Shown here: positions 1-64,000 of the stretch, piece by piece
Layout of the letters: each line of letters opens with the position of its first letter
How positions within the stretch are numbered: position 1 is the first letter of the stretch
Source of the DNA: SAR324 cluster bacterium
GTDB lineage: Bacteria; SAR324; XYD2-FULL-50-16; HCM1
Length of the DNA: 64,000 bases
NCBI GenBank assembly: GCA_002995645.1
Contig: PUHO01000007.1
Span: 1,356 to 65,355 of the forward strand
Direction: 5' to 3'
Made by a program: the position numbers and the translations under genes
Notes under the pieces: model-generated
The model's database searches: none
What the model was told of the DNA's origin: nothing
What the model saw: the letters and a program-made list of their open reading frames with translations, nothing else

Positions 1-176
1 TTTAAAGATACTTCTCCCCATGATCTATTGATTAAATCATATTCATCAAGTTTAGTTAAAATCCGTCTTAAGCTTGTAGGCGAAATCTGACTTGATTTTA
101 TGAGATCCGATACTTTGTATTTATCCCTCTTTTTTATCAAATTTAGAACGTATTTTTCCTTTTTTTTTAAGATCAT
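1..176 (-). CDS. DeoR-family HTH transcriptional regulator, N-terminal part (gene runs off the left edge); candidate fucose-locus regulator
   Basis: Own translation of the minus strand from ATG at 176-174: MILKKKEKYVLNLIKKRDKYKVSDLIKSSQISPTSLRRILTKLDEYDLINRSWGEVSL. This fits the DeoR-type N-terminal HTH pattern (..VSxxxLxxxLxVSxxTIRRDLxxLExxGxL.R). It is divergent from the sugar ABC/fuc operon. It is too short to appear in the ORF track. Confidence 0.5.
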   Translation of the reverse strand, partial: MILKKKEKYVLNLIKKRDKYKVSDLIKSSQISPTSLRRILTKLDEYDLINRSWGEVSL

Positions 177-349
177 GTTATTTGCTCCTAATTAAATTTG
201 GTTAAATTTATAAAGTAATTATATAATACTATTTGCGTAGATACAAGGTAAAAATAATAGTTCTAGATTTAATGGTTAAAAAAAGTTTGTTTTTTATGAA
301 AAAAATAACCATGTAACCATATAAATGACCGTTTAGTTAATTAAAACGT

Positions 350-378
350 TTGACTCTGCCTATACTTTGTAATAGAAT
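350..378 (+). promoter_or_regulatory. candidate sigma70-type promoter (TTGACT-17-TAGAAT) facing the ABC/fuc operon
   Basis: TTGACT at 350-355, 17-bp spacer, TAGAAT at 373-378, read directly. It lies immediately upstream of the direct repeats at 382-464. It implies a ~330-nt leader, so it is uncertain. Confidence 0.3.
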
Positions 379-480
379 TATAACATAGTTTTATAACAGA
401 GTTAAAAACATGATTTGCGATAAAGCTAAAACATGGTTTGTAACAGAATGAAAACACGATTTTATAATAGAATTACAACA
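371..480. promoter_or_regulatory. phased direct-repeat array, candidate DeoR/FucR operator
   Basis: There are four copies of AACA(T/C)(A/G)(G/A)TTT starting at 382, 407, 430 and 453, spaced 25/23/23 bp. The whole reads as two ~48-bp tandem units (382-429, 430-477). It is bracketed by AATAGAATTA(T/C)AACA at 371-385 and 466-480. Confidence 0.4.
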
Positions 481-583
481 AGGTAAAGAAAAATAATAAT
501 AGTATAAATCTTAACCTGCTATTAAAATCGTAAAAGTAAAATAAATGATTTTAAAAATGTAGTTATACTTTATGAATAAGAAA

Positions 584-597
584 ATCTTACGTAAGAT
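584..597. promoter_or_regulatory. perfect 14-bp palindrome ATCTTACGTAAGAT in the operon leader
   Basis: Self-complementary 14-mer read directly, 119 bp upstream of the first CDS. The binding factor is unknown. Confidence 0.25.
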
Positions 598-715
598 AAA
601 TAAATTTTAACTAGTGGGGAAAATCTCGTTAGTAGAACAACTTTTTATTAAGTAAGGGCAAATCTTGAAAGTGATCCTAACTATAGAATTAAAATCGGAA
701 TTCAAGGGGGTTTAA

Positions 716-2239
716 ATGTTTGAAGCGATTGATAAAATAGTTGATAAGCCCATATTAAGTTTAAAGGGAGTCGGTAAATCGTTCCCCGGAACTAGGGCTT
801 TAGATGATATTAACTTAGATTTTTATGAAGGTGAAATTCATGTGCTATTAGGAGAAAATGGCGCTGGGAAATCTACTTTAATAAAGATTCTATCTGGTAT
901 TTACTTTAAAGATGAAGGGGATATTACTTATTTAGGGGAACCTATGAATCTCAAAGGCGCTTTAGACGCTCAAAATTTAGGGATTTCTGTGGTACATCAA
1001 GAATTAAATTTATGTCGTGATATTACGGTGGCAGATAATATCTTTATTGGAAGGGAATTTGAGAAAAATGGTTTTCTTGATAAAACAACACAAAACAAAA
1101 AAGCAAAAGAGTTATTAGACAAAATGGGGCTGGATATGGATCCTACTAAACTCATTAGTGAATTAACTGTAGGAGAACAGCAATTAGTAGAAATTGCTAA
1201 AGCCTTATCTTTTGAGTCAAAAGTGCTGATTTTAGACGAACCTACGTCGGCGATTACCGGTAAAGAAGTAGATACGTTATTTTCTATTATGAAACAGTTA
1301 AAAAAGAACGGCGTTGCTTTAATATATATTTCTCATCGTATGGAAGAGTTTGAAATCATAGCCGATAAAGTTTCTGTTTTAAGAGACGGTCAGTATATTG
1401 GAACTAAGGCGTTTAAAGATACTACGCTAGACGAGCTAATACAAATGATGGTGGGACGTGAAGTGTATAGTGACTATCCTGCACGTGTAAATAATGTAAG
1501 CAATAAAGTTGTCATGGCTGTTAAAAGTTTATCTTGCGATAGTTTTTTTCAAGATGTGAGCTTTGAACTAAAAGAAGGAGAAATCTTAGGCATTTCAGGC
1601 TTAATGGGCGCAGGTAGAACGGAAATAGCTAAAACTATTATTGGTTTCTATCATAAATCGAACGGAGAGATTAAAATCTTTGATAAAGTTGTGCTACATC
1701 CCACTATTGAAGAGGTAACTAAACTTGGAGTCGCTTATTTAACAGAAGATAGACGTCATGAAGGGCTTGCTCTTAATCAAGACATTGTATTTAATTCTAT
1801 ACTTGCTAGTGTGAAAGAATTTTCTAATAAATTTGGTTTTCTCAAATTAAAAGAAAATGAAAAAGCGACTAAAGACTATATCAAGTTATTAAAGATAAAA
1901 GCGCCTTCTTCTCATACTCTTATTAGTGCTTTAAGTGGTGGTAATCAGCAAAAAGTTATTATTGGTAGATGGCTAATAAAAAATAGTAAAATACTAATTA
2001 TGGACGAGCCAACACGTGGTATTGACGTGAATGCTAAACAAGAGATTTATCAATTGATTCGAGAATTATCACGTAAAGGCATTTCGGTTTTAATGATATC
2101 TTCCGAACTACCGGAGCTTATGGGTATGAGCGATCGTATTGCTGTAATGAGTAGAGGACATTTGACTAAAATCCTTGATAAAAAAGACTTTTCTCAAGAA
2201 TTAATAATGAAATATGCAACAGATACAGTACCGGCTTAA
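716..2239 (+). CDS. sugar ABC transporter ATP-binding protein, two fused ABC domains (CUT2/RbsA-MglA type)
   Basis: 507 aa. Walker A motifs GENGAGKST and GLMGAGRTE. Signature-like motifs LTVGEQQLVE and LSGGNQQKV. Walker B motifs LILDEPT and LIMDEPT. SD-like GGGGG lies upstream. Confidence 0.92.
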   Translation: MFEAIDKIVDKPILSLKGVGKSFPGTRALDDINLDFYEGEIHVLLGENGAGKSTLIKILSGIYFKDEGDITYLGEPMNLKGALDAQNLGISVVHQELNLCRDITVADNIFIGREFEKNGFLDKTTQNKKAKELLDKMGLDMDPTKLISELTVGEQQLVEIAKALSFESKVLILDEPTSAITGKEVDTLFSIMKQLKKNGVALIYISHRMEEFEIIADKVSVLRDGQYIGTKAFKDTTLDELIQMMVGREVYSDYPARVNNVSNKVVMAVKSLSCDSFFQDVSFELKEGEILGISGLMGAGRTEIAKTIIGFYHKSNGEIKIFDKVVLHPTIEEVTKLGVAYLTEDRRHEGLALNQDIVFNSILASVKEFSNKFGFLKLKENEKATKDYIKLLKIKAPSSHTLISALSGGNQQKVIIGRWLIKNSKILIMDEPTRGIDVNAKQEIYQLIRELSRKGISVLMISSELPELMGMSDRIAVMSRGHLTKILDKKDFSQELIMKYATDTVPA

Positions 2240-2272
2240 ACAAAAATCAATAAGTAAAAACAAGAGGTTAAA

Positions 2273-3241
2273 ATGTTAGATACAAAAACATTAGAACACA
2301 AAGGTAAGTTGAACGTAGAAAAATTGTTATATAAGTTAGTTCCGTTGTTAACCTTACTAGCATTGATCATTCTGTTTTCAATCCTATCGCCCTTTTTCTT
2401 TACCATGGATAATATATTTTCCATAATAGTACAAAGTTCTATTTTAGGCATGATGGGCTTAGGGGTCACCTTTGTAATTATTACCGCAGGGATCGATCTT
2501 TCTATTGGTTCTTTAATTGCGGTAGCCGGTGTTGTTATGGGGCTGGTTACAGTCAATATGGGAGCGCCGTTATATGTAGGAATAATAGCAGGATTACTAT
2601 TTGCTAGTTTGTTTGGAGCAATCCAAGGGGTGATTATTGCTAAACTAAGAGTTACCGCGTTTGTTGTAACCTTAGGCGGTATGATGGTAGCACGTGGTAT
2701 TGGTCATGTTGCCACTAACAGTAATCCTATTTACATTGATTCGGATTTTTTAATGTCCATTTCCGGTGGCTATTTTATAGGAATACCGATTCCAGTAATT
2801 ATATTCTTATTTTTTGCATTAATTTCTCATATACTTCTTTCCTATACTCGTTTTGGTCGCTACGTATATGCTATTGGTAGTAATGAAGTAGCAACAAAGC
2901 TTTCAGGAATTAACGTAGCTAAAGTTAAAATATTAACTTACGCCCTTTGTTCTTTCATGGTCGGCATAGGCTCGTTACTTATGGTTTCTCGCCTTGGATC
3001 AGCACAACCAACGGCAGGTAATACGTACGAACTATTGGCAATTGCTGCCGTGGTTATTGGCGGTACTTCTCTTTTTGGTGGTGTCGGTACAATCCTAGGA
3101 ACTGTAATAGGTACTATCCTAATGGGAGTCCTAAGAAACGGTTTAAATCTACTTGATGTAAACCAATTTTGGCAAATGATAATAACAGGTGGAATCCTGA
3201 TCTTTGCCGTGTATATTGACGGTTTAAAAACCAAAGAATAA
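2273..3241 (+). CDS. sugar ABC transporter permease (RbsC-like, CUT2)
   Basis: 322 aa, polytopic and hydrophobic. It has the GGIDLSIGS-type motif (TAGIDLSIGSL) typical of ribose/galactose-family permeases. It lies between the ATPase and binding-protein genes. Confidence 0.85.
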   Translation: MLDTKTLEHKGKLNVEKLLYKLVPLLTLLALIILFSILSPFFFTMDNIFSIIVQSSILGMMGLGVTFVIITAGIDLSIGSLIAVAGVVMGLVTVNMGAPLYVGIIAGLLFASLFGAIQGVIIAKLRVTAFVVTLGGMMVARGIGHVATNSNPIYIDSDFLMSISGGYFIGIPIPVIIFLFFALISHILLSYTRFGRYVYAIGSNEVATKLSGINVAKVKILTYALCSFMVGIGSLLMVSRLGSAQPTAGNTYELLAIAAVVIGGTSLFGGVGTILGTVIGTILMGVLRNGLNLLDVNQFWQMIITGGILIFAVYIDGLKTKE

Positions 3242-3317
3242 ACACAAATCTTAAATATAAACAGGGGATTCAAGATGCTTATATTTACAACATAAACAAA
3301 TTCTAAGGAGAATTAAA

Positions 3318-4280
3318 ATGATTAATTTAAAAAAAACGTTATTAAGCGCAGTAATTCTATCTTCTATTGCAATCACTGGGCAAGCTAAAACATCTGGGAC
3401 AGTCTCCGCTAAAGCTAAATCATATGTACCGGTAATTAGTAAAGGCTTCCAACATTCTTTCTGGTTGACTGTAAGAGACGGTTCTGCTGCGGCGGCAAAA
3501 AAATGCGGAGTTAAGACTAGCTTTGTTGGTCCTAGTGCTGAAACGCAAATAGCACAACAAATTAATATGGTTGAAAATGCCATGATGAAACACCCGCAAG
3601 GGATTATTCTTGCTCCACTGGACGCTAAAGCATTAGTGCCAATTATTAACCAAGCAAAACGTAAACACGTACCTGTTATTACGTTCGATTCTGGTTTAGC
3701 TAGTAAATATCCTGTTTCTTTTGTGGCTACAAATAACCAAAAAGCCGGAGCTTTAGCAGCGCAACACATGATTAAACTATTAAAAGCTAAAGGTTGGTTT
3801 AAAAATGCTACTATTGGAATTATTGCGCATAATGCGGGAACTACTTCCACAATTGACCGAGTTAAAGGCTTTGTTGATTACATTCATGCAAATGCTAGCG
3901 GTATTAAAATCCTAGGCGTTAAATACTCTGATGGGGATCATGATAAAGCTAGATCTATGACGATTGATATGTTAAGAGCACATCCGCATATGAGAGGTAT
4001 TTACGCTACTAACGAAGGCGCGGCTATTGGTATGGGTTTAGGTATTGCCACAGCAGGAAAAGCAAAACAACTAGTAAAAATGGGCTTTGATAGAGCAGAA
4101 GGCACAATAAAACAACTTAAACAAGGAAACCTTGACGGTTTTGTTGCACAAGATCCGTTCCAAATCGGTTACCAATCGATGATGTTAATGTGTAAAACAC
4201 TAAAAGGGGAATCCGTTCCTGCTGTTGTAGATATTCCTACACAATACATTAATATCAAAAACGTAGATAAAGCTAAATAA
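3318..4280 (+). CDS. periplasmic sugar-binding protein (RbsB-like type I SBP)
   Basis: 320 aa. N-terminal signal peptide MINLKKTLLSAVILSSIAITGQA. Motifs such as FDSG, ATNNQKAG and VAQDPFQIGY are typical of CUT2 binding proteins. The gene has an AAGGAG SD. Confidence 0.85.
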   Translation: MINLKKTLLSAVILSSIAITGQAKTSGTVSAKAKSYVPVISKGFQHSFWLTVRDGSAAAAKKCGVKTSFVGPSAETQIAQQINMVENAMMKHPQGIILAPLDAKALVPIINQAKRKHVPVITFDSGLASKYPVSFVATNNQKAGALAAQHMIKLLKAKGWFKNATIGIIAHNAGTTSTIDRVKGFVDYIHANASGIKILGVKYSDGDHDKARSMTIDMLRAHPHMRGIYATNEGAAIGMGLGIATAGKAKQLVKMGFDRAEGTIKQLKQGNLDGFVAQDPFQIGYQSMMLMCKTLKGESVPAVVDIPTQYINIKNVDKAK

Positions 4281-4295
4281 TTTTAGTCAACTTAT

Positions 4296-4342
4296 ATTGT
4301 AGTGGTTATTAACTCCTTGTTAAGAGTAATAACTACTACAAT
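4296..4342 (+). other. long stem-loop (16-bp stem with one G.T, extendable through the loop), no U-tract
   Basis: ATTGTAGTGGTTATTA (4296-4311) pairs with TAATAACTACTACAAT (4327-4342). It lies 16 nt after the SBP stop codon. It may be an intra-operon RNA stability or attenuation element. Confidence 0.4.
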
Positions 4343-4375
4343 CATAGATTGTATTGTGTTTCTCATCATGAAAAA

Positions 4376-4395
4376 TACAATACAATACAATACAA
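4376..4395. repeat. (TACAA)x4 pentanucleotide microsatellite upstream of fucI
   Basis: Four perfect TACAA units read directly. ATTGTATTGT at 4348-4357 is complementary to them, giving alternative hairpin registers. Confidence 0.8.
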
Positions 4396-4500
4396 TTAAA
4401 ATAACATATTATATGCGTTACATAATAATAAAATAAGTCAGCTATTTTTAAATATGTTGATGATGAATTCTAACATATTATATTAAAAGGAAAGAATACA

Positions 4501-6294
4501 ATGACTACAAATAAAAACAAGTTTGTTGGTGATTATCCAAAAATTGGTATTAGACCAGTTATAGACGGCAGAGAGCAAGGCGTAAGAGAAGCTTTAGAAG
4601 ATCAAACCATGGCAATGGCAATATCTTTAAAGAACTTTTTAGAATCTAATTTAAATTATCCTGATGGCGAACCGGTGCAATGTGTGATTGCAGAAGGCAC
4701 TATAGGCGGGGTTTATGAAGCAACTAAATGTAAACATCTTTTTAGAAAAGAAAACGTAGGCGTTACCATTACCGCAACTCCTTCTTGGTGCTATGGCGCC
4801 GAAGTAATGGATATAGATCCATTAAATATTAAGGCAGTATGGGGATTTAATGGAACAGAACGTCCGGGAGCAGTGTATCTTGCGGCAGCCCTTGCAGGAT
4901 ACACGCAAATGGGATTACCTGCCTTTTCTATTTATGGCGAAGACGTGCAAGAAGCAAGTGATACAAGTATCCCCGCTGACGTGCAAGAAAAGCTTTTGAA
5001 ATTCGCTAAAGCGGGAGTCGGTGCAATATGGTTACGTGATAAATCGTATCTTTCATTAGGATCTACATCAATGGGGATCGCCGGTTCTTGCGTAGATCCT
5101 AAATTCTTTCAAAAATACTTAGGTATGAGAACAGAATATGTGGATATGACGGAAATTAAAAGACGTATTGATCGTAATATTTTTGATCAAGCGGAATTTG
5201 AAAAAGCTCTTACATGGACAAAGCAAAATTGTAAAGAAGGCAAAGACGTTAATCCACCGGATAAACAACGATCTAGCAAGGAAAAAGACGAACTATGGGC
5301 TTTTGTTGTTAAAATGACAATCATAATAAAAGATCTTATGAACGGTAATCCACAACTTAAAAAGTTAGGTTTTGGTGAAGAGTCTTTAGGTCATAATGCG
5401 TTAATTTCAGGTTTTCAAGGACAACGTCATTGGACAGATCATTATCCAAACGGTGATTTCTCGGAAGCTATTTTAAATTCTTCTTTTGATTGGAACGGTA
5501 TTCGCCAACCGCTGTTAGTAGCCACGGAAAACGATAGTCTAAACGGGGTTTCTATGGCGTTTGGTCATGTACTTACAGGTAAAGCGCAAATGTTTTCTGA
5601 TGTAAGAACCTATTGGTCGCCTAATGCCGTAGAAAAAGCCACAGGGTGGAAAGCGACAGGTAAGGCAGAAAACGGCTTTATTCATTTAATTAATTCAGGA
5701 TCAAGTTGTTTAGACGCTAGCGGGCAACAAACGGACGATAAAGGAAATCCGGTAGTTAAGCCCTATAAAGAAATTACCCCGGAAGAAGCGCAAAAATGCC
5801 TAGACGCTACTACGTGGCCTTGTGCAGTAGATGAATATTTTCGCGGTGGTGGATACTCAAGCGCCTTTGTTACTAAAGGTAATATGAAAATGACCATGTC
5901 CCGCATTAACCTTGTAGACGGTTTAGGACCGGTCTTGCAAATTGCAGAAGGTTATTCTATTGAACTTCCACCGGAGGTACACGCTAAAATTGACAAACGT
6001 ACAAACGAAACCTGGCCAACGACTTGGTTTGTTCCTAAGCTAACAGGAAAAGGAGCTTTTAAAGACGTGTATTCAGTAATGGCAAATTGGGGAGCGAATC
6101 ACGGCGCTATTTCTTTTGATCATATTGGAGCGGAGTTAATTACCCTTGCTTCTATGTTGCGGATCCCTGTATGTATGCACAACGTAGATGAAAGTAAAAT
6201 CTTTAGACCGTCAGCATGGAATTCTTTCGGCACAGAAAGTTCGATTCAAGATATGCACGCTTGTAAAAACTTTGGTCCATTATATGGCAAGTAA
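4501..6294 (+). CDS. fucI: L-fucose isomerase
   Basis: 597 aa, collinear with E. coli FucI as I recall it. Shared blocks include [117 protein letters not shown] and NFGPLY. Confidence 0.97.
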
Positions 6295-6329
6295 TCAGCA
6301 CGGCAAGTAAATAATACCATATACTAACT

Positions 6330-7760
6330 ATGGGAGAGGATAAAATGAATGAAAAACAACATATAATAGTGCTAGATTGTGGGGCTACTAATATTAGAGT
6401 TGTAGCAATTGATTGCGCAACCTCTGAAATAGTAGCAAAACATAGTATGCATAATAGCACTAAAGAATATAATAATGAAGGCTTAATATGGGATATTGAC
6501 GAGATCTTTAACAAATTGCAAGCATGTTGTATAGAAGTCATGAAACAGATTCCAAAAGAAAGTGTAAAAGCCGTTTCTACTACCACTTTTGGGGTTGACG
6601 GTACTTTTTTAGATGACAACAAGCGACCTTTATATCCAATAATTTCATGGCAATGTAAACGTAACGCCAAGATCATGGATAAGAGCTTATTTCATTACTT
6701 TGATAAGAATGCATTATTTCATAAAACAGGAGTTGGCTATTTCCCTTTTAATACGATAAATAAATTCATTTGGTTTAAGGAAAATAAACCGGAAGTCCTA
6801 GAAAAAGCCAGTAGTTTTTTATTCATTTCATCTTACATTAATTTTAAATTAACTGACGTCCTTTCTTGTGATTTTACAATGCTTGGTACGTCAATGTTAA
6901 CTAACCTTAATACACAAAATTTGTCAGAAGAAATTGCCGAAACTATTGGATATAATACTAATATCTTTAAAAATATCGTTAATCCAGGAGATATTGTTGG
7001 TAATATCACCGATCCTATGGCAGCTCGTTTTCATTTGCCTAGCAACGTTCCTGTAGTGTCTTCCGGTCATGATACGCAATTTGCCATATTTGCTAGTGGT
7101 ACAGATGATCATACGCCTGTTTTAAGCTCTGGTACATGGGAAATACTCATGGTTGATACGCAAAAGATTGCCTCCTTAGATAGTTCGTTACTAGATAAAG
7201 GTATTACTATTGAATTCGGTTGTGAATTGCAACATTATAGTATGGGAATACAATGGCTAGCATCAGGAATTATTGAATGGGTTAGAAGAAATTTTTATGG
7301 GGAAATTAGTAATGATGAGGAGGCTTATAACACCATGATATCAGAAGTCTACGATTATAAAGAAGAAATTGACAGTGCTACTGTTTCTGTGGAAATTGAT
7401 TTCTTAAATAATCAAGGGGCAATTAAAGGATTATCTATTAATAGTAAGCGATATGCCATTTATTATAACCTCTTAGTAGAGCTTGCTAAACATTTGAAAT
7501 CTTCCTTACATAGTCTTGAAAACCTCTCTCACTTTAAAGCTAAGCAATTGGTATGCGTAGGCGGGGGAAGTAAGAATAAATTATGGAATCAAATTAAAGC
7601 CGATACTTTAAACATTCCTATAATAATAAATAATAGGATAGAAAACACCGTGTTAGGCGCAAGCTATTACGCCATGCAAGCTATAACAAAAAACAAAAGC
7701 GCATCAGAAATTAGAGATAGTTTTAAAAAAGATGTAACAATCTACAATCCTGCAACCTAA
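6330..7760 (+). CDS. fucK: L-fuculokinase (FGGY carbohydrate kinase)
   Basis: 476 aa. Blocks shared with E. coli FucK include VLDCGATN, TTFGVDG, LYPIISWQC, FISSYIN, SGHDTQFA, PVLSSGTWEILMV, QWLASG, GGGSKNKLWNQIKAD. The start could instead be the ATG at 6345 (MNEKQ). Confidence 0.9.
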   Translation: MGEDKMNEKQHIIVLDCGATNIRVVAIDCATSEIVAKHSMHNSTKEYNNEGLIWDIDEIFNKLQACCIEVMKQIPKESVKAVSTTTFGVDGTFLDDNKRPLYPIISWQCKRNAKIMDKSLFHYFDKNALFHKTGVGYFPFNTINKFIWFKENKPEVLEKASSFLFISSYINFKLTDVLSCDFTMLGTSMLTNLNTQNLSEEIAETIGYNTNIFKNIVNPGDIVGNITDPMAARFHLPSNVPVVSSGHDTQFAIFASGTDDHTPVLSSGTWEILMVDTQKIASLDSSLLDKGITIEFGCELQHYSMGIQWLASGIIEWVRRNFYGEISNDEEAYNTMISEVYDYKEEIDSATVSVEIDFLNNQGAIKGLSINSKRYAIYYNLLVELAKHLKSSLHSLENLSHFKAKQLVCVGGGSKNKLWNQIKADTLNIPIIINNRIENTVLGASYYAMQAITKNKSASEIRDSFKKDVTIYNPAT

Positions 7761-7776
7761 TAAAAAGGATAAAGAA

Positions 7777-8610
7777 ATGAATAATAATAATTGGAAAATT
7801 AATCCACCACTTCCAGACCTAGTATATGATTTTTCTAAGATTGAAGAACCGCAAACTAAAGAGCAAGTGGCAGCATACTATAATTCAAAAGAAATAGTAG
7901 CGTTACGAAAACATATATGCGAAATTGGAAAACGTATGTGGCAAAAAGATTTTGTTGACGGCAACGGCGGCAATATTTCCATTCGTATTTCTAAGAATTT
8001 AGTTTTATGTACGCCAACGCTCATATCAAAAGGTTTTATGACTGTAGAAGATATATGTATTGTTGATATGGAAGGTAACCAAAAACATGGCTATCGCCCT
8101 TCCACAAGTGAAATTAAAACCCATTTAGCAGTTATGAAACATAATCCTAATGCCTTAGCATGCATTCATGGTCATCCACCGTATTTAACCTCTTATGCTG
8201 TAAGCGGCATTGTGCCGCCTAGTGGGATTATTTCCGAAGCGGATATATTTTTAGGCAAAATCGTAAGCTCACCTTATCGCCATCCAGGATCTACAGAAAT
8301 GCAAGAACTTATGGCAAACTATGCTCATGATCAATGTATATTATGGCAGAATCATGGGGCTTTTGTTCAAAGTGATAACCTAGAAGACGCTTATTGGAAG
8401 TTAGAAAATGCTGAAGCTGTGGCAAAAACCGTATCGTTAACATCATTACACAAACAACCTCTAACAAGAATTCCTGAAGACGGTATAAAAAAACTCGTAG
8501 AACTAAGACTCGCCTTAGGAATGGAAGACAAACGTGAAAACTTAGAAGGAGAAGACTTATATAATACCAATACGTTCGCCAATCAAAAAATAGTATCAGT
8601 AGGAGAATAA
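7777..8610 (+). CDS. fucA: class II aldolase, L-fuculose-phosphate aldolase-like
   Basis: 277 aa. It has GNGGNISIR and HGHPPY motifs of the class II aldolase/adducin fold and lies between fucK and fucU. It is ~60 aa longer than E. coli FucA, so substrate assignment rests on context. Confidence 0.75.
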   Translation: MNNNNWKINPPLPDLVYDFSKIEEPQTKEQVAAYYNSKEIVALRKHICEIGKRMWQKDFVDGNGGNISIRISKNLVLCTPTLISKGFMTVEDICIVDMEGNQKHGYRPSTSEIKTHLAVMKHNPNALACIHGHPPYLTSYAVSGIVPPSGIISEADIFLGKIVSSPYRHPGSTEMQELMANYAHDQCILWQNHGAFVQSDNLEDAYWKLENAEAVAKTVSLTSLHKQPLTRIPEDGIKKLVELRLALGMEDKRENLEGEDLYNTNTFANQKIVSVGE

Positions 8611-8611
8611 T

Positions 8612-9037
8612 ATGCTGAAATCTATACCGTCTATAATTAGCCCGGAGCTATTAAAAGCTCTTGCAGAAATGGGGCACGGCGATGAAATAGTTTTAGCTGA
8701 CGCCCATTTCCCGGCTCATAGAATTCATAAGAATGTTATTCGCTGTGACGGCTTAAAAAATACCGATCTTTTAGAAGGAATTATGACTCTTTTTACTTTA
8801 GATGATTATTCTCCGGATAACATTGTAATGATGTCCCCAGTTCCTGGCGATGTTGCTGATAAATCTGTAGCGGATCGTTATTTATCTGCCATAGAAAAGC
8901 ATGAAAAAAATCGGCAAATTACTTTTATTGATCGTTTTGCTTTTTATGATCGTGCTAAAAATGCATATGTTATCATAGTAAGCGGCGAATTAGCAAAATA
9001 TAGTAATATCATTCTTAAAAAGGGGGTGATAACATAA
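8612..9037 (+). CDS. fucU: L-fucose mutarotase (RbsD/FucU family)
   Basis: 141 aa. MLKSIPSIISPELLKALAEMGHGDEIVLADAHFPAH ... FAFYDRAK ... KYSNIILKKGV closely parallels E. coli FucU. Confidence 0.9.
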   Translation: MLKSIPSIISPELLKALAEMGHGDEIVLADAHFPAHRIHKNVIRCDGLKNTDLLEGIMTLFTLDDYSPDNIVMMSPVPGDVADKSVADRYLSAIEKHEKNRQITFIDRFAFYDRAKNAYVIIVSGELAKYSNIILKKGVIT

Positions 9038-9180
9038 AAAAGAATAAGAGGACAAGCTAAGATAATTTTAATTTATTAGATCGATTATGTAATGCTAACT
9101 TCTGATGTGTATAGTAACTATTTGAAATATATTGTTATTCTGTAAGATAAAGTTGTTGGAAGTTGGCGTTACATATGTTT

Positions 9181-10310
9181 GGCGCGTCAGGCAAGGGATC
9201 GGCAATTTGATAGGCGTGCAAAAAAAGAAAGAGGGTAAGTAAAAAATAATGTAGCCGGTACTTTTATAGCGTCAGGCAAAGATGTGGCGGGCTTCCTCTC
9301 AATGGGCGTTTGTCTTACTTCTTCGTACTTTTAGAGCGTTAGGCAAGGGAACGGCAATTTGATAGGCGTGCATAAAAAGAAAGCGGTTAAGTAAAAGAAT
9401 AATGTAACCGGTACTTTTAGAGCGTCAGGCAAGAGCTCGGCGATCTTCCTCTCAATGGGCGTTTGTCTTACCTCTTCGTACTTTTAGAGCGTCAGGCAAG
9501 GACTCGGCGCTCTTAGAGGCGTACGAAATGACAGCAAAAGCAGTAGTAAAAAAAGCTATAGAATTGATAGCAGTGCATAAAAAAGAAAGAGGGTAAGAAA
9601 AAAAAATAATGTAGCCGGTACTTTTAGAGCGTCAGGCAAGGGATCGGCGGTCTTCCTCTCAATGGGCATTTGTCTTACCTCTTCGTACTTTTAGAGCGTT
9701 AGGCAAGAGCTCGGCAATGTGATAGCAGTGCAAAAAAAGAAAGAGGGTAAAAAAAAAATAATGTAGCCGGTACTTTTAGAGCATCAGGCAAGGGCTCGGC
9801 AGTCTTCCTCTCAATGGGCGTTTGTCTTACCTCTTCTTACTTTTGGATCGTTAGGCAAAGACGCGGCAGTCTTATAGGCGTGCATAAAAAGAAAGAGGGT
9901 AAGAAAAAAAAATAATGTAACCGGTACTTTTAGAGCGTCAGGCAAGGGCTCGGCAATTTGATAGCAGTGCAAAAAAAGAAAGAGGGTAAGTAAAAGAATA
10001 ATGTAGCCGGTACTTTTAGAGTGTCAGGCAAGGGCTTGGCGGGCTTCCTCTCAATGGGCGTTTGTCTTACCTCTTCGTACTTTTAGAGCGTTAGGCAAGG
10101 GATCTGCAATTTGATAGGCGTGCATAAAAAGAAAGCGGTTAAGTAAAAGAATAATGTAGCCGGTACTTTTAGAGCGTCAGGCAAGGGATCGGCGATCTTC
10201 CTCTCAATGGGCGTTTGTCTTACCTCTTCGTACTTTTAGAGCGTCAGGCAAGGGATCGGTAATTTGATAGGCGTGCAAAAAAAGAAAGAGGGTAAATAAA
10301 AAAAAATAAT
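9181..10310. repeat. tandem array A: ~31-bp core GTACTTTTAGAGCGTCAGGCAAGGGATCGGC repeated ~14x with alternating 67/86-bp spacing (compound ~153-bp unit)
   Basis: Core copies start at 9258, 9325, 9411, 9478, 9618, 9685, 9770, ~9836, 9924, 10010, 10077, 10163 and 10230, plus a partial copy at 9181. The two intervening segments are themselves conserved (..CTTCCTCTCAATGGGCGTTTGTCTTACCTCTTC and ..AATTTGATAGGCGTGCAAAAAAAGAAAGAGGGTAAG..AATAATGTAGCCG). One divergent insertion lies at ~9510-9600. Confidence 0.9.
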
Positions 10311-10318
10311 TTATTACA

Positions 10319-10347
10319 TTGACAAAACTATTTTTATAAGATATAAA
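10319..10347 (+). promoter_or_regulatory. near-consensus sigma70 promoter for tRNA copy 1 (TTGACA-17-TATAAA)
   Basis: TTGACA at 10319-10324, exactly 17-bp spacer, TATAAA at 10342-10347. The tRNA 5' end at 10360 is 13 nt downstream. An A-rich tract lies upstream. Confidence 0.7.
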
Positions 10348-10359
10348 ATAAAAAAATAT

Positions 10360-10436
10360 GGCGAAGTAGCTCAGCTGGCTAGAGCGTACGACTCATAATC
10401 GTAAGGTCGGGAGTTCGACCCTCCCCTTCGCTACCA
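10360..10436 (+). tRNA. tRNA with CAT anticodon (elongator Met, or Ile2 if lysidine-modified), CCA encoded
   Basis: Hand-folded 77-nt cloverleaf. Acceptor is GGCGAAG/CTTCGCT with G1.U72. D stem is GCTC/GAGC. Anticodon stem is TACGA/TCGTA with loop CTCATAA. T arm is GGGAG-TTCGACC-CTCCC, followed by A-CCA. It lacks the initiator hallmarks (no C1xA72, no 3 G-C pairs in the anticodon stem). Confidence 0.9.
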
Positions 10437-10441
10437 ATTTT

Positions 10442-11240
10442 CTTGCCCTCAAATCCCTTAAATTTTATAAGCATAGCCCTTGCTATGAAAACTATTGCTT
10501 GTTACTCGTAGCCAACTGTGACTATGACAACAAGGCTATAATAAAAATAAAACTTGCCTTAAACTCCTTTAATTTCATAAACATAGCCCATACTATGGCA
10601 ACTATTGCTTATTACTCGTAGCCAACTTTGACTATGACAACAAGGAAATAATAAAAATCTAACTTACCTTAAATCCCTTTTAATTTCAAAAACATAGCCC
10701 TTGCTATGGTAACTACTGCTTGCTACTTGTAGCCAACTTTGACTATGACAACAAGAAAATAATAAAAATAAAACTTGCCTCAAATCCCTTTAATTTCATA
10801 AACATAGCCCCTACTATGACAACTACTGCTTATTACTCGTAGCCAACTTTGACTATGACAACAAAGAAATAATAAAAATAAAACTTGCCTTAAATCCCTT
10901 ATAATTTCATAAGTATAGCCCCTACTATGACAACTATTGCTTGTTACTCTTAGCCAACTTTGACTATGACAACAAAGAAATAATAAAAATATAACTTGCC
11001 TCAAATCCCTTATTATTTCATAAACATAGCCCCTACTATGACAACTATTGCTTGCTACTTGTAGCCAACTTTGACCATGACAACTATTACTCGTAGCTAA
11101 CTTTGGCTATTGCAATAAGGAAAAAACTAGGCTATAATAAAAATATAACTTGCCTTGCTTTCGCAAATCCCTTATAATTTTATAAACATACCCCCTGTTA
11201 TGGTAATTATTACCTGTTATCTTAGTTATATAAAGTAAAT
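10442..11240. repeat. tandem array B: six 110/111-bp units plus a degenerate seventh, filling the gap between the two tRNA genes
   Basis: Unit starts (CTTGCCT/CTTACCT) are at 10442, 10553, 10663, 10774, 10884, 10995 and 11149. Each unit has a CATAGCCCCTACTATG mini-hairpin and two ACTATGACAAC-like direct repeats. The sequence 3' of tRNA copy 2 is a degenerate copy of the same unit. Confidence 0.9.
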
Positions 11241-11242
11241 AG

Positions 11243-11319
11243 GGCGAAGTAGCTCAGCTGGCTGGAGCGTACGACTCATAATCGTAAGGTCGGGAGTTCG
11301 ATCCTCCCCTTCGCTACCA
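11243..11319 (+). tRNA. second tRNA(CAT) copy, 2 nt different from copy 1
   Basis: Same cloverleaf as copy 1. The differences are A to G at the last D-loop position (GCTGGAGC) and C to T in the T loop (TTCGATC). CCA is encoded. Confidence 0.88.
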
Positions 11320-11553
11320 ATTTTATTTTCCTTGATTACCTTTAATTTTATATAGATAGCTTGTCGTTACATGATAACTATTGCCTATTTTTTGCTTCCC
11401 CTTTGTTGCTCGTGTTATAAATAAAATTTTGTTATTATATTTTTTAATTAAATCAATTTGATAACTAAATTGATAGTGTAAAATTCTAGCTTGCATTACT
11501 TGCTGTAATGTAGTAATATACAAAATCATACGTATATTTATATTTATTTCACT

Positions 11554-12009
11554 ATGTTAGAACAAAACGCAATTCACGTTGAATTATCATCAACTGCTCT
11601 TTCTATGGATAAAGCGCTTGCGTTCGTTCAAACAGAAGAATACGGCGGCATTGCTAGCTTTATTGGCACAGTAAGAAACCAAAATGAAAATAAAGAAGTC
11701 GAATCGCTTTTTTATGAAGCACACACAAGCTTAGCCCAAAATACGTTAATGGAAATAGCAAACGAAGCGCGTAGCAAATTCTTTCCTGCAAAAGGGAAAA
11801 TATGGATTTCTCATGCACTTGGTAAACTCGCATTAGGCGATAAAGCCGTTATTGTTGCAGTGGCGACAAAGCACCGCGCCGCATGTATGCAAGCTTGCCA
11901 ATATATTATAGAAGAATTAAAACAACGCGCGCCTATTTGGAAACAAGAAAACTACACAAAAGGAGATCAACAATGGCTAGATGGAAAAAGTATTATACCT
12001 ACAGTATAA
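11554..12009 (+). CDS. moaE: molybdopterin synthase catalytic subunit
   Basis: 151 aa. The GGIASFIGTVRN ... YEAH ... ALGD..V.VAV...HR..A..A..YIIEELK..APIWK pattern is typical of MoaE. Confidence 0.85.
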   Translation: MLEQNAIHVELSSTALSMDKALAFVQTEEYGGIASFIGTVRNQNENKEVESLFYEAHTSLAQNTLMEIANEARSKFFPAKGKIWISHALGKLALGDKAVIVAVATKHRAACMQACQYIIEELKQRAPIWKQENYTKGDQQWLDGKSIIPTV

Positions 12010-12698
12010 AATCGCTTTTAGCTCTTTTTTTATTTTGCCACTTCGCTAACGTTGGCTTTGCAAAAGACCTGCACATAGCCGTTGCTTCTAGCTTTTATCA
12101 AACTGCTTCTTTATTAGCCGATGCGTTTCAAAAACAAACGCATATCAAAAGCTCTGTTGTTTTTGCTTCTTCTGGCGTTTTAGTGACAAGATACAAACAA
12201 GGCGCGGACTATGACCTTTTGCTTGTGGCTAATCCGGCGTACCTTAAGAAAATAACTTTTTCTGCTAAAGCTTTAGTTGCTCAAGATCAAGTTGCTTATT
12301 GGAAAGTTGATTCGAAAGTAAAAATTAATTGGGATCAAATGGTTGCGAACTTACAAACAGCACCGGTTGCCTTAGCAAATACAGTCACTGCGCCTTTTGG
12401 TGAGTTTACAAAAAACTTCCTTACACAAAAGCATATTAAAACAAAAAAACAAACTTTAGGAATGAACGAACAAATGACCTATATGCTGGTGAGTAAGAAC
12501 ATGGTAAGTCAAGGGTTTGTTTCTGCTGCGCGGTTAACGAATAAAAAAATAAATAAAGATCATTGGATTACTTTGCCTGTTTATATCCCGCTATGGATTG
12601 CCGTTTTACATCAAAGTAAAGAAGAGGCAAAATACCTTGCTTTTTTGAAAACAAAAACAGCAAAGCAAATTTTGAAAAAACAAGGTTATCAACATTAA
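11973..12698 (+). CDS. modA: molybdate ABC transporter substrate-binding protein
   Basis: The ORF-track frame 11883..12698 is trimmed to the ATG at 11973 (MARWKKYYTYSIKSLLALFLFCHFANVGFA signal peptide). The mature part starts KDLHIAVASSF.., typical of ModA. It overlaps the moaE 3' end. Confidence 0.75.
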   Translation: MARWKKYYTYSIKSLLALFLFCHFANVGFAKDLHIAVASSFYQTASLLADAFQKQTHIKSSVVFASSGVLVTRYKQGADYDLLLVANPAYLKKITFSAKALVAQDQVAYWKVDSKVKINWDQMVANLQTAPVALANTVTAPFGEFTKNFLTQKHIKTKKQTLGMNEQMTYMLVSKNMVSQGFVSAARLTNKKINKDHWITLPVYIPLWIAVLHQSKEEAKYLAFLKTKTAKQILKKQGYQH

Positions 12699-12737
12699 TA
12701 GCGCGGGAAAAACAAGAATGAAGCAAAATAAAGAGAA

Positions 12738-13391
12738 ATGGAAAGCTTTCTAGTTGCCTTATGGCTTTCTTGTAAACTCGCTTTTGTGAGTAGTGCGCTG
12801 CTTAGTGTTATATGCATTCCTCTTGGCTTGTGGTTAGTTTATCCGTCTCGTTGGTGGAAAGAAGCGTTGTTCCTTGTGCTTTCTTTGCCTATGATTTTGC
12901 CACCGACTGTAATCGGTTTCTATTTGCTTCTTTTGTTTGGTAAAGGCGGGTTGTTGGCACCGTTTCATTTTGCGTTTACCTTCCAAGGCATGGTGATTGG
13001 TATGACGATTTTTTCATTGCCGTTTTTTTTGCAAACTTGGGTTTATGCACTCAAACGAATGCAAAGCTGGTATTATGAAGTTTTTTTTCTTGAAGGCGGA
13101 AAATGGATAGGGCTTTTATGTTATATTTGCGTTCCTGCTTTTATATTAGATATGATTGGCGGCTTTATTCTTGCCTTTATTCATGGGATTGGTGAATTTG
13201 GTATGGTGTTTATGGTCGGCGGTGCCATTGCTGGCGAAACAAAAACCGCATCTATCGCCATATTTGAAAAAGTAGCCTTGTTAGATTACAAAGCGGCGCA
13301 TTTGTATTCTTTCATTTTAATTTTAACTACCTTTACTTTACTGATTATCGTTAAATTACTTTTTGAAAAAAGAAAAATACAAACTATTTAA
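12738..13391 (+). CDS. modB: molybdate ABC transporter permease
   Basis: 217 aa with about 5 TM segments. The MetI-like permease core (LPPTVIGFYLL.., EFGMVFMVGG) and position after modA support the call. Confidence 0.8.
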   Translation: MESFLVALWLSCKLAFVSSALLSVICIPLGLWLVYPSRWWKEALFLVLSLPMILPPTVIGFYLLLLFGKGGLLAPFHFAFTFQGMVIGMTIFSLPFFLQTWVYALKRMQSWYYEVFFLEGGKWIGLLCYICVPAFILDMIGGFILAFIHGIGEFGMVFMVGGAIAGETKTASIAIFEKVALLDYKAAHLYSFILILTTFTLLIIVKLLFEKRKIQTI

Positions 13392-13404
13392 TTAATGTAA
13401 AACA

Positions 13405-14634
13405 ATGATTACATACCAAGAAGCAATACAAAAACTGCTAAACGAAGCAGATCGAACATTAGAATCGCAGTTGCTAGATTGGAAAGACGCGCAACGAAGG
13501 ATAGTAGCAAAAGATTGTTATGCACAAATAGACTCGCCGCCGTTTTCTAATGCGGCAATGGACGGGTATGCAGTGCAAGCAAAGAAGCTAGCAAACGCAA
13601 GCAAAGCAAAGCCGGTTATCCTTACAGTGGGGCAAGCTGTTTTTGCAGGTGATACAAAGGAAAATGAAAGCAATGCCGACGCAATTCCCATTATGACAGG
13701 GGCGAAAGTCCCTAAAGGATACGATAGTGTGGTTCGTATAGAAGATACAAAACAAAGGGAGGATTCGCAAGTCGCGTTTTTCACAAAAGTAAAACCAGGT
13801 GAAAACAAGCGCGATAAAGGAACTGATTTTAAACGTGACAGTTTGATACTCAAAAAAGGGGAAGAAGTAACGCCGTTTAACACGCTAAGCGCTATTGCCG
13901 CCGGTATTCGCCAAGTAGAGGTATGGAAAAAAATACGTATAGGACTTGTTGCTACAGGTGATGAAATTGAGTCGGTTACTAACAGCAAACCTTTAACAGA
14001 CGGGCAAATTTACGATAGCAATATGCCGGCGCTCCAAGCGTACCTAGAGGCGCAAGGTTGCGAGGTGGTTCATGTTGGTAAAATTAAAGACTTGCCTAGC
14101 TTATTAGAAACAAAAATACGGTACTTTACACAACAAGAAATAGATATTATAATAACTATAGGTGCGGTTTCTAAAGGTGCAAAAGACTTTATTCCAAGCG
14201 TATTTGAAGCGCAAGGGGCAACTTGTTTGTTTCACAGAGTGGCGATTCGTCCGGGTAAGCCAATATACGCCGGTCTAATGAGAAAAGACAAGCCTATTTT
14301 ATGTTTAGGTTTTCCAGGAAATCCGATTTCTTCGCTAGTTGCCGCCCGTTTTTTCTTGTATCCTTATATACGGCACATACAAGGACTAGCACAAGAAAAG
14401 CCGTTTATTGCTAAGTCGGTTAATTCGTTTCAACGAAAAAATAACCGGTTACGGTATTTCTTAAAAGCAAAGTACGTGGCAACACAAGGAGGCAATATAG
14501 AAGTTAAGATTTTAGACGGACAGGAATCCTATAAAAGTTATCCACTAGTGCAAGCTAATTGTTGGGTGATGGTGCAAGAAGATAAACAAAGCATACAAGA
14601 AGGCGAGCTTGTGACTTGCTATTTAATGTCGTAA
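13405..14634 (+). CDS. moeA: molybdopterin molybdenumtransferase
   Basis: 409 aa. Motifs SPPFSNAAMDGYAV, IMTGA.VP, ATGDE, IYDSN, GAVSKG..DF and VAIRPGKP are characteristic of MoeA/gephyrin E domains. Confidence 0.9.
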   Translation: MITYQEAIQKLLNEADRTLESQLLDWKDAQRRIVAKDCYAQIDSPPFSNAAMDGYAVQAKKLANASKAKPVILTVGQAVFAGDTKENESNADAIPIMTGAKVPKGYDSVVRIEDTKQREDSQVAFFTKVKPGENKRDKGTDFKRDSLILKKGEEVTPFNTLSAIAAGIRQVEVWKKIRIGLVATGDEIESVTNSKPLTDGQIYDSNMPALQAYLEAQGCEVVHVGKIKDLPSLLETKIRYFTQQEIDIIITIGAVSKGAKDFIPSVFEAQGATCLFHRVAIRPGKPIYAGLMRKDKPILCLGFPGNPISSLVAARFFLYPYIRHIQGLAQEKPFIAKSVNSFQRKNNRLRYFLKAKYVATQGGNIEVKILDGQESYKSYPLVQANCWVMVQEDKQSIQEGELVTCYLMS

Positions 14635-14638
14635 ACAA

Positions 14639-15229
14639 ATGCAAAACATAGGTATTGTGTTAGGTGGTGGGAAAAGTTCCCGTATGCAACGAGATAAATT
14701 AACTTTGTCTTGGGATAATACGACGCTTTGGCAACATGCAGAAGCAAAATTGCATAAAGCCAATATGGAAAAGGTATATATAAGCACGCCAAAACAGGTT
14801 ACTTTGCCGCCAAGTGCCAACGTGCTTTACGACGTAACAAAGAACGCCGGTCCTATTGGGGCAGTGCAAGCTGTGTGTGCTAAATACCAAACGCAAGAAG
14901 AGCTGAATATAACGGTGTTACCTGTGGATATGCCTTATATTGAAACGAATTTTCTTTTGTCGTTAAAGAAAAAACTAGACTTGGTAACTGACGGCAATGC
15001 GGTTAGTGTGGAAAATTTTTATTTTCCTTGTATATTACATATGAATAGCCAGTCAAAAAAAAAGATAACTTCGTTTATTGGAAAACCGTGGCATAGCTTT
15101 TTGCAAGCTTTATCTGTTCACTACCTTCCATTGACAAAGCAAGAAGAAGAAAAGTTTTTAAATATAAACCATTTAGCAGATTATATATTTTTATATAAAG
15201 GAAAGGTACATGATAAAATTAATCCTTGA
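14639..15229 (+). CDS. mobA: molybdenum cofactor guanylyltransferase
   Basis: 196 aa. It has the N-terminal GIVLGGGKSSRM nucleotide-binding motif, GPIGA and LPVDMP motifs. It follows moeA by 4 nt. Confidence 0.8.
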   Translation: MQNIGIVLGGGKSSRMQRDKLTLSWDNTTLWQHAEAKLHKANMEKVYISTPKQVTLPPSANVLYDVTKNAGPIGAVQAVCAKYQTQEELNITVLPVDMPYIETNFLLSLKKKLDLVTDGNAVSVENFYFPCILHMNSQSKKKITSFIGKPWHSFLQALSVHYLPLTKQEEEKFLNINHLADYIFLYKGKVHDKINP

Positions 15230-15527
15230 GGAAAATAAAATACGAATACGTTTACTTCCGGAAGATGCGGACGCTTTACTTAACGAGCAAATACTAACAA
15301 GAAAACTATTTTTGCCAAGTGGGCAAGAATTGACAATAGAAGTATCACCATGTAAGTTTCCAAAACCAATAGAAGAAAAAGAAGGGATAATCCGTGTTTT
15401 TGTTGATTTTATGCAACTACAAGAATTACAAGTACCGTCTAAGAAAGGGGTTTTACTCACAAAGACGCCAGTTGATATTTTTATAGAAATAGACATGAAA
15501 CAACGTAAACCGGATCAAGGTAAATAG
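15210..15527 (+). CDS. hypothetical protein between mobA and napD
   Basis: 105 aa with a good SD (AAAGGAAAGG). It overlaps the mobA 3' end by 20 nt and stops 1 nt before napD. I recognise no motif. Confidence 0.45.
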   Translation: MIKLILEENKIRIRLLPEDADALLNEQILTRKLFLPSGQELTIEVSPCKFPKPIEEKEGIIRVFVDFMQLQELQVPSKKGVLLTKTPVDIFIEIDMKQRKPDQGK

Positions 15528-15528
15528 T

Positions 15529-15777
15529 ATGAGTATTATGGGCGCGTTAATCCAAGTAAAAGAAGAAGGAAAAGAACAAATTAGGACTTTTCTAGAAACG
15601 CAAATTAATGTTAAGATACTAGGAGAGAACGATAAACATGAAATGGCTATTGTTATAAACGAACCAAATGAAAATATATTTTTGCAAACAATAGAAAGTA
15701 TAAACGCGCAAGAGCACATTATTGCGTTTAATTACACAGAACATTATAGTGAAGACGCTGTACAAGAAGAATCATGA
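15529..15777 (+). CDS. napD: NapA-specific chaperone NapD
   Basis: 82 aa. FLQTIESINAQEHIIAFNYTEHY parallels E. coli NapD LIQTIESVRNVEGVLAVSLVYHQ. It lies immediately upstream of napA. Confidence 0.7.
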   Translation: MSIMGALIQVKEEGKEQIRTFLETQINVKILGENDKHEMAIVINEPNENIFLQTIESINAQEHIIAFNYTEHYSEDAVQEES

Positions 15778-15809
15778 TCATTAATGTTTATTTTTTAACG
15801 AGATAGAAT

Positions 15810-18317
15810 ATGAAAAGAAGAGAATTTTTAGAAGGGTTAGCAAGTGCTTCTGCTTTAGCCGCATTATCTTCGGGATTGGCTAAACCGGCCATTGCGGCAA
15901 CACAATATAAGAGTCGGTATACCGATAGAAATTTAAGATGGGATAAAGCAGTATGTCGTTTTTGCGGAACCGGTTGCGGCGTTATGGTTGGCGTAAGACG
16001 TAACAAAGTAGTAGCAACAAAAGGCGATGCTAAAAATCCGGTGAATCGTGGTATGACTTGCATTAAAGGCTATTTCTTGTCTCACATTTTATACGGTAAA
16101 GACAGATTGACTTCGCCCTTGCTTCGTATGAAAAACGGGCAATATGACAAGAACGGTGAATTTGAACCGGTTTCATGGGATAAAGCACTAGACTTAATGG
16201 CGGAAAAATTCATTGAAGCCATACAAAAGAAAGGACCTACTTCAGTCGGCATGTTTGGTTCCGGACAATGGACTATTTTTGAAGGATATGCGGCGGTTAA
16301 GTTAATGAAAGCCGGTTTTTTATCTAATAACATTGATCCGAATGCAAGGCATTGTATGGCGTCGGCAGTTGCCGCCTTTGTTCGTACTTTTGGTGCAGAT
16401 GAACCAATGGGGAACTATAAAGATTTTGAAGAAGGTGAAAACTTTGTTCTTTGGGGATCTAATATGGCGGAAATGCACCCTATATTATGGTCAAGAATAG
16501 CGCATACTCGTATGAGTAAACCAAATAGCTCAGTACACGTTCTTTCAACTTATCGCCACCGTTGTTTTGATTTGTCTGATAACGATATTATTTTTAAACC
16601 GCAAAGTGACCTTGTGATTGCTAATTATATTGCTAATTATATTATCAAAAGTGATAAAGTAAATAGCGACTTTATTTCAAATCATACTACGTTTAAAAAA
16701 GTAACTACTGATATAGGTTACGGGTTAAGACCAACGCACTTGCTAGAAAAAAAAGCAAAAAATCCTGGCAACGGCGCTATGCATGATATTGACTTTGAAG
16801 AATATAAAAAACATGTGTCTACTTATACGCTAGAAAAAACGGCGGCTTTTACAGGCGTACCGGAGAAGAGATTACAAAAGCTAGCTGAACTATATGCGGA
16901 TCCAACAAAAAAAGTCGTATCTTTATGGACAATGGGCGTGAATCAACACGTACGCGGAACGTGGATGAATCATTTAATCTATAATTTACATTTATTGACC
17001 GGCAAGATTTCTATGCCCGGGAATAATCCTTTTTCTTTAACAGGACAACCGTCTGCTTGTGGAACGGCAAGGGAAGTAGGCACGTTTGCACATCGCTTGC
17101 CTGCTGATTTAGTTGTAGCAAATCCGGCACATAGAGCTGTTGCCGAAAAGATTTGGAAACTGCCTAAAGGTGCGGTTAATCCTAAAGTAGGCTATCATGC
17201 TGTGTTGCAAAGTCGTATGTTAAAAGACGGCAAGCTAAACGTATATTGGTCCATGTGTAACAACAATATGCAAGCCGCGCCGAACATGGATAAAGAAACC
17301 TACCCTGGTTGGCGTAATCCGGAAGCATTTGTTATTGTATCCGATCCTTATCCTACTGTGTCCGCTATGGCGGCAGATTTGATTTTGCCAACTGCAATGT
17401 GGGTGGAAAAAGAAGGGGCTTACGGTAATGCTGAGAGACGAACTCAATTTTGGTATCAACAAGTTGCACCGAATAAGAACGTTAAGTCCGATTTATGGCA
17501 AATTATATCTTTAGCAAAACGTATTCCTGTTGCTAAAATTTGGTCAAAAGAATTATTAGCGCAAAAGCCGGCGTATCAAGATAAAACCTTATATGATATT
17601 TTATTTGCAAACGGACAAGTGAATAAATACCCACTTTCAAAAGCAAGTAAGCATGCCGGTAATCATGAAGCGGAAGCCTTTGGTTATTATGTACAAAAAG
17701 GATTGTTTGAAGAATATAGACGTTTTCAACAAGAAGGACCTAAAACAGGACATGAACAAGCGCCTTTTGATGAGTATATGAAAGTAAGAGGTCTTGTTTG
17801 GCCATATATTAACGGGAAAGAAGTTTTTTGGCGTTATAGAGAAAATTACGATCCAATGGTGAAAGAAGGGCAAAACCTGGCGTTTTATGGTAATCCAGAT
17901 AAAAAAGCAAGAATTGTGTTTGCACCGTACGAACCGGCAGCAGAAGAACCGAATGCAGAATATCCTATTTGGTTAACTACCGGAAGGGTGCTTGAACATT
18001 GGCATACAGGAAGTATGACTCAACGAGTGCCGGAGCTATTCCAAGCCATGCCAAGAGCTGTTCTTTATCTTAATATTAACGATGCGTTAAAATATAAATT
18101 ACACAGAGGCGAAGCAGTTCGCATTAGCTCTAGACGTGGATCTATTCAAGCAGTTGTGGAGACGCACGGAAGAAATAAAATGCCACAAGGCGTTGCTATG
18201 ATGCCGTTTTTTGATGCTAAACATTTAGTGAATAAACTAGTGTTAGACGCAACGGACCCTATTTCTAAAGAAACGGATTTTAAGAAAGTAGCTATTAAAA
18301 TAGAAAAAATAAATTAA
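15810..18317 (+). CDS. napA: periplasmic nitrate reductase catalytic subunit
   Basis: 835 aa. It has a twin-arginine signal ([30 protein letters not shown]) and an N-terminal 4Fe-4S motif CRFCGTGCG...C. Mo-bisMGD enzyme blocks run throughout ([35 protein letters not shown]). Confidence 0.97.
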
Positions 18318-18332
18318 CTATATAGGATTATT

Positions 18333-18758
18333 ATGAAATATACAATTATGTTAATAGCAAGTGCGCTATGTTTTTCTAGTAGTAGCCTTTTTGCTTCGCA
18401 ACCTATGTCTTTGCGAGGTAATACGAAAATTACAGAAGAAAAAGAAGCAAAAGTCGTTTTTATGGGAGTGCAAAGCGACAAAGATAAATTTCGCCGTACT
18501 TTGCACCAAGCGCCTATGATTCCTCATCCCATAGATCACTATGTTATAACAAAAGCTAAAAATAGTTGTTTAGTTTGTCATGCAAAAGCAAAAAGTCAAG
18601 TGTCACCGGAAGAGATTAAAAAAGGTGCCGTGTTTTTTTCAGATACCCATTTGTTGAATCGTGATAACGAGCAAAAAGTGTTATTAGATAATCGTTGGTA
18701 TTTTTGCAATCAATGCCATGCAATACAACATAATACTGAAAAATTACAAAAAAAATAA
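18333..18758 (+). CDS. napB: periplasmic nitrate reductase dihaem cytochrome c subunit
   Basis: 141 aa with a signal peptide and two CxxCH motifs (CLVCH, CNQCH). It lies directly after napA. Confidence 0.85.
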   Translation: MKYTIMLIASALCFSSSSLFASQPMSLRGNTKITEEKEAKVVFMGVQSDKDKFRRTLHQAPMIPHPIDHYVITKAKNSCLVCHAKAKSQVSPEEIKKGAVFFSDTHLLNRDNEQKVLLDNRWYFCNQCHAIQHNTEKLQKK

Positions 18759-18779
18759 TTATATTTTAAGGTAGTACAA

Positions 18780-19349
18780 ATGGGAAGGAAAAAAAATATA
18801 AAAAAGACTATAATCATTACTCTTGGAATAGGCGTGTTTCTTAGTATTATTGGCTTTGTGATTTTAAAGCAAAGTATTGATTACACAAATAAAACCGAGT
18901 ATTGTTTAAGTTGCCATGAACCGCTACGAGATAGCTATCTATCTTCGTCACATGGGCAAAATAAAACGGGAATACAAGTACAATGTGTAAGTTGTCATGC
19001 TCCGTTAATGGAAAACGATATAGAAAATTTATCACATAAATTCTTAGCGTTAAAACGACCGGTAGCCAAGTTTTTTGGTGCATTAAAGACGGAAGACGAC
19101 TTTAATAACAAAAGATTAGAAATGGCAACAAACGTTTGGCAATGGATGAAGAAGAGCCCGGAAGAAGGGTGCCGATCTTGTCATAGTTTTAAACATATGG
19201 ATTTAACTAAGCAAGAGTCAAGGGCAGTGCAACACCATTTGAAAGCAGCAAAGAATGGACAGACTTGTATTGCATGCCATGCCGGCATTGTTCACGGTAT
19301 GATGGAAGGCGGCGTGAAAAAACATCACGAATTATTCTGGTCGCATTAA
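18780..19349 (+). CDS. napC: membrane-anchored tetrahaem cytochrome c, NapC/NirT family
   Basis: 189 aa with an N-terminal TM helix and four CxxCH motifs (CLSCH, CVSCH, CRSCH, CIACH). Confidence 0.9.
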   Translation: MGRKKNIKKTIIITLGIGVFLSIIGFVILKQSIDYTNKTEYCLSCHEPLRDSYLSSSHGQNKTGIQVQCVSCHAPLMENDIENLSHKFLALKRPVAKFFGALKTEDDFNNKRLEMATNVWQWMKKSPEEGCRSCHSFKHMDLTKQESRAVQHHLKAAKNGQTCIACHAGIVHGMMEGGVKKHHELFWSH

Positions 19350-19364
19350 GAAGAGAGAAAGCCT

Positions 19365-19895
19365 TTGTTTTTACGAAACAAACGACGTAACGGTGCGAGT
19401 TTACGACGTTTTTTAACAGGTGCGGCTTTCTTTCCAATAAGCGCGCTTCCTTGGCGTAAAGAGGCAGAGGTTTTTCTTGATCATTGTAAAAAGAAGCAAT
19501 GTTATCAATGTATTGACCTTTGCCCTGAAAAAGTGCTTGTGCCAACGGTGCAAGGTTTGCCGGCTATGGACTTTAGCAAGAACGGTTGTAGCTTTTGCGG
19601 CAAATGCGCCACGGTTTGCCCGGAGAATTTATTTTTTCCTATAACAACCAAGCCGTGGGATTTAGTAGTTAGCTTTGTGAAAGAAGATTGCGTTGCTTTT
19701 GCTAACGTACATTGCCGTAGTTGTGAAGAGGTTTGCGATCAAGACGCGATTAGCTTTATTGCGCAAGATGACGGTAGTCCAAGCAAGCCGTCTATAGATT
19801 TGGCAAAGTGTAACGGTTGCGGTAAGTGTGTTGCCCCTTGTATGACAGGTGCGTTGCGCGTTACGTCTGCAGATAAACTTTTTTTTCTTCAGTAG
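19365..19895 (+). CDS. napF: ferredoxin-type iron-sulfur protein NapF
   Basis: 176 aa with a TTG start in the ORF track. It has an N-terminal RRFLTG motif and Cys clusters CYQCIDLCP, CSFCGKCATVCP, CRSCEEVCD and CNGCGKCVAPC, collinear with E. coli NapF. Confidence 0.8.
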   Translation: MFLRNKRRNGASLRRFLTGAAFFPISALPWRKEAEVFLDHCKKKQCYQCIDLCPEKVLVPTVQGLPAMDFSKNGCSFCGKCATVCPENLFFPITTKPWDLVVSFVKEDCVAFANVHCRSCEEVCDQDAISFIAQDDGSPSKPSIDLAKCNGCGKCVAPCMTGALRVTSADKLFFLQ

Positions 19896-20995
19896 TAGCC
19901 TGTACTAGCTTTGCTTACTTCTCTCGATCTGCCTTGCTCTTCTTTGCCCCGCCCGCATTAGCTTTGCTTATTTCCTTTATTCCACCTTGTCTTTTTCTTT
20001 CCTTACTTTGATTACTTTGCTTGCTATGCTCGTATTCGCCCTGCTTGTTTCTTTTTCTTTCTTGTTTTGCTTTTTCCACTTGCTTCGCCTTGCCGTTTTC
20101 TTGAATTGCTCGCACTCGCCTTGCCGTTGTATTACTTCGTTTGTATTAGCATATTTCCCTTCTAACTTCGCTTTTTCCCTTGCTCTGCCTTATCTTTTCT
20201 TTGCCCCGCCCGCATTAACTTTGTTCCCTTGCTCTTCCTTACCCTGCCTTATCTTTTCTTTTCCCCGCCCGCACTAGCTTTGTTCTTTTGCTCTTCCTTG
20301 CCCCGCCCGCATTAACTTTGTTCTTTTGCCACGCCTTGCCGTTTTCTTGCATTGCCCGCATTAGTTTTGCTTACTTCTCTCGATCTTCCTTGCTCTTTCT
20401 TGCTACGCCCGCATTAGCTTTATATTCTTGCCTCGTCTTTTTCTTTCATTCTAAAGAGTTATTAAAAGTATAAAAAATCTATGGTGAATATGTAGAAGTT
20501 TTGCTTGCCTCGTTCGAACTAGTTTTTCCCCCTTGCTCTGCTCCGCTTTTTTTCTTCCTTACTCTTCCTTGCTCTGCCCGCATTAGCTTTCATCTCTGCT
20601 AACTTCGCTTCTGCCTTACTCTGCATTGCCCGTAGTCGCCCTGCTTACTTCTCTCGATCTGCCTTGCTCTTCTTTGCTCCGCCCGCACTAGTTTTTCCCC
20701 CTTGCTCTGCTCCGCTTTTTTTCTTCCTTACTCTTCCTTTCCCCGCCCGCATCAGCTTTCATCTCTGCTAACTTCGCTTTTTTCCTTACTCTGCATTGCC
20801 CGTAGTCGCCCTGCTTACTTCTCTCGATCTGCCTTGCTCTTCTTTGCTCCGCCCGCACTAGTTTTTTCCCCTTGCTCTGCTCCGCTTTTTTTCTTCCTTA
20901 CTCTTCCTTGCTCTGCCCGCACTAGCTTTTATCTCTGCTAACTTCGCTTTTCCCCCTTGCTATGCCCGCATTAGCTTTGTTCTTTTCTCTCATTT
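19896..20995. repeat. 1.1-kb polypyrimidine-rich (+ strand) repeat block with ~12 copies of GCCCGCA(T/C)TA(G/A)(C/T)TTT and a ~170-bp higher-order repeat
   Basis: Motif starts are at 19951, 20208, 20267, 20305, 20354, 20407, 20576, 20681, 20745, 20851, 20915 and 20964. The variant GCCCGTAGTCGCC occurs at 20628 and 20798. The 170-bp period is seen from 20576/20745/20915, 20681/20851 and 20628/20798. In three 60-nt lines I counted, the + strand is 78-85% C+T. A short AT-rich interruption lies at ~20450-20510. Confidence 0.9.
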
Positions 20996-21162
20996 GTTTT
21001 TTTACATAATGTAATCTATACAAATTGACAACAATAGGTAACAGATTACTAAGGCTAAGCATACATAAAAAATGTCACAACTATATACAATAATATAAGC
21101 ACTGTATCAATAAAGAATTGACAGCTTCTTATAAACAATAATAAATAAACTGTTAACTATTA

Positions 21163-21191
21163 TTGACAAGCGATTCGTATTATTGTATGAT
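21163..21191 (+). promoter_or_regulatory. candidate sigma70 promoter of the phage-like head operon (TTGACA-17-TATGAT)
   Basis: TTGACA at 21163-21168, 17-bp spacer, TATGAT at 21186-21191, 37 bp upstream of the ATG at 21228. Two further ATTGACA motifs lie at ~21024 and ~21114. TATTATTG is present at 21158 and 21178, with its inverse CAATAATA at 21136. Confidence 0.5.
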
Positions 21192-21227
21192 TAATTATAG
21201 AAAGGGTGACAAACAAAATAAGGAAAT

Positions 21228-23033
21228 ATGAATAGATCATTAACAATAGAAAGGTTATCTAAACATAATAAACAGCAAATAATTAACTATTTACGTGCCA
21301 ATAAAAGTTATCAAGAAATAGCTGAGATATGCCATAAAACAGGAATGCCTTTAAAAGTAGGAGTCGCAGCGTTACGTAACTACGATACAAAATACAAAAT
21401 ATCTAAACAAGGTAAGGAACGAGCTAAGAAAATACAAGAAAATTTGACTAACGTAAAGCAAAAGCAACCGATAGAAGGTAACTTGCCTACATCGTTAAAA
21501 ATAGAAAAATTATCTAAACATAATAAACAGCAAATAATTAACTATTTACGTGCCAATAAAAGTTATCAAGAAATAGCTGAGATATGCCATAAAACAGGAA
21601 TGCCATTAAAAGTAGGAGTCGCAGCGTTACGTAATTACGATACAAAATACAAAATATCTAAACAAGGCAAGGAATGGGCTAAGAAAATAGAAGAGAATTT
21701 GCCCAAGGTAAAGCAAAAGCAACCGATAGAAGGGATTTATAGTAACTTGCCTACATCGTTAAAAATAGAAAAAATACCTAAACATGATAGGCAGCAAATA
21801 ATTAACTATTTACGTAACAATAAAAGTTATCAAGAAATAGCTGAGATATGCCATAAAACAGGAATGCCATTAAAAGTAGGAGTCGCAGCGTTACGTAACT
21901 ACGATACAAAATACAAAATATCTAAACACGGCAAGGAACGAGCTAAGCAAATAGAAGAAAATTTGCCCAAGGTAAAGCAAAAGCAACCTATAGAAGGTAA
22001 CTTGCCTACGTCGTTAAAAATAGAAAAATTATCTAAACATGATAGACAGAAAATAATTAACTATTTACGTGCCAATAAAAGTTATCAAGAAATAGCTGAG
22101 ATAGGCAATAAAGCAGGAATGCCTTTAAAAGTAGGGGTCGCAGCGTTACGTAACTACGATACAAAATACAAAATATCTAAGCAAGGCAAGGAACGGGCTA
22201 AGAAAATAGAAGAAAATTTGACTAACGTAAAGCAAAAGCAACCGATAGAAGGGATTTATAGTAACTTGCCTACGTCGTTAAAAATAGAAAAATTACCTAA
22301 ACATAATAAACAGCAAATAATTAACTATTTACGTACCAATAAAAGTTATCAAGAAATAGCTGAGAGATGCCATAAAACAGGAATGCCCTTAAAAGTAGGG
22401 GTCGCAGCGTTACGTAACTACGATACAAAATACAAAATATCTAAACGAGCTAAGCAAATAGAAGAAAATTTGCCCAAGGTAAAGCAAAAGCAACCTATAG
22501 AAGGGATTTATAGTAACTTGCCTACGTCGTTAAAAATAGAAAAATTACCTAAACATGATAGGCAGCAAATAATTAACTATTTACGTGCCAATAAAAATTA
22601 TCAAGAAATAGCTGAGATATGCCATAAAACAGGAATGCCATTAAAAGTAGGAGTCGCGGCGTTACGTAACTACGATACAAAATACAAAATATCTAAACAA
22701 GGCAAGGAACGAGCTAAGAAAATAGAAGAAAATAATCGTCTTTGCTTGCCCAAGGTAAAGCAAAAGCAACCTATAGAAGGGATTTATAGTAACTTGCATC
22801 TATCGTTAATACAATTGATTTCACAACTAGAGGCAAAAGTACAATCGCCAAAAAGCAAGAAAGATCAGTTAAACGAAGTCAACATTTTATATAAAGTATC
22901 GCAAATGTTAAAACTACTTTCTTCAAATCAAGAAATCATAGGAACCGCCACCTCGGAAGAGACAGAGCAAAAACGGAAAGTAAATAGTAAGCATTTAAGG
23001 AAAGCAATCACGTCTATATACGGGAAAATATAG
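21228..23033 (+). CDS. tandem-repeat protein in the small-terminase position: six ~86-aa HTH-like modules plus a unique C-terminal tail
   Basis: 601 aa. Module starts are at nt 21228, 21480, 21744, 21999, 22263 and 22515 (periods 252/264/255/264/252/276, all multiples of 3). The unique tail starts at 22791. Module consensus is NLPTSLKIEKLxKHxxQQIINYLRANKSYQEIAEICHKTGMPLKVGVAALRNYDTKYKISKQGKERAKKIEENLxxVKQKQPIEG. As I recall it, this resembles the N-terminal HTH of Mu gp27/DUF3486 small terminases (SKIDxLPxxxxxxIxxLLxxGxSxxEIxxxLxxxGxxVSxSALxRY). It lies directly upstream of terL. Confidence 0.6.
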   Translation: MNRSLTIERLSKHNKQQIINYLRANKSYQEIAEICHKTGMPLKVGVAALRNYDTKYKISKQGKERAKKIQENLTNVKQKQPIEGNLPTSLKIEKLSKHNKQQIINYLRANKSYQEIAEICHKTGMPLKVGVAALRNYDTKYKISKQGKEWAKKIEENLPKVKQKQPIEGIYSNLPTSLKIEKIPKHDRQQIINYLRNNKSYQEIAEICHKTGMPLKVGVAALRNYDTKYKISKHGKERAKQIEENLPKVKQKQPIEGNLPTSLKIEKLSKHDRQKIINYLRANKSYQEIAEIGNKAGMPLKVGVAALRNYDTKYKISKQGKERAKKIEENLTNVKQKQPIEGIYSNLPTSLKIEKLPKHNKQQIINYLRTNKSYQEIAERCHKTGMPLKVGVAALRNYDTKYKISKRAKQIEENLPKVKQKQPIEGIYSNLPTSLKIEKLPKHDRQQIINYLRANKNYQEIAEICHKTGMPLKVGVAALRNYDTKYKISKQGKERAKKIEENNRLCLPKVKQKQPIEGIYSNLHLSLIQLISQLEAKVQSPKSKKDQLNEVNILYKVSQMLKLLSSNQEIIGTATSEETEQKRKVNSKHLRKAITSIYGKI

Positions 23034-23058
23034 GAAAGAAAAAAATAAGGAGGAGCCT

Positions 23059-24354
23059 ATGAAGCCACTTTTACCATTATACGACTACCAAAAGAATTGG
23101 CTTACAGATAAAAGCCGTTTCAAAATCGGTATGTTTGCAAGGCAAACAGGCAAAACGTTTATAACAACACTAGAAATTGTCTTAGCCTGTTTGCAAGCAG
23201 AAATAGAAGGAAAAGCAACAAAATGGTTAATCATATCAAGGTCTTTACGGCAAGCAAAAGAGGCGATGCAAGACGTGTATCAACATGTGCAAGTAATGGA
23301 TACTTTTTATAAAGCCTATCAATGGCATATTCCAACAGGAGAAAAAAATATAATGGAGTGGCAACTTCCCCATGGAAGCCGTGTTATTGCTTTGCCTGCT
23401 AATGCAGATACAATCAGAGGCTATTCAAGTAACGTGTTGCTAGATGAATTTGCTTTTCACCAAGATCTAGCAAGTATCTGGTCGGCTGTTTTTCCTATTA
23501 TATCATCAGGTAAACGTATGCTTATTGTCTCTACGCCAAACGGAACGAATAATTATTTTTATGAAATAATGACAAATAAACAAAACCTGTGGAGCCGGCA
23601 TATTGTGGATATTTACCAAGCAAAGCAAGGCGGCTTGCCAAGAGATATTAAAGAAATGAAAAAGGCAGTGCTAGATTCGTACGTATGGCAACAAGAATAC
23701 GAATTGAAATGGCAACAAGAAGGGGAAAGCTGGATTGCAAAAGAATTGATTAAGTTAGTGCAAGATCCGCTTGCCGGCGTGCCTACGGCGTATGAAGGGA
23801 ACGAGTGTTTTATTGGCGTAGATATAGCGAGAAGGAACGATTTTTTTGTTATTGTTGTTTTAGAAAAATGCCAAGGCGTTTTGTGGTGTCGTGAGATTAT
23901 AGCAATGCAAAATACTTCTTTTCAAGAACAGGCAGATTTACTTTCAAATTGTATTTATAAATATAACGTTGTTAGTGTGTGTATGGATCAAACCGGCATG
24001 GGAGAAATGCCGGTGGAAGAAGCAAAAAAGAAGCATGGCAATATGATTCAAGGAATCCTAATGACACAAAAGAAAAAATACGATCTTGCCGTTATAGGAA
24101 AAATGCATTTTGAGCAAGAAACAAGCAAGCTACCGTGCGATAGGATTCTTGAAGAAGATATACAGTCTATTAGAAGGAAAGTAGCGTTAAACGGAGAGGT
24201 ACAACTTTATACAGAGCGAACAAAACAAGGGCACGGAGATAGAGCATGGGCGCTATTGTTAGCAACACAAGCAGCGTCGGGAAGGGAAGAAATCACATAT
24301 AATTATTATACTGTAGATTCGGGATCTCTATTTAATCAAAACAAATTTATGTAA
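23059..24354 (+). CDS. terminase large subunit (Mu gp28-like)
   Basis: 431 aa with a strong SD (AAGGAGG). It has Walker A-like ARQTGKTF, Walker B LLDEFAFH and a C-terminal nuclease-type HGDRAWAL motif. Confidence 0.88.
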   Translation: MKPLLPLYDYQKNWLTDKSRFKIGMFARQTGKTFITTLEIVLACLQAEIEGKATKWLIISRSLRQAKEAMQDVYQHVQVMDTFYKAYQWHIPTGEKNIMEWQLPHGSRVIALPANADTIRGYSSNVLLDEFAFHQDLASIWSAVFPIISSGKRMLIVSTPNGTNNYFYEIMTNKQNLWSRHIVDIYQAKQGGLPRDIKEMKKAVLDSYVWQQEYELKWQQEGESWIAKELIKLVQDPLAGVPTAYEGNECFIGVDIARRNDFFVIVVLEKCQGVLWCREIIAMQNTSFQEQADLLSNCIYKYNVVSVCMDQTGMGEMPVEEAKKKHGNMIQGILMTQKKKYDLAVIGKMHFEQETSKLPCDRILEEDIQSIRRKVALNGEVQLYTERTKQGHGDRAWALLLATQAASGREEITYNYYTVDSGSLFNQNKFM

Positions 24355-24696
24355 AAGAAACGTAGGCAACTTTATACAGAGCGAACAAAACAAGGGCACA
24401 GAGATAGAGCAAGGGCGCTATTGTTAGCAACACAAGCGGCGGCGGTAAGGGAAGAAATCACATATAATTATTATACTGTAGATTCGGGATCTCTATTTAA
24501 TCAAAACAAATTTATTTAAAAGAAACGTAGGCAACTTTATACAGAACGAACAAAACAAGGGCACGGAGATAGAGCATGGGCGCTATTGTTAGCAACACAA
24601 GCGGCGGCGGGAAGGGAAGAAATCACATATAATTACTATACTGTAGATTCGGGGTCTCTATTTAATCAAAACAAATTTATTTAAAAGAAACGTATG
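24202..24696 (+). repeat. exact-period 3 x 165-bp tandem triplication of the terL 3' end plus the terL-portal junction
   Basis: The units are 24202-24366, 24367-24531 and 24532-24696. Copies 2 and 3 still read QLYTERTKQGH(R/G)DRA(R/W)ALLLATQAAA..EEITYNYYTVDSGSLFNQNKFI-stop in the terL frame. The position of the portal ATG (24694) reads AGG in the two upstream copies. Confidence 0.95.
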
Positions 24697-25875
24697 CAAC
24701 CTATTTTTAAGAATAAACCGGTCATGGAACAAGAAATTTTTACAAATTGTATTGTAAAAAACAAACTAGAAGAATTGACCTGTACAAAGCAAAAATTAAC
24801 GCCAGCAAGATTAAAGCGTATTTTAGAAGAGTCAGACAGAGGCAATAACGAGCAAATGCTTGACCTTGCAAAAGAAATGGAAGAGCAAGAACCGCACTAT
24901 GCGGGCGTCTTAGCAGTACGCAAAAGAGCGATTACTTCCCTTCCTATGCGTATAGACAAAATAAACGAGTTCCCACAAGAAATGGGCGATTTACTTAAAC
25001 AAGTAATAAACGATCCTTGTTTTGGTCATATGTTAGAAGACGCACTAGACGCGCTAGGAAAAGGGTATAGTGTGATTGAAATTATATGGCAAAGAAAAAA
25101 AGGTTTTTGGATACCGAAAGAATACGTCTGGAAAGATCAAAAGCTATTTCAAATTGATATGAACAGTCGTAACAAAGTGTATTTTATAGGTAAAGAAAAA
25201 AAGCAGCTAATCCCGCAATATAAAGCTATTGTGCATTTACATAAATTGAAAAGCGAAGTGACTGCAAACGGCGGATTAGCAAGGTTAGTTTCGTTTAACT
25301 ATATGTGTAAAAACTTTACGCTACAAAGTTGGATGCGTTTTCTTGAACTATTTGGGCAACCGCTTAGGTTGGGAAAATATGCAAAAGGAGCAAAAGAACA
25401 AGATATAGCGGTGTTGAAAAAAGCAGTTTCCTATATAGGAAGCGATGCGGCGGCAGTAATACCGGAAAATATGCAAATTGAATTTGTCCAATCACTACGA
25501 AGTGGGAACGCAGAAATATTTGAAGATCTGGCAAGGTGGCTAGATGAACAAATATCAAAAGCCGTGTTAGGGCAAACCATGACCAGCGATAGCGGAAGCA
25601 GCTTTTCCCAAGCAAAAGTGCACAATGAAGTAAGGCAAGATATTTGTCGTGCTGACACAATGCATTTAGCAAGGACACTTAACAAAGACCTAATTAAAGC
25701 GATTGTAGATATTAATTTTGGAGAACAAACAATATATCCGCAATTTTGTTTTGCATTACCAACGAAAATAGACGCGCAAAGCGTGTTGGAAAGCGTTAAA
25801 ACGCTTATTCCACTAGGCTTGAACGTGGATCTTGATGCGGTTGCGAAAATGCTTAACATTCCTGTTAGTAAATAA
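24694..25875 (+). CDS. portal protein (Mu gp29-like, DUF935 type)
   Basis: 393 aa. LTPARLKRILEESDRGNNEQMLDLAKEMEEQEPHYAGVLAVRKRAI matches the conserved N-terminal DUF935 pattern as I recall it. It sits after terL. It is shorter than Mu gp29 (~510 aa). Confidence 0.8.
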   Translation: MQPIFKNKPVMEQEIFTNCIVKNKLEELTCTKQKLTPARLKRILEESDRGNNEQMLDLAKEMEEQEPHYAGVLAVRKRAITSLPMRIDKINEFPQEMGDLLKQVINDPCFGHMLEDALDALGKGYSVIEIIWQRKKGFWIPKEYVWKDQKLFQIDMNSRNKVYFIGKEKKQLIPQYKAIVHLHKLKSEVTANGGLARLVSFNYMCKNFTLQSWMRFLELFGQPLRLGKYAKGAKEQDIAVLKKAVSYIGSDAAAVIPENMQIEFVQSLRSGNAEIFEDLARWLDEQISKAVLGQTMTSDSGSSFSQAKVHNEVRQDICRADTMHLARTLNKDLIKAIVDINFGEQTIYPQFCFALPTKIDAQSVLESVKTLIPLGLNVDLDAVAKMLNIPVSK

Positions 25876-25893
25876 ATAAACCTAAGGAGGTAT

Positions 25894-26034
25894 ATGATAA
25901 TTATAATTATAGCATATTTAGTCATGTGTTGTTTGTATATTTGTAGCGGTTATATGGCATACAAAAACGGCAGCGTTTGGAATCTAAATAAATTTATCCG
26001 TTTCGTACGGCATTGGTTAACACATAGAAAATAG
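25894..26034 (+). CDS. small hydrophobic peptide (46 aa), not in the ORF track
   Basis: Own translation: MIIIIIAYLVMCCLYICSGYMAYKNGSVWNLNKFIRFVRHWLTHRK. A consensus SD AAGGAGG lies 5 nt upstream of the ATG. It has one TM segment followed by a basic tail, which is holin- or membrane-peptide-like. Confidence 0.45.
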   Translation: MIIIIIAYLVMCCLYICSGYMAYKNGSVWNLNKFIRFVRHWLTHRK

Positions 26035-26041
26035 GGGAATT

Positions 26042-26362
26042 ATGGAAGGACTATGGCAAGAATTACTACGTATACGTATAGGTTGGATAGTATACGGCAT
26101 GATTGGCGGCGTAATGGCTTTAATTGTGTTTATTACAAAAGCCGTTACAAATAACAAGAGAAAAGAAAGGAAAGAATTGGAAAAGTTTATACAAAAATTA
26201 GTGGTCCTAGAAAGGAAGCTCTACGGCTTACCAACAAAACAGGCAATGAACGGTTTATTTTCTCGTTTAGCCAGTTTAGAAGCGACTTTGAAAACACAAT
26301 CGCAAAATTTGGATATCATACAAAAGGGAATACTTAACTTAAGCTTAGAAAAAAGGGGGTAA
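26042..26362 (+). CDS. single-pass membrane protein with coiled-coil C-terminus
   Basis: 106 aa. It has a TM helix (GWIVYGMIGGVMALIVFITKAV) followed by charged helical sequence. The gene has an SD (AGGGGA). Confidence 0.5.
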   Translation: MEGLWQELLRIRIGWIVYGMIGGVMALIVFITKAVTNNKRKERKELEKFIQKLVVLERKLYGLPTKQAMNGLFSRLASLEATLKTQSQNLDIIQKGILNLSLEKRG

Positions 26363-26363
26363 A

Positions 26364-26552
26364 ATGGGAAGTGTAACAAACAAGAAAACAAGCAGAAGAA
26401 TACTATTAAAAGCACAAGAAGAATATAAGAAAAGAGGCGGTATTGTTAAAAAATTACCACCTTCACCGGAATGGAATCTAGAAAGGTCGTCTTACTATTC
26501 TTGGTTAGTGATCGCTAAAACAAGAATTGATTTAGCCGAGTTTGCCTATTAA
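26364..26552 (+). CDS. small basic hypothetical protein
   Basis: 62 aa with an SD (AAGGGGG). It is translationally coupled: its start lies 1 nt after the previous stop. Confidence 0.45.
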   Translation: MGSVTNKKTSRRILLKAQEEYKKRGGIVKKLPPSPEWNLERSSYYSWLVIAKTRIDLAEFAY

Positions 26553-26564
26553 GTAAAATCGCAA

Positions 26565-27299
26565 TTAAAGTAAGACTGTTTTACAAATCGCACGACCAAG
26601 AACTTGGAGTTGATCAAACGATTCTCTAGGGATAAAAATCTTTTCATATTCTTGGTTCGCACTGATTAAAGTAAGCCCGTCGCTACGAAGTTGCGTTGAT
26701 TTACAATAGATTCGATTGTCAAAGTATAGAATATAAATACAACCGTCTTCTAGGTTTTTATCTGCTGTGTTAATTAATACTTTATCCCCGGGGCTAAGTA
26801 TAGGCGACATAGAATTACCTTGAATAGTAATAACATGCGCCGACGCAGTATAGATCCCGAATTCTTCAAGAAAACGCCTAGGAACGGCAAGACGCTTTTC
26901 CGTTTCATCAGAAGCAAGGAAATTGCCGGTGCCGGCAGAAGCGTATACGTCGTCGCGAATAGTGATATACGCCATATCTTGCGTATTAGAAGAAGGAAGC
27001 AAGCCTTCGTCCGGCGGTTCGAGTGTTACCACGTCCATCATAGTGTCGTGATATTTCATAGAGGTTGATTCAAGGTAATCAAGACCGGTATATTCTTTTT
27101 CTTTAGCAGGGAGTTTGCCAGTAGCAAGCCATTGTAAAGAAACGTTAGCAACGTTGGCAATACGAACGGCTTTGTCAATAGACGGCATAGATCCGTGTAA
27201 GTATTTGTGTAATGTAGTAGAGGTTAAATTACATTCTTTTGCAAATTGACGTAAACTTTTGTCGCCAATAGCAATTTTTAATCTTTCAGAAAAACTCAT
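26565..27299 (-). CDS. CI/LexA-like repressor: N-terminal XRE-type HTH plus C-terminal S24 autopeptidase
   Basis: The HTH is SLRQFAKECNLTSTTLHKYLHG..PSIDKAVRIANVANVSLQWLATG. The S24 motifs are GNSMSP (Ser nucleophile) and YCKSTQL...L.SAN (Lys). The start is trimmed to the ATG at 27299 (MSFSERLK); the ORF-track start at 27308 is TTG. Confidence 0.85.
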   Translation of the reverse strand: MSFSERLKIAIGDKSLRQFAKECNLTSTTLHKYLHGSMPSIDKAVRIANVANVSLQWLATGKLPAKEKEYTGLDYLESTSMKYHDTMMDVVTLEPPDEGLLPSSNTQDMAYITIRDDVYASAGTGNFLASDETEKRLAVPRRFLEEFGIYTASAHVITIQGNSMSPILSPGDKVLINTADKNLEDGCIYILYFDNRIYCKSTQLRSDGLTLISANQEYEKIFIPRESFDQLQVLGRAICKTVLL

Positions 27300-27507
27300 A
27301 ATGAACAAAAAGAAGGAGGTCTATTAAATAAGGACTAGGTAACTCACGTTCGCGTTGGTACTAATAAAACGAAAATGAAGGCATGTAATTCTATGATTAG
27401 CAAAACTCTATTTTATATAGATCAAGAAGGATTGTAAAGGAAATATATAGGAACAAGAATAGACGCGGTTAGTATAAAAATTAAATTGTAAAAACAAAGA
27501 AAAGCAT

Positions 27508-27807
27508 ATGCAAAAAGAAGAAACGATTATAAACGTTATTATACGAGAATGGGGAGATTTGTCAAATTTCTTGCTATGGGCAGGGTATAAAGAAAACAAC
27601 AAGTATATTCTAGCTGATTTTATAGACACAAACAAAAACGCAAAAGGAAAAGTAAGTTGTTTAAAATGGGCAATTTGGCAAACTTTCAAAGGTGAAATGA
27701 AAGCAAAGAAAACAGCTTGCCCACCTGTTGCGAGCTATATGCTTCCTATGGCGGAAAGTTGGCAATATAAAGTGGAGCAATATTTATTACAAGAAAGCAA
27801 ACTATAA
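27508..27807 (+). CDS. hypothetical protein divergent from the repressor (Ner/Cro position)
   Basis: 99 aa. It is the first gene of the second + strand block and has no recognisable HTH. Confidence 0.4.
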   Translation: MQKEETIINVIIREWGDLSNFLLWAGYKENNKYILADFIDTNKNAKGKVSCLKWAIWQTFKGEMKAKKTACPPVASYMLPMAESWQYKVEQYLLQESKL

Positions 27808-27816
27808 AGGGGAAAA

Positions 27817-28443
27817 ATGGAAGAACAAGATAAACGCAATATATTAAACGAATATATGACGAACGGGCAAGGATACTTAATTCCAAAAGAACAGGTTTCT
27901 CAAATCGATCAACTAAGGGATCAATTAATAGAGGAACTCTTTACAAAAGCAAAGCAATATAAACAGACAATAGAAGAAATCAAACAAACAACATTAAAGG
28001 AAATAGAAAGCTTTTTGTTCTTATGTGCAGGCGAGTATAAAGTAAAACTAGGCGGGAAAAAAGGTAACGTTAGCTTAACTAGTTTTAACGGGTTAAAGCG
28101 AGTGCAAATTAAAACGCAAGCTAAAATTGCTTTTAATGAAGGTGCTAAGATGGCAAAAGAGCTTATAGACGAATGTATACAAGAATGGTCTTTTGGTGCG
28201 GATAGTAAAATAGTAGCTTTAATTGAACATGCCTTTCAAACAGATAAGCAAGGTAACATGAATATTACAAGAGTGCTGAGTTTGCGTAAGCTAGCTATAA
28301 AAGAAATCAAATGGCAAAAAGCAATGGAATTGTTAACAGACGCCATGCAGGTAATCGGTAGTAAAAAGTATATTAATTTTTACACAAGAGAAACGCACGA
28401 AGACGGCTGGGAAATAATGAATCTAGATTGGGCAAGAATATAG
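27817..28443 (+). CDS. DUF3164-family protein (Mu-like early/semi-essential region protein)
   Basis: 208 aa. GGKKGNVSLTSFNG..V......I.FNE....AKELIDECI.EW........ALIEHAF..DKQGN.N..RVLSLR.L.I....W..AM......M.V.GSKKYINFY.RE matches the DUF3164 consensus as I recall it. Confidence 0.75.
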   Translation: MEEQDKRNILNEYMTNGQGYLIPKEQVSQIDQLRDQLIEELFTKAKQYKQTIEEIKQTTLKEIESFLFLCAGEYKVKLGGKKGNVSLTSFNGLKRVQIKTQAKIAFNEGAKMAKELIDECIQEWSFGADSKIVALIEHAFQTDKQGNMNITRVLSLRKLAIKEIKWQKAMELLTDAMQVIGSKKYINFYTRETHEDGWEIMNLDWARI

Positions 28444-28462
28444 TCAAGTAAAAACAAAGGAT

Positions 28463-29302
28463 ATGAATATGAATCAAAAAGAAGCAACAAGACAAGTTAA
28501 AGAAATAATGTGGGTACAAATTCTACCAAAAGGTAAAGAAATACAAGGGAAAGACGGACGTACGTTTATTAACGAAGGAAGCGATAAACTAGCAAGTCAG
28601 TTTAATCAAGAAAAAAGAGAAATCCCCATTGATATAGCTCATGCCGGCGAAGTCTCTGATCTAGGCAAAGAACCGCCGGCTATTGGTTGGATTTGCAAAA
28701 TGGAAGCAAGAGAAGAAGAGCTTTGGGCACAAATACAATGGAGGAAAGAAGGCTTAGCACTCTTGCAAGACAAGCAATATAAATATATCTCGCCGGCGTT
28801 AGTTGTGAAAGACGGAAAGATTAAAGAAATAAGTAGTATTGGGATAACAAACCACCCTAATTTAATTATGAAGTCGCTTAACTCAAAAAGCAAAGACAAA
28901 CAAGACGTTTTATTTCTTGCAAAAGCAATGGAATTGCAGTTTGAGACAAAAGAAAAACAAAACGATCTAGAAATAGCATTGCAAAGAGCAAGAAAAGCGG
29001 AAACCGAACTGGAAGCATTCAAAGCAAAGGAGGAAACAAAAGTTATTGAAAATATGGTGGAAGACGCCATTGAAAAAGGAAAGATCTTACCTATTTCAAA
29101 AGCAATATATATGAATTTATGTAAAACAAAAGAAGGGCGAATCGAGTTTGAAGAAACAATTAAAAAAATGCCTTCTTTATATTTAGAACAAGAAATATTA
29201 ATTAAACAAGAAGAAAGCGACGTTGATTTTAACAAGCAAGAAAAAGATATGCTAGCTACGTTACAAATTTCAACAAAGCAAATAAAAGAACTAGGTAAGT
29301 AA
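28463..29302 (+). CDS. head maturation protease/scaffold (Mu gpI-like)
   Basis: 279 aa. W.QILPKG......GR.F......IPIDIAH......PPAIGWI..ME.R...LWAQIQW...G......K.YKYISPAL......I..I..IGITNHPNL fits the Mu-like prophage I protein family. The C-terminal half is coiled-coil and scaffold-like. Confidence 0.85.
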   Translation: MNMNQKEATRQVKEIMWVQILPKGKEIQGKDGRTFINEGSDKLASQFNQEKREIPIDIAHAGEVSDLGKEPPAIGWICKMEAREEELWAQIQWRKEGLALLQDKQYKYISPALVVKDGKIKEISSIGITNHPNLIMKSLNSKSKDKQDVLFLAKAMELQFETKEKQNDLEIALQRARKAETELEAFKAKEETKVIENMVEDAIEKGKILPISKAIYMNLCKTKEGRIEFEETIKKMPSLYLEQEILIKQEESDVDFNKQEKDMLATLQISTKQIKELGK

Positions 29303-29336
29303 ATAAGTATAAATACATAAGAAAGGAAATATCAAT

Positions 29337-30245
29337 ATGTTACAACAAAGAACAATAGACACGTTGGAAAAAGCATTTAAATCTATTTTTAAAGAAACAC
29401 TAACTATACAAAAAACAGACTGGTCAAAAATAGCGTCGTTAGTGCAATCTTCTTCTTTAAGCTCGTCTTATCATTGGGCGAATCGCTTTCCTGTTATGAG
29501 TGAATGGATAAACGAAAGAAAGAAAACAAATTCAATGGCGAAACCGTTTGCCATAGAAAATAAGAAATATGAATCCCATATTGAAGTCGATACGGCGGAT
29601 ATTGAAGATAATAATATAGGAAGCTATCGTATTTTAATTGAAGAAATGGCGGCGGCAGTAGAAAGAAACAAAGATAAGTATATTTTTAAGTTACTTAAAG
29701 ACGGTTTTACTAATACCGGCTATGACGGCGTACCTTTTTTCAGTGATAACCACCAAATAACGGCAAACATAGACGGTACGGGCGCAAAAATAAAAGTTTC
29801 TAATATACTCAATCCTTTAGTCTCTATTAAACCGGCTTGGTTTGTTCTAGATGCGTCAAGAGCGTTAAAACCTTTTATCTTGCAAGAAAGAACAAATCCT
29901 TCTTTTCATGCGTTAACAAATAGCGATTCAAATTACCTTTTTGAATTTGACCGTATTCCGTTTGGCGTACGGTGGAGAGGAAGCTTCGGCTACGGTGCTT
30001 ATCAAAGTATTATTGCTTGCCGTGATGCGTTAACAGGCGCTAATTTTGGTAAAGCAGTTAATCAGCTGTTACAAATGAAAATGAACGGAAACGAATATTT
30101 TGGATTTAAACCGACTCATTTAATTGTTCCGCCAAGCTTACGTTCCGACGCGCAAACGATTATTAAAAAAACGGCGTTAACCAGCGGGGACAGTAATCCT
30201 AATTATAATGCAGTAGATATTATTGTTTCACCGTGGCTTGCCTAA
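29337..30245 (+). CDS. major head subunit (Mu gpT-like)
   Basis: 302 aa. W..IA..V.SSS.S..Y.W...FP.MSEWI.ER......A.PF.IENKKYE..I.VD..DIEDNNIG.Y ... YDGVPFFSDNH fits the Mu gpT family. It follows the protease. Confidence 0.88.
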   Translation: MLQQRTIDTLEKAFKSIFKETLTIQKTDWSKIASLVQSSSLSSSYHWANRFPVMSEWINERKKTNSMAKPFAIENKKYESHIEVDTADIEDNNIGSYRILIEEMAAAVERNKDKYIFKLLKDGFTNTGYDGVPFFSDNHQITANIDGTGAKIKVSNILNPLVSIKPAWFVLDASRALKPFILQERTNPSFHALTNSDSNYLFEFDRIPFGVRWRGSFGYGAYQSIIACRDALTGANFGKAVNQLLQMKMNGNEYFGFKPTHLIVPPSLRSDAQTIIKKTALTSGDSNPNYNAVDIIVSPWLA

Positions 30246-30265
30246 TAAAAGCAAAAGGGAATCTA

Positions 30266-30493
30266 ATGGAAAAAACAATAGATAAAACAGAAACAAAGGA
30301 AGCAAAGCTAACGTACGTTACGGCAAAATTAAGCGATGAGTATAAACTAAAATTTCCTTTTAATCATTCATATAAAACAAAAAGGTATATATGGCAATAC
30401 GAACCGCGTAGCTACTTTTGTACAAACGAAGAGAAAATAGCAATAACAAAGAATAGATTTTTAACGATCATTAAAAGAAAGGTAAAGCTATGA
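30266..30493 (+). CDS. hypothetical head-module protein
   Basis: The ORF-track frame 30233..30493 is trimmed to the ATG at 30266 (MEKTIDK), because the upstream part overlaps the capsid gene end. The product is 75 aa. Confidence 0.4.
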   Translation: MEKTIDKTETKEAKLTYVTAKLSDEYKLKFPFNHSYKTKRYIWQYEPRSYFCTNEEKIAITKNRFLTIIKRKVKL

Positions 30494-30876
30494 ATTGGAT
30501 TTGTACACTAGAAGATATGATAGCAAGGTACGGCGAAGATAAGCTTGTTCATAACGATGGTAAGCTTGCTAAAGAAGCTATTAAAAAGACCATAGAAGAT
30601 GCGCAAGCTATTATTAAAATATACGTGCCGAATCTAGATCAGTCAAATAAAGAGACAAAAGAAATTTTAAAGCCAATTTGCCTGGATATAGCTTTATATC
30701 GTTTAAGCGATTACGTAACAAGCGATATAGACGTCCGGCAAAGATATGAACAAGCAATGGAGACTTTAGCTTTTATAGCAAAAAAAGCAGATAAAGGCGA
30801 AGCGCTACCAAGCTTAACAAATAAAAAAGAAAAGACCTATAGTGAAATAATTTATAAACGAGGTACTTTTTCTTAA
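30490..30876 (+). CDS. head-tail connector protein (Mu gp36-like, DUF1320 type)
   Basis: 128 aa. The N-terminal ...DMIARYGEDKL... and ...DIALYRL pattern, size and position support the call. Confidence 0.6.
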   Translation: MNWICTLEDMIARYGEDKLVHNDGKLAKEAIKKTIEDAQAIIKIYVPNLDQSNKETKEILKPICLDIALYRLSDYVTSDIDVRQRYEQAMETLAFIAKKADKGEALPSLTNKKEKTYSEIIYKRGTFS

Positions 30877-30889
30877 CCATAGGGAGAAT

Positions 30890-31498
30890 ATGAATTTATT
30901 AGAAATAAGAGAATATATTCTTTCCTATTTACAATCCTCTTTGCAAGCGATTATCCCCATAAAATCAATTGTGACAAGGGCAAGCGCCGTAAACGAGCAA
31001 GTATTAGCAAAACAAGCAAGTAAGAATACGGCGGCTTTGTATTTAACGATTAAAGGAATTAAAGACTATGAACTTAATCCGGCAGAAATGGAAATACAAG
31101 GCGAGCTTGTGCAAACCACAAGAACAACGGGCATATTAAAAGGAGACGAGCAAGCGTTGGTTTTACTTTGTGATGTGATTGCCGTTATACACGCTTTGGA
31201 AGAAGCGGCATGCGGCATAGACGCGCCGGCTATTACGGCGGCGCAAAACATAACGAGTCAACAAAGTTTAGATATGAACTTACATGTTTGGAAAATAGAT
31301 TTTAACTGGAAAGTGGGAATACAAGGAATCACAACTTTACAAGATAAAATTAAAACCTACTATGACGACGACATGTTGTATGCTGCGAAAAATAAAAATA
31401 TCACATTATTTGAAGGGTATCTAGCAAAGCATAATATAAGCGCAACAAACTGGGTGCAAGAAAAGGTAGTTTTTGAAAAAAATAAGAATATAAAATAA
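30890..31498 (+). CDS. head-tail joining / tail completion protein (Mu gp37 position)
   Basis: 202 aa. The call is by position between the gp36-like gene and the sheath gene only. Confidence 0.4.
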   Translation: MNLLEIREYILSYLQSSLQAIIPIKSIVTRASAVNEQVLAKQASKNTAALYLTIKGIKDYELNPAEMEIQGELVQTTRTTGILKGDEQALVLLCDVIAVIHALEEAACGIDAPAITAAQNITSQQSLDMNLHVWKIDFNWKVGIQGITTLQDKIKTYYDDDMLYAAKNKNITLFEGYLAKHNISATNWVQEKVVFEKNKNIK

Positions 31499-31508
31499 AA
31501 AGGAATAT

Positions 31509-32972
31509 ATGGCAATTACATTTAACGAAGTTCCAGCAGCTTTACGCGTTCCGGGGATATATACGGAAGTAAACGCAAGTTTAAGCGGCACAGGAGTAAA
31601 TACAAAAAAGGTGTTAGTAATCGGACAACAAACAAGCACGGCAACGGCAACAACGAATAAAGTTGTTTACGTTAGCAGTAAAGCAAGAGCAAAAAGCTTG
31701 TTTGGTGTGGGTAGTATGCTAGCAGCAATGATAGAGAGTTTTTTTAATTATAATAAGCAAGTAGAGTTATACGCGCTTCCGGTGGCAGATCAAGCGGGCG
31801 CTGTGGCGGCAAGTTCGGAAATAACCGTTGCCGCAACCTCCGCCGGGGCAGACGGTTCGCTTAGCTTATATGTAAACGACGTTTTAGTAAGCATTATTGT
31901 AAAAAAAGGAGAAACAGAAGAGACAATAGCAAAAAATATTAGTGATACTATTAACACAATGCCGTCTTTACCTATAACGGCAACAGTACAAAGTAAAGAT
32001 AAAAATAAAGTGTTGTTAACGGCAAATCACGCAGGCGAGATAGGTAATGATATTAGTATGAATCAAAATCTACTTGGTGAAAGCGGCGTGGAAGGGGTGG
32101 CGCTTACTTTAAGCAGTCTAGCAAACGGAGCGAAAAACCCCGATATTGCCGCGGCTTTACAAGCGATTGATAGCGTTCATTATAATTATTTTATTGTGCC
32201 TTATACAGATCAAAGTAACATAACGGCACTACAAAACGAATTAGACGCAAGGTATAAAGCACTAGAACAAAAAGGAGCACGTGCTTTTATAGCGAAAAAA
32301 GGAACGCTAGACGAAGTGTTATTATTTGGAAAATCAAGTAATGCTATTCATATTAGTTGTATAGATGCAAGTAATAGCGTCAGTCCGCTTACTTCTTGGG
32401 TGGCAACTAACGCTGCCGTTGCAATTGAAACCTTGTCTATAGATCCGTCTTTACCTTTATATAATAAACGTTTACCAAACCTAATAGCAGGGAAAACACG
32501 TTCTTTACAAGAAAGGAATACGCTATTATTTAACGGCATTACAACGCATTTTGTTTCTATAGATACGCAAGTATATCTAGAAAGGCAAATTATGATGTAT
32601 AAGCAAACGCCGCAAGGTGACGCTGATACAAGTTACTTAGATATAGAAATCCCGGAAACACTAGACTCGATTCGTAATATACAAAGAACAGAAGCGCAAA
32701 AAAGATTTGCCGGATATAAACTAGCGAAAACAGATGAAATATTTGCAGCAGGGCAAAAGGTGATGACTCCTCAAGTATTCAAAGGGTTTTTATTAGATTT
32801 ATACAGACGGGTTTTTCTTGAGGAAAAAGGTTGGGTGCAAGATTATGATAATTATAAAAAAACCTTACTAGTACAAGTAAACGAATCAGATAAAACAAGA
32901 ATAGATTGGAAAGACGAACCAACGTTAATAGGTCAATTTTATATTGGCGTGGGATTAATCGAGTTTATATAA
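31509..32972 (+). CDS. contractile tail sheath protein
   Basis: 487 aa. The N-terminus ...VPAALRVPGIYTEVNAS... is typical of Mu/P2-type sheath proteins. It lies immediately upstream of the tube gene. Confidence 0.8.
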   Translation: MAITFNEVPAALRVPGIYTEVNASLSGTGVNTKKVLVIGQQTSTATATTNKVVYVSSKARAKSLFGVGSMLAAMIESFFNYNKQVELYALPVADQAGAVAASSEITVAATSAGADGSLSLYVNDVLVSIIVKKGETEETIAKNISDTINTMPSLPITATVQSKDKNKVLLTANHAGEIGNDISMNQNLLGESGVEGVALTLSSLANGAKNPDIAAALQAIDSVHYNYFIVPYTDQSNITALQNELDARYKALEQKGARAFIAKKGTLDEVLLFGKSSNAIHISCIDASNSVSPLTSWVATNAAVAIETLSIDPSLPLYNKRLPNLIAGKTRSLQERNTLLFNGITTHFVSIDTQVYLERQIMMYKQTPQGDADTSYLDIEIPETLDSIRNIQRTEAQKRFAGYKLAKTDEIFAAGQKVMTPQVFKGFLLDLYRRVFLEEKGWVQDYDNYKKTLLVQVNESDKTRIDWKDEPTLIGQFYIGVGLIEFI

Positions 32973-32998
32973 ATTAAGCAAAGTAAAAAGGAAATAGT

Positions 32999-33361
32999 AT
33001 GGCAAAATTAAATCAAGTAGAAAAGGTGCAAGTGCCGAGTATAGGCGCGTTGCCTGTTCGTTCTGTTGGCAGTGTGTTCAAAGCGTCCGGCGTAGTAAGA
33101 AAATTTCAAGCGGCAGTGGGCATTTCAGACGGTGGCTTTACAACAGAGAATCAACCGGCAGAATTAAACTTACAACTTAATGCTTCAAGTAAGCTGGATC
33201 TTTCTCAGTTAAATAGTGTGGAGAATGAAACAATAACGGTGAGCTTATCTAATAATAGCGTATATACTATGCCAAACGCATGGTGTAGCGAGCCTGCCGA
33301 ATTAAGGCAAGGCGTTATTGTCGTTCAGTTTCAGTCAAATAGAAGCGATAAAATACAATAA
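32999..33361 (+). CDS. tail tube protein
   Basis: 120 aa. Size and position between the sheath and chaperone genes support the call. Confidence 0.7.
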   Translation: MAKLNQVEKVQVPSIGALPVRSVGSVFKASGVVRKFQAAVGISDGGFTTENQPAELNLQLNASSKLDLSQLNSVENETITVSLSNNSVYTMPNAWCSEPAELRQGVIVVQFQSNRSDKIQ

Positions 33362-33404
33362 CATGAAAGGTTAACTTGCGCTAGTTCGTAAGTTAACTTA
33401 CACA

Positions 33405-33692
33405 ATGAAAGAAGGATATATAATGACAAAAACAATTAGCTTACAAGTACCTATTACTAAAGGGGAAAGAACTATTACAGAGATAAGTTTATGCGAACCA
33501 AAAGCAAAACATTTACTTTCTCTTGACGAAGTAAACGGAGAAATTGCCAGTGTGTTTGCCTTAACGGCGGCGTTAAGCGGAGAGAGTGAAGCGCTGTTGC
33601 AAGAGCTATCTATTATAGATTTTGAAACAATTAAACAAGAATTAGATAGCTTGCTTACAGTGGAAGACGATCTATTGGGGAAGTCCAAATAA
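33405..33692 (+). CDS. tail assembly chaperone (Mu gp41 / P2 gpE-like)
   Basis: 95 aa, acidic and small, directly after the tube gene. The start may be the ATG at 33423, which has a better SD (GAAGGA). Confidence 0.65.
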   Translation: MKEGYIMTKTISLQVPITKGERTITEISLCEPKAKHLLSLDEVNGEIASVFALTAALSGESEALLQELSIIDFETIKQELDSLLTVEDDLLGKSK

Positions 33693-33835
33693 CGCCGTAT
33701 GCAGTTGGTGAATTCATGGCGGATATTATGTTTATTTTTAAGGGCTTTGATTATATAAGTTTAAAAAATATGAAACTAGGGAATGTAATAGGTTGGTGGA
33801 AAAGAGGAAAGGAACGTATAGAGAGTGAGGAGTAG
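33680..33835 (+). CDS. putative -1 frameshift extension of the tail chaperone (E+E'/G-T type)
   Basis: The -1 frame is open from the TTG GGG AAG region at 33675-33683 to the TAG at 33833-33835. It reads ..EVQITPYAVGEFMADIMFIFKGFDYISLKNMKLGNVIGWWKRGKERIESEE. The G-run G GGG allows P-site re-pairing. This is not the canonical X XXY YYZ heptamer. Confidence 0.4.
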   Translation, partial: EVQITPYAVGEFMADIMFIFKGFDYISLKNMKLGNVIGWWKRGKERIESEE

Positions 33836-33908
33836 GGTAATCAGGGGGTAAGGGGTTATTGCGGGAAGTAAGTAATAAGGGTGGGACAATTTATATAAGA
33901 GTAAGAAA

Positions 33909-34829
33909 ATGAATAGATATGTATCAAGTAATTTGAATAGACTAAAAGAGAAAATACAGTTTTTGCAAAAGCAACAAGATAGGTTAACACAAAAAAATAA
34001 AACACAATTGAGTTTTATACAAAACAAAAAGAAACCACTTGCGATAAGCGGAGCAAGCAAACAGCAAGTACGTATATTTGACACAATGCAAAAAACGGCG
34101 AATAAAGAAAAAATCAAATATACCAATACGCTAGGAAAGCTAAAGAAAACACAAGACAACCGGCGTATAAGTAAAACAAACCGGCAAAGTGCCGTTACTA
34201 AACTCATAGGTAACGTGCAAAATAAAGAACAAAAATCATCTATTGTTTTACGTACTATGCCTTTTATAGGTATACAAACGAACCAAGAACAAAACGAAAA
34301 AGAACAACCGGAGAATCCCGTTGCTATAATCACTAAAGAGAGCCCTATTGTAACAAAGCAAAAAGCGCAAGTTATCCCTTCTTATTATATACGTAATGCC
34401 AACGTAAAAGCACGAGTTACGCAGCAAAAAGAAGGTAAAGTACAAAATACTTCTTTACATAAGATTATAAGCTTACAACCTAAGCAAGGAGAACAACGAA
34501 GTACGCGTTTTTTACAAACAAAATCTAAGCAAGCTTTGCCAACTAGAAACAAAGTTTCTTTTATAGATAACCTTGTTAGTAATCAAAAAACAAAAGCTAA
34601 TAGCAAACAAAACGAAGCGTATAAACCTAGTTTGTTCGCACAAGAAAAAAGTAGTTATTTTGTAAAACAAAACGAAAGAAAAGAAAAAGATTCAATGACT
34701 ATTCCACAAGAAATTATATTGAAAATAGAAACAGACGAAGGTATTAAAGCACATGTAAAACGTATTTCAGGGAAACAGGATAATATAGAAGTGCAAACAA
34801 AGCTTAATTGTGGGTATATATTTTCATAA
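33909..34829 (+). CDS. atypical short, basic, Q/K/N-rich protein in the tape-measure position
   Basis: 306 aa. It lies between the chaperone and the gp43-like gene, where the TMP normally sits. It has no hydrophobic or Gly-rich segments and is low in complexity (QKQQ, NKKK, KQK). Confidence 0.45.
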   Translation: MNRYVSSNLNRLKEKIQFLQKQQDRLTQKNKTQLSFIQNKKKPLAISGASKQQVRIFDTMQKTANKEKIKYTNTLGKLKKTQDNRRISKTNRQSAVTKLIGNVQNKEQKSSIVLRTMPFIGIQTNQEQNEKEQPENPVAIITKESPIVTKQKAQVIPSYYIRNANVKARVTQQKEGKVQNTSLHKIISLQPKQGEQRSTRFLQTKSKQALPTRNKVSFIDNLVSNQKTKANSKQNEAYKPSLFAQEKSSYFVKQNERKEKDSMTIPQEIILKIETDEGIKAHVKRISGKQDNIEVQTKLNCGYIFS

Positions 34830-34865
34830 AAGAAGAGCAGATACACAGGGAACAAAAGGAGGGAT

Positions 34866-36035
34866 ATGGAATTTAATAGCAGTGGTTTTCGCGCGTCTTA
34901 CAGAGGAGTGCGGTTTCTAGTTTCAAAACATACGGAAGTAATAGGAAGAAACATACAAGTAGCTAGCTACGTTGGAAGTGAAAACTTAACTAGTATGGAT
35001 TTAGGAAAGAAAGAAAAAAGATACAATATAGAAGCGTACGTTATAGGCGTTGATTATATAAAAGAGCGTGACGAGCTAAGAAAAGCATTAATGCAAAAAG
35101 GGGTTGGCATGTTAATTCATCCCTATCTAGGTGAAACAAGGGTACGAGTTGAGTCCGTTAGTTTAATAGAAAGCGCCAAAGAAGGGAGAATGTGTCGTTT
35201 TTCCATTACCTTTGTAGAAGCGGGAAAGAATAAAGATATTACTCTCTCTGGTTTCAAACAAATAGACAAGCAAGCAAACGAGGCAAGACAAGCTTCGGCT
35301 TTGCAATTTGCCAGTACTATTAAGTTATATAATCAATCAAAGCAGGTTGTTGATTCAGCGCAATCTCATATGCATGCGGCAACTGATTTTATGGAGCGAG
35401 TAGCAAATAAAGCAACAGTAGAATCAAGAAGAGTAAGCAATATAGCGAGCTCTATTGCTGATTTTAGAGGTGCGATTCATAAATTGCAACGTACGCCCTA
35501 TGAAGTGGCGTCTAGTTTTTTATCGCTTCATGCGGCAATTACTTCTTTGTTTACCACAGGGCAAGATAACAGCATCACCTCTTTAGAAACGCCGTTTTCT
35601 AGTTTCCTAGACGCCGAATCGTTTCATTTTGAAACTGATCAAAATAAACCGACTGAAAATGAAAACGGAAAGGTGATTACTTTACTTTTACAACAAGCGG
35701 CCGTTATATCTTGCGGTGAAATTATGTCTAAAATGAAAGTAATGAGTAAAAATAGTGCGGAATCCATTGAAAAACAATTTAATAATTTTGCTCAAAAAGT
35801 AAACACATCTAGCGAAGTAAGTAATTTTATTAGCTTAACTGATTTTCGCTTAAGTAGCATAGAAGCGTTACGTGCCGATTCGTCCGGTTTGCATATAGAA
35901 AAAAAATCGTTAGTAACAAACTATATTCCTAGTTTAGTGTTTTCTAAATTAAAACAAACAAAAGAAGCGGATATTTTATACCTTAATACACCGCAAAACC
36001 CTTTGTTTCTTAAAGGAGAAATAATTCATGTCTGA
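34866..36035 (+). CDS. DNA circulation protein (Mu gp43/N-like)
   Basis: 389 aa. The N-terminus FRASYRGVRFLV....E..GRN.....Y.GSE....DLG matches the DNA_circ_N motif (ASFRGVPF...GRR...HEYP...DLG). Confidence 0.8.
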   Translation: MEFNSSGFRASYRGVRFLVSKHTEVIGRNIQVASYVGSENLTSMDLGKKEKRYNIEAYVIGVDYIKERDELRKALMQKGVGMLIHPYLGETRVRVESVSLIESAKEGRMCRFSITFVEAGKNKDITLSGFKQIDKQANEARQASALQFASTIKLYNQSKQVVDSAQSHMHAATDFMERVANKATVESRRVSNIASSIADFRGAIHKLQRTPYEVASSFLSLHAAITSLFTTGQDNSITSLETPFSSFLDAESFHFETDQNKPTENENGKVITLLLQQAAVISCGEIMSKMKVMSKNSAESIEKQFNNFAQKVNTSSEVSNFISLTDFRLSSIEALRADSSGLHIEKKSLVTNYIPSLVFSKLKQTKEADILYLNTPQNPLFLKGEIIHV

Positions 36036-37002
36036 TATTATTTTAAAATGTGACGGCAAGGCTTTTGTTGGTTGGAAATATATTCACCTTGTTTGCACTA
36101 TGCAAGCTATTGCCTATTCGTTTTGTGTTGAAATGGATTTGAATAAAGATAATGCACCTTATTTTAATCAAATAAAAACCCATAGTTCTATTGAATTAAT
36201 AGGTATAGATAACGAAACTAAAGTAAAGCAAGTGCTTTTAACAGGCTATATTGACAAAATAAAACGTATTATTAGCCCGGAGGAATCAAGCGTTCAAATA
36301 CAAGGAAGAAGCAAAACAAGGGATTTAATAGATTGTGTGATTACAAAATCATTTGCCCAAAATCAAAGCTTAACAGCAGTAGCAAAAAGTATTTGCAACG
36401 ATTTTTCAATAGAGGTGACAAGTGATAATACAAGCGTATTAGAAGATAAACTGTGCTTCTCTTTGCAAACGCCTTTTTATATCTTAAATGAATTAGCAAA
36501 AAATCAAAATAAAGTTCTCTTAACCAATAATAAAGGTAATCTCTTAATACAAGATAAAGTTAGCAAAGAAGTACTTCCAACACCTTTAATAGAAGGAGAA
36601 AATATTATATTAGCCGAAATGGAAGAAAACGGAAGCAATCAGTTTTCTAGTTATAAAGTTAAAATAGAAGAACAAGCAAGCATAGAAGAACAAGATGAAA
36701 ACGTACCTTGTTTTAGACCGTATGAAATCCTTTCAGCTATACAAGAAAGCAAAGAAGTAAGTAAACAAATAGCTTTATTTGAAAAACGAAAACGAGCTTA
36801 CTTTAAAATAAAAGTCGTTATTCTTGGCTGGGAATATAGTCAAGGCAAGTTTTGGCAAGAAAACAAGCTTTGTGAAGTTAATTTGCCTAGTTTATTCACT
36901 AATAGCAAAACGCTATTAATTGAATCAGTTACTTTTAATTTGATTCATTTTGAGAAAACAACTGTGCTAACGTTAGTCAAACCGGAGACCTATCATGTTT
37001 GA
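36028..37002 (+). CDS. baseplate hub / tail protein (Mu gp44/P-like)
   Basis: 324 aa. Position after the gp43-like gene, the overlapping start and the N-terminal ..CDGKAFVGWKYI pattern support the call. Confidence 0.65.
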   Translation: MSDIILKCDGKAFVGWKYIHLVCTMQAIAYSFCVEMDLNKDNAPYFNQIKTHSSIELIGIDNETKVKQVLLTGYIDKIKRIISPEESSVQIQGRSKTRDLIDCVITKSFAQNQSLTAVAKSICNDFSIEVTSDNTSVLEDKLCFSLQTPFYILNELAKNQNKVLLTNNKGNLLIQDKVSKEVLPTPLIEGENIILAEMEENGSNQFSSYKVKIEEQASIEEQDENVPCFRPYEILSAIQESKEVSKQIALFEKRKRAYFKIKVVILGWEYSQGKFWQENKLCEVNLPSLFTNSKTLLIESVTFNLIHFEKTTVLTLVKPETYHV

Positions 37003-37501
37003 AAAAGATTTGATTACTGCCTTAAAGAGATGCGTTTTTTCTCTTATACTTAAAGGTAAAGCCAAGAGAATAGAACAAAAAGAAGTGCAAGTCCTTGTAT
37101 ATGATGAAGAGGTAAGAACACTTAAAAGGTTGGATAATTCATATGGCATACAAACAAAACCAAGTTTAAGCGATAAACTAAGTGTTATTGCTTTTTTTAA
37201 GAAAGGCATAGCCTCGCAAGGCGTGAGTCTAGCCATACAAGAAGAGAAGGTGCCTGATCTTGGATTAACAGAAGGGGAAGTAGCGGTATATAATCGCGCT
37301 GGCGTTAAGGTGATATTAAAGGCAAACGGCAAGCTAGAAGTGAGTAATAAAACTGCGAGTTTAGCAGAAATCCTAGATAGCTTTATTAGTCAAGTTATGC
37401 AAATACAAACAACAGGCAGCCCAGTCAATCATGCGCTTTCTCCAACAAGTATACAAGCTTTGCTACAAATACAAATCAAATTAAAATCGTTGTTAACATA
37501 A
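36995..37501 (+). CDS. baseplate spike/assembly protein (Mu gp45-like)
   Basis: 168 aa. ...YGIQTKP....L.VIAFF..G....GV.LAI......P.LGLTEGEVAVYN.AGVKVILKANGKLEV fits the Mu gp45 family. Confidence 0.75.
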   Translation: MFEKDLITALKRCVFSLILKGKAKRIEQKEVQVLVYDEEVRTLKRLDNSYGIQTKPSLSDKLSVIAFFKKGIASQGVSLAIQEEKVPDLGLTEGEVAVYNRAGVKVILKANGKLEVSNKTASLAEILDSFISQVMQIQTTGSPVNHALSPTSIQALLQIQIKLKSLLT

Positions 37502-37827
37502 TGAAAATAGAAGAGTATAAAAATCTAACTACCTTAATTAAAATCAGTTTAGATACGGAGTTAAACACATGGTGGGCAAATAGTAAGCTAGGTAGCGATA
37601 TAGTGGCTTTACTCAAAACGGGGAAGGTCAATAATACAACGTTATTAAAGTTGTATTCTAGTGCAAAAGAAGCGTTAAACTGGCTACTAGAAGACGAACT
37701 TGTTAAAGAAATGGATATTCTTATTGCACAAGATAAAGTGAATAAAAATAGAATTAATTTTAATATTAATATAGTTAAACCTGACGGGAACGACGATCGG
37801 ATTAACTACGTATATAATCTAAAATAG
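37501..37827 (+). CDS. baseplate protein (Mu gp46-like)
   Basis: 108 aa. The WWAN.KLGSDI..LLKTGK...T......AKEALNWLLED pattern fits the phage GP46 family. Confidence 0.7.
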   Translation: MKIEEYKNLTTLIKISLDTELNTWWANSKLGSDIVALLKTGKVNNTTLLKLYSSAKEALNWLLEDELVKEMDILIAQDKVNKNRINFNINIVKPDGNDDRINYVYNLK

Positions 37828-37835
37828 GAAGATAT

Positions 37836-38888
37836 ATGGCTTTTAAAAGACCTACACTAGAAGAATTAAAACACAGAATAAGAGGGGATATAAATTCGCG
37901 TTTGCAAGTAGGCAAGAATCTAGAAAGATATGATTTATTGTCTATTCTAGGCGAAGTGGAAGCAGGCGGGCAACATAGTTTATACGGTGCGCTTGCCTTT
38001 CTTTCAAGACAACTATTTATTGCCACAGCAGAAGGCGCCTATTTAGATAGATTACTATCATGGCGGGGCATTGTTCGAAGTGAAGCAACCGTAGCAAGAG
38101 GCAACGTAGAACTAACCGGCGTAAGTGGTAGTGTTATTCCTGAAAATACGGCGCTTTCCGGAGAAAACAGTATTTTATATAAAACAAATACGTTAGTACT
38201 TATCGGCGCGTCCGGTAAAACTACGGTGGAAGTTGTGGCAACACAAGCAGGAGATAAAGGAAACTTACCAAGTAAATCTAGTTTACATCTAGTTGTTAGC
38301 ATAGCCGGTGTGAAAGACGAGGCAATCGTATGTAAAGACGGATTACAAGGAGGAGAGGAAATAGAAAGTGATAATTCATATCGAATCAGAGCGGCAAAAG
38401 AGGTGAGTACTTCTTTATCAAGATACGGCAAAGACGGTGATTTTGCTTTTTGGGCAAAAGAAAGTAGTAACGGCATAGACAGAGCATGGGAAATACGCAA
38501 TGCAGATACGTACGGGACTTTACTTATCCAAGTGGCAAGAGGCAACGTGCAAGCAACAAGCTCTTCGATTCAAGAAGCGGAAAAATATATTTTAGATAGA
38601 GCGCCTATAGGTATACGATATAAAATAGAAACGCCACAAATCCAAACAGTGGATTTAAGCCTTTCAATCCAACCGGGAAGCCAACAATATCAAGATAAAG
38701 CAAGCGATGCTATTAGGTTATATTTTCAGCAAAAGGCAACGCCAAACAAGGTACTTCAGTTAAATGAAATACAAAAGGTAGTTGAATCAGTGCCGAACGT
38801 TTTTCACGTAGAAATTCATAAACCAACGCAAGATATCCCGTTTGATTTGCAAACCTTGCCGGTTATAGGAGCGATTACATATGTTTAA
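37836..38888 (+). CDS. baseplate J-like protein (Mu gp47-like)
   Basis: 350 aa. FKRPTLEELK.RIRGDI......HSLYGALAFLSRQLF..TAEGAYLDRL..WRGI.R..AT.ARG.VELTG..GS.IPE.T fits the Baseplate_J family. Confidence 0.85.
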   Translation: MAFKRPTLEELKHRIRGDINSRLQVGKNLERYDLLSILGEVEAGGQHSLYGALAFLSRQLFIATAEGAYLDRLLSWRGIVRSEATVARGNVELTGVSGSVIPENTALSGENSILYKTNTLVLIGASGKTTVEVVATQAGDKGNLPSKSSLHLVVSIAGVKDEAIVCKDGLQGGEEIESDNSYRIRAAKEVSTSLSRYGKDGDFAFWAKESSNGIDRAWEIRNADTYGTLLIQVARGNVQATSSSIQEAEKYILDRAPIGIRYKIETPQIQTVDLSLSIQPGSQQYQDKASDAIRLYFQQKATPNKVLQLNEIQKVVESVPNVFHVEIHKPTQDIPFDLQTLPVIGAITYV

Positions 38889-39438
38889 AAAATTTAGTGA
38901 AATAGAATATACTGCCGCTTTATTACAGCTACTTCCTATTGGCAAGATTTGGGAACAAGAAAAACAAACGCCGCAAGGAGACGTCTATGCTATCCTACGT
39001 GCTAGAGCTGCCGAGTATAAACGTTTTGACACTATGTTAGCTAAACTTTTTGAAGAATCTATCCCGTCAAAAGCAAACTTAATGATAGACGAATGGGAAA
39101 AGGAAGCTTCTTTGCCTATGACAAAAGATCAAATTAACGTTAGAAGATACCGCGTTATAGACGCCTTAAATCAAATGCATAACGTAACGCAAGAATCAAT
39201 GGCGCAAATAGCTAGCATTTTTAATTATTACGTAACCATTCAAAGAGTGAAAGGATTTAAATTAGCACAAACAGGTAAAATACGTAGTGGCGAACGAAAA
39301 TATACAACAAATTATTATTACTTTTTTTTGTTTATTACAAAAACACCTAATGCAAAACCAAATATAAAATATGAACAGTTAGTACGTAGTCAAATACTAA
39401 GTTGTTTTTCAATTAAATTTATTTACGAGGCAATATGA
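38881..39438 (+). CDS. baseplate/tail protein (Mu gp48-like, DUF2313 type)
   Basis: 185 aa. YTAALLQLLPIGKIW......AILRARAAE......L..LFEES.PS.A..MIDEWEKEASLP fits the DUF2313 pattern. Confidence 0.75.
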   Translation: MFKKFSEIEYTAALLQLLPIGKIWEQEKQTPQGDVYAILRARAAEYKRFDTMLAKLFEESIPSKANLMIDEWEKEASLPMTKDQINVRRYRVIDALNQMHNVTQESMAQIASIFNYYVTIQRVKGFKLAQTGKIRSGERKYTTNYYYFFLFITKTPNAKPNIKYEQLVRSQILSCFSIKFIYEAI

Positions 39439-40325
39439 CGTTATACCCTAATGATCCGCTAGATAGTGCAAATCAAAGAGTCGTAGGTCTAGAAAATGGC
39501 AAATTTACAGACGGCGATCCAGTCAAAGGCATTGCGCCAAGTATTATTCCGGCACAGTGGCAAAATTTATTAACTGATTTACTAGAAACGGCAATTTTAC
39601 AAGAAAACGGAAGCGTTAATAATACGGATATCCATCAACTAGCCAATGTTTTAACTAATATCCACAAGCTTATTCAAACAAATAAAACGAATATAGCTAC
39701 TAATAAATCAAACATAACGCAAGAAACCGCTAACCTGTTAACAACGTTAAACACAAAAATAAGCCAAGCAAACCAAAATTTGACTAATGAAATGGCGAAT
39801 GCGGCAACAAAAAGATCAACCTTACAAACAGATTTAACAAACCTGCTTAACCGTGCTAAAGCGGATTTAACTAGTCTTATTAACCAAGCTAGTAGCCGCG
39901 TTCCTGTTGGCACAATCTTGCAATATTACGGAAGAACGGCGCCAAGCGGTTTTTTGTTATGTGACGGTACGTCTTATTATAGATCTAGTTATAGCGAATT
40001 ATCGCATTTAATATCATCAGGTAGTTCAAGTGAATTTAAAGTTCCTGATTTACGTGATAGATTTGTACAAACTAAAACGCACGATATCGGCGTCCATGAA
40101 GACGGCAAGGTACCGTATAATCATAGTACGTTCGGTGAAATGTTTACTCGCGGCACCGTTACGGGAACAGGCAATTTTTCAGTAGTTAGAAACACGCATA
40201 CTTTTGATTTAAATAATTTAGGTCATGGTCAAGAATATGCTTTTAATACTTTATATTTTTCAATCGGAAGCGGAAATAAAGTATTGCCAGATAACATTGT
40301 GCTTAATGCTATTATTAAATACTAA
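39435..40325 (+). CDS. tail fibre protein with C-terminal phage tail-collar domain
   Basis: 296 aa. It has a central coiled-coil of N/T/L-rich heptads. The collar motif is VPVGTILQYYGRTAPSGFLLCDGTSYYRSSYSELSHLI.....EFKVPDLRDRF. Confidence 0.8.
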   Translation: MTLYPNDPLDSANQRVVGLENGKFTDGDPVKGIAPSIIPAQWQNLLTDLLETAILQENGSVNNTDIHQLANVLTNIHKLIQTNKTNIATNKSNITQETANLLTTLNTKISQANQNLTNEMANAATKRSTLQTDLTNLLNRAKADLTSLINQASSRVPVGTILQYYGRTAPSGFLLCDGTSYYRSSYSELSHLISSGSSSEFKVPDLRDRFVQTKTHDIGVHEDGKVPYNHSTFGEMFTRGTVTGTGNFSVVRNTHTFDLNNLGHGQEYAFNTLYFSIGSGNKVLPDNIVLNAIIKY

Positions 40326-40345
40326 ATTATTTTTCAAGAGGAACT

Positions 40346-41053
40346 ATGTTAGTATATCACTATGACAGAATAACAAAAGAATATAAAATAACAACGCAAG
40401 CCAACGTAGATCCCAAAATACCAAATAGGTATTTGCTCCCAGCCTGCGCAAGCTTTACTCCCATACCGGAAACAAAGGAAGGTTACGCCATTGTGTATAA
40501 TGAGACAAGTAAAACATGGGAGTATATAGAAGATTATAGAGGCAAAACAATATGGCAAGATTATCAAACTTCAAAAAAAATAATGAAAATAGGGAGTCTT
40601 CCGTTCGGTTGGAGTTTAACCCAGCCGGAAGCGCCAATATATATAAGTAAAAAAGAAAAAAGTAGGCAAATATCTTTTCAGACAAATCAAATATTATATA
40701 AAGGAGTGGTTATTCATATAAACAAAGTGGCAAGGAAGTTTATAGCAACAACTAAGTTTTTACAGCACCTTTGTATGATTGAACCGATAATGAAAGAAAC
40801 AGAAACAAAGCAGCTAGCGCACTATAACCCTAAAGCCGAAGTATCACCAACAACAGGAAGTTATACCTTACAAGACGACTGGTTTCAAGAATATGCTTTT
40901 TCTAGGAAAGAAGTAAGTTATATTAAAGATAAGATATATAGTTTTTGGCAAGCTTATAAAGCGGAGAAGTACCGTTGTTTACGAGCTATTGAGCTAGCGA
41001 AAAATAAGCAAGAAATAGATAACGTTACGTTTAACCAGAATTGTATAAACTAA
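40346..41053 (+). CDS. tail fibre assembly protein/chaperone
   Basis: 235 aa. The N-terminus ..YHYDRITKEY.......VDPKIPNRYLLPA.A...P.P....GYAIVYNE....WEYIEDYRGKTIW is typical of tail fibre assembly proteins. It is the last gene of the cluster. Confidence 0.7.
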   Translation: MLVYHYDRITKEYKITTQANVDPKIPNRYLLPACASFTPIPETKEGYAIVYNETSKTWEYIEDYRGKTIWQDYQTSKKIMKIGSLPFGWSLTQPEAPIYISKKEKSRQISFQTNQILYKGVVIHINKVARKFIATTKFLQHLCMIEPIMKETETKQLAHYNPKAEVSPTTGSYTLQDDWFQEYAFSRKEVSYIKDKIYSFWQAYKAEKYRCLRAIELAKNKQEIDNVTFNQNCIN

Positions 41054-41056
41054 ATA

Positions 41057-42343
41057 CTACGTAGTAGTTAGTAAAGGCAAAAAGGTTTCAAAGAAATGCG
41101 GGAAGGTTTTAGAAACGCAAGCAGGATGTTTAATACTACAACCTTTCACTTTTGCCGCAATTAAAGCAAACGACATTGCCATACGATGATCGTCATAGGT
41201 GTTAAACGAAACGGGATTATATGAATCACTGGGCGTTATAGTTAAACTACTTGGCGTTTGTTCGCAAATAGCGCCAAGTTTAGTTAACTCTGTTGCAATA
41301 GCGTCTATACGATCGCATTCTTTTAAACGCATATTTGCTATATTATAAATAGTCGTTTTGCCAGTTGCAAATAAAGCGACTGATGCCAAAGTTGGTGCAA
41401 CGTCACTCATTGTGTTCATATCAATGGCAACTGATTGTAAGCGATTCGTTGGTTTGCTAACTGTAATGGTCGAGTCCGTTCTTTCTACTAAACAGCCCAT
41501 TTGTTCCAATATTTTCGCAAATCCCCAATCACCTTGCGTTGAATAAGGGGAAAAGCCGTTTAAAGTAATACTTCCCCCCACAATAGCAGGTAACGCTAAA
41601 AAATAAGAAGCAGTGGAAGCGTCTGTTTCCACTGTGTATTCTTGTGCTTGGTATGCTTGATTTGCCTTAATTACTAAACTAGAAGCCGAAAGCCAAGAAA
41701 CGGTTACGCCGAAATTTTTCATTAATTCTAAAGTCATATCAATATAAGTTTTAGAAACAATATTCCCTTCTAACGATATACGTATATCTTTATGAGCATA
41801 AGGCGCGCACATTAATAGAGCAGAAATATATTGCGAACTATGTTCAGCGTATAACGTAACTTGCCCGCCTTGTATTCCATTTGCCTGAATCTGTAACGGT
41901 AAAGATTCAGTTTTGTTTATATGGGTAATCTTACAACCAAGCTGTTGTAGTGCAATAGTAAGGTCCTTAATTGGACGTTGTTGCATACGATCGTTACCGG
42001 TAAGAACGTATTCTCCTTTCCCCAAATTTAAAGCGGCAGTTAAAAAACGAGACGCCGTCCCCGCATTTTCAATATACAAAGGGTGTGTGTGACTTGTAAA
42101 AGCCCCGCCTAGACCATGTATGATATGCTGATTCTCTTTTTTGATAATAGTAACGCCTAGCTTTTGTAACGCCTGTTGCATGTAATGGGTGTCATCACAT
42201 ACCAGCACGTTAGTAAGCTTACTTGTTCCTTTAGCAAGTGCCGCAAGTAATAAAGCACGATTACTAATACTTTTTGAAGAAGGAATAGTCAAAGTTGCCT
42301 TAACGGCGTTACTTGTAGGTATCGGTAACGGATTAGTATTCAT
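41057..42343 (-). CDS. aroA: 3-phosphoshikimate 1-carboxyvinyltransferase (EPSP synthase)
   Basis: 428 aa with PSSKSISNRALLLAALAKGTSKL.NVL.CDDT..M..AL..LGV and further EPSPS blocks. Its start codon directly abuts the thrC stop. Confidence 0.95.
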   Translation of the reverse strand: MNTNPLPIPTSNAVKATLTIPSSKSISNRALLLAALAKGTSKLTNVLVCDDTHYMQQALQKLGVTIIKKENQHIIHGLGGAFTSHTHPLYIENAGTASRFLTAALNLGKGEYVLTGNDRMQQRPIKDLTIALQQLGCKITHINKTESLPLQIQANGIQGGQVTLYAEHSSQYISALLMCAPYAHKDIRISLEGNIVSKTYIDMTLELMKNFGVTVSWLSASSLVIKANQAYQAQEYTVETDASTASYFLALPAIVGGSITLNGFSPYSTQGDWGFAKILEQMGCLVERTDSTITVSKPTNRLQSVAIDMNTMSDVAPTLASVALFATGKTTIYNIANMRLKECDRIDAIATELTKLGAICEQTPSSLTITPSDSYNPVSFNTYDDHRMAMSFALIAAKVKGCSIKHPACVSKTFPHFFETFLPLLTTT

Positions 42344-43741
42344 TTACTGATCTAGATCTTTATTTTCACGTAAAATAGTAAGAATAATATCTTTAATAGC
42401 ATTAATATCAGCTGCCGCATGAATACAAGAAGTTTGCTTTTGTTCTAATTCTTGTAAAACTGACGGTAGTTCTATTTTTTTACCTGTTGCTTTAAAGAAG
42501 GCATCGCCAAATTTAGACGGATGTGCCGTTGCTAAACAAATAACGTTTTGAAAATCAAATTGATCAGCTGCGCAAAGTCCGGTTGCCGTGTGGGGATCCA
42601 CATTAAGCCCTTGTTCATTGTATGAAGAGATATATTGATATATTTCTTCTGTACTTGTGGCATAACTACAAAAGTCACTTTGTAACTTGTCCCGTTCTTT
42701 TTGTGTTAAAGCAAACTCGCCTGTTTTTAAATCTTCCATATGAGAAGCAACAAGCTTAGTATCTTTGTCGGCTATATCGTAAAGATAACGTTCAAAATTA
42801 CTAGCAATTTGAATATCCATAGACGGCGCCGGTGTTGGCGTGCTTTCTTTTACAGTATACTTTCCTGTTTGAATAGTGCGGTGAAGTATATCGTTTGCAT
42901 TAGTTGCTAGAATTAACTTCTTAATTGGCAAGCCCATTTGTTTTGCCATATAGCCGGCGTATATGTTTCCAAAATTGCCGGTTGGTACGCAAAAAGCTTC
43001 TACGTCGGTTCCTACTTTTTTTCTATATTCTCTTGCTGCATAAAAATAGTAAGGTACTTGCGCCATTAACCTTACCCAGTTAATAGAGTTAATCGCACCT
43101 AGATTATAGGTTTTCCTTAATTGCGTATCAGAAAAGATTTCTTTAACAATAGCTTGTGCATTGTCAAACGAACCTTCTATGGCAATATTAGTAATGTTAT
43201 CATCTAATACGGAAGTCATTTGTAATTCTTGTATTTTAGTCACACGATTAAGTGGATGTAAAACAAAAAGATGAATGTTCTTTTTACCTCGTACTCCGTA
43301 AATAGCGGCGCTTCCAGTATCGCCAGACGTAGCACCTATTAAAGTTAGTTGTTTATTATTTTTTGCTAAAAGATATTCAAATAAATTACCAAGGAATTGA
43401 AGCGCAACGTCTTTAAAAGCAAAAGTGGGTCCGTAAAATAGATCTAATAGTTGGTGCTTACCTGCCGTTGTCAGTTGCACTACGTTGGGAATTCTAAAAG
43501 AAGAATAACTTTTTTCTATAAGTGTTTTTAGATCTTGTTTTGGAACGATTCCGTCTGCGAAAGGAAGGAATATTTCCAAGGCTAGGTCAGTATAGGATAG
43601 ATCTTCTTTAGTGTCGTAAAGATGAGATAAATCAGGTAGTGAGTTTGGAATAAATAAACCACCGTCCGGAGCTAAGCCGGAAAGTGCGACGTCTTCGAAA
43701 GACGCGGAGGATATAAGCCCCCTTGTACTAGAATAAAGCAT
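42344..43741 (-). CDS. thrC: threonine synthase
   Basis: The start is trimmed to MLYSSTRG (ATG at 43741-43739), the usual ThrC N-terminus. It has FAFKDVALQ (PLP lysine), TSGDTGSAA and GLAPDGGLFIP. The longer ORF-track start at 43780 runs into duplicated sequence. Confidence 0.93.
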   Translation of the reverse strand: MLYSSTRGLISSASFEDVALSGLAPDGGLFIPNSLPDLSHLYDTKEDLSYTDLALEIFLPFADGIVPKQDLKTLIEKSYSSFRIPNVVQLTTAGKHQLLDLFYGPTFAFKDVALQFLGNLFEYLLAKNNKQLTLIGATSGDTGSAAIYGVRGKKNIHLFVLHPLNRVTKIQELQMTSVLDDNITNIAIEGSFDNAQAIVKEIFSDTQLRKTYNLGAINSINWVRLMAQVPYYFYAAREYRKKVGTDVEAFCVPTGNFGNIYAGYMAKQMGLPIKKLILATNANDILHRTIQTGKYTVKESTPTPAPSMDIQIASNFERYLYDIADKDTKLVASHMEDLKTGEFALTQKERDKLQSDFCSYATSTEEIYQYISSYNEQGLNVDPHTATGLCAADQFDFQNVICLATAHPSKFGDAFFKATGKKIELPSVLQELEQKQTSCIHAAADINAIKDIILTILRENKDLDQ

Positions 43742-44394
43742 AGAAAATATTAAAAGAGTAAAAAAATTAAAAAATGCCAATTTATGGAAAGATAATTATA
43801 TTTCCATAATTGTAAAATATTAGTTTGTATATAAATAAAAAAGATGAATAAAAATACAATAATCCAAAGTTTTACATTTTCTAGGATAAAAATGAATAAC
43901 CATTTGTTAATAGCACCCCGTTTTGCTTCAATGCTTATGTTTTTAGCAGAGAGTATGATAAAAGCAAGAATGGGCAAGCTAATCTAGCTAAAATCAATGG
44001 GGACCCCCTATAGTATTAAGGTCAATATACCAGCAATAGGGATAAATAGCAATCCCTTATACTAGAATAAAGCATAGAAAATATTAAAAGAGTAAAGAAA
44101 TTAAAAAATGCCAATTTATGGAAAGATAATTATAGTTCCATAATTGTAAAATATTAGTTTGTTTGAAAATAAAAAAGATGAATAAAAATACAATAATCCA
44201 AAGTTTTACATTTTCTAGGATAAAAATGAATAACCATTTGTTAATAGCACCCCGCTTTGCTTCAATGCTTATGTTTTTAGCAGAGAGTATGATAAAAGCA
44301 AGAATGGGCAAGCTGATCCAGCTAAAATCAATAGGGAAGCCATATAGTATTAAGGTCAATATACCAGCAATAGGGATAAACAGCAATATACAAT
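43727..44394. repeat. 2 x 334-bp tandem duplication spanning the thrC start, the intergenic spacer and the 3' end of the upstream membrane-protein gene
   Basis: ACTAGAATAAAGCATAGAAAATATTAAAAGAGTAAA... starts at 43727 and again at 44061. The copies are near-identical by eye through ...CCAGCAATAGGGATAAA(T/C)AGCAAT. Confidence 0.9.
43750..43977 (-). pseudogene. duplicated C-terminal fragment of the 385-aa membrane protein
   Basis: The 75-aa ORF (PILAFIILSAKNISIEAKRGAINKWLFIFILENVKLWIIVFLFIFFI..) is nearly identical to the last ~75 aa of the 44084..45241 product. It lies inside duplication copy 1. Confidence 0.8.
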
Positions 44395-45241
44395 TGAACT
44401 GATAAAAAATAGGACGTCGTGAAGCAGACACACTGGCAAAGAGAACGTTCTTTGACGTGCGGAACGTAATAAATTTAAAAGCAACGTCAATAAAAGGTAA
44501 GGTATTAAAAGCAAGTAAAAAGATGGCGCCACTCCAAAGCAACGTAGGTAGGATTGCCGTTGTATTTTGTAGTGAATTAAGTAGACGCCAAGACCGCGCT
44601 AAAAAAGGAGATAAATACCAAAGCCCGGCAGCTAAAATCGCTAAAGAAACAATCCCGCTTATAGACAAAAAGAAAACACGAAAAAAAGCACGATTCAAAA
44701 AAGGAAAAAGAATAAAAGATAATAAAAATAATAGCATTCCTATGTGAATAGCAATTCCTATAAGCATAGTGCAACTTAACGGAATAAGGAAAACGGCGTG
44801 TTTGCTACAAAGTAATTCATAGAAAAAATAGAAACCAATAATCAGCAGAAGGAAGAAAAGTGCATTAGGCGAAATAACAAGCGCGTTAAACGTAAGAAAA
44901 GGAGAGGAAACAAGTATTAAAAAACCGTTAATTGCCGTTGAGCGATCGAAAAATTTATTTAGTAAACGGTAAAACAGACAAATACTTATAATAGACGGTA
45001 TAATTGATAAGCAAATTAACCTTGTAATGTAATTAGAGAAATACGTTGCTACTTGTTGCCAAAAAATAGATTGGTTCATTAAGTAGCTTTGCGCGTTGGT
45101 TGCCGAGAAAAATTGAAAAAGGCTATGTTGTATATGAAAAAAATAAAAGCTTCCCATTGCTAAAACAATAACACAAACGTACCATGTAAGTAATATAATG
45201 AAACTAGAACGAGAATATATAAAATTAGCTAGTGATTTCAT
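44084..45241 (-). CDS. polytopic inner-membrane protein (possibly GT39/GT83-like glycosyltransferase fold)
   Basis: 385 aa with about 10 hydrophobic segments. The family assignment is only an impression and has not been verified. Confidence 0.6.
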   Translation of the reverse strand: MKSLANFIYSRSSFIILLTWYVCVIVLAMGSFYFFHIQHSLFQFFSATNAQSYLMNQSIFWQQVATYFSNYITRLICLSIIPSIISICLFYRLLNKFFDRSTAINGFLILVSSPFLTFNALVISPNALFFLLLIIGFYFFYELLCSKHAVFLIPLSCTMLIGIAIHIGMLLFLLSFILFPFLNRAFFRVFFLSISGIVSLAILAAGLWYLSPFLARSWRLLNSLQNTTAILPTLLWSGAIFLLAFNTLPFIDVAFKFITFRTSKNVLFASVSASRRPIFYQFNCILLFIPIAGILTLILYGFPIDFSWISLPILAFIILSAKNISIEAKRGAINKWLFIFILENVKLWIIVFLFIFFIFKQTNILQLWNYNYLSINWHFLISLLF

Positions 45242-45282
45242 ATTTGATGTTTAATTAATTAGTTTTAGGAAGTTACTATACA

Positions 45283-46695
45283 CTATATTGCATTCAAATT
45301 CAAAAACACGTCAAGCGTTTTATCTTTGAAACGACCAATAGAATCGTGGGTATTAACAATAGAAATATCTAGTTCTATACTTAAATCTATAATAGGATTG
45401 TGTTTTAGTATTTCATTATCTTTATTTTCTACAACAATAACAATTGGTTTTTCTGTTTCTTGGTACGGCAACGGCGTAACAAAGCCAAAAGAACCGTCGC
45501 TTAGCTCTACGTAGGAATTAGTTGGATACTTCCCAATAATAGAAACAAAATCAAGCCACACAACAGGATCAAATTCAATTGCCGCTAGCTTGCCAATAAA
45601 TTGAATAGCACTAGCTGGATTCCATGATTTTTTATAGGAACGTTTACCAATTAAAGCTTGGTAAATATCTATAATACTTAATAGCCTTGTTTCATATAAA
45701 ACCTCTTTATAATCTTTAATAAAAGGATAGCTGTTTGCTAGAGTCGGAGTGTATTTTACATGATGATAATGACTAATATTAATAGCTGTTGTTGAAAAGC
45801 TAAACTGATGAAGCAACTTAGCGCCAAGTTCGGGGTGTGTTCGTATAATCTTAGCTTCTTTACTATCCGGTGCAAATTTAACGTTACTATCTAGAATTTC
45901 CTTTGGTATTTGCGATTTGCCAAAATCATGTAAGAAACTAGCTAATAACGAGCTTTTCTTATCAGTAAAATGACTTCGTAGCCTTTTCTTTTCAACAAGA
46001 CGCCAATACACGTGTTGGAAGATACTTCCCACGTCAATACAATGAGTATAGGTTTGATTACTTTGTTTTAAACTAGTAAAAGCGGACAAGGTCTCTAGGC
46101 TATTGTTTGCAATCAATTCTTCTGCTTGCTCTTCTATATCTCTGTAAGAGAATTTGTTTTCCCTTGCATTGTCCATTACTTCTTCAATTAAGTTAGACAA
46201 GGTTTCATGTTTTTGTGCTAATACGTTCGCTGACGTAATATATTTTGATACGTTGTCAACTACCTTTTTTTGCTTTTCTTTCTTTTTGTTTTCCCATTGA
46301 TGAACAATACTGTCTTCTGTTTTTTTTATAAGAATAACTTCAAATTCTGTAAAATTTCTGTTTTCAAGTTCTCGAATTAAAGAAGGCGTAACATAACTTA
46401 ATTTTTTTAATTCTGGCGGGAAATGATGTATTTTTTCTAAACGATCTTTAACTTTTAGTTTTTCAATGGGAATAGCAAGCATTTTTTTTTGACGCATTAC
46501 AATGGCAGTTGTCTTCTTAAAATTAAGAATAAGCCATTTAATAGTAGAGACGTCAAGCGTTTTATATTGTGAAGAAAAACCGGTATAGGCAACAATTTGC
46601 ATATCTGAATTAAGTTCGTCAAGCAACATGTGGAACGTTTTTTTCTTTGACTTAGGCGGTTCTTGCGGTTTATTTTGAAAGTTATTTGTTGGCAT
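45283..46695 (-). CDS. HD-domain protein of the HD-GYP type with a degenerate GYP motif
   Basis: 470 aa. The HD motif is HDFGKSQIP. HHVKYTPTLANSYP replaces HHExxDGxGYP. A conserved-looking C-terminal beta-rich extension is present, and the ~200-aa N-terminal domain is unknown. Confidence 0.7.
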   Translation of the reverse strand: MPTNNFQNKPQEPPKSKKKTFHMLLDELNSDMQIVAYTGFSSQYKTLDVSTIKWLILNFKKTTAIVMRQKKMLAIPIEKLKVKDRLEKIHHFPPELKKLSYVTPSLIRELENRNFTEFEVILIKKTEDSIVHQWENKKKEKQKKVVDNVSKYITSANVLAQKHETLSNLIEEVMDNARENKFSYRDIEEQAEELIANNSLETLSAFTSLKQSNQTYTHCIDVGSIFQHVYWRLVEKKRLRSHFTDKKSSLLASFLHDFGKSQIPKEILDSNVKFAPDSKEAKIIRTHPELGAKLLHQFSFSTTAINISHYHHVKYTPTLANSYPFIKDYKEVLYETRLLSIIDIYQALIGKRSYKKSWNPASAIQFIGKLAAIEFDPVVWLDFVSIIGKYPTNSYVELSDGSFGFVTPLPYQETEKPIVIVVENKDNEILKHNPIIDLSIELDISIVNTHDSIGRFKDKTLDVFLNLNAI

Positions 46696-46725
46696 AATTA
46701 AATTCTAAAAATGATCAAGATACTT

Positions 46726-48663
46726 TTAAAGAGTACTTATGCGTATCGAGTCAAGAGCGTTGTTTTGCACTAAATCAAATACAATAAAGAGAATAATTTC
46801 ATCTATTTTTAGCGGTTTTTCATCAAGAAATAAAGAAAAATATTTTTCATATTTTATTTTTAAGAGTTTATTTCTAAATAGACGTAAAATTTTGAAAACG
46901 TCATCAGATAATAGTTGTTGCTTATTAAGGAGCTGTAAGTAAAGAAAATGTTGTTGATGCCATGAATCTATATCCGGATCAGGCGAGTTAGATAAAGGTA
47001 GCTTTAAGAAGCTTATAGGCGTTAATTTGGTTGTTGCCGTATCGTAAATATTATGAATTAACGGCATATTAAGAATTTGATTTTTTTTAATATGCAACAG
47101 TTCTTGCGAAGATGTAATTTTATTATTTTGTACGTTTTGAACGTCTGCGGCAAGAGCTAAATCTTGAAGAGACGATCCAATATTACGAATAAAATTAATA
47201 ATATGATTACCTTTTTCTTTTATGTCTCCTACGTTTTGATACAAAGTAGAAAAATAAGGATACGCATCTTTAGAAGAGAGTTGCGCTTTTTTTGATATGA
47301 GTTTAAACCAATTTAAGTTCGTTTGAAAAAAGTTTTGTATCAAGTTCGGGCTAGCTTTCGTTTTAATAAGCGGCATGCTAGTTACGGCAAAATCATATAA
47401 ATAGGCTGGGAAACTATGATTTGAAACGTGACCTTCTAACTTAGCGCGATCTAAAAAAGCAGGTAAATGAAGGTTCATATATTTGTATAATTCAGCAGAA
47501 GGCAGCTTAGAACGTTGCGCCGGTACGACAACTTGCGCAATAGAAACGCGTGATGATTTTTTTATTGGTGTTTGTGTGAAAATAGAAGAAAGCGATTTTA
47601 ATTCGTTTAATAAAATAGTAAAACGTTTGCTTAACGAGGCGTCTTGTGTGTTATCTATTAATTTCTCTATATTTTGTAATAACTCTTTTATGTTTAGATG
47701 ATATGACGAAGGCATACCTTGCACAATTTGTGAAAAATATTCGTTACCAAAAGAGAGTTGTATAGCAGAAAAGATATAAGCTTGTAATAAAGGCGGTAAC
47801 TTAAAAAGAACGGTTAGCTCTTGTTGTTGCCATTGTACTAGATTTGTGTTTTCTTTTAACCAAGTTGTGCTGATTAAAGGAAAACATTCATGAAGGGATA
47901 TGAATATATTTAAAAACAAGCTAACTAAAGGCTCGGAATCTTTTGTTTTATAGAGTTGTCGTATAATTTGATTATAAAGCTGACAAGAAGAATCGTAAAC
48001 GTATTTTTCCCTTTTAAAACAAAGTAATAAAGGCGGAAGAAAAAGCTTGTTTACTAAAGTAATAGTTGCATTATTTTTTGCCGTTATTAATAGCCGTTGG
48101 TAACATTGTAATAAAATAATTCTAATCGCAAAGAAAAGATAGAAACTTTCTGTGTTATCTAAAACGTACTCTGTGCTAATGGGTAAAATTTGCGTTAATA
48201 TTTCTTGTAAAATAGTGTTAATAAAGCTGAAAAACGAAGTTTTATCTAGCAGCGCTTTTTCAATACTAGTATGTCTTTGATTTGCTAACTCAAGTTGCAT
48301 TAACGAAAAGAAAGTAGACTTGTTATTTCGTAAGGCATTTAATTGAGAAAGCAAGCAAGAAAGCAACATTTTTCTTAAAGCCGCACGGTTTGAGTGGTTC
48401 GTACTATTATTAATGCAAGAGAAAAGGAAGAAAGGTACTGAGTGATGTAAGTACTTGATTTGCGCTCTTTTTGAAAGTGTAGCAAGCTTTTCTTTGAGTA
48501 TAGGTATTTGAAAAGCAAGTATAAGCTTTTTTTGCACTTGCTCTTTAACGTTTTCTTCAAGCGAAGGAGTGAAAAAAGGAAGAGAAGACTGCCAAAGAGG
48601 CTCGACTAAACTAGAGTCGCTTAATACGTTGCTAAGAAGAGATAGAAAAGTTTCATCAAACAT
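46726..48663 (-). CDS. hypothetical protein, large, Leu-rich and helical
   Basis: 645-aa intact ORF, co-directional and tightly spaced with its neighbours. I recognise no motif. Confidence 0.55.
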   Translation of the reverse strand: MFDETFLSLLSNVLSDSSLVEPLWQSSLPFFTPSLEENVKEQVQKKLILAFQIPILKEKLATLSKRAQIKYLHHSVPFFLFSCINNSTNHSNRAALRKMLLSCLLSQLNALRNNKSTFFSLMQLELANQRHTSIEKALLDKTSFFSFINTILQEILTQILPISTEYVLDNTESFYLFFAIRIILLQCYQRLLITAKNNATITLVNKLFLPPLLLCFKREKYVYDSSCQLYNQIIRQLYKTKDSEPLVSLFLNIFISLHECFPLISTTWLKENTNLVQWQQQELTVLFKLPPLLQAYIFSAIQLSFGNEYFSQIVQGMPSSYHLNIKELLQNIEKLIDNTQDASLSKRFTILLNELKSLSSIFTQTPIKKSSRVSIAQVVVPAQRSKLPSAELYKYMNLHLPAFLDRAKLEGHVSNHSFPAYLYDFAVTSMPLIKTKASPNLIQNFFQTNLNWFKLISKKAQLSSKDAYPYFSTLYQNVGDIKEKGNHIINFIRNIGSSLQDLALAADVQNVQNNKITSSQELLHIKKNQILNMPLIHNIYDTATTKLTPISFLKLPLSNSPDPDIDSWHQQHFLYLQLLNKQQLLSDDVFKILRLFRNKLLKIKYEKYFSLFLDEKPLKIDEIILFIVFDLVQNNALDSIRISTL

Positions 48664-48669
48664 GAGATC

Positions 48670-49464
48670 TTAAAAAGGAAATTCCACAATATGAATTGGG
48701 GTAACCAATTTATTTTTATGGTTTAAATATCGTATATCGATCTTTTTATAATAAAAAGGATTATAGATAAAATATTTTAATTTTTTACTATATCCGGTGT
48801 CTTTTTCAAAAGCACGCGTATAGGTCCATTCAATTTTTTGTAATTGATGTTTTTTTGTATAAAAATAGCTAACTCGATCGCGCCCGTCTGCTTCGCGAAT
48901 CTTTTTAGAATATATCCGCGTTTCTTTTACTTTTGCCGTTCCTGTTGCATTAAACTCAGTAATTGTTTTTGCAAAACCGTTTTCATTTGGGTAAAACCAA
49001 GTAAGCTTTATTCGCCTTCCTGCTCTAGAATATAAAATTTGATTATATCCAAGATGCTTATTAAGAAAATATTGTTCTTTTTTATATAAAATTTGATCTG
49101 CCGTTTGGTAATATAAAATTATTTTATATATACCTCTTTTTTTTGCTAAAAGCTGAAGAAAGAAACGTTCTTCTTTAATCCTAGTGCCAAAAGAATAATA
49201 GATAACTTGTTTATTAAAACCAAGATTAAAAGCTTCTTCCGTGTTAAACGTGTTTTCTTCTTTTACAAGATTACCTTCGCTATTATAATATAATAATTTA
49301 GTAGTAATTCCTTTAATAGGTGCTTGTACTAGGAACGTGCTCCCGCCATATTTATTATGCTTTTTATCTAATAAAAAATGATTATTACTTTTTGATAAGG
49401 CAAACAAAGGAGCGCAAGAAAAACAAAACAGGCAAAATCCAATGTAAACGGTAATAAATTTCAT
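48670..49464 (-). CDS. secreted protein with MORN-variant/YwqK-like repeats
   Basis: 264 aa with a signal peptide (MKFITVYIGFCLFCFSCAPLFA). It has repeated Y/G/N/K beta-hairpin-like motifs (LLYYNSEGNLVKEE, VIYYSFGTRIKEE, IILYYQT..ILYKKEQYF). Confidence 0.55.
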   Translation of the reverse strand: MKFITVYIGFCLFCFSCAPLFALSKSNNHFLLDKKHNKYGGSTFLVQAPIKGITTKLLYYNSEGNLVKEENTFNTEEAFNLGFNKQVIYYSFGTRIKEERFFLQLLAKKRGIYKIILYYQTADQILYKKEQYFLNKHLGYNQILYSRAGRRIKLTWFYPNENGFAKTITEFNATGTAKVKETRIYSKKIREADGRDRVSYFYTKKHQLQKIEWTYTRAFEKDTGYSKKLKYFIYNPFYYKKIDIRYLNHKNKLVTPIHIVEFPF

Positions 49465-49506
49465 TACATTACATAATAAGGTAATATTTAAATTTTATAT
49501 ATGTTT

Positions 49507-49549
49507 ACATAATAATACTTATTGTGTTTCTAGGCAAGTATTATTATGT
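49507..49549. terminator. perfect 14-bp inverted repeat (ACATAATAATACTT / AAGTATTATTATGT) with a 15-nt loop, between the pgi stop and the next gene's start
   Basis: Read directly. The stem is almost pure A/T. A T-rich run follows on the + strand but no clear U-tract follows on the minus (transcribed) strand. It could be a terminator or an operator. Confidence 0.3.
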
Positions 49550-49559
49550 ATTTTTGCTT

Positions 49560-51173
49560 TTATTGATTCGTTAGAAAATAATTAATTAAAGTAGCAGATG
49601 ATTTTTCAATATTATTTAATTCTTTCACGTTAGAAGATAAAACGGGAAGAATCTTGCTAGCTAACTCTTTACCAAGTTCAACGCCCCATTGATCAAAAGA
49701 GCAAACGTTCCAAATAATCCCTTGTGTAAATATTTTGTGTTCATATAAGGCGATAAGCGATCCTAAAGATCGCGGCGTTAATTGTTTTGCTAAAATCGCA
49801 GTAGACGGTCTATTCCCACTAAAAGTTTTATATGGGATTAAAGCGGGATCAACGCCTTTTTCTTGTAAATACGAAGCGTTACGTCCAAAGGCAAGCGCTT
49901 CTTGTTGCGCAATAAAATTAGCCCATAACATAGCGTGTTGCTCTTCTAAAGGAACGCATGGTTTTGCAAAGGCAATAAAATCGCAAGGAATCATTTTTGT
50001 GCCTTGGTGAATTAGCTGATAAAAAGCATGTTGCCCATTTGTACCCGGTTCGCCCCAAATAATAGGACCGGTTTGATAGTCTATAGCTTCGCCTTCTTGC
50101 GTAACTGATTTGCCGTTACTCTCCATATCGCCTTGTTGTAAATAAGCAGGGAAGTAAGCTAGATGTTGATCATAAGGAAGGATAGCCACGCTAGTAGCTT
50201 GGTAAAAGTTATTATACCAAACCCCAAGTAAACCAAGTAAAACAGGTAGGTTCTCTTCTAAAGGTGCGGTTTTGAAATGTTGATCCATTTCATGAAAGCC
50301 GGTTAGTAGTTCTTTAAAATTAGTTTCGCCAATGTAAAGTAAAATAGAAAGCCCAATAGCTGAAGTTAAAGAATACCTTCCACCAACCCAATTCCAAAAA
50401 GGGAAAATATTTTCTTTAGTAATACCAAAAGTACAAGCTTTTTCTATATTCGAAGAAAGCGCAACAAAATGGGAAGAGACCGCGTCGCTTCCTAGTTTTG
50501 CCGTAAGCCATGTTTTTGCAATAGCTGCGTTTGCCATTGTTTCTTGTGTTGTAAACGTTTTTGACGCAATCAAAAATAGTGTTGTTTCCGGATCGCATTC
50601 ACGTAGTACCATGGTAATATGATTCGGATCTACATTAGATACAAACTTGCACTCCATGCCCTCTTGTTTATACTCTTGTAGTGCATAGGTAACCATATGC
50701 GGTCCTAGATCGGATCCGCCAATCCCTATATTAACAATAGTCGTTAATTTTTTTCCTGTTTTTCCTTTCCATTCGCCGTTATGAATGCTTTTTGTAAAAC
50801 GAAATAAGCGATCTAGCACCTCGTTAATTTGAGGCATAACGTCTTTACCGTCTACGTATATCGGCGTATTAGATCGGTTACGTAATGCTACGTGTAAAAC
50901 GGCTCTGTCTTCTGTTTTATTAATTTTTTCACCGGAAAACATAGCGTCCCGTTTTTCTTCTAATTTCATTTCTTTTGCTAAGGCAATTAATTTTTCTATA
51001 ATAGACGAATCCCAAAGATTCCTTGAAAAATCAATATAAATGCCGGCAGCTTCTTTTGTTAGTTCGTTACTTCGTGAAGGATTAGAGAGAAAGAGTTCTT
51101 TAAGTGTTTTTGTTTGAAAAGATTCATATGCTTTTGCTAGTTCTTTCCATGTTGGAAGGCTGGTTGTTTTCAT
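49560..51173 (-). CDS. pgi: glucose-6-phosphate isomerase
   Basis: 537 aa with canonical PGI blocks ([65 protein letters not shown]). Confidence 0.96.
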
Positions 51174-51328
51174 AAGATAATAAAGAATAGTGTAGAATAT
51201 TTGTATATAAATTGCATTTCTTTTTTAGTATCACAATTAAAGAAAATATACAACAAATTAGTATCATTACTAATTAAGATATTAACGTAATGAAATTATA
51301 CTAATTTATTTAAACAACTTGCTTGGTT

Positions 51329-51766
51329 ATGAATTTCTTAGATATTTGCTTTTTAATATTAACTTGCGTCTGTGTGGCTAAATCTATATTTTCCAACTTT
51401 GTTGCTAACCTAATTGTTCTTTGCCTTTGGATAGCTGCTGCCGTTGCCCTAGAACATGGAGCGGATACAATGGCGCTAGTGCAAGGTGCGCCTACGTCGA
51501 TTCCTTTAGATTTATTTAATTTCTTTTTCTTCCCTATTTGTGTTATTGTAATTTTTGTTATAGGATTTATATTAAATCGTATACCAAATAGTTTTCCTTC
51601 TTCTATTTTACATAAAAGTTCGTGCGTCTTTTTTGGTATAGCAAAAACAATGACTTTATGTTTTGTGGCTATTTTTTATATTGAAAAATACGTTCCTAGT
51701 TTGCAAGACGACTTACAACTTGCCTATAGCATTACGTTGTTAAACCACTTGAAAAGTTTATTTTAA
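51329..51766 (+). CDS. CvpA-family membrane protein (tentative)
   Basis: The start is trimmed to the ATG at 51329 (MNFLDICFLILT...); the ORF-track start at 51323 is TTG. It has four hydrophobic segments and a CvpA-like N-terminus. Confidence 0.45.
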   Translation: MNFLDICFLILTCVCVAKSIFSNFVANLIVLCLWIAAAVALEHGADTMALVQGAPTSIPLDLFNFFFFPICVIVIFVIGFILNRIPNSFPSSILHKSSCVFFGIAKTMTLCFVAIFYIEKYVPSLQDDLQLAYSITLLNHLKSLF

Positions 51767-51771
51767 AAACA

Positions 51772-53214
51772 ATGAAAAAAGGCTTTCTTTCATTTTTGTA
51801 TTATAAGGTTGCTTTTTTTGTATTTTTAGTTTTGTTTATAAGTGCAAATAGCTTTCTTTATGAAAATATAGGCTATAGTGCGCAAACTAAGCAAGCAAAA
51901 GAAAAAAGCGAACGTCAAATTAAAATGCAACAAGCAAGGGAGGTGCAGGCTTTAACAACCGTAACGGAAGAGCCGACGTTTGTTCCCACAAAAGAGAAAG
52001 AAACAAAGAAAGAGCCGGAACATAAGCTTTCTTTTGATAGCTTAAATCTAGCGGTAGACGGGCAATATGCAACGCCAATGGCACCGGTAAAACAATATAA
52101 TACGTTTTATTTGCAATACCTAGACGGCGACGTTGGGAATCAAGTGCGTAGTGAATTGTTAAAGCTTTTACGAAACGAATACAAGTTAAACGTAGTAGAA
52201 GTGCTCCCTGCTTCTCTTGAGAAAGTTGCCGTTATTCGCCTACATGTGCAAGATTTTTCTATTTGGGAAACAAAAGAAAAAATCAAAATTAATTTAATGC
52301 ACGTTAAAGATAAAGAAAGATGGCCAAGCTTTATTATAAGACGTAACGTTTTAATTCGTTTTCAAATTGAAATATATAATGCAAAAGAAAGAACCTTAGA
52401 TAGCCGTACGACCTATATTAGACCGTTTCAACAAGTATACGTACAAAGGACGCAAGAAACAAAGATTGTTTCTAAGAAAAACGAGTTGTTAAGGTTAAGT
52501 TTGTTACTTATGAAAAATATGATTACATCTGAGTTATTTCATATTTCAACAAAGAAGAATTATTCTTATGCGCCTGTAAGTTTCTTTGCTACAGACAGAC
52601 GGTTAAACAGGGCTATGAGTTTGTTAAACAGCGGGTTTGCATCAGAAGCCGTATGGCTTTGGCAATTGATTTTATACACGCCGTTACAAGGAGAAGATTC
52701 GGAAGATTACTTAAAAGCAAAGCGAGACGCGTTTTATAATCTAGGTATTTATTTAAGTAAAAAGAATCAGTGGAAAGTTGCAATTTATATGTTTGCTCAA
52801 GCAAATAGGCTAGATCCGCAAGTAGTTTATGCCGATCTATGGGGGCAAGCTACGTATCAATGGCTATACCAACAAAAACTAGCTCAAGTATTAGCGCAAG
52901 AACAAGCGGCTAAAGAGAAGGGAACCACGAAAAAAGAAACAAAATCAACGACTACTAGCAAAGTTATAGCAAAACCTAAACGAAAATATAAAGCGATTGT
53001 GCCTAAACTATTGCCTATTCCAGATAATGTGTTATTATTAGAAAGTCTTCCGTCCTTGTTATTACAACCTAAGAAACTTTGGACAACAGAAGACACGATT
53101 TTAAAAAGTGATTTTGATACGTACGTACCTGATTTACTTAAAACGGCAAAACCAAAAGAAAAAGTGGATTTTGGCGTAGACAATACAAAGACAATAGACA
53201 CATTACAAAAATAA
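51772..53214 (+). CDS. N-terminally anchored protein with a TPR-like segment
   Basis: 480 aa. It has an N-terminal hydrophobic helix and a TPR-like region around AVWLWQLIL...AFYNLGIYLSKKNQWKVAIYMFAQANRLDP. Confidence 0.5.
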   Translation: MKKGFLSFLYYKVAFFVFLVLFISANSFLYENIGYSAQTKQAKEKSERQIKMQQAREVQALTTVTEEPTFVPTKEKETKKEPEHKLSFDSLNLAVDGQYATPMAPVKQYNTFYLQYLDGDVGNQVRSELLKLLRNEYKLNVVEVLPASLEKVAVIRLHVQDFSIWETKEKIKINLMHVKDKERWPSFIIRRNVLIRFQIEIYNAKERTLDSRTTYIRPFQQVYVQRTQETKIVSKKNELLRLSLLLMKNMITSELFHISTKKNYSYAPVSFFATDRRLNRAMSLLNSGFASEAVWLWQLILYTPLQGEDSEDYLKAKRDAFYNLGIYLSKKNQWKVAIYMFAQANRLDPQVVYADLWGQATYQWLYQQKLAQVLAQEQAAKEKGTTKKETKSTTTSKVIAKPKRKYKAIVPKLLPIPDNVLLLESLPSLLLQPKKLWTTEDTILKSDFDTYVPDLLKTAKPKEKVDFGVDNTKTIDTLQK

Positions 53215-53264
53215 AAAAGAACAACACACTTTTAACATTTGTTTGATATATAAATTTTAAAACT

Positions 53265-54440
53265 ATGAGGATAGTAATGCGAAACGCGATTAAACGACTT
53301 ACCATATGTCTTCTTTTATTATCTGTTTTTACTTTGCCTTTGCAAGCTAGCGTTACGGCAAGCGGACAAGCGGAAATTTTTTCAAATAACGTGGAGCTTG
53401 CAAAAAAACAAGCTTTGAATAATGCGTTAAGGGCGGCAGTAGAGCAAAGGGTCGGCTTGCTTTTAGACAGTGAAACTATAGTGAAAAACTGGACTGTTTT
53501 AAGAGACAAGGTCTATACTAGTTCCCGCGGTATGGTGGAATCATACGATATTATAAAAGATGAAAGAAAAGGCAACGTTTGGTTCGTTACAATTAAAGCG
53601 GAAATAGCGAATAAGAGCTTACAAAGTAAATTACAGGCTTTGTTGATATTGCATAAAAAAATGGGAAATAAACGATACGTTTTATTTTACCTTCCCAGAG
53701 CGGATTCGGCGCTAGCACCAACAAGCGACGCCGTAACAGAAAGTCAATCTGTGATTGCAGACAAGCTGAACGAAGCCGGCTTTCGTTTGTTTGATTCAAA
53801 AGCATTACAAAACGTATACGGTGAAAATCAAGTTGCGTCGACACAGCAAAGTGCAAAAAAGAAACTTTTACAACTTGCAAAAGAAAACAGAACGGATATT
53901 GTCGTTGTTTTTGAAATAAGACCTTTATCGCGTTCTCGTCTTGGATCTAGTATAGCGGTGACTCGCGTATTAGTTCGATCTACAGTGTATAATGTAGCAA
54001 CGGCGCGCCAAATTGCCACAACGTCAGTTATACAAAAGCAGCTTTCTAATGCGCGCGAAGGGAGTCTTGACTTAAAACATGCTCGCCTTTTAGCAGCTAA
54101 AAGAGCAGCTGAGAAAACGGGGATACAGTTAATTGATCGTATACAAAAATATTACGTTTCACTTGACGATACAGGTCAATCTTATTTAATTCGTTTATAT
54201 AATTTTAACGATGATCAAGAAGATAAACTCCTTGTTGTTCTTGGTGGTTTAAGCGGTGTTAAGAGCTTATCAGAGTTACAACGTAAACCAAACTTTATAG
54301 AAATTGAATATTTTAGCAAGCTTGATGCGTCTACGTTAGGAAGGAAGTTACGTGTTGCCGCTAAGCAACAGGGACTCGCGTTAAAAACAAGGAAAGCAGT
54401 AGGCAATCGGTTATCCTTTTCTAACCTGCATAATCCCTAG
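53265..54440 (+). CDS. secreted hypothetical protein
   Basis: 391 aa with a signal peptide (LTICLLLLSVFTLPLQAS). The N-terminal domain ASGQAEI....ELAKKQALNNALRAAVEQ resembles FlgT_N/LPP20-like periplasmic domains, but this is only an impression. Confidence 0.5.
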   Translation: MRIVMRNAIKRLTICLLLLSVFTLPLQASVTASGQAEIFSNNVELAKKQALNNALRAAVEQRVGLLLDSETIVKNWTVLRDKVYTSSRGMVESYDIIKDERKGNVWFVTIKAEIANKSLQSKLQALLILHKKMGNKRYVLFYLPRADSALAPTSDAVTESQSVIADKLNEAGFRLFDSKALQNVYGENQVASTQQSAKKKLLQLAKENRTDIVVVFEIRPLSRSRLGSSIAVTRVLVRSTVYNVATARQIATTSVIQKQLSNAREGSLDLKHARLLAAKRAAEKTGIQLIDRIQKYYVSLDDTGQSYLIRLYNFNDDQEDKLLVVLGGLSGVKSLSELQRKPNFIEIEYFSKLDASTLGRKLRVAAKQQGLALKTRKAVGNRLSFSNLHNP

Positions 54441-54475
54441 ACTTATAAGAATAAAGTCGGTTTTTTGTTGTAAAC

Positions 54476-54712
54476 TTAAGCCGGCTTTTGTAAGGTAATA
54501 AAACAAGGCTTTGCTTTGTCCGTTTGTTTAGCTATAACGGGAATATTTTCTATATCACAAGAAGCAATAACATTTTCAATTACTTCGCCGGAATCGAGTT
54601 CAATTTGAATCGTTTCGCCCGGTTGGATTTCATGTAGGGCTAGCTTTACTTTTACAAAACTCATAGGGCAAGGTATGCCTGTTAAATCTTTTGTTTTAGT
54701 TGGTTGGTTCAT
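54476..54712 (-). CDS. TusA/SirA-family sulfur carrier protein
   Basis: 78 aa. It has the motif LTGIPCPMSFVKVKLAL..I.PGE...IELD with the conserved Cys. Confidence 0.7.
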   Translation of the reverse strand: MNQPTKTKDLTGIPCPMSFVKVKLALHEIQPGETIQIELDSGEVIENVIASCDIENIPVIAKQTDKAKPCFITLQKPA

Positions 54713-54732
54713 TGTTTACCGTAAAATAACGT

Positions 54733-55473
54733 TTAGCTACAAATGCAATTTTCTTGTTTTTGTAAAGCTAGTTTATGTATTTGAAAAGAAAGTATATCAA
54801 TAGATAATAAGCGATTTGTTAATAGATCGCCTTTTGTAAGAAGGTATTTCAATGCTTCTGTTGCTTGTATAGTGCCGATAATACCGGCAATAGGAGAAAA
54901 TACGCCGGCTTGGGAACAAGTTGGCAAACTCGCTAGGTTAGTTGTTTCCGGAAATACACAGCGGTAACAAGCCGTCTTTTTAGGTATAATCGTCATAACT
55001 TGCCCGTGCGCTTGTAAAACCCCGGCATGAGACAAAGGCTTATTTAAAGCAACGCAAATATCATTGAGTAAAAACTTGGTCTCTGCTTTGTCTGTACAAT
55101 CAAGAATAAAATCGTATTCTTGTAAGATATCTTTATTTTCTTGCGTAATAAATTGGTTAACCGTCTCTATTTGTGTATGTTCGTTTAGTTCGTTTAACCT
55201 TTGTTTAGCCGTGTTTATTTTTGATTTGCCACAACTCGCCGTAGAATATAAAATTTGCCTTTGTAGGTTAGACAAGGCAATCGTATCTTGATCTATTAAA
55301 CCAAGTTTCCCAACACCGCAGGCCGTTAAATATAAAGCCGCTGGATTGCCTAAAGCCCCAAGCCCAACAATGGCAACGCTTTTTGTTGCTAATGTTTCTT
55401 GATCGGCTATATCCCAAAATGGTAATACTAGTTGTCTAGAATATCTTTCTAGAAGTGAATCGTTCCATTCCAT
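54733..55473 (-). CDS. MoeB/ThiF-family adenylyltransferase (E1-like)
   Basis: 246 aa with RYSRQLVLP, VGLGALGNPAALYL..CGVGKLGLIDQD...LSNLQRQ, and Cys pairs CYRC and C..AG. Confidence 0.85.
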   Translation of the reverse strand: MEWNDSLLERYSRQLVLPFWDIADQETLATKSVAIVGLGALGNPAALYLTACGVGKLGLIDQDTIALSNLQRQILYSTASCGKSKINTAKQRLNELNEHTQIETVNQFITQENKDILQEYDFILDCTDKAETKFLLNDICVALNKPLSHAGVLQAHGQVMTIIPKKTACYRCVFPETTNLASLPTCSQAGVFSPIAGIIGTIQATEALKYLLTKGDLLTNRLLSIDILSFQIHKLALQKQENCICS

Positions 55474-55590
55474 TTGTAATACGTACGTTTATTAATGAAA
55501 AAAATATATTTTTATATAAGGTAGCTTGAAAAGATATGTATTTTATATCATACTTAATATTTAAAAGCTATTTATTATTTTATAAACTAC

Positions 55591-56634
55591 ATGAAACAGA
55601 TTAATTTATATATAGGTAAAGAATTCTTATTTGTTTTCTTACTTTGTTTTGTTAGTATCTTTGCTATTTTTTATATTTCTATATTATTAAATAGCACTAC
55701 TCTATTAGCAGAGCAAAACGGTATCAAGTTGTTTTTGTCAACTATGTTTGATTTTTTACCGTTAACAATAGAATTTATTTTTCCGCTTGTTGCTTTAATT
55801 AGCACTATGTTTTTTCTGTTTTTAATGTCAAATCATTCGGAAATAACGGCAATGCTAAGTATAGGCATGAGTCGTATGCAAATCTTGAAGCCGGTTTTGT
55901 TTGTCCTTTTTTTGTTATCTATTTTATTTTATATAAACCAAAGCTATTTTGCGCCTTTAGTGAGTAGTGAAGAAAACTTTTTAGGTAATACGGAACTAGA
56001 CTATTCTTATTGGTCTTTTCATGACAATCAAATTTATTATTTTAGGCAAGGTAGCGGTTTGATTCTAACGTTAGACGAAAACGGAAGTATAACGCAACAA
56101 ACAACCTTTCCTTTCTTATATGAACAGAATAAGCAATGGATAGCGCCAAAGCAAAGGGTAATGAAGTTTTATAAAACAAAAAACGGAACGCAGAAAGTCA
56201 AAAGGTACGTAAAGAAAGGAGTTGTTTTTAAGCAAAAAGAGTATCCCTTTTTATTTACTGAAACGTTTCGCTCATTAAAGCATAATTCGTTTGAATTTTT
56301 ATGGAGGAAATGGAAAAAAACGCCGGCTTATATAACGAAGACACGCGATCAAATCAGGTTTGCGGCGTATAGTAAAATAACGTCTACATTAAACGTTATA
56401 TTGCTACCTTTGTTAATTGTGCCTTTTAGTTTTTGTGCTAATCGAAGAACAGCGAATCACATTAAATCTAAAATGGTGATTGCCTTTTGTTTGAGTTTGT
56501 TTTTAATATCTATTAATACTATTTTTGTTAATGCCTTTCGCAACGGTTTATTAAGCCCACTTGTTGCCGTGTTAATCCCTAGTTCGATTATTCTAGGTAC
56601 GATTATGCTAGCATGGCTTTTTATTAGAAACTAA
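55591..56634 (+). CDS. LptF/LptG-family LPS export permease (YjgP/YjgQ)
   Basis: 347 aa. The N-terminus is NLYIGKEFLFVFLLCFVSIFAIFYI. The topology is three TM segments, a periplasmic beta-rich domain, then three TM segments. Confidence 0.75.
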   Translation: MKQINLYIGKEFLFVFLLCFVSIFAIFYISILLNSTTLLAEQNGIKLFLSTMFDFLPLTIEFIFPLVALISTMFFLFLMSNHSEITAMLSIGMSRMQILKPVLFVLFLLSILFYINQSYFAPLVSSEENFLGNTELDYSYWSFHDNQIYYFRQGSGLILTLDENGSITQQTTFPFLYEQNKQWIAPKQRVMKFYKTKNGTQKVKRYVKKGVVFKQKEYPFLFTETFRSLKHNSFEFLWRKWKKTPAYITKTRDQIRFAAYSKITSTLNVILLPLLIVPFSFCANRRTANHIKSKMVIAFCLSLFLISINTIFVNAFRNGLLSPLVAVLIPSSIILGTIMLAWLFIRN

Positions 56635-56638
56635 GAGG

Positions 56639-56830
56639 CTATTCGTTGTCTTTGATTAAACGTAAAGTAGGATGGCTTTCTTTGCTTTGTTGGTTTTTAA
56701 GGTAGGCTGCCATATCTTCTTCTGAAATTTCTTCAGGAAAAAAAGAAACGATAATTTCTTGGTTTTCTTTAAGTTGGCTTGTGTCGTCAAGATGTATTTT
56801 CCCATCTGCATAATGACCGGTTAGTTTCAT
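56639..56830 (-). CDS. small acidic protein, DUF104/AF2212-like antitoxin fold (tentative)
   Basis: 63 aa. MKLTGHYADGKIHLDDTSQLKENQEIIVSF resembles short antitoxin-type proteins. There is no adjacent toxin ORF. Confidence 0.35.
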   Translation of the reverse strand: MKLTGHYADGKIHLDDTSQLKENQEIIVSFFPEEISEEDMAAYLKNQQSKESHPTLRLIKDNE

Positions 56831-57055
56831 GTGATCCTTATTAAGTTGTGTTTATTGATTAAGCATGATAAAAACAATATTATTTTATAAGCTATCTTTT
56901 TTAAAGTCAAAGTTTTATTTGCAATATTCAAAGCATAAACATAAATTACAGTGTTTATTTATTTATTTTGTATTATTTTATTGACAATAGCTAGATTATT
57001 ATTTTATTATTTGAGATATATTTATATTTATATCTCTATTTAGTTAGTTAAGTTT

Positions 57056-58891
57056 ATGGCAAAGCATTATTTTTCAACAGGTCCGCAACATATTCACCCT
57101 GAAGAACATGGCGCTATTGGATCGCGTAATTCTGATTTACGTAAAGATAGAAACGAATATATTGAATCACAGTTGTTAGTTGATGAAGCAGTTAACAAAA
57201 TGATGCACTACCTAGACGTAAAACTCCCTCCTGAAGTTTTAGAAAAACTTTGTGTTTCCGGAAATTTGAAAGAAGTACTTTATAATTATTTTAATCAAGG
57301 CTTCCAAAATATGTATAATCGTTACATTGTAACGGCGGAAGACGAAATGATTAAAAAAGTGTCTAGCTTAATAACGGCAGAAGAAAAAATTGGTGCCGAA
57401 CATGCGGACTCCCGTAAAATAACAGACATTATAGACTCTATTTCTGGTAAAGAAACAACAACGCAAAGTTTAGATAAAACAACCGGCAATATACACGTAC
57501 AAGTGCAAAAACATCTTGATAAAGGCGTTAAAAAGCTAGAAAGAGAGATGATCCAAACTTTATACGGACAAGTTGGGATTAGCGCTTTTGCAAAAGATGA
57601 TAAAGCTTATACTGTTGTTAAATGTAAGGTTGGCGACGATCCGGTTAAAACAGATTGGGTTAATAACGTAGATCTTGTTATTAATATTAAAGAATCGGAT
57701 TTATTAACGCCTTTGTATCATTATCAAGTAACGACAGGACTGATTTTCAAAGACTTACTTAGCACGCGCGTTATGGTTAAGTTAGACGAGATTATTGACG
57801 CGCAAAATTTTGCACTAAAAAAAGATAAGAAACAAGTTTTAACAGAAACAGAAGAAATTGCTGAAAAATTAAAGCATTTAGATCAGTATGTTAGCTTTGA
57901 CGAATATGACGAACAAGCTCCGCAATACGAAATGTTTTCTAAGAACTTACTAGAGACTTTAGAAACGATTACTGCCGAAATTCCAGTTGGCGAAAAAGAT
58001 GCGCTTAGTGTTCGAGAAAATATCCAAAAGGTAATGGAACATGAACATATGCGTTCTAAAGGTTTTGATCAAGCAGTGAATGCGTTGACTTATTACCTTG
58101 ACACAACCGGTTTTGGATATCAAAATATTGTCAATTTTAAAAATGCAAGACGTACTGTTATACAAGAATACAAAGAAACCGATCCTAGACTTTTACCTGA
58201 TGAACATTATACTATTGAATTGACTTACTATGATGCAAAACAAATAGAAAAACAAAGAAAAGCTTATAGTAAACAATACAACGTATTCACTAAAGAAGTG
58301 GATAAAGTATATAATATTATTAATTCTATTATTGAATCTAGAACGGAAAAACGCAACGTTCCTTTACAATACGAAGAATTAGCACAGCGCGTTTTATCTA
58401 CAACAAAGCAAGAGACTGAAGTTTCTTGGTTTGAACGTGTTTTACAAAAACCAACAGAAAAGACCGTTTCATTAGATATGCAAGAAACGCCAAATATAAA
58501 AAAAGATATTTGGAAAGATATTATTCCCGTTGATGAAAGTGACGTAAATCAAACGTTCCAAGCTAAACGTAGTTTTATTGATAAGAAAATAGAGTTTATT
58601 TATCAACAGGTGAGTAATTTTTATCAACTTCAAAATCCAAAGGAACGAAAAATTATTGATGAGCGATTAACTTTTTTACAAGAGAAAATACAAAGCTTTA
58701 ATCGTTTATATAATCCGTTTCAAATTCAACCCGGTCTTGTTGTTGTTGTTCACTTATCAACAATAAAGCAAAAAGGTGTTAGTATGGATGGATTAAGTTA
58801 CGTTATGCGTAAATTTATTGAAGCAATTACAACCGGCTTTCAAGACATGGCTGTTGTAGAACATAAAAATAAAAAGGAACAACGAGCTTAA
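57056..58891 (+). CDS. hypothetical cytoplasmic protein, large, helical and charged
   Basis: 611-aa intact ORF with no TM or signal sequence. It is preceded by an AT-rich leader with a TTGACA at ~56984 and the palindrome GAGATATA-N8-TATATCTC. Confidence 0.55.
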   Translation: MAKHYFSTGPQHIHPEEHGAIGSRNSDLRKDRNEYIESQLLVDEAVNKMMHYLDVKLPPEVLEKLCVSGNLKEVLYNYFNQGFQNMYNRYIVTAEDEMIKKVSSLITAEEKIGAEHADSRKITDIIDSISGKETTTQSLDKTTGNIHVQVQKHLDKGVKKLEREMIQTLYGQVGISAFAKDDKAYTVVKCKVGDDPVKTDWVNNVDLVINIKESDLLTPLYHYQVTTGLIFKDLLSTRVMVKLDEIIDAQNFALKKDKKQVLTETEEIAEKLKHLDQYVSFDEYDEQAPQYEMFSKNLLETLETITAEIPVGEKDALSVRENIQKVMEHEHMRSKGFDQAVNALTYYLDTTGFGYQNIVNFKNARRTVIQEYKETDPRLLPDEHYTIELTYYDAKQIEKQRKAYSKQYNVFTKEVDKVYNIINSIIESRTEKRNVPLQYEELAQRVLSTTKQETEVSWFERVLQKPTEKTVSLDMQETPNIKKDIWKDIIPVDESDVNQTFQAKRSFIDKKIEFIYQQVSNFYQLQNPKERKIIDERLTFLQEKIQSFNRLYNPFQIQPGLVVVVHLSTIKQKGVSMDGLSYVMRKFIEAITTGFQDMAVVEHKNKKEQRA

Positions 58892-58924
58892 GGCGCGTAT
58901 TATAATTGATTTCAAAGGAAATAT

Positions 58925-59563
58925 ATGAAAAAATTAGTATTATTATGTATGATTGTATTTAGTTTTGCTGCTACACAAAACGCAATGGCTCTTGTTCGGG
59001 CTGCGGTTAGTGTTCCCCTTGCGGTTACAGTAGATTCAAAAACGTTAAAGAAAGACGGTTTTCCTCTTGGTGCTAGTTTGCAACTACAAATTCCTTTTTC
59101 GATGATTGGTGTCGGTTTTGACTGGTTTGCTCCTAAAGTGATTAGTAAAGACATAGAAGCAATGCAACAGAAATCAACAGTAGGTAGTGACGGTCTTGTT
59201 GCAAGTGGGACCTTGTCTATTAAATCATTAAATCTGTTTTTTGCTCCCCCTGTTCCGTTTGTAGACGTTTTAGTTGGTGGTGGTGTTAGTTTTGTTTCTA
59301 TTTCCAAAATTGGTATAGATCTAAGCGGACTTAAAAACGCAGAATTAGATCCGACAGTAGTTGGCTTTACTGATACTAATTATAAACCTGCTATTGGTTG
59401 GAATGCGGGTGTTAATATTGGGATTCCTATTGTGGCGTTGGTTCATGGTGTTCTTGGATATCGCTATGTGTCTGCTAAGGTAAAACCTTTGCATAGTGTA
59501 TTATTACCTGAGGTAAATGTAAAAAGTAGTGTGATCACTGCCGGGCTATCTGTTGGCTTCTAA
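58925..59563 (+). CDS. small outer-membrane beta-barrel protein
   Basis: 212 aa. It has a signal peptide (MKKLVLLCMIVFSFAATQNAMA), alternating hydrophobic beta-strand pattern and a C-terminal ..GLSVGF ending in Phe. Confidence 0.7.
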   Translation: MKKLVLLCMIVFSFAATQNAMALVRAAVSVPLAVTVDSKTLKKDGFPLGASLQLQIPFSMIGVGFDWFAPKVISKDIEAMQQKSTVGSDGLVASGTLSIKSLNLFFAPPVPFVDVLVGGGVSFVSISKIGIDLSGLKNAELDPTVVGFTDTNYKPAIGWNAGVNIGIPIVALVHGVLGYRYVSAKVKPLHSVLLPEVNVKSSVITAGLSVGF

Positions 59564-59599
59564 GTAGTAGACAGTAATCTAATTAATCTATTTGCTTTA

Positions 59600-61125
59600 T
59601 TATAATAAGGTAATATAAACTATACTTCGCTTTGAAGATAAGTTATTAATAAGCGTATATCTTGTATATGATATACGTTTATTACTTTCCCCAGCATTTC
59701 CCTAACTCTTTTCATTACTATTATACTGTTTTCTTATAGAAAGAACAGGCGCTGTACAATAGTAAGCTGATTCAAAAGTTAACCTATTTTCTTTACCTAA
59801 TTGATTTGTACAAGGAGAGCGTCTAGGTGGCTTGTAATAGCTAGAGGGTAACTAGTTAAGGGGTGAATATAAATCACGCTTTATTGTGAAGATAAGCTAC
59901 TAATAAAAGCATATCTTATTATGGTATACGTTTATTACTTTTCCCTGCATTTTCCTAGCAAGGTGATTCAAAAGTTAACCTATTCCCTTACCTAATTGAT
60001 TCATAAAGGAGAGCGTCCAGGTGGCTTGTAAGAGCTAGAGGGTAACCTAGTAAGTTGATTCAAAAATTAACCTATTCCCTTACCTAATTGATTTGTACAA
60101 GGAGAGCGTCTAGGCGGCTTGTAAGATCTAGAGGCAACCTAGTTAAGGGGTGAATATAAATCACGCTTTATTTTGAAGATAAGCTACTAATAAAAGCATA
60201 TCTTGTATATGATATACGTTTATTACTTCCCCTGCCTTTCCCTAACTCTTTTCATTACTATTATACTGTTTCATGATAGAAATAACAGGTGCTGTACAAT
60301 AGTAAGCTGATTCAAAAGTTAACTATTCCAAGTCAACCTATTCCCTTGCCTAATTGATTCGTAAAGGAGAGCGTCCAGACGGCTTATAATAGCTAGAGGG
60401 TAACCTAGTAAGGTGATTCAAAAATTAACTATTCCAAGTTTAACCTATTCCCTTGCCTAATTGATTTGTACAAGGAGAGCGTCTAGGTGGCTTGTAAGAG
60501 CTAGAGGGTAACTAGTTAAGGGGTGAATATAAATCACGCTTTATTTTGAAGATAAGCTACTAATAAAGGCATATCTTGTATATGGTATACGTTTATTACT
60601 TTCCTCTGCATTTCCCTAGTAAGTTGATTCAAAAATTAACCTATTCCCTTGCCTAATTGATTCGTACAAGGAGAGCGTCTAGGTGGCTTGTAAGATCTAG
60701 AGGGTAACCTAGTAAGCTGTTCAAAAATTAATTATTCCAAGTTTAACCTATTCCCTTACTAATTGATTCATAAAGGAGAGCGTCAGGCGGCTTATAAGAT
60801 CTAGGAGGTAACTAGTTAAGGGGTGAGTATAAATCACGCTTTATTTTGAAGATAAGCTACTAATAAAAGCATATCTTGTTATGATATACGTTTATTACTT
60901 CCCCAGCATTTCCCTAGTAAGTTGATTCAAAAGTTAACTATTCCAAGTCAACCTATTCCCTTGCCTAATTGATTTGTACAAGGAGAGCGTCCAGACGGCT
61001 TGTAAGATCTAGAGGGTAACCTATTAAGGGGGGAATATAAATCACGCTTTATTGTGAAGATAAGCTACTAATAAAAGCATATCTTGTATATGATATACGT
61101 TTATTACTTCCCCTGCATTTCCCTA
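59600..61125. repeat. composite tandem array F: ~5-6 Y units (~100 bp) interleaved with ~8 X units (~90 bp); includes remnants of the gspK 3' end
   Basis: Y units (AAGGGGTGAATATAAATCACGCTTTATT..GAAGATAAGCTACTAATAAAAGCATATCTTGTATATGATATACGTTTATTACTTCCCCTGCATTTCCCTA) start at ~59611 (degenerate), 59858, 60145, 60518, 60818 and 61025. The X-unit core GGAGAGCGTC occurs 8 times (~59816, 60008, 60100, 60365, 60470, 60668, 60773, 60980). The last Y unit contains the gspK stop codon. CCCTAACTCTTTTCAT, the gspK 3' end, recurs at 59700 and 60240. Confidence 0.9.
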
Positions 61126-62385
61126 ACTCTTTTCATCGTTATCCTGTTTGTCTGCAAACTTAAAGCCGTCACCAAATAGATTTTTCTTTTTAACTGCAGG
61201 AATAATAGGGTATATGCGCGTATGTAAAACAGTAAGACTGGACGAAGAAGGCGGACTTGTAAAAATAATATCAACTTGCTGTTCAAAGTTTCTGTATTTC
61301 GCTTGGAAACTGAGTTTAAATATAGTTGATGAATCCGTTCCTAGTTGGATTCGACTTTTTTCTAAGTCTTGTTTTTGAATTTCTGCAAGAAGCTCTTGGA
61401 ATCGTTCGTCACTACTATATTCAGGAGAATTTACTTCTTGTACGCCTATGTGCGGTGGTTTTATTGCAAAGCCAACGGAAAAAGTTTGCTCAGTTTGTTC
61501 ATTATTAAACAAAACGCTAACGTCACCGTCAAGACTTTGACTAAAATGAGGGTAGTTTGCCATTACTTCTTGTATGGAGCTAGTTTCAGTAGAATAACTT
61601 TGTAAGAAACGTTTCGTACTATCCGGATTAAGACTAGCAAAATTAGGATATATTTTGAAATCATTTATAGTTCCGTTTAGTCTAAAATTTTGATATACCT
61701 CTGATCTAGATAAAGGAATGCCACAAAGTGCTAATACAAAACGAAATTCATCAAGTGAATCAAAGGCAGCGCCTTTTTTTTGTATAGACGGTAGTTGCGT
61801 TAAATATTGTTTACAATCAAAAATAATATTCTCATCTGCTAATTGCCATGTTCCTACTTGGTTATATATATCTTCCGGTTTCGTGTCTATATCTTTATCT
61901 TGTATTAAAAAATTAAGTCTATCAATAAAAGCATCTCGTAAAGGTGAGGTCCCCTCATCAACTGGCTTAATTCCATTGATTGGTATATGATCGTTAATGG
62001 TTGTGATAGATATATTTGTAATTTTATCCGGCTTAATAGCATTCTCAGGTAGTGCTTGATTTAGCATTAAAGTAAGAAGCTCCGGTTGTTTGCTTAGAAT
62101 ATAATTTAAGTAATACATAGAGTATTTGGGCTTAGTATATTCTTCATTTGTTTCTAGTTGCGCGCCTTCTATAAGTGCTTTAAACAAAGGCGCCCTATTT
62201 TTTATTAAAGTCAATAAAATACGACTAACGCCGTCAATAGCTATATGAAAATAGAATCGATCATACTTACTTATCATTAATCGCATATTACGATTACGCT
62301 TTGTTATGCTTCCCGTTACGGTAGCAGTTAAAAGAATAATCATCATCATTGTGATTAATAAGGCAATCCCTTTATTTTTCTTCAT
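61123..62385 (-). CDS. gspK: type II secretion minor pseudopilin GspK-like
   Basis: 420 aa. The N-terminus MKKNKGIALLITMMMIILLT is GspK-type, a hydrophobic pilin-like helix without Glu5. Position after the gspJ-like gene and a 14-nt overlap support the call. It is longer than typical GspK (~330 aa). Confidence 0.65.
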   Translation of the reverse strand: MKKNKGIALLITMMMIILLTATVTGSITKRNRNMRLMISKYDRFYFHIAIDGVSRILLTLIKNRAPLFKALIEGAQLETNEEYTKPKYSMYYLNYILSKQPELLTLMLNQALPENAIKPDKITNISITTINDHIPINGIKPVDEGTSPLRDAFIDRLNFLIQDKDIDTKPEDIYNQVGTWQLADENIIFDCKQYLTQLPSIQKKGAAFDSLDEFRFVLALCGIPLSRSEVYQNFRLNGTINDFKIYPNFASLNPDSTKRFLQSYSTETSSIQEVMANYPHFSQSLDGDVSVLFNNEQTEQTFSVGFAIKPPHIGVQEVNSPEYSSDERFQELLAEIQKQDLEKSRIQLGTDSSTIFKLSFQAKYRNFEQQVDIIFTSPPSSSSLTVLHTRIYPIIPAVKKKNLFGDGFKFADKQDNDEKS

Positions 62386-63241
62386 TAGTTGTCGTCGTTG
62401 TTGTATTGGTTGAACTTGTCGTATTGGTTGTTGTATTAGTTGTTGCCGTATTAGTTGGACTCGCCGTATTAGCTGTATTTTTGTTTATAGCACTCTGTGT
62501 AGTGCAAGATTGGTTTATAGTAACAGTAAATTTTTCTGTAAGAATCTGAAATTGATCCTTTTTATGAGTATAAGGTATTTTTTCGTATAATGTAATAATA
62601 AGAAAAGCAGGAAAATCTGCTTTTGTTGTGTCCCACGTATCTTCCGGTATAGGATTGCCATTACTATCGCTTGCTGCGTCGGGATCTCTTGAAACGGCTT
62701 GTACTCGAAGTCCAACAATATGATTTGAAATGGGCGTCTCTTCTGTATAATCATTTTTGCTAAGTAAGTCGTCAACAATAGCTTGTTGCTTTATTGGTAA
62801 ATAAAACGATTCTTTACGAAATAGCTTGACTTGATTATCTACTATATCTTGCTTAAGGTAATAAATAATTTGCGATATAAGAGGATTCATTGTTGAATGG
62901 CGATATATCCGCGTATTTCCTTTTGTGAAAATAGCTAACACGTCTTGGTGGACTGATTCTTTTTCTTGCGAGAAAATATGAATGTTAGCCGGTGTTTGTT
63001 CGTTTTCTACGGGAATAAAAGAATGTTGCCATTGTGGTAAACAGGTAATATGTGTTAGGTCGTCTCGAATAAGATGTTGCACAACTTGAATATCTTGTGA
63101 AACTTGAATGCGTTTATCTAGTGCCTTTTGTGTGGTTTGTACTTGGATATACGAACTTAATAACAAAGACATAATAAAAGCAAACAAGGTCATTGTTAAA
63201 AGAATTTCTAGAAGAGTAAATCCAGCTTGTGTTTGTTTCAT
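62372..63241 (-). CDS. gspJ: type II secretion minor pseudopilin GspJ-like
   Basis: 289 aa with a prepilin-type N-terminus QAGFTLLEILLTMTLFAFIM. The C-terminal Thr/Asn-rich tail is NTASPTNTATTNTTTNTTSSTNTTTTTTNEEK. Confidence 0.65.
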   Translation of the reverse strand: MKQTQAGFTLLEILLTMTLFAFIMSLLLSSYIQVQTTQKALDKRIQVSQDIQVVQHLIRDDLTHITCLPQWQHSFIPVENEQTPANIHIFSQEKESVHQDVLAIFTKGNTRIYRHSTMNPLISQIIYYLKQDIVDNQVKLFRKESFYLPIKQQAIVDDLLSKNDYTEETPISNHIVGLRVQAVSRDPDAASDSNGNPIPEDTWDTTKADFPAFLIITLYEKIPYTHKKDQFQILTEKFTVTINQSCTTQSAINKNTANTASPTNTATTNTTTNTTSSTNTTTTTTNEEK

Positions 63242-63248
63242 TGGAAAC

Positions 63249-63767
63249 TTATTTTACTAAAGATTGTTTTACACATGTGTCTTTGATTTCAGGGCAAACA
63301 GTAAGGAAGTTTGTTACTTCACAAGCAGTCCCTATAAAGTCTTCTTCCGTTTTGCCCGGATAGTAAAGAAGTTTGGAAAGCGTTTTTTTTGTTTTAGAGT
63401 CAATTAAAGTAAGCGTATAATTATACATTGTCATAACTTCCATTTCGCCAAGCATAATTGGCGTAAACGAACTTGCAAGGGACCATGAAAAATTATTAAC
63501 TGCCGTTTTATCAGTAGAAAGCACGCCAGATAAATTACAATTAGTTAACTGATCATGATTTCTTTCAATACAGGCTAAACGTTCCGTAAAAGAACACTCA
63601 AGAAAATCATTGCGATTTAATTTACTTGTAAAAGAAAGGCTAGTTATTTGTACTTGAAAAAATAAAGTTAAAACAACGCTAAGAATCAAAAATGCAACAA
63701 GAACTTCAAGAAGAGTAAAGCCTTGCTTTACGCTATCATTTGTAATAGAAGAAGAAATGCGTTTCAT
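63249..63767 (-). CDS. gspI: type II secretion minor pseudopilin GspI-like
   Basis: The start is trimmed to the ATG at 63767 (MKRISSSITNDSVKQGFTLLEVLVAFLILSVVL, a prepilin methylation motif). The ORF-track start at 63812 is TTG and would overlap the upstream gene. Confidence 0.6.
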   Translation of the reverse strand: MKRISSSITNDSVKQGFTLLEVLVAFLILSVVLTLFFQVQITSLSFTSKLNRNDFLECSFTERLACIERNHDQLTNCNLSGVLSTDKTAVNNFSWSLASSFTPIMLGEMEVMTMYNYTLTLIDSKTKKTLSKLLYYPGKTEEDFIGTACEVTNFLTVCPEIKDTCVKQSLVK

Positions 63768-63769
63768 TT

Positions 63770-64000
63770 TTATTGTGTTTTTAGTTTTGAGACAAGAACG
63801 TGACCAAGCCAATTGTCAACGTGAATAGTAATAGTTTTTTTTTGTTGTGATAATGTAAGATTAAACAAATCAATAATGCCAATATCATCAATTTGAATAT
63901 CATAGGTTACTTCTGTAAAAGCAGTGCCTTTATCAAATAAATGGGTCCCTGTTGTTTGTGATACGTTTGTATAACTGATTTGCTTAAAGAAAACTCCTTT
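63770..64000 (-). CDS. C-terminal part of an upstream gene, probably another pseudopilin (GspH position); runs off the right edge
   Basis: Own translation of the open minus-strand frame to the window edge: KGVFFKQISYTNVSQTTGTHLFDKGTAFTEVTYDIQIDDIGIIDLFNLTLSQQKKTITIHVDNWLGHVLVSKLKTQ-stop (TAA at 63772-63770). The call is by synteny only. Confidence 0.4.
   Translation of the reverse strand, partial: KGVFFKQISYTNVSQTTGTHLFDKGTAFTEVTYDIQIDDIGIIDLFNLTLSQQKKTITIHVDNWLGHVLVSKLKTQ

Follow-up and report, generated by a model that had tools for sequence, protein, structure and literature searches.

Organization of the locus

The window, that is, the whole 64-kb stretch of DNA analysed here, contains a pyrimidine-rich block of 1.1 kb (19896-20995) between a nap operon and a crippled Mu-like prophage. 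NapA (1400 bits), NapB and NapC are encoded upstream of napF, and downstream a gap of 232 bp separates the end of the block at 20995 from the start of the next gene at 21228. The features are as follows.

19365-19895, + strand: napF (TIGR00402, 101.9 bits against a cutoff of 102.2), last gene of a nap operon with a possible napD followed by napA, napB, napC and napF
19896-20445, + strand: left half of the block, older and more diverged CT-rich units, 78% pyrimidine
20446-20517: AT-rich island of 72 bp that splits the block in two, 47% pyrimidine, 29% GC
20518-20995, + strand: right half of the block, young 170-bp higher-order repeat plus a terminal unit, 80% pyrimidine
19898-20978, + strand: module A, GCCCGCAYTAGCTTT, 13 copies with no more than 2 mismatches
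19932-20914, + strand: module B, CCTTGCTCT, 11 exact copies (k-mer spectrum and positions)
20996-21227, + strand: AT-rich spacer, 25% GC, carrying the predicted promoter of the phage-like cluster
21228-23033, + strand: gene for a 601-aa orphan protein, six tandem HTH-like units of 84-88 aa and a helical tail
23059-24354, + strand: terminase large subunit (TerL), FluMu gp28-like, Terminase_6N/6C
24202-24700, + strand: triplication of the TerL 3' end including the stop codon, 165 bp x3, 96%

The predicted promoter of the phage-like cluster (TTGACA-17-TATGAT) lies at 21163-21191, and inverted repeats ACAATAATA/TATTATTGT in the same spacer are candidate operators. The element has an S24 repressor, which points to inducibility by the SOS response. 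Elsewhere the window encodes a CfpA-like protein, whose homologues (37-39% identical) occur in SAR324, Lambdaproteobacteria and Deltaproteobacteria MAGs.

Composition and repeat structure of the block

Overall, C+T accounted for 76.7% of the block (T 486, C 358, G 144, A 112), with 33% C and 13% G on the + strand and a peak of 0.82 in 200-nt windows. The remaining 1100-nt windows of the 64 kb had a mean C+T of 0.453 (sd 0.047, maximum 0.567). The block thus lies about 6.7 sd from them and is compositionally unique within the window. Among the tandem arrays of the window, strong strand asymmetry was seen in the block only.

The 15-nt motif of module A (oligonucleotide form, CGCCCGCATTAGCTTTG) was present in 6 exact copies, 12 copies at ≤1 mismatch and 13 copies at ≤2 mismatches. 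The chance expectation was ~0.3 (0.29), and 13 copies were reached in none of 100 shuffles. Every copy lies on the + strand and inside the block, and none was found elsewhere in the 64 kb. The copies start at 19898, 19951, 20208, 20267, 20305, 20354 and 20407 and, further on, at 20576, 20681, 20745, 20851, 20915 and 20964, with a spacing of 38-64 bp within clusters. With two variants (GCCCGTAGTCGCCCT, at 20628 and 20798) included, the core GCCCGYA is present 14 times, and decayed copies occur within 19966-20200 (GCTCGTATTCGCCCT at 20027, GCTCGCACTCGCCTT at 20107). Module B equals module A in frequency, and the block holds additional modules as well (GCTTACTTCTCTCGATCT x4, CTGCTAACTTCGCT x3 and GCCTTGCCGTT x3). 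No inverted repeats were found in the block. Majority identity was 0.92 in the motif core and 0.54-0.70 in the flanks; we did not take this difference as evidence of selection, because aligning the copies on the motif biases the comparison.

Analysis by TRF showed that the right half is a higher-order repeat with a period of 170 and 2.6 copies (20518-20951, 94% matches), and copies of the D3 repeat family were 95% identical. In the left half, tandem units of 59 bp and 38 bp occupy 20178-20340, and copies of the D1/D2 families were only 60-80% identical. Like a minisatellite, the block is built of head-to-tail direct copies (TRF periods 38, 59 and 170, matches 85-94%), which were confirmed by repeat families D1-D6, and is non-coding as judged by stops in all frames, repeat periods and period-3 signal. 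Between the two full 170-bp copies (20609-20778 and 20779-20948) there are 7 transitions and 2 transversions, and the transition/transversion ratio was ~2 among the diverged copies, whereas composition alone predicts 0.88. A CRISPR array was considered and rejected, since the segments between motifs are themselves repeated and variable in length, unlike the constant repeats and unique spacers of similar length in such arrays.

These results agree in most respects with a preliminary description of the locus. Its statement that 80-85% of the + strand is C+T was correct as to pyrimidine richness, although the figure is slightly high. The onset directly after the napF stop codon was borne out (TAG at 19893-19895, block from 19896, first and variant motif copy from 19898), as was a distance of ~230 bp from the block to the multi-HTH gene. 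The 12 copies plus variants of a 15-nt motif and the ~2.5 copies of a 170-bp repeat reported there were likewise recovered. The AT-rich island and module B are additions to that description.

Other tandem arrays and searches for relatives

About eight tandem arrays, the block included, together make up 10.8% of the window. One of them is the triplication of the TerL 3' end, which shows that the local duplication process seen in the block also acts on sequence that has no use for extra copies. No relative of the block was detected. Scanning for the motif pair gave no match in GTDB species genomes or in IMG/VR, and the single match in JGI metagenomes was high in GC and was attributed to chance, so that no homologous block was obtained. 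A pyrimidine-rich block was also absent from 10 loci retrieved for comparison, of which 8 surround related Mu-like terminases (highest pyrimidine fraction 0.60, against 0.80 here), a weak comparison because these relatives are at most 51% identical in TerL. Compared by BLASTN with the remainder of the window, the block gave no significant match, and no Rfam family matched 19000-22000 at E ≤ 1. At Rfam gathering thresholds, the whole window yielded solely two tRNA-Met genes, both outside the block.

In accord with these findings, the block is best explained as a mosaic of direct repeats that is lineage-specific, non-coding and satellite-like. It probably arose from a CT-rich seed of ~40-60 nt that was duplicated in tandem, locally and many times over. 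Age layers are apparent, with the older copies (60-80% alike) on the left and the young 170-bp repeat (94-95%) on the right. The same process probably made at least 7 other arrays in the window, including the pointless triplication in TerL. The pyrimidine bias persists because the copies diverge mostly by transitions, and the 15-nt motif is the most-copied piece of the repeat unit; we do not think that it was selected as such. Three observations speak against this account. The motif core is better kept than its flanks, subject to the bias noted above. A purely neutral process of this kind does not predict the strand asymmetry of the block, which is seen in no other array of the window, and the six selected, near-identical HTH modules of the neighbouring protein ought to read directly repeated DNA.

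Predicted transcription from the nap operon into the block

Because the napF stop codon immediately precedes position 19896, a napF transcript would run directly into the block. No terminator-like hairpin was found after this stop codon and, as the nap operon has no intrinsic terminator, its transcript is expected to continue into the block. The + strand RNA of the block had an MFE of -4 to -15 kcal/mol per 150 nt, compared with -30 to -44 in the nap genes, and folded worse than 100 of 100 dinucleotide shuffles (z +2.29). Within 78-nt windows the median C/G was 2.4 in the block and 0.82 for the whole window. RhoTermPredict defines RUT sites by 78-nt windows with C/G > 1 and a C every 11-13 nt (PMC6407284). 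Such windows made up 54% of those in the block, and 50% also had a C/G > 2; outside the block, the latter applied to 0.12% of + strand windows. The nascent RNA would thus be unstructured, as its MFE and z score indicate, and free of ribosomes, since it adjoins the stop codon, as in a rut site. The RNA polymerase pause site expected within ~150 nt downstream of a rut region was not seen: 19896-21230 contains no GGN8YG pause element, and there is no downstream hairpin either. No rho gene was seen in the 64-kb window; it could be elsewhere in the genome.

The nap transcript would accordingly enter 1.1 kb of untranslated, near-structureless, C-rich and G-poor RNA, the loading substrate of Rho. C-rich unstructured RNA suits Rho loading, and we therefore infer from the sequence that the block most likely ends nap transcription in a Rho-dependent manner, as a loading and termination zone. 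Such a stop would shield the separately promoted, repressor-controlled Mu-like cluster from read-through. Termination cannot account for the size of the block, since 1.1 kb far exceeds the ~80 nt that a rut site needs. The combined reading, in which the block is a non-coding, duplication-born repeat array that would act as a Rho loading and termination zone, has in our judgement about an even chance of being correct. On this combined reading the block would be a candidate Rho loading zone of textbook strength that is made wholly of repeats, and it illustrates the extent of repeat expansion that a bacterial genome tolerates.

The neighbouring six-HTH protein

The six HTH units of the 601-aa protein are 82-89% identical and share an invariant GMPLKVGVAALRNYDTKYKISK core. 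Their pooled dN/dS was 0.30 over an intact 1.8-kb frame, indicating that the units are under purifying selection. The gene stands directly upstream of the gp28-type TerL (stop at 23033, TerL start at 23059), whose best homologues are ~50% identical, and in 7 of 7 relatives this slot is filled by Phage_Mu_Gp27 (TerS). The protein gave a weak colinear match of 7-8 bits to a home-made HMM of 7 gp27 sequences, a score equalled by 1-7 of 1000 shuffles (p ~0.001-0.007). Neither the whole protein nor single units matched PF11985 (Mu gp27), and no Pfam or PHROG family matched a single unit; the phrog_426 "TerS" score of the whole protein is the sum over its six repeats. Searches among 5.8 billion sequences returned only the protein itself, and those among 1.8 billion representatives only an unrelated protein with a five-fold IS3-type HTH repeat. 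A PDB sequence search gave nothing below E = 0.34. The AlphaFold model was poor (pLDDT 58.7), and Foldseek of this model against viral structures found no fold match at E ≤ 0.001. A TerL-based search for similar loci retrieved one Acinetobacter MAG locus (47% identity) and none in IMG/VR.

Alternative explanations

Because its neighbour consists of six selected HTH units in the position of Mu gp27 (TerS), a pac or binding array for this protein stays a live rival. The protein is then predicted to be a gp27-derived TerS that carries six copies of its DNA-binding module, every one of which binds a single asymmetric direct repeat. The block would be an expanded pac (or assembly or regulatory) site where the Mu-like cluster has its left end; taken jointly, these proposals are possible but doubtful. 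They are consistent with the shared orientation of all 13-15 motif copies, which are non-palindromic, and with the confinement of the motif within the 64 kb to a stretch 250-1330 bp upstream of the 601-aa gene. The near-identity, low dN/dS and intact frame of the six units, the Phage_Mu_Gp27 slot and the colinear HMM match also argue for them. The block further resembles a pac site in lying next to a terS-position gene, ending 232 bp upstream of it, and the pac of Mu lies at the left end of its genome. On the other side, no Pfam or PHROG family recognises a single unit, and the structure model is poor and without a fold match. Module B is as frequent as module A, so that the motif is not the sole recurring element. 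The oldest part of the array contains decayed motif copies, and young copies carry substitutions inside the motif. The motifs lie 38-64 bp apart, a long reach for linkers of ~35 residues, pac regions described so far measure a few hundred bp and not 1.1 kb, and related Mu-like loci have no comparable element, although this test is weak at TerL identities of ≤51%. In SF6/SPP1 the HTH domain binds non-specifically (PMC4737164), which also counts against a pac array. The adjacency of block and gene may be coincidence, since tandem arrays are common in this genome. Rather unlikely, in our view, is the fuller proposal that the block and the 601-aa gene are a co-expanded pair, in which a six-HTH gp27-derived TerS would read at least 13 same-orientation 15-nt repeats for packaging initiation or particle assembly, and which would place a packaging site in a transposase-less, possibly domesticated Mu-like element. 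If true, a single chain would take the place of the ring of HTH motifs that an oligomeric TerS usually presents. Binding of the block by the six-HTH protein would represent a natural case in which a DNA-binding module was amplified along with the site it recognises, and a new architecture of pac recognition in a Mu-like element that lost transposition.

The preliminary description had also proposed an H-DNA insulator, a CsrA-type sponge RNA and a decayed low-complexity gene. An H-DNA or triplex-forming homopurine-homopyrimidine tract, acting as a structural insulator or replication barrier, is very unlikely in spite of the strong purine/pyrimidine asymmetry across 1.1 kb. H-DNA takes an uninterrupted homopurine-homopyrimidine mirror repeat of ~15-20 bp or more, and the potential of the block is weak because its longest pure pyrimidine run is only 16 nt, not longer than runs elsewhere in the window, and lacks mirror symmetry. 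Purines break the tract every 4-15 nt, and the one mirror repeat present (20320-20349, with arms of 11 nt) is impure and interrupted by purines. The structural part of that proposal therefore found no support, and insulation stood as plausible through Rho loading. The minus strand holds 28 GGA and 12 AAGGA, and a purine-rich RNA made from it might sequester CsrA (GGA), Hfq (ARN repeats) or ribosomes (Shine-Dalgarno-like AAGGAAG). We regard this as highly improbable: the strand lacks both CAGGA[UAC]G sites and hairpins that would display GGA, its MFE is unremarkable against shuffles (z -0.53), and no Rfam family was matched at E ≤ 1. There is no minus-strand promoter-like site in 20996-21227, and matches elsewhere reach 9/12 at most, including the sole one in the AT-rich island (20496-20467). 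In addition, no terminator is present, so that a transcript would continue antisense into napF. The sponge suggested earlier therefore found no support. The minus strand is purine-rich, as are coding strands in this genome, and its conceptual translation contains recurrent peptides, for example KANAGRARKSKEEKK. It is nevertheless scarcely credible that this strand carries the decayed or frameshifted gene of a low-complexity protein rich in K/E/R/G. All six frames contain stop codons, and none of the repeat periods (38, 53, 59, 64 and 170) is a multiple of 3, so that successive copies fall in different reading frames. The Fourier period-3 signal was 0.6-1.0 in the block, compared with 2.6-8.0 in neighbouring real genes, and BLASTX of the block against all ORFs of the window gave only composition-driven matches to antisense ORFs and no paralogue. 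The earlier suggestion of a decayed gene was thus not supported, and the earlier judgement that the block looks non-coding was upheld. Finally, direct repeats that adjoin a 232-bp region of 25% GC and the gene of a DNA-binding protein, as a would-be "Rep", recall an iteron-type replication origin. Their spacing is irregular (38-64 bp versus ~22 bp), no DnaA box occurs at ≤1 mismatch in 15015-23604, and the 601-aa protein gave no match to Rep-type proteins and takes the slot of TerS; the block is almost certainly not such an origin.

Comparison with known systems

The 601-aa protein shares with Mu gp27 (PF11985) the slot directly upstream of a gp28-like TerL and a weak colinear similarity of the N-terminal HTH and the C-terminal part. 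It differs from gp27 in its length (601 versus ~180 aa), its six-fold N-terminal module and the lack of a match at the Pfam level. Reiterated TerS sites are known from the pacL boxes a-c of SPP1/SF6, the pac hexamers of P1 and the R sites of lambda cosB. As in pac regions, the direct repeats of the block lie immediately upstream of a gene in the small-terminase position and its promoter, but 13-15 copies are spread across 1.1 kb, where pac regions have a few within 100-300 bp. As a TerS, the 601-aa protein would be a single chain with six HTH modules, in contrast to the ring of single-HTH subunits in known pac systems, and Mu-like relatives have no such array.

With bacterial intergenic minisatellites and VNTR-type loci the block shares non-coding units of tens of bp arranged head to tail, layers that differ in age, a young higher-order repeat and a lineage-specific sequence, and in both cases several such loci occur per genome. 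Unlike these loci, it is extremely asymmetric between the strands (1.1 kb of 77-80% pyrimidine) and is a mosaic of modules instead of having one clean period. Compared with rut regions, the block is more than 10 times the length needed, built of repeats and devoid of a recognisable pause element. It shares with them an untranslated RNA that is rich in C and poor in G, has C at regular intervals and would hardly fold, and a position immediately downstream of the final gene in an operon without an intrinsic terminator.

Composition and repeat structure of the block

The CT-rich repeat array at 19896-20995 (the block) comprised T 486, C 358, G 144 and A 112 on the plus strand, giving 76.7% pyrimidine compared with 45.9% for the plus strand of the whole window. 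All other 1100-nt windows of the 64 kb had pyrimidine fractions of 0.345-0.567 (mean 0.453, sd 0.047), placing the block about 6.7 sd away and making it unique within 64 kb. As the preliminary description had stated, it lies directly 3' of napF, starting 1 nt after the napF stop codon, and a gap of 232 bp separates its end from the next gene, which encodes a six-HTH protein. napF was supported by TIGR00402 at 101.9 bits (cutoff 102.2) and directly follows NapA, NapB and NapC in the gene order. The two halves of the block were 78% and 80% pyrimidine.

Features within the block
20178-20340, 59-bp and 38-bp tandem units (TRF)
20446-20517, AT-rich island of 72 bp parting the two halves
20518-20951, 170-bp higher-order repeat, 2.6 copies, 94% (TRF)

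TRF thus recovered the higher-order repeat noticed earlier, and the recurring 15-nt motif, GCCCGCAYTAGCTTT, was confirmed in 6 exact copies and 13 copies with two mismatches or fewer (0.29 expected), all on the plus strand and all within the block; a 17-nt version found the identical 13 sites. This motif is one among several recurring modules. CCTTGCTCT occurred in 11 exact copies, on par with the GCCCGCA core (12, or 14 including GCCCGYA), and GCTTACTTCTCTCGATCT, CTGCTAACTTCGCT and GCCTTGCCGTT were present four, three and three times, respectively. A composite of two motifs around GCTTACTTCTCTCGATCTGCCTTGCTCTTCTTTGC (53-bp spacing) was located at 19898, 20354, 20628 and 20798. The repeat search found no inverted repeats in the block.

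The copies fell into age classes, with 60-80% identity on the left and 94-95% in the 170-bp repeat, and the oldest stretch (19966-20200) retained only decayed motif forms. The transition/transversion ratio between copies was about 2 for the diverged families, rising to 7:2 for the young repeat, whereas composition alone predicts 0.88. Because the copies differed mainly by transitions, the purine/pyrimidine pattern was kept during drift. The anatomy is that of a satellite grown by repeated duplication of variable-length segments, which establishes the duplication origin of the block.

Tandem arrays elsewhere in the window

TRF detected about eight tandem arrays, which sum to 6.9 kb (10.8% of the window), and this genome is therefore generally prone to local tandem duplication. 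Such a share is unusually high for a bacterium.

Tandem arrays and other features of the window
9184-11084, two complex tandem arrays (periods 153 and 111 bp, 88-91%) around a tRNA-Met pair
10360-10436 and 11243-11319, two identical tRNA-Met(CAT) genes
24202-24700, tandem repeat of the TerL (large terminase subunit) 3' end, 165 bp in three copies, 96%, comprising the last 150 nt, the stop codon and 12 nt
43720-44387, 334-bp duplication, two copies, 95%, spanning the thrC 5' end
57056-58891, plus strand, CfpA-like cytoplasmic filament protein (NF040882, 452 bits, cutoff 500)
59600-61190 (1.2 kb at 59.9-61.1 kb), complex array of 1.2-1.6 kb with units of ~92-208 bp

The tRNA-Met gene appears to have been duplicated together with its surrounding array. 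Two more arrays lie less than 4 kb from the block, namely the six-fold repeat in the HTH gene and the TerL 3'-end copy; the latter, a recent duplication that serves no obvious purpose, merely occupies the TerL-portal gap. Among the window's arrays, only the block showed strong strand asymmetry. The window's only strongly purine-rich stretch (33752-34002, 27-28% pyrimidine on the plus strand) lies at the start of a 306-aa ORF in the position expected for a tape-measure gene; this ORF matched no family and would make a short tape measure.

Coding, RNA and structural properties of the block

The non-coding look of the block was borne out, and the suggestion that it is a decayed gene was rejected. 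Stop codons were present in all six frames, and the period-3 Fourier signal was 0.6-1.0 compared with 2.6-8.0 in the napF, TerL, portal and HTH genes. None of the unit lengths (38, 53, 59, 64 and 170) is a multiple of three, and the reading frame of the recurring 'KANAG...' peptides therefore shifts from copy to copy. Against all ORFs of the window, BLASTX returned composition-driven matches only. A minus-strand RNA sponging a CsrA-type protein, also proposed earlier, was likewise rejected: this RNA has 28 GGA yet zero CAGGA[UAC]G, is no more stable than shuffled sequence (z -0.53), and lacks a promoter-like site in the interval from the block to the HTH gene. The block had no Rfam match at E ≤ 1. 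A replication origin was dismissed given the irregular repeat spacing and the lack of a nearby DnaA box or a Rep-like protein. As for an H-DNA insulator, the part on classical H-DNA failed, since the longest pure pyrimidine run was 16 nt, not above runs elsewhere in the window, and the pure tracts had no mirror repeat; insulation would be retained through another mechanism, transcription termination.

The Mu-like cluster and its first gene

Features of the cluster
21163-21191, cluster promoter TTGACA-17-TATGAT in a 25% GC spacer
21228-41053, Mu-like cluster of head and tail genes, flanked by the nap operon and aroA
21228-23033, plus strand, gene for a 601-aa protein of six tandem 84-88-aa HTH-like units and a helical tail
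26565-27308, minus strand, CI/S24 repressor

The cluster encodes TerL, Mu portal, protease I, major head protein gpT and Gp36, along with sheath, tube, DNA-circularisation protein, baseplate proteins, and a tail fibre and its assembly protein. Transposase A/B and Mu F (gp30) genes were not found in the cluster, and no lysis family was matched in a scan that left some short ORFs outside. An insertion made up of the repressor gene and a DUF3164 gene separates the portal/DUF2730 genes from the protease gene, DUF2730 is displaced, the portal is ~100 aa shorter than those of relatives, and the right end is 3 nt away from the stop codon of aroA. The cluster represents a prophage in decay or, alternatively, a domesticated element that produces particles (GTA- or tailocin-like). 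At 21085, 21135 and 21178, perfect ACAATAATA/TATTATTGT inverted repeats flank and overlap the promoter; they are candidate operators for the CI-like repressor.

The six units of the 601-aa protein were 82-89% identical (DNA period ~255-264 bp, 89%), with dS of 0.04-0.22. Since the frame is intact across 1.8 kb and pooled dN/dS is 0.30 despite this divergence, the HTH modules are under selection. The protein was an orphan in both protein databases, its only non-self match among 1.8 billion representatives being an unrelated five-repeat IS3-type HTH protein. Single units matched no Pfam or PHROG family, and the whole-protein 'TerS' (small terminase subunit) and HTH scores are therefore six-repeat sums. 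A 7-sequence gp27 HMM was colinear with one unit plus the tail at 7-8 bits, a score reached by 1-7 of 1000 shuffles, and hhalign gave E 0.08. Phage_Mu_Gp27 (~170-190 aa) lay directly upstream of TerL in 7 of 7 related loci. On the basis of the weak HMM match and this synteny (the Mu gp27 slot), we infer with moderate confidence that the protein is a small terminase of the gp27 type, very diverged and with its N-terminal HTH module amplified.

TerL was FluMu gp28-like, with best matches near 50% identity, and NapA, TerL and the other proteins tested had no relative at 90% identity or above. The best homologues of the CfpA-like protein (37-39% identical) came from SAR324, Lambdaproteobacteria and Deltaproteobacteria MAGs. 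Judging from these comparisons, the source lineage seems poorly sampled. The motif pair was absent from 185,579 GTDB species genomes, which places the source organism outside that species set, and from IMG/VR; its one match in metagenomes was an unrelated high-GC repeat. A pyrimidine-rich block was missing from all ten loci fetched, of which eight surround related Mu-like terminases (500-nt windows reached at most 0.60 there vs 0.80 here).

Proposed transcription termination and possible protein recognition at the block

No terminator-like hairpin was found after napF, so the nap transcript probably continues into the block. There it would run into untranslated, C-rich, G-poor and almost structureless RNA (33% C, 13% G), for which folding energies were -4 to -15 kcal/mol per 150 nt compared with -30 to -44 in the nap genes, and which was less stable than 100 of 100 dinucleotide shuffles. 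Published criteria for Rho utilisation (RUT) sites specify a 78-nt window with C/G above 1 and a C every 11-13 nt (PMC6407284). These features, combined with C/G above 2, occurred in half of the block windows vs 0.12% outside, and only the block had extended RUT-positive stretches on the window's plus strand. Because of the missing hairpin, the unstructured C-rich RNA and the RUT features, we propose that the block causes Rho-dependent termination of nap transcription, which would insulate the repressor-controlled phage-like promoter. The block is a duplication-born repeat array most likely acting by such termination, a reading that leaves its 1.1-kb length and unique strand asymmetry unexplained.

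The preliminary description also offered a pac-like array, in which the block motifs are directly repeated sites recognised by the six-HTH protein. We regard this as the chief alternative but rather unlikely, and it and Rho-dependent termination are not mutually exclusive. Mu pac lies at the left end of the genome, a place that the block now occupies, but the block is far larger than known pac regions and arrays are common in this genome. Although the 13-15 same-orientation motifs just upstream of the HTH gene are the nearest candidate sites, the second motif is as frequent as the reported one, and motif copies are decayed in old units and carry substitutions in young units. Six near-identical, selected HTH modules on one chain would be expected to recognise directly repeated asymmetric sites; however, the motif spacing of 38-64 bp is long for the protein's linkers, and the HTH domains of SF6/SPP1 bind DNA non-specifically (PMC4737164). 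The precedent is SPP1 itself, where direct repeats in the pac region extend over the promoters and the beginning of terS (PMC4737164).

Unless the six-HTH protein is shown to bind it, the block is of modest interest. It is a new, orphan example of elements of a known kind, being both an intergenic array of repeats and a C-rich region that is rut-like.

Follow-up and report, generated by a model that had tools for sequence, protein, structure and literature searches.

The 64,000-nt window analyzed here is part of one 79.6-kb NCBI contig of a SAR324 cluster bacterium with no relatives at ≥90% identity; the window proteins for which we consulted 90%-identity clusters are all singletons. A Mu-like cluster of head and tail genes, some 20 kb long, occupies the interval from the nap operon to aroA (about 21.0–41.05 kb). 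The cluster is incomplete and its block order is scrambled: MuA/MuB, Mu F and lysis genes were found neither in this interval nor in the rest of the window. An S24/LexA-type repressor is encoded in the cluster at 26565–27308. Apart from the shortened portal, the structural ORFs, terL among them, have their full length, and their Pfam domains are complete. Rfam matches in the window were limited to two tRNA-Met genes.

The ORF under study encodes a product of 601 aa (69.4 kDa, pI 10). An AAGGA is located 4 nt 5' of its ATG, and terL starts 25 nt 3' of the ORF. Further upstream, 250–1280 bp 5' of the gene, are the copies of a 15-nt motif, GCCCGCAYYARYTTT, spaced irregularly (38–257 bp). Other arrays, unrelated to GCCCGCAYYARYTTT, are common in this genome. 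Tandem arrays make up about 10% of the window, and many more (90–390-bp) occur in the genome; one of them triples the 3' end of terL, with copies 2 and 3 being non-coding. The features are collected in Table 1.

Table 1. Features in and around the sixfold-HTH ORF (positions in the window).
Feature	Position	Strand	Remarks
12 same-strand copies of GCCCGCAYYARYTTT	19951..20978	+	Pyrimidine-rich tract with raised G+C; candidate binding-site array
Sigma-70-like promoter match	21163..21191	+	TTGACA-17-TATGAT; 37 nt 5' of the ORF ATG
Sixfold-HTH ORF	21228..23033	+	ATG start; six tandem predicted HTH modules and unique tail; gp27 slot
Module 1	21228..21494	+	Starts MNRSLTIERLS, which lines up in register with MARxSAIxxLP at the start of gp27
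Module 2	21495..21758	+	88 aa
Module 3	21759..22013	+	85 aa
Module 4	22014..22277	+	88 aa
Module 5	22278..22529	+	84 aa; in-frame 12-nt deletion
Module 6	22530..22793	+	In-frame 12-nt insertion (NRLC)
Unique tail and stop	22794..23033	+	79 aa, basic, predicted helical
terL, Mu gp28-type	23059..24354	+	PF03237 and PF17289; N and C domains intact
165-bp x3 tandem repeat	24202..24696	+	Last 50 terL codons, stop, 12-nt spacer
Portal, Mu gp29-type	24694..25875	+	393 aa; ~90 C-terminal residues short vs. relatives

Six in-frame modules and a single-copy tail

TRF detected a period of 255 nt in 6.0 copies at 21236–22809 (89% matches, score 2431). The modules start at nt 21240, 21495, 21759, 22014, 22278, and 22530 and measure 255, 264, 255, 264, 252, and 267 nt, respectively, every length being a multiple of 3 (84–89 aa). 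Protein identity between modules is 86–94%, and the copies differ from each other by 3–8% in nucleotides. The tail (residues 523–601, nt 22794–23030) is not repeated and is predicted to be all-helical. The ORF call, TRF and the module alignment establish that the six near-identical in-frame modules and the unique tail noted in the preliminary description are real, and its figures of 84–92 aa and 252–276 bp per module and ~80 aa for the tail are correct within the definitions of the boundaries. Internal initiation, which would yield a one-module TerS of normal size, was considered and rejected: ATG, GTG, and TTG are absent at the module boundaries. The sole Met of each module sits within the HTH sequence.

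The copies differ by three indels in total, each of 9 or 12 nt and all in frame. No stops occur in the ORF frame vs. 30–79 in the other five frames. A dN/dS-type check among the modules gave a pN/pS of 0.31, and 15 of the 35 distinct changes were synonymous, where a spectrum-matched null predicts 7.6 (P=0.004). Stop-creating changes were not seen among the module copies (about 2 expected), and helix 3 of the AF2 model, the putative recognition helix, had zero amino-acid changes across the copies. Judged from these sequence comparisons, the array behaves like a translated protein in its evolution. The tripled 3' end of terL was rejected as a neutral dN/dS control, its 9 coding-frame changes being too few.

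Likeness to Mu gp27, a putative small terminase

Mu gp27 (PF11985, formerly DUF3486) is a putative small terminase, which we take to be TerS from its gene position and annotation; it is likewise located directly 5' of a gp28-type terL. In four TerL relatives (L001, L002/3, L004/5, and L006), the gene directly 5' of terL encodes one PF11985 protein of 182–190 aa. The assignment of our ORF to the small-terminase position, made earlier from its place upstream of terL, is therefore upheld by the gp27 slot of these relatives.

Hhalign aligned a module with the gp27 N-terminal HTH from residue 1 (E 5.8e-5, probability 66%), along the pattern MxRxS.I..LP ... Y.ei.e.....G ... a.l.rY. The gp27 HMM found six domains in the ORF, each on HMM positions about 5–77. 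Five of the modules scored 10.7–11.7 bits, which was reached by 0 of 2000 shuffles (maximum 8.4 bits); module 4, at 5.3 bits, fell below the shuffle maximum. When all six frames of the window were scanned with this HMM, only our ORF scored below E=1 (E 2e-5); no second gp27-type ORF, and hence no separate terS candidate of this type, was detected. These sequence comparisons point to a weak but reproducible homology between the module HTH and the gp27 N-terminus.

Searches with one module, with the tail, and with the two joined gave no match to PF11985 at E≤10, nor was this family one of the best-scoring ones for the 601-aa protein as a whole. The ORF scores below the Pfam gathering threshold of 28 bits (the L001 homologue reaches 130 bits), and neither the L001 nor the L006 gp27 protein gave a significant match in pairwise BLASTP. 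Generic HTH models (HTH_38, E 0.05; sigma-70 region 4, E 0.01) score on a single module as well as the TerS profiles, whose matches are weak (PHROG 426, E 0.014; TIGR01558, E 0.013). The whole-protein E-values (Sigma70_r4_2, 2e-13; PHROG 426, 4e-11; TIGR01558, 8e-9) were discounted because sixfold repetition inflates them; the single-module values are 0.01–0.05. Of the earlier proposal that each module is a gp27-like HTH, a likeness above chance by hhalign and shuffling was retained, but not membership of PF11985 or a preference over generic HTH families.

For the tail, the HMM, hhalign and shuffles gave no detectable gp27 homology. It scored 0.8 bits against the gp27 HMM, with 973 of 2000 shuffles equal or better, and hhalign with the gp27 C-terminal region (residues ~80–185) returned a probability of 0.15%. 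The similarity of the tail end IYGKI to the gp27 ends VYG[VLI]/ILGIA was rejected as homology since 556 of 5000 shuffles equaled it with a C-terminal block HMM.

One module plus the tail amounts to 170 aa, close in size to gp27, and separately built AF2 models of the two have the same predicted helix order. The helices of module 6 plus tail are at 11–23, 27–37, 41–54, and 59–75, followed by 85–108, 113–142, and 146–169; those of gp27 are at 12–24, 30–39, and 46–76, followed by 83–108, 115–168, and 173–183. The module 6 plus tail model, built on an alignment of the six modules only, is of low confidence (pLDDT 59). Within it the three-helix unit, whose HTH-family matches are weak, is predicted at pLDDT 57–63 only, and the tail helices 85–108 and 113–142 at 74–83. 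Foldseek with this model returned nothing below E 0.8 from PDB and BFVD, and the gp27 model (pLDDT 80) matched no TerS structure in PDB. PDB sequence searches with the module and gp27 profiles were empty; gp27 has no solved relative there.

Among about 15 billion proteins, the 601-aa product stands as an orphan. A word-indexed search of 5.8 billion proteins yielded no single- or multi-module relatives, and exhaustive phmmer against 1.84 billion representatives recovered nothing beyond the query and one unrelated protein with five IS3-type HTHs (P0002). IMG/VR and JGI metagenome contig scans found no relatives, a single match (E=1) came from tblastn of 50,697 phage genomes, and an exact-sequence context look-up of the protein returned no record. 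The single-module homologues that relatives might have carried were thus not found in protein, metagenome or phage-genome searches. All 78 gp27 clusters retrieved fall within 152–203 aa, and TerS protomers are put at 15–21 kDa with one HTH each in a review (PMC9611059), a range that excludes our 69.4-kDa protomer. The layout of six HTHs and a single tail is absent from all relatives and literature searched, in agreement with the earlier remark that no terminase of this design is known to have been described.

Origin of the sixfold array

The ORF is probably a gp27-type TerS gene of a transposase-less Mu-like cluster, in which the N-terminal HTH segment has been amplified sixfold, the copies being under selection and the tail remaining single. 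The amplified unit of ~85 aa would comprise a three-helix HTH, a fourth helix, and a Pro/Lys/Gln linker. Amplification would have occurred via slippage or unequal recombination, most likely by the same process that gave rise to the other arrays of the genome. The abundance of tandem arrays in the window and the tripled 3' end of terL suggest a mundane mutational origin for the six copies, the latter indicating a local repeat-generating process at work. After duplication, the module copies would have continued to evolve as translated protein. By analogy with the C-terminal part of other TerS proteins, we infer that the tail oligomerizes and contacts TerL. Six flexibly linked basic HTHs would provide covalent multivalency in each subunit, which in turn may confer higher avidity for repeated or extended packaging-initiation sites.

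The same local repeat formation could also have produced the array as a by-product of decay, that is, as a neutral tandem duplication in a defective prophage with no working terminase role: the 165-bp unit of terL was tripled without coding purpose, and the missing transposase, Mu F, and lysis genes, the short portal and the scrambled order mean that a working packaging function is not assured. Neutral copies, however, would hardly stand 3–8% apart in nucleotides and yet carry no stop or frameshift. The synonymous excess, the protein-invariant helix 3 and the intact terL and other structural ORFs also argue against decay, which we consider unlikely. Still less probable is an assembly artefact, with fewer true modules and an assembler that over-traversed the repeat or chained strain variants. 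Short reads resolve units of 252–267 nt at 89–94% identity poorly, and the single contig has no second genome with which to compare copy number. No two of the six copies are alike, however: in-frame indels and substitutions are specific to individual copies, and a single frame runs through the junctions. Moreover, misassembly tends to collapse repeats more commonly than to expand them.

The remaining alternative is that the gene encodes a transcription regulator with several HTHs or a DNA-binding protein of nucleoid type, placed beside terL only through rearrangement. In its favor, HTH_38 and sigma-70 region 4 match a single module as well as the TerS profiles do, the only other protein found by phmmer is itself a multi-HTH protein, the tail is not detectably gp27-like, and the cluster is rearranged. 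On the other hand, the gap to terL is short and conserved-like, and the gp27 slot does not vary among the four relatives. The alignment begins at gp27 residue 1, the predicted helices of module and tail are colinear with those of gp27, and the window holds no other gp27-type terS candidate. A non-terminase function is quite improbable in our judgment, and the amplified gp27-type TerS remains the preferred reading.

Comparison with known systems

The putative TerS differs from gp27 in having six copies of the ~85-aa N-terminal segment instead of one, and in a C-terminal part without detectable homology. With the canonical ring-forming TerS proteins (SF6/SPP1 G1P, Sf6 gp1, P22 gp3, PaP3, P74-26, and HK97) it would share an N-terminal HTH, a flexible linker, and a helical, hairpin-like C-terminal part, as predicted here; a single chain of 69 kDa with six HTHs sets it apart from them. 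Multivalent HTH display is a principle common to ring-forming TerS (PMC4737164; PMC9611059), where it comes solely from 8–12-mer rings (PMC9611059). How rings with weakly binding HTHs reach sequence-specific recognition is the question touched here. Models of TerS-DNA binding include nucleosome-like wrapping, threading, and others, all with weaknesses, and the 2022 review proposed that the oligomer acts through avidity (PMC9611059). Beyond constraint at the sequence level, the significance of the array lies in prospects only. A natural six-HTH single-chain TerS would serve as a ready-made test of the avidity idea, which predicts a graded change in affinity, site choice, or packaging start with module number. 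It would be evidence, too, that a core virion-assembly protein can be reshaped by tandem amplification within its gene.

Repeated binding sites just 5' of terS are familiar from phage lambda, where gpNu1 binds cosB R1–R3. cosB is also described in PMC4669245. The 12 GCCCGCAYYARYTTT copies, as candidate sites, likewise lie 5' of the gene, but their spacing is irregular. Six linked HTHs might form a 'single-chain' TerS DNA-binding ring that recognizes the GCCCGCAYYARYTTT array on the left border of the element and thus sets the start of headful packaging in a domesticated, transposase-less Mu-like particle; we regard this extension as rather improbable. The RcGTA TerS (gp1, rcc01682) belongs to a domesticated phage-like element that does not replicate, and it has no N-terminal DNA-binding domain at all (PMC6854486), whereas the window protein has six predicted ones. 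By its gene content in the window, the cluster described here is a candidate for such an element. If true, recognition of GCCCGCAYYARYTTT would be the opposite solution to that of RcGTA, whose TerS lost this domain. Wrapping of the motif array and control of GTA packaging by the sixfold-HTH protein are speculation; were the host element domesticated, the choice of host DNA for transfer could be set by this protein.

A precedent for an extra N-terminal DNA-binding domain on TerS is found in Bacillus phages Sam46 and Sam112, whose TerS is an FtsK_gamma and Terminase_2 fusion (PMC8190038). There, one foreign winged-helix domain was gained by fusion, while here the protein's own HTH segment appears tandemly amplified. 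Outside packaging, several HTH units per chain are used by Myb proteins to read extended or repeated DNA; this family is unrelated and has no packaging link. The same applies to P0002, which indicates that HTH amplification recurs in metagenomes.

The 601-aa ORF and constraint on its modules

A constrained, open, six-module basic protein occupies the slot of gp27, the putative small terminase of Mu-like phages (PF11985, formerly DUF3486), in the window. Its ORF starts with ATG and encodes a 69.4-kDa product with a pI of ∼10. Tandem Repeats Finder reported 6.0 copies of a period of 255 at 21236–22809 (89% matches, score 2431). Protein identity among the six modules, a count taken from one assembly, was 86–94%. 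The 79-aa tail located 3' of the module array is non-repeated and predicted to be all-helical. The tandem near-identical modules and unique helical tail noted in one ORF in the preliminary description were thus confirmed.

Positions and contents of the features discussed (window coordinates)
Feature	Position	Remark
nap operon	15810–19895	flank
GCCCGCAYYARYTTT array	19951–20978	
Mu-like cluster	21000–41053	
ATTGACA boxes	21024, 21118, 21163	
24-nt direct repeat	21082/21130	
Sigma-70-like match TTGACA-17-TATGAT	21163–21191	upstream of the 601-aa ORF
AAGGA		4 nt 5' of the ATG
601-aa ORF	21228–23033 (+)	
Module 1	start 21240	255 nt
Module 2	start 21495	264 nt
Module 3	start 21759	255 nt
Module 4	start 22014	264 nt
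Module 5	start 22278	252 nt
Module 6	start 22530	267 nt
Tail	residues 523–601	
gp28-type terL	23059–24354	
terL 3'-end array	24202–24696	
Large intergenic tandem arrays	9184–11084, 43720–44387, 59954–61125	
Further tandem arrays	19.9–21.0, 21.2–22.8, 24.2–24.7 kb	counted with the large arrays in the ∼10% of the window
Cluster content		gp28-type terL, gp29-type portal, DUF2730 protein, DUF3164 protein
S24/CI-type repressor	minus strand	in cluster
Cluster content, continued		protease gpI, major head protein gpT, gp36
Cluster content, continued		sheath, tube, DNA-circulation protein, baseplate gp44–48, fibre, fibre-assembly protein

Several independent signs point to an array that is translated and is not a mere DNA repeat. 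The three length differences between module copies are 9, 12, and 12 nt, and the ORF frame contains no stops, vs. 30–79 in each of the other five frames. The comparison of dN/dS among modules suggested in the preliminary description gave an overall pN/pS of 0.31 (pairwise pS ∼0.14, pN ∼0.04). Under a null model in which the observed mutation spectrum was redistributed randomly across the consensus module, 7.6 synonymous changes were expected vs. 15 of 35 observed (P = 0.004), and ∼2 stop-creating changes were expected vs. none observed. Helix 3 (LKVGVAALRNYDTK), presumably the recognition helix, carries three synonymous changes and zero amino-acid changes. In-frame indels, the open frame, low pN/pS, the synonymous excess, and the invariant third helix together indicate protein-level constraint on the copies since duplication. 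Module 3 differs from modules 6, 5, and 4 by 8, 9, and 20 nt, respectively, and the closest pairs are non-adjacent ones. This similarity of non-neighbors and the mosaic distribution of variant residues across the copies suggest exchange among modules.

The gp27 slot and the identity of the module

The terL gene has both domains complete, and its top homologues in a set of 5.8 billion proteins share only ∼50% identity with it. Gene order was compared in an Acinetobacter MAG (L001) and three metagenomic contigs (L002/3, L004/5, and L006), each with a TerL relative. All four carry (DUF2730)-small ORF-gp27 (PF11985, 182–190 aa)-terL-portal (482–499 aa), with Mu F after the portal in L002 and L006, the contigs long enough to show it. 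Since gp27 lies directly before terL in every relative, the 601-aa gene sits exactly in the gp27 slot, in agreement with its earlier placement at the terS position. A separate conventional terS nearby had been named as a point against that reading; when all six frames of the window were scanned with a gp27 HMM, the 601-aa ORF was the sole match below E = 1 (E = 2e-5), and no second gp27-like ORF was found in any frame.

Profile scans were performed on single units because whole-protein E-values are inflated through repetition. A single module matched only HTH_38 (E = 0.05), whereas module plus tail matched PHROG 426 “terminase small subunit” (E = 0.014), TIGR01558 (P27-type TerS; E = 0.013), and sigma-70 region 4 (E = 0.01), all weakly. 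Neither query matched PF11985, which by Pfam's own criterion leaves the protein outside the gp27 family. An alignment built from 33 gp27 proteins (A1) was then compared directly with the module, and hhalign gave E = 5.8e-5 at a probability of 66%, the alignment starting at gp27 residue 1. With the A1 HMM, five modules scored 10.7–11.7 bits and module 4 scored 5.3, vs. a top score of 8.4 among 2000 shuffled modules; each of the six covers HMM positions ∼5–77. Module 1 begins MNRSLTIERLS vs. MARxSAIxxLP in the gp27 consensus. No similarity between tail and gp27 was statistically detectable. The proposed resemblance to the gp27/DUF3486 N-terminal HTH was upheld by the direct comparison and the shuffles but not by the Pfam search of module and tail, and from these statistics the module is probably a remote homologue of the gp27 DNA-binding domain, albeit with weak support.

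An AlphaFold model of module 6 plus tail, made without gp27 information, was of low confidence (pLDDT 59); the gp27 model was confident (pLDDT 80, HTH 91–97). Helices were predicted at 11–23, 27–37, 41–54, and 59–75, then 85–108, 113–142, and 146–169 in the former, and at 12–24, 30–39, and 46–76, then 83–108, 115–168, and 173–183 in the latter. The matching helix order makes “one module + tail” colinear with one gp27, and the amplified unit corresponds to the gp27 HTH plus fourth helix and linker. The structural check proposed earlier thus favors colinearity, but the model confidence is low and Foldseek found nothing with either model. Disordered Pro/Lys/Gln linkers are predicted between the HTHs (pLDDT <50).

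When 1.84 billion representatives were searched exhaustively with phmmer, only the 601-aa protein itself and one unrelated protein were returned, and no relative was found in the viral contigs, metagenomic contigs, and phage genomes scanned; the single-module versions sought at the suggestion of the preliminary description did not appear in these collections. All 78 gp27 clusters retrieved are 152–203 aa. All window proteins looked up derive from one 79.6-kb NCBI contig and were singletons at 90% identity; the collection thus contains no close sequenced relative of the host lineage. The unrelated protein (P0002; 258 aa, five tandem IS3-transposase-type HTH units), from a 2055-bp Logan metagenome contig, provides an independent example of amplified HTH domains.

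Tandem duplication and the Mu-like cluster

Tandem arrays with units of 90–390 bp make up ∼10% of the window. In one of them, the last 50 terL codons, the stop, and a 12-nt spacer are present three times in tandem (165 bp × 3, 96% identity). Copies 2 and 3 of this array are non-coding; copies 1 and 2 end in CGTAGG, and only copy 3 ends in CGTATG, whose ATG (24694) starts the portal gene. CAAC.TAT is a microhomology common to the junctions. Because non-coding copies were produced here, the genome generates duplications regardless of function, and the module array is most plausibly the product of one such event, or of several, that was tolerated or favored and then maintained. Elsewhere, one large intergenic array is placed between two tRNA-Met genes (10360, 11243), and a 334-bp × 2 repeat extends from the 5' end of thrC across the intergenic region into the 3' end of ORF 44084–45241.

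The 601-aa gene (terS*) is the first gene of a ∼20-kb Mu-like head-tail cluster flanked by the nap operon and aroA/thrC. The order is terS*-terL-portal, DUF2730 plus a 62-aa ORF, repressor (–), a 99-aa ORF plus DUF3164, and protease/head/tail. No MuA/MuB, Mu F (gp30), or lysis genes were found in the cluster, the portal (393 aa) lacks ∼90 C-terminal residues, and the tape-measure position holds an ORF of only 306 aa. The cluster is scrambled and reduced vs. its relatives, and the element is possibly defective. The left flank (716–19895) encodes host metabolism, including a sugar ABC transporter, a fucose operon (fucI, fucK, fucA, fucU), molybdate uptake, moeA/mobA, and napAB-type nitrate reductase genes.

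Comparison with known TerS and the upstream motif array

According to a 2022 review, phage TerS protomers (15–21 kDa) have one N-terminal HTH, a helical-hairpin oligomerization core, and a variable C-terminus, and form rings of 8–12 subunits in which avidity may amplify binding (PMC9611059). The nearest precedent found for an enlarged DNA-binding region is the single extra FtsK_gamma domain in TerS of Bacillus phages Sam46/Sam112 (PMC8190038), whereas RcGTA TerS went in the opposite direction and has no DNA-binding domain (PMC6854486). None of the papers searched was found to describe a TerS whose HTHs are tandemly repeated, consistent with the earlier remark that no described terminase of such design was known. 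The interpretation of the 601-aa protein as a gp27-type TerS in which the DNA-binding segment is amplified sixfold is partly supported. The protein would represent a natural experiment on TerS multivalency, a view limited by the weak statistics for homology, the origin of this orphan from a single contig, a repeat-prone genome, and a possibly defective element.

The tail would oligomerize and bind TerL, and six HTHs on disordered linkers could provide covalent multivalency. Their target, speculatively, may be the upstream array, in which the motif GCCCGCAYYARYTTT occurs 12 times on the same strand (0.12 expected by chance). The motif is absent from the rest of the window. Its copies are irregularly spaced (38–257 bp) in a tract that is strongly pyrimidine-rich on the + strand and has 42–51% G+C, vs. 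35% for the window, at the left edge of the Mu-like element between the nap operon and the cluster. The array is reminiscent of λ cosB and of the pac site at the left end of Mu. Since this genome has many unrelated arrays, a specific link between array and HTHs has a low prior probability, and any link to the 601-aa gene is speculative. Between the array and the ATG, an AT-rich stretch of 230 bp contains the ATTGACA box three times and a direct repeat of 24 nt; these elements may serve the promoter of the Mu-like cluster as operator or activator sites.

Follow-up and report, generated by a model that had tools for sequence, protein, structure and literature searches.

A Mu-type particle gene cluster of a SAR324 cluster bacterium, probably a defective and immobile phage derivative

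A cluster of Mu-family particle genes, recognised by Pfam, PHROG and PDB matches, occupies ~20 kb (positions 21228–41053) of the window, the 64-kb stretch of SAR324 cluster bacterium DNA analysed here. In our view a Mu-type transposable phage probably gave rise to this locus, several deletions and one or more rearrangements having left it defective and immobile. Several signs of damage lead us to speak of a defective prophage and not of a proven gene transfer agent (GTA). Mu-specific families in the cluster are Portal_Mu, Mu-like_Pro, gpT, gp36, gp46, gp48, DUF3164 and DUF2730. Host housekeeping genes border it for 19 kb on one side and 23 kb on the other: on the left lies the nap operon, whose last gene, napF, ends at 19895 and is followed by a repeat block, and on the right, after a gap of 3 nt, aroA (41057–42343, minus strand). 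An earlier note on this DNA had described these flanks correctly, together with the set of structural genes (TerL, portal, protease/scaffold, capsid, sheath, tube, chaperone, gp43–48, collar fibre and fibre chaperone). Its further step, from intact genes to selection and GTA-like domestication, is not supported: the portal gene is 3′-truncated, the tape measure is unrecognisable, F, G and endolysin are gone, the releasin gene is stranded, and conserved residues of head proteins have been lost. Below, coordinates refer to the window and genes lie on the plus strand unless stated otherwise.

The interval between napF and the cluster holds a CT-rich repeat block (19898–20996), a genuine feature in which a ~50-nt motif recurs 12 times at irregular intervals. 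Its core, GCCCGCAYTAR, has 11 exact matches, all inside the block, against 0.15 expected. Similar intergenic tandem arrays are present elsewhere in the window. A sigma-70-like promoter before the packaging block (TTGACA-17-TATGAT, 21163–21191, plus strand) is assigned by consensus match only. The first gene of the cluster (21228–23033) encodes a 601-aa protein in which an HTH-like unit (255 bp, 84–92 aa) is repeated six times in tandem, with an 80-aa helical tail in addition. Among the six units dN/dS is ~0.33, and indels are exclusively in-frame. A single unit gives marginal TerS/HTH matches (phrog_426/HTH, E 0.01–0.06); searches of 1.84 billion representatives and of 165 Mu-like loci found no homologue of the protein, and its low-confidence all-helical model returned no fold match. 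The ‘aberrant TerS’ proposed earlier is a candidate small terminase by position only.

The large terminase TerL (23059–24354; Terminase_6N + 6C in Pfam) has visible Walker A, Walker B and nuclease Asp motifs and is 40% identical to TerL of a Pelomicrobium prophage. Its 3′ end is repeated in tandem (24202–24700, 165 bp × 3, 96% identical). The triplication adds 330 nt between TerL and portal and leaves the portal gene without a Shine-Dalgarno sequence (SD). The portal itself (24694–25875), which is of the Mu type, lacks a C-terminal extension of ~115 residues: it stops 106–149 aa (median 116) short of all relatives examined (46/46), is 393 aa long compared with 484–553 aa in 116 of the 119 best database homologues, and the portal of one relative, L084, has no similarity to the window past 25863. 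The remaining portion is the part kept in the mature Mu virion, and the missing segment is the part that Mu itself removes during maturation (PMC11915804), so that its loss need not be lethal.

The gene order departs from the ‘Mu order’ read previously, since a 2.6-kb block (DUF2730 releasin, minus-strand S24 repressor, DUF3164) parts TerL and portal from protease and capsid. The five genes in question (26042–28443) are of lysis-region and early-region type. The leftmost encodes a DUF2730 protein (26042–26362), a member of the releasin family of Mu gp25 whose N-terminus holds a transmembrane segment; a 46-aa candidate ORF directly upstream (25894–26034), whose N-terminus is hydrophobic and whose SD reads AAGGAGG, is possibly a further fragment of the lysis cassette. 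DUF2730 is restricted to transposable phages and always found near an endolysin (PMC9239132), but here no endolysin lies nearby and the 64-kb window contains no lysozyme match. A 62-aa orphan ORF without matches follows (26364–26552). The SOS-type cleavable repressor suspected earlier is real: a minus-strand gene (26565–27308) encodes a cI/LexA-type protein with an HTH, an S24 peptidase domain, a GNSM serine motif and an Ala-Gly pair; translation probably begins at the ATG at 27299, and the gene caller’s version differs at this end. A divergent regulatory region (27309–27507) separates it from the rightward operon, and promoter-like sites on the minus strand are found at 27438–27410, 27514–27485 and 27565–27538. 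In the Ner/Cro position lies a 99-aa orphan ORF (27508–27807), and then DUF3164 (27817–28443), an early-region gene of Mu-like phages. Only 0.5 kb separates the repressor from DUF3164, compared with ~6 kb in relatives, where A and B lie in between.

The head and tail genes continue with a Mu I-type protease/scaffold (28463–29302), the gpT major capsid protein (29337–30245), an 86-aa orphan ORF (30233–30493) where relatives have a small ORF after the capsid gene, and the gp36 head-tail adaptor (30490–30876). The gp37/terminator position is taken by a 202-aa ORF (30890–31498), whose sole related protein, of 136 aa, is encoded by the nearest relative, L001; a gp37 terminator could not be identified in the cluster. 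Tail sheath (31509–32972), tail tube (32999–33361) and tail assembly chaperone (33405–33692) follow, an open –1 frame (33650–33835) overlapping the end of the last. The tape-measure slot holds a K/Q/N-rich orphan ORF (33909–34829) that shows no tape-measure similarity by Pfam, PHROG, PDB or a tape-measure profile and, at 306 aa, is less than half the length of the relatives’ proteins (608–894 aa). Beyond it are a gp43-like tube initiator (DNA_circ_N, 34866–36035), the gp44/gpP baseplate hub (36028–37002), a gp45-like spike (36995–37501; sole match Mu gp45, 9ki1_V, E 0.011, with a matching protein at the equivalent position in 18 relatives), the gp46 wedge protein (37501–37827), gp47/baseplate J (37836–38888), the gp48 wedge protein (38881–39438), a tail fibre with a collar domain (39435–40325), and a tail fibre assembly protein (40346–41053) whose stop lies 3 nt from that of aroA. 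The truncated portal, the orphan in the tape-measure slot and the unrecognisable gp37 terminator do not agree with the earlier statement that all structural ORFs are intact with good SDs; an SD core of at least 4 nt precedes just 16 of 25 ORFs.

A tblastn search of the whole 64-kb window with query proteins taken from relatives gave no match for MuA, MuB, GemA, Mor, lysozyme, F (gp30), G (gp31) or tape measure, in agreement with the absences listed in the earlier note. No terminal repeats, internal phage ends or second set of any cluster gene were found, and the right end has no non-coding stretch. Devoid of MuA/MuB, ends, late activators and endolysin, the element is, as had been concluded before, not a viable transposable phage. 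Retention of conserved residues is low in the head proteins: 0.67 in capsid, 0.63 in protease and 0.76 in portal, against medians of 0.94, 0.97 and 0.94 in equally divergent relatives. For capsid, portal, protease and TerL the retention at conserved columns is the lowest or near-lowest among family members and lies below that of the host controls AroA (0.90) and NapA (0.88). Since host proteins are outliers too, part of the deficit stems from long branches and AT bias. Other observations count against a defective prophage: the ~20 cluster ORFs are open, with a coding density of 94% and no pseudogene debris; frame statistics are of coding type in all of them; base composition and codon usage are host-like (RSCU r 0.88 vs 0.93 host-to-host); and the dN/dS and in-frame indels of the repeat units point the same way. 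All lost genes are non-structural or accessory, as expected if particle production were selected.

No close relatives of host or element were found in any database searched; all proteins tried, from both, are singletons with nearest homologues at 43–49% (element) and 47–67% (host) identity. The closest head and tail relatives are transposable phages, in which MuA (rve/Mu-transpos_C) and MuB (AAA_22) adjoin DUF3164. TerL and portal are nearest (44–48%) to phages of classical order, whereas sheath, tube and chaperone are nearest (35–46%) to uncultured ‘class B’ phages, whose portals are only 31–36% identical. The latter (e.g. IMGVR_UViG_3300031084_000295, IMGVR_UViG_3300028327_000597, Logan contig SRR30757737_276694) are among the closest systems: they have in common with the element the protease, capsid, gp36, sheath, tube, chaperone and gp43–48 baseplate families (30–46% identity), DUF3164 in the early region, protease and capsid directly after it, and a packaging module left of the regulatory region. 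Unlike the ~20-kb element, they are 32–40 kb in size, have the packaging arm on the opposite strand, and possess MuA, MuB, GemA/Mor, F, G, 608–894-aa tape measures and 510–540-aa portals. Classical Mu-order phages (Mu and the prophages of Pelomicrobium methylotrophicum and Thermomonas sp. S9) resemble it in TerL (40%), portal (37–41%), capsid (41–44%) and the DUF2730 family, but have a gp27-type TerS, absent from the element, and the order Mor-lys-...-gp27-TerL-portal-F-G-I-T, in which F and G stand where the element has the releasin/repressor/DUF3164 block. The element would accordingly be of mosaic or rearranged origin, which we count as support for its descent from a Mu-type phage by deletion and rearrangement. 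In a variant of this explanation that we regard as improbable, two unrelated Mu-like remnants, neither functional, lie side by side: TerS?-TerL-portal′ from a classical-order phage on the left and repressor-DUF3164-fibres from a class B-like phage on the right, joined by insertion of one into or beside the other, with deletions afterwards. The different nearest relatives of the two halves would suit it, as would the DUF2730 fragment, misplaced with respect to both types of relatives, and the portal, which breaks at a rearrangement point and not by point mutation (similarity to the L084 portal stops at 25863, and the cluster’s portal ends where those of relatives go on). However, intact phages often combine packaging modules with head or tail modules of different origin, capsid identity does not separate classical from class B, and neither a duplicate gene set nor internal phage ends were found here.

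A domesticated system of GTA or PBSX type, which we hold to be unlikely though not negligible, would mean that the host maintains the genes for head, tail and packaging under SOS-type control and, once induced, makes particles that take up chromosomal DNA by an in situ headful mechanism, possibly from a start close to the HTH-repeat ‘TerS’ and the neighbouring repeat of 12 copies, with lysis functions supplied from elsewhere in the genome. The restriction of losses to non-structural or accessory genes, the open and densely packed ORFs, the dN/dS of the HTH-repeat ORF, the host-like composition, the morphogenetic operon directly behind a repressor-controlled region and the retention of exactly the mature portal part all favour it, and known GTAs likewise hold lysis genes at separate loci. 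GTAs (RcGTA, BaGTA, VSH-1) also resemble the element in being chromosomal head, tail and terminase clusters without replication or integration genes, but their defining marks are vertical conservation throughout a clade, regulation integrated into that of the host, and host DNA packaged in undersized heads. Here all proteins tested are singletons, with no conservation found in the other genomes searched; control lies with a phage-type repressor instead of regulators of the host; tape measure, gp37, F, G and endolysin are unrecognisable in 64 kb; and conserved head-protein positions show excess change. The repeats found within TerS and TerL and upstream of them follow a genome-wide tendency of the organism towards tandem repetition, as opposed to being an adaptation of this locus. 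A Mu-type gpT head (T=7 in Mu; PMC11915804) is expected to hold more than the 20-kb cluster, so that the GTA hallmark of a capacity smaller than its own genes is not indicated, and our literature search found no Mu-derived GTA. Packaging of host DNA has been demonstrated for GTAs, and particles for PBSX. The PBSX element of Bacillus is similarly a repressor-controlled, SOS-inducible, non-replicating remnant with mainly morphogenesis genes, but it is of unrelated lineage, keeps lysis genes and a recognisable tape measure, and is conserved across strains. R-type tailocins likewise combine genes for a contractile tail and its baseplate with an SOS-type repressor; the element differs from them by its capsid, portal, protease and TerL genes, which bear out the earlier rejection of a tailocin, and by having no lysis cassette. 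Least probable of all is a functional phage or helper-dependent element whose missing functions lie outside the window, in the other 15.6 kb of the contig or elsewhere, or come from a Mu-like helper. The window does cover just 64 of 79.6 kb of the contig; yet the flanks are host housekeeping DNA, transposable phages replicate as one unit between transposase-binding ends, of which none are seen here, and the portal and tape-measure defects act in cis.

For the defective derivative of a Mu-type phage we propose the following history. A transposable ancestor, deleted in several places and rearranged at least once, would have left four pieces: a packaging block (HTH-repeat ORF, TerL and the portal without its C-terminal pro-region); a stranded lysis cassette fragment with the DUF2730 releasin but no endolysin; an immunity region with the autocleavable S24 repressor opposite a rightward promoter region; and a 13.5-kb rightward operon running from the 99-aa ORF through DUF3164, protease and capsid to the fibre chaperone. 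Because transposase, MuB, GemA and Mor are missing, the early region under repressor control is followed immediately by the head and tail genes. DNA damage could then lead to RecA-stimulated self-cleavage of the repressor and read-through transcription of the morphogenetic operon.

Judged by its gene content, the element is predicted to be unable to replicate, transpose, propagate or lyse the cell unaided. It is doubtful that it still forms complete particles, since its portal is truncated, F and G are lost, no tape measure can be recognised, and its head proteins have changed more than expected at conserved positions. A GTA- or PBSX-like function is less likely and has no positive support. 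We would class the cluster as a cryptic prophage, midway through its decay, in which the HTH-repeat ORF, at minimum, is kept under purifying selection.

The window is bacterial chromosome of ~35% GC, and its structural gene cluster (21228-41053) lies between napF (19365-19895), the last gene of the nap operon, and aroA (41057-42343, minus strand). Host genes to the left include fucose-utilisation genes, two tRNA-Met genes, modAB, moeA, mobA and the nap operon; aroA is followed on the right by thrC, pgi, cvpA, a FlgT-like gene, thiF and lptF/G. An Rfam scan revealed nothing beyond the two tRNA-Met genes. Coding density of the cluster is 94%, with every gene but one on the plus strand. Only 3 nt separate the stop of the fibre-assembly gene from that of aroA, and no right end of the element remains. 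A 17-nt overlapping palindrome with a ACTACGTAGT core spans these convergent stops (41049-41072).

Genes were assigned from Pfam, PHROG and PDB searches. These identified TerL (23059-24354), a Mu-type portal (24694-25875), a DUF2730 protein (26042-26362), an HTH + S24 repressor (26565-27308, minus strand), a DUF3164 protein (27817-28443), the Mu I protease/scaffold (28463-29302), the gpT capsid (29337-30245) and, at 30490-40325 in this order, gp36, sheath, tube, tail chaperone, gp43 (DNA_circ_N), gp44 (gpP), a gp45-like spike, gp46, gp47 (baseplate J), gp48 and a collar-domain fibre, followed by the fibre-assembly protein (40346-41053). The Mu-type head and tail families Portal_Mu, Mu I, gpT, gp36 and gp43-48 are all present. 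Together with the flanks, these matches bear out the earlier note, made from the sequence alone, in placing a Mu-family head, tail and packaging set of ~20 kb inside host DNA. By ancestry the element evidently belongs with the Mu-like transposable phages. The capsid, protease, portal and TerL genes rule out an R-type tailocin, in agreement with the earlier note, and gene content rules out an integrase-type prophage. Cryo-EM of the Mu virion resolved the gp29 portal, gp34 capsid, gp36, gp37, gp39, gp40, gp42 tape measure and gp43-49 (PMC11915804). From the Mu virion set we found capsid, gp36, sheath, tube, gp43-48, fibre, protease and chaperone; the set is incomplete in that the portal is short and gp42 and gp37 are unrecognisable. 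A -1 frame that overlaps the 3′ part of the tail-chaperone gene stays open for 61 codons (33650-33835), in keeping with the frameshift product conserved among such chaperones; a canonical slippery heptamer was not seen at this overlap.

All tested proteins, host and element alike, are singletons at 90% identity among ~15 billion sequences. The best non-self identity was 43% for the capsid, 49% for the portal and 67% for NapA (names mostly gammaproteobacterial), and AroA reached 47% among GTDB species representatives of mixed phyla. The host lineage thus has no close relative in any collection searched. NapA neighbours and the nap/FlgT gene content suggest that it is probably a deep gammaproteobacterial one.

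We next asked which phage functions are missing. All 64 kb were searched by tblastn with queries taken from relatives, among them MuA, MuB, GemA, Mor, lysozyme, gp27 TerS, the gp30 and gp31 proteins F and G, and the tape measure; only TerL, portal and protease matched anywhere. MuA and MuB of three relatives gave no match at E<0.1 in the 64 kb, nor did GemA and Mor of the nearest relative show similarity there, and no lysozyme similarity was detected in the window. Pfam searches of the cluster ORFs found no transposase, integrase or AAA+ domain (rve, DDE_2 and AAA_22 gave no match), no Mor and no muralytic domain. Inverted or direct repeats joining the two cluster borders were not found in a repeat-based search made without reference end sequences of the lineage. 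Within the 64-kb window, the earlier list of absent genes is therefore confirmed. MuA/MuB, Mor/C with GemA, and an endolysin beside the DUF2730 releasin, all expected of a functional Mu-like phage, are lacking; with transposase, activators and endolysin absent from the 64 kb, the view that this is not a viable transposable phage also stands. Compared with any relative, at least four losses are needed (A/B; GemA/Mor; the portal 3′ part with F/G; endolysin), and shrinkage or replacement of the tape measure adds to these.

The cluster had been described as being in Mu order. This does not hold, as a 2.6-kb block parts TerL-portal from protease-capsid. The block comprises one short hydrophobic ORF, DUF2730, ORFs of 62 aa and 99 aa to either side of the oppositely oriented repressor, and DUF3164. 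DUF2730 is the family of the Mu gp25 ‘releasin’, reported in transposable phages only, and its genes always lie at most five genes downstream of an endolysin gene (PMC9239132); the copy in the cluster is stranded, the endolysin being missing. Immediately 5′ of it, an unlisted 46-aa ORF (25894-26034; MIIIIIAYLVMCCLYICSGY...) combines an AAGGAGG SD with a hydrophobic N-terminus, and may be what is left of a membrane protein from a lysis cassette. DUF3164, which belongs to the early region, lies 0.5 kb from the repressor, versus ~6 kb in relatives, where A and B are in between.

Distant IMG/VR relatives fall into two layouts. In the classical one, TerL-portal-F-G stands immediately 5′ of protease-capsid, as in the Pelomicrobium and Thermomonas prophages (Mor-lys-...-gp27-TerL-portal-F-G-I-T). 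In the other, that of an uncultured Mu-like group which we call class B, MuA, MuB and DUF3164 are followed directly by protease-capsid, while TerS-TerL-portal-F-G occupies the opposite strand, left of the early region. This reversed packaging arm was seen in the uncultured Mu-like phages L245+L111 (IMGVR_UViG_3300031084_000295) and L246+L105 (IMGVR_UViG_3300028327_000597), whose layout is found neither in phage Mu nor in the classical-order prophages analysed here. Since class B packaging genes lie left of the early region, a packaging block left of the regulatory region is a lineage trait. A simple inversion plus deletion from the class B layout was rejected, because the class B small ORFs, including by Mu gene order any releasin, sit upstream of TerS and not behind the portal. 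TerL and portal of the window are nearest to classical phages (44–48%), the portal having just 31–36% identity to class B portals, whereas sheath, tube and chaperone are nearest to class B (35–46%); the releasin fragment is out of place with respect to both layouts. These conflicting affinities mark the element as evidently mosaic or rearranged.

The portal itself is truncated. It has 393 aa; of the 119 best homologues in a set of 5.8 billion proteins, 116 have 484–553 aa, and the three short ones lie on 1–4-kb contigs. Alignments with 46 IMG/VR relatives extend to the end of the window protein, and in every one of these relatives the frame runs on for a further 106–149 residues (median 116); this extension terminates in a conserved helical segment. 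As similarity to the portal of relative L084 ceases beyond 25863, the end looks like a rearrangement breakpoint rather than a nonsense mutation. The lost segment matches the final 124 residues of Mu gp29, which the virion lacks and which protease I presumably cuts off (PMC11915804). Hence the mature part of the portal is complete, and what is gone is a universally conserved assembly-stage domain. Between TerL and portal, a 165-bp sequence copied from the 3′ end of TerL is present three times, and this deprives the portal of an SD. The ‘good SDs’ noted earlier are found as clear SDs at 16 of 25 ORFs.

The slot of the tape measure holds a K/Q/N-rich 306-aa ORF (33909-34829, plus strand) with coding-type frame statistics and no Pfam, PHROG or PDB match. 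A tape-measure profile built from six relatives (608–894 aa) found no match in any frame of 33300-35000. The gp37 terminator was likewise not identifiable in the cluster, and its slot holds a 202-aa ORF similar solely to one ORF of the nearest relative. The orphan ORFs of 202, 306, 86, 99 and 62 aa had no jackhmmer or phmmer match among the 8,800 ORFs taken from Mu-like loci, and a PDB sequence search with the repressor and the 202- and 306-aa ORFs was also negative. The claim that the structural ORFs are all intact thus fails on two counts: the portal lacks ~115 C-terminal residues and an orphan fills the tape-measure slot.

The 601-aa ORF (21228-23033, plus strand) consists of six 255-bp tandem units and an 80-aa tail. 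It had been read as an aberrant TerS; the position is that of TerS, but homology is not firm, the matches of single HTH units being marginal. Summed repeats match phrog_426 TerS at E 4e-11, single units at E 0.013–0.05, and a single unit matches HTH_38 at E 0.056. No match was obtained to gp27 (PF11985), and no similarity to ORFs upstream of TerL in relatives. There was no homologue among 1.84 billion representatives or the 8,800 Mu-like-locus ORFs, and an exhaustive search returned one spurious repeat protein. An AF2 model of one HTH unit with the tail was helical and unreliable (pLDDT 58), and Foldseek with this low-confidence model found no match. The six units have a pooled pN/pS (dN/dS) of 0.33, and all indels between them keep the frame; p was 4e-4 by Fisher's test on the u1-u2 pair.

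Directly 5′ of this ORF, at 19898-20996, a CT-rich motif of ~50 nt (core GCCCGCAYTAR), absent from the rest of the window, is repeated 12 times; this block could be a binding array of the six-HTH protein or one more intergenic repeat. Arrays similar in size and identity to the packaging-gene repeats occupy other intergenic regions. Large tandem arrays at 9184-11084, around the two tRNA-Met genes (10360, 11243), have units of 152–153 bp (~7 copies) and 111 bp (5.8 copies) at 88–91% identity; a 334-bp repeat in two copies (95%) at 43720-44387 overlaps the beginning of thrC as well as the 3′ end of the adjoining 385-aa ORF; and 92-, 108- and 208-bp repeats lie at 59954-61125. These comparable arrays at 9.2–11.1, 43.7–44.4 and 60.0–61.1 kb weaken the idea that the upstream block and the TerS and TerL repeats are a special adaptation. 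The host organism seems prone to tandem duplication throughout its genome.

All cluster ORFs are open with coding-type frame statistics, and the host's GC1/2/3 and codon usage are matched; with the pN/pS of the 601-aa ORF units, the only internal sign of purifying selection, these features favour continued constraint. We then compared retention of conserved sites (columns at least 85% conserved among homologues, leave-one-out) between the window proteins and the median of their relatives. Retention was 0.67 versus 0.94 for the capsid, 0.63 versus 0.97 for the protease, 0.76 versus 0.94 for the portal, 0.83 versus 0.97 for TerL, 0.81 versus 0.90 for the sheath and 0.81 versus 0.95 for DUF3164; the host controls gave 0.90 versus 0.96 (AroA) and 0.88 versus 0.97 (NapA). 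Values for capsid, protease and portal are the minimum among all family members, while sheath and DUF3164 stay inside the family range. Regression on overall divergence yielded z = -7.6, -3.3 and -3.8 for capsid, protease and portal, respectively. The test is a crude one, with long-branch effects, AT bias and extrapolation as confounders. The pattern points to head genes changed more than lineage effects alone account for.

The sole regulator seen in the cluster is the repressor, of phage cI/S24 type, which carries the serine motif and the Ala-Gly pair besides its HTH and S24 domains. Promoter-like sites are present for it, and a separate near-consensus promoter precedes the packaging block. 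Rightward follow 19 tightly spaced or overlapping ORFs, of which the 99-aa ORF is the first and the fibre chaperone the last. The repressor would be inactivated, presumably by RecA-stimulated self-cleavage, and the morphogenetic genes would then be transcribed from the early promoter, because the middle and late activators are gone. The element would be incapable of replication, transposition and cell lysis, and it is doubtful that heads and tails could still be assembled.

Taken together, these data make the locus probably a defective prophage at an intermediate stage of decay. That it is still functional, producing GTA- or PBSX-like particles, is somewhat unlikely. Like a GTA, it is a structural cluster fixed in the chromosome without replication, integration or excision genes; this is the negative hallmark only, the positive ones are not indicated here, and a Mu-type gpT head (T=7) would, by inference, have a capacity exceeding 20 kb. 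The repressor would suit a PBSX-like element, but lysis enzymes are absent from the window. The GTA-like reading of the earlier note is not demonstrated by anything in our analysis, and the head genes show excess change.

A specific version of particle production, which we consider improbable, is an immobile, SOS-switched system derived from Mu. Derepression would drive the head-tail operon, the six-HTH TerS-like protein would bind the 12-copy repeat and start in situ headful packaging, and particles would carry the cluster with neighbouring host DNA (aroA-thrC side). Distinctly improbable is a chimera of two remnants, to which the mixed classical and class B affinities might be ascribed. A split or helper-dependent element, with functions missing from the 64 kb supplied from elsewhere, is the least probable reading. 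As a decaying prophage, the element belongs to the known class of cryptic/defective prophages.

If it is merely that, the locus has little importance outside annotation. The reversed packaging arm of class B bears on the genome architecture of transposable phages and may be of more general interest. Our literature search found no Mu-derived GTA, so such a reading would be new if true, and a system packaging in situ in this way would be the first Mu-derived GTA or lateral-transduction device. Should particles be made, this would be the first transfer agent of the Mu lineage, in a bacterial lineage without sequenced relatives. The element illustrates how a transposable phage can be reduced to its morphogenetic genes, which come directly under the immunity repressor, and a remnant controlled in this manner could plausibly be an initial stage on the way to tailocins or GTAs.
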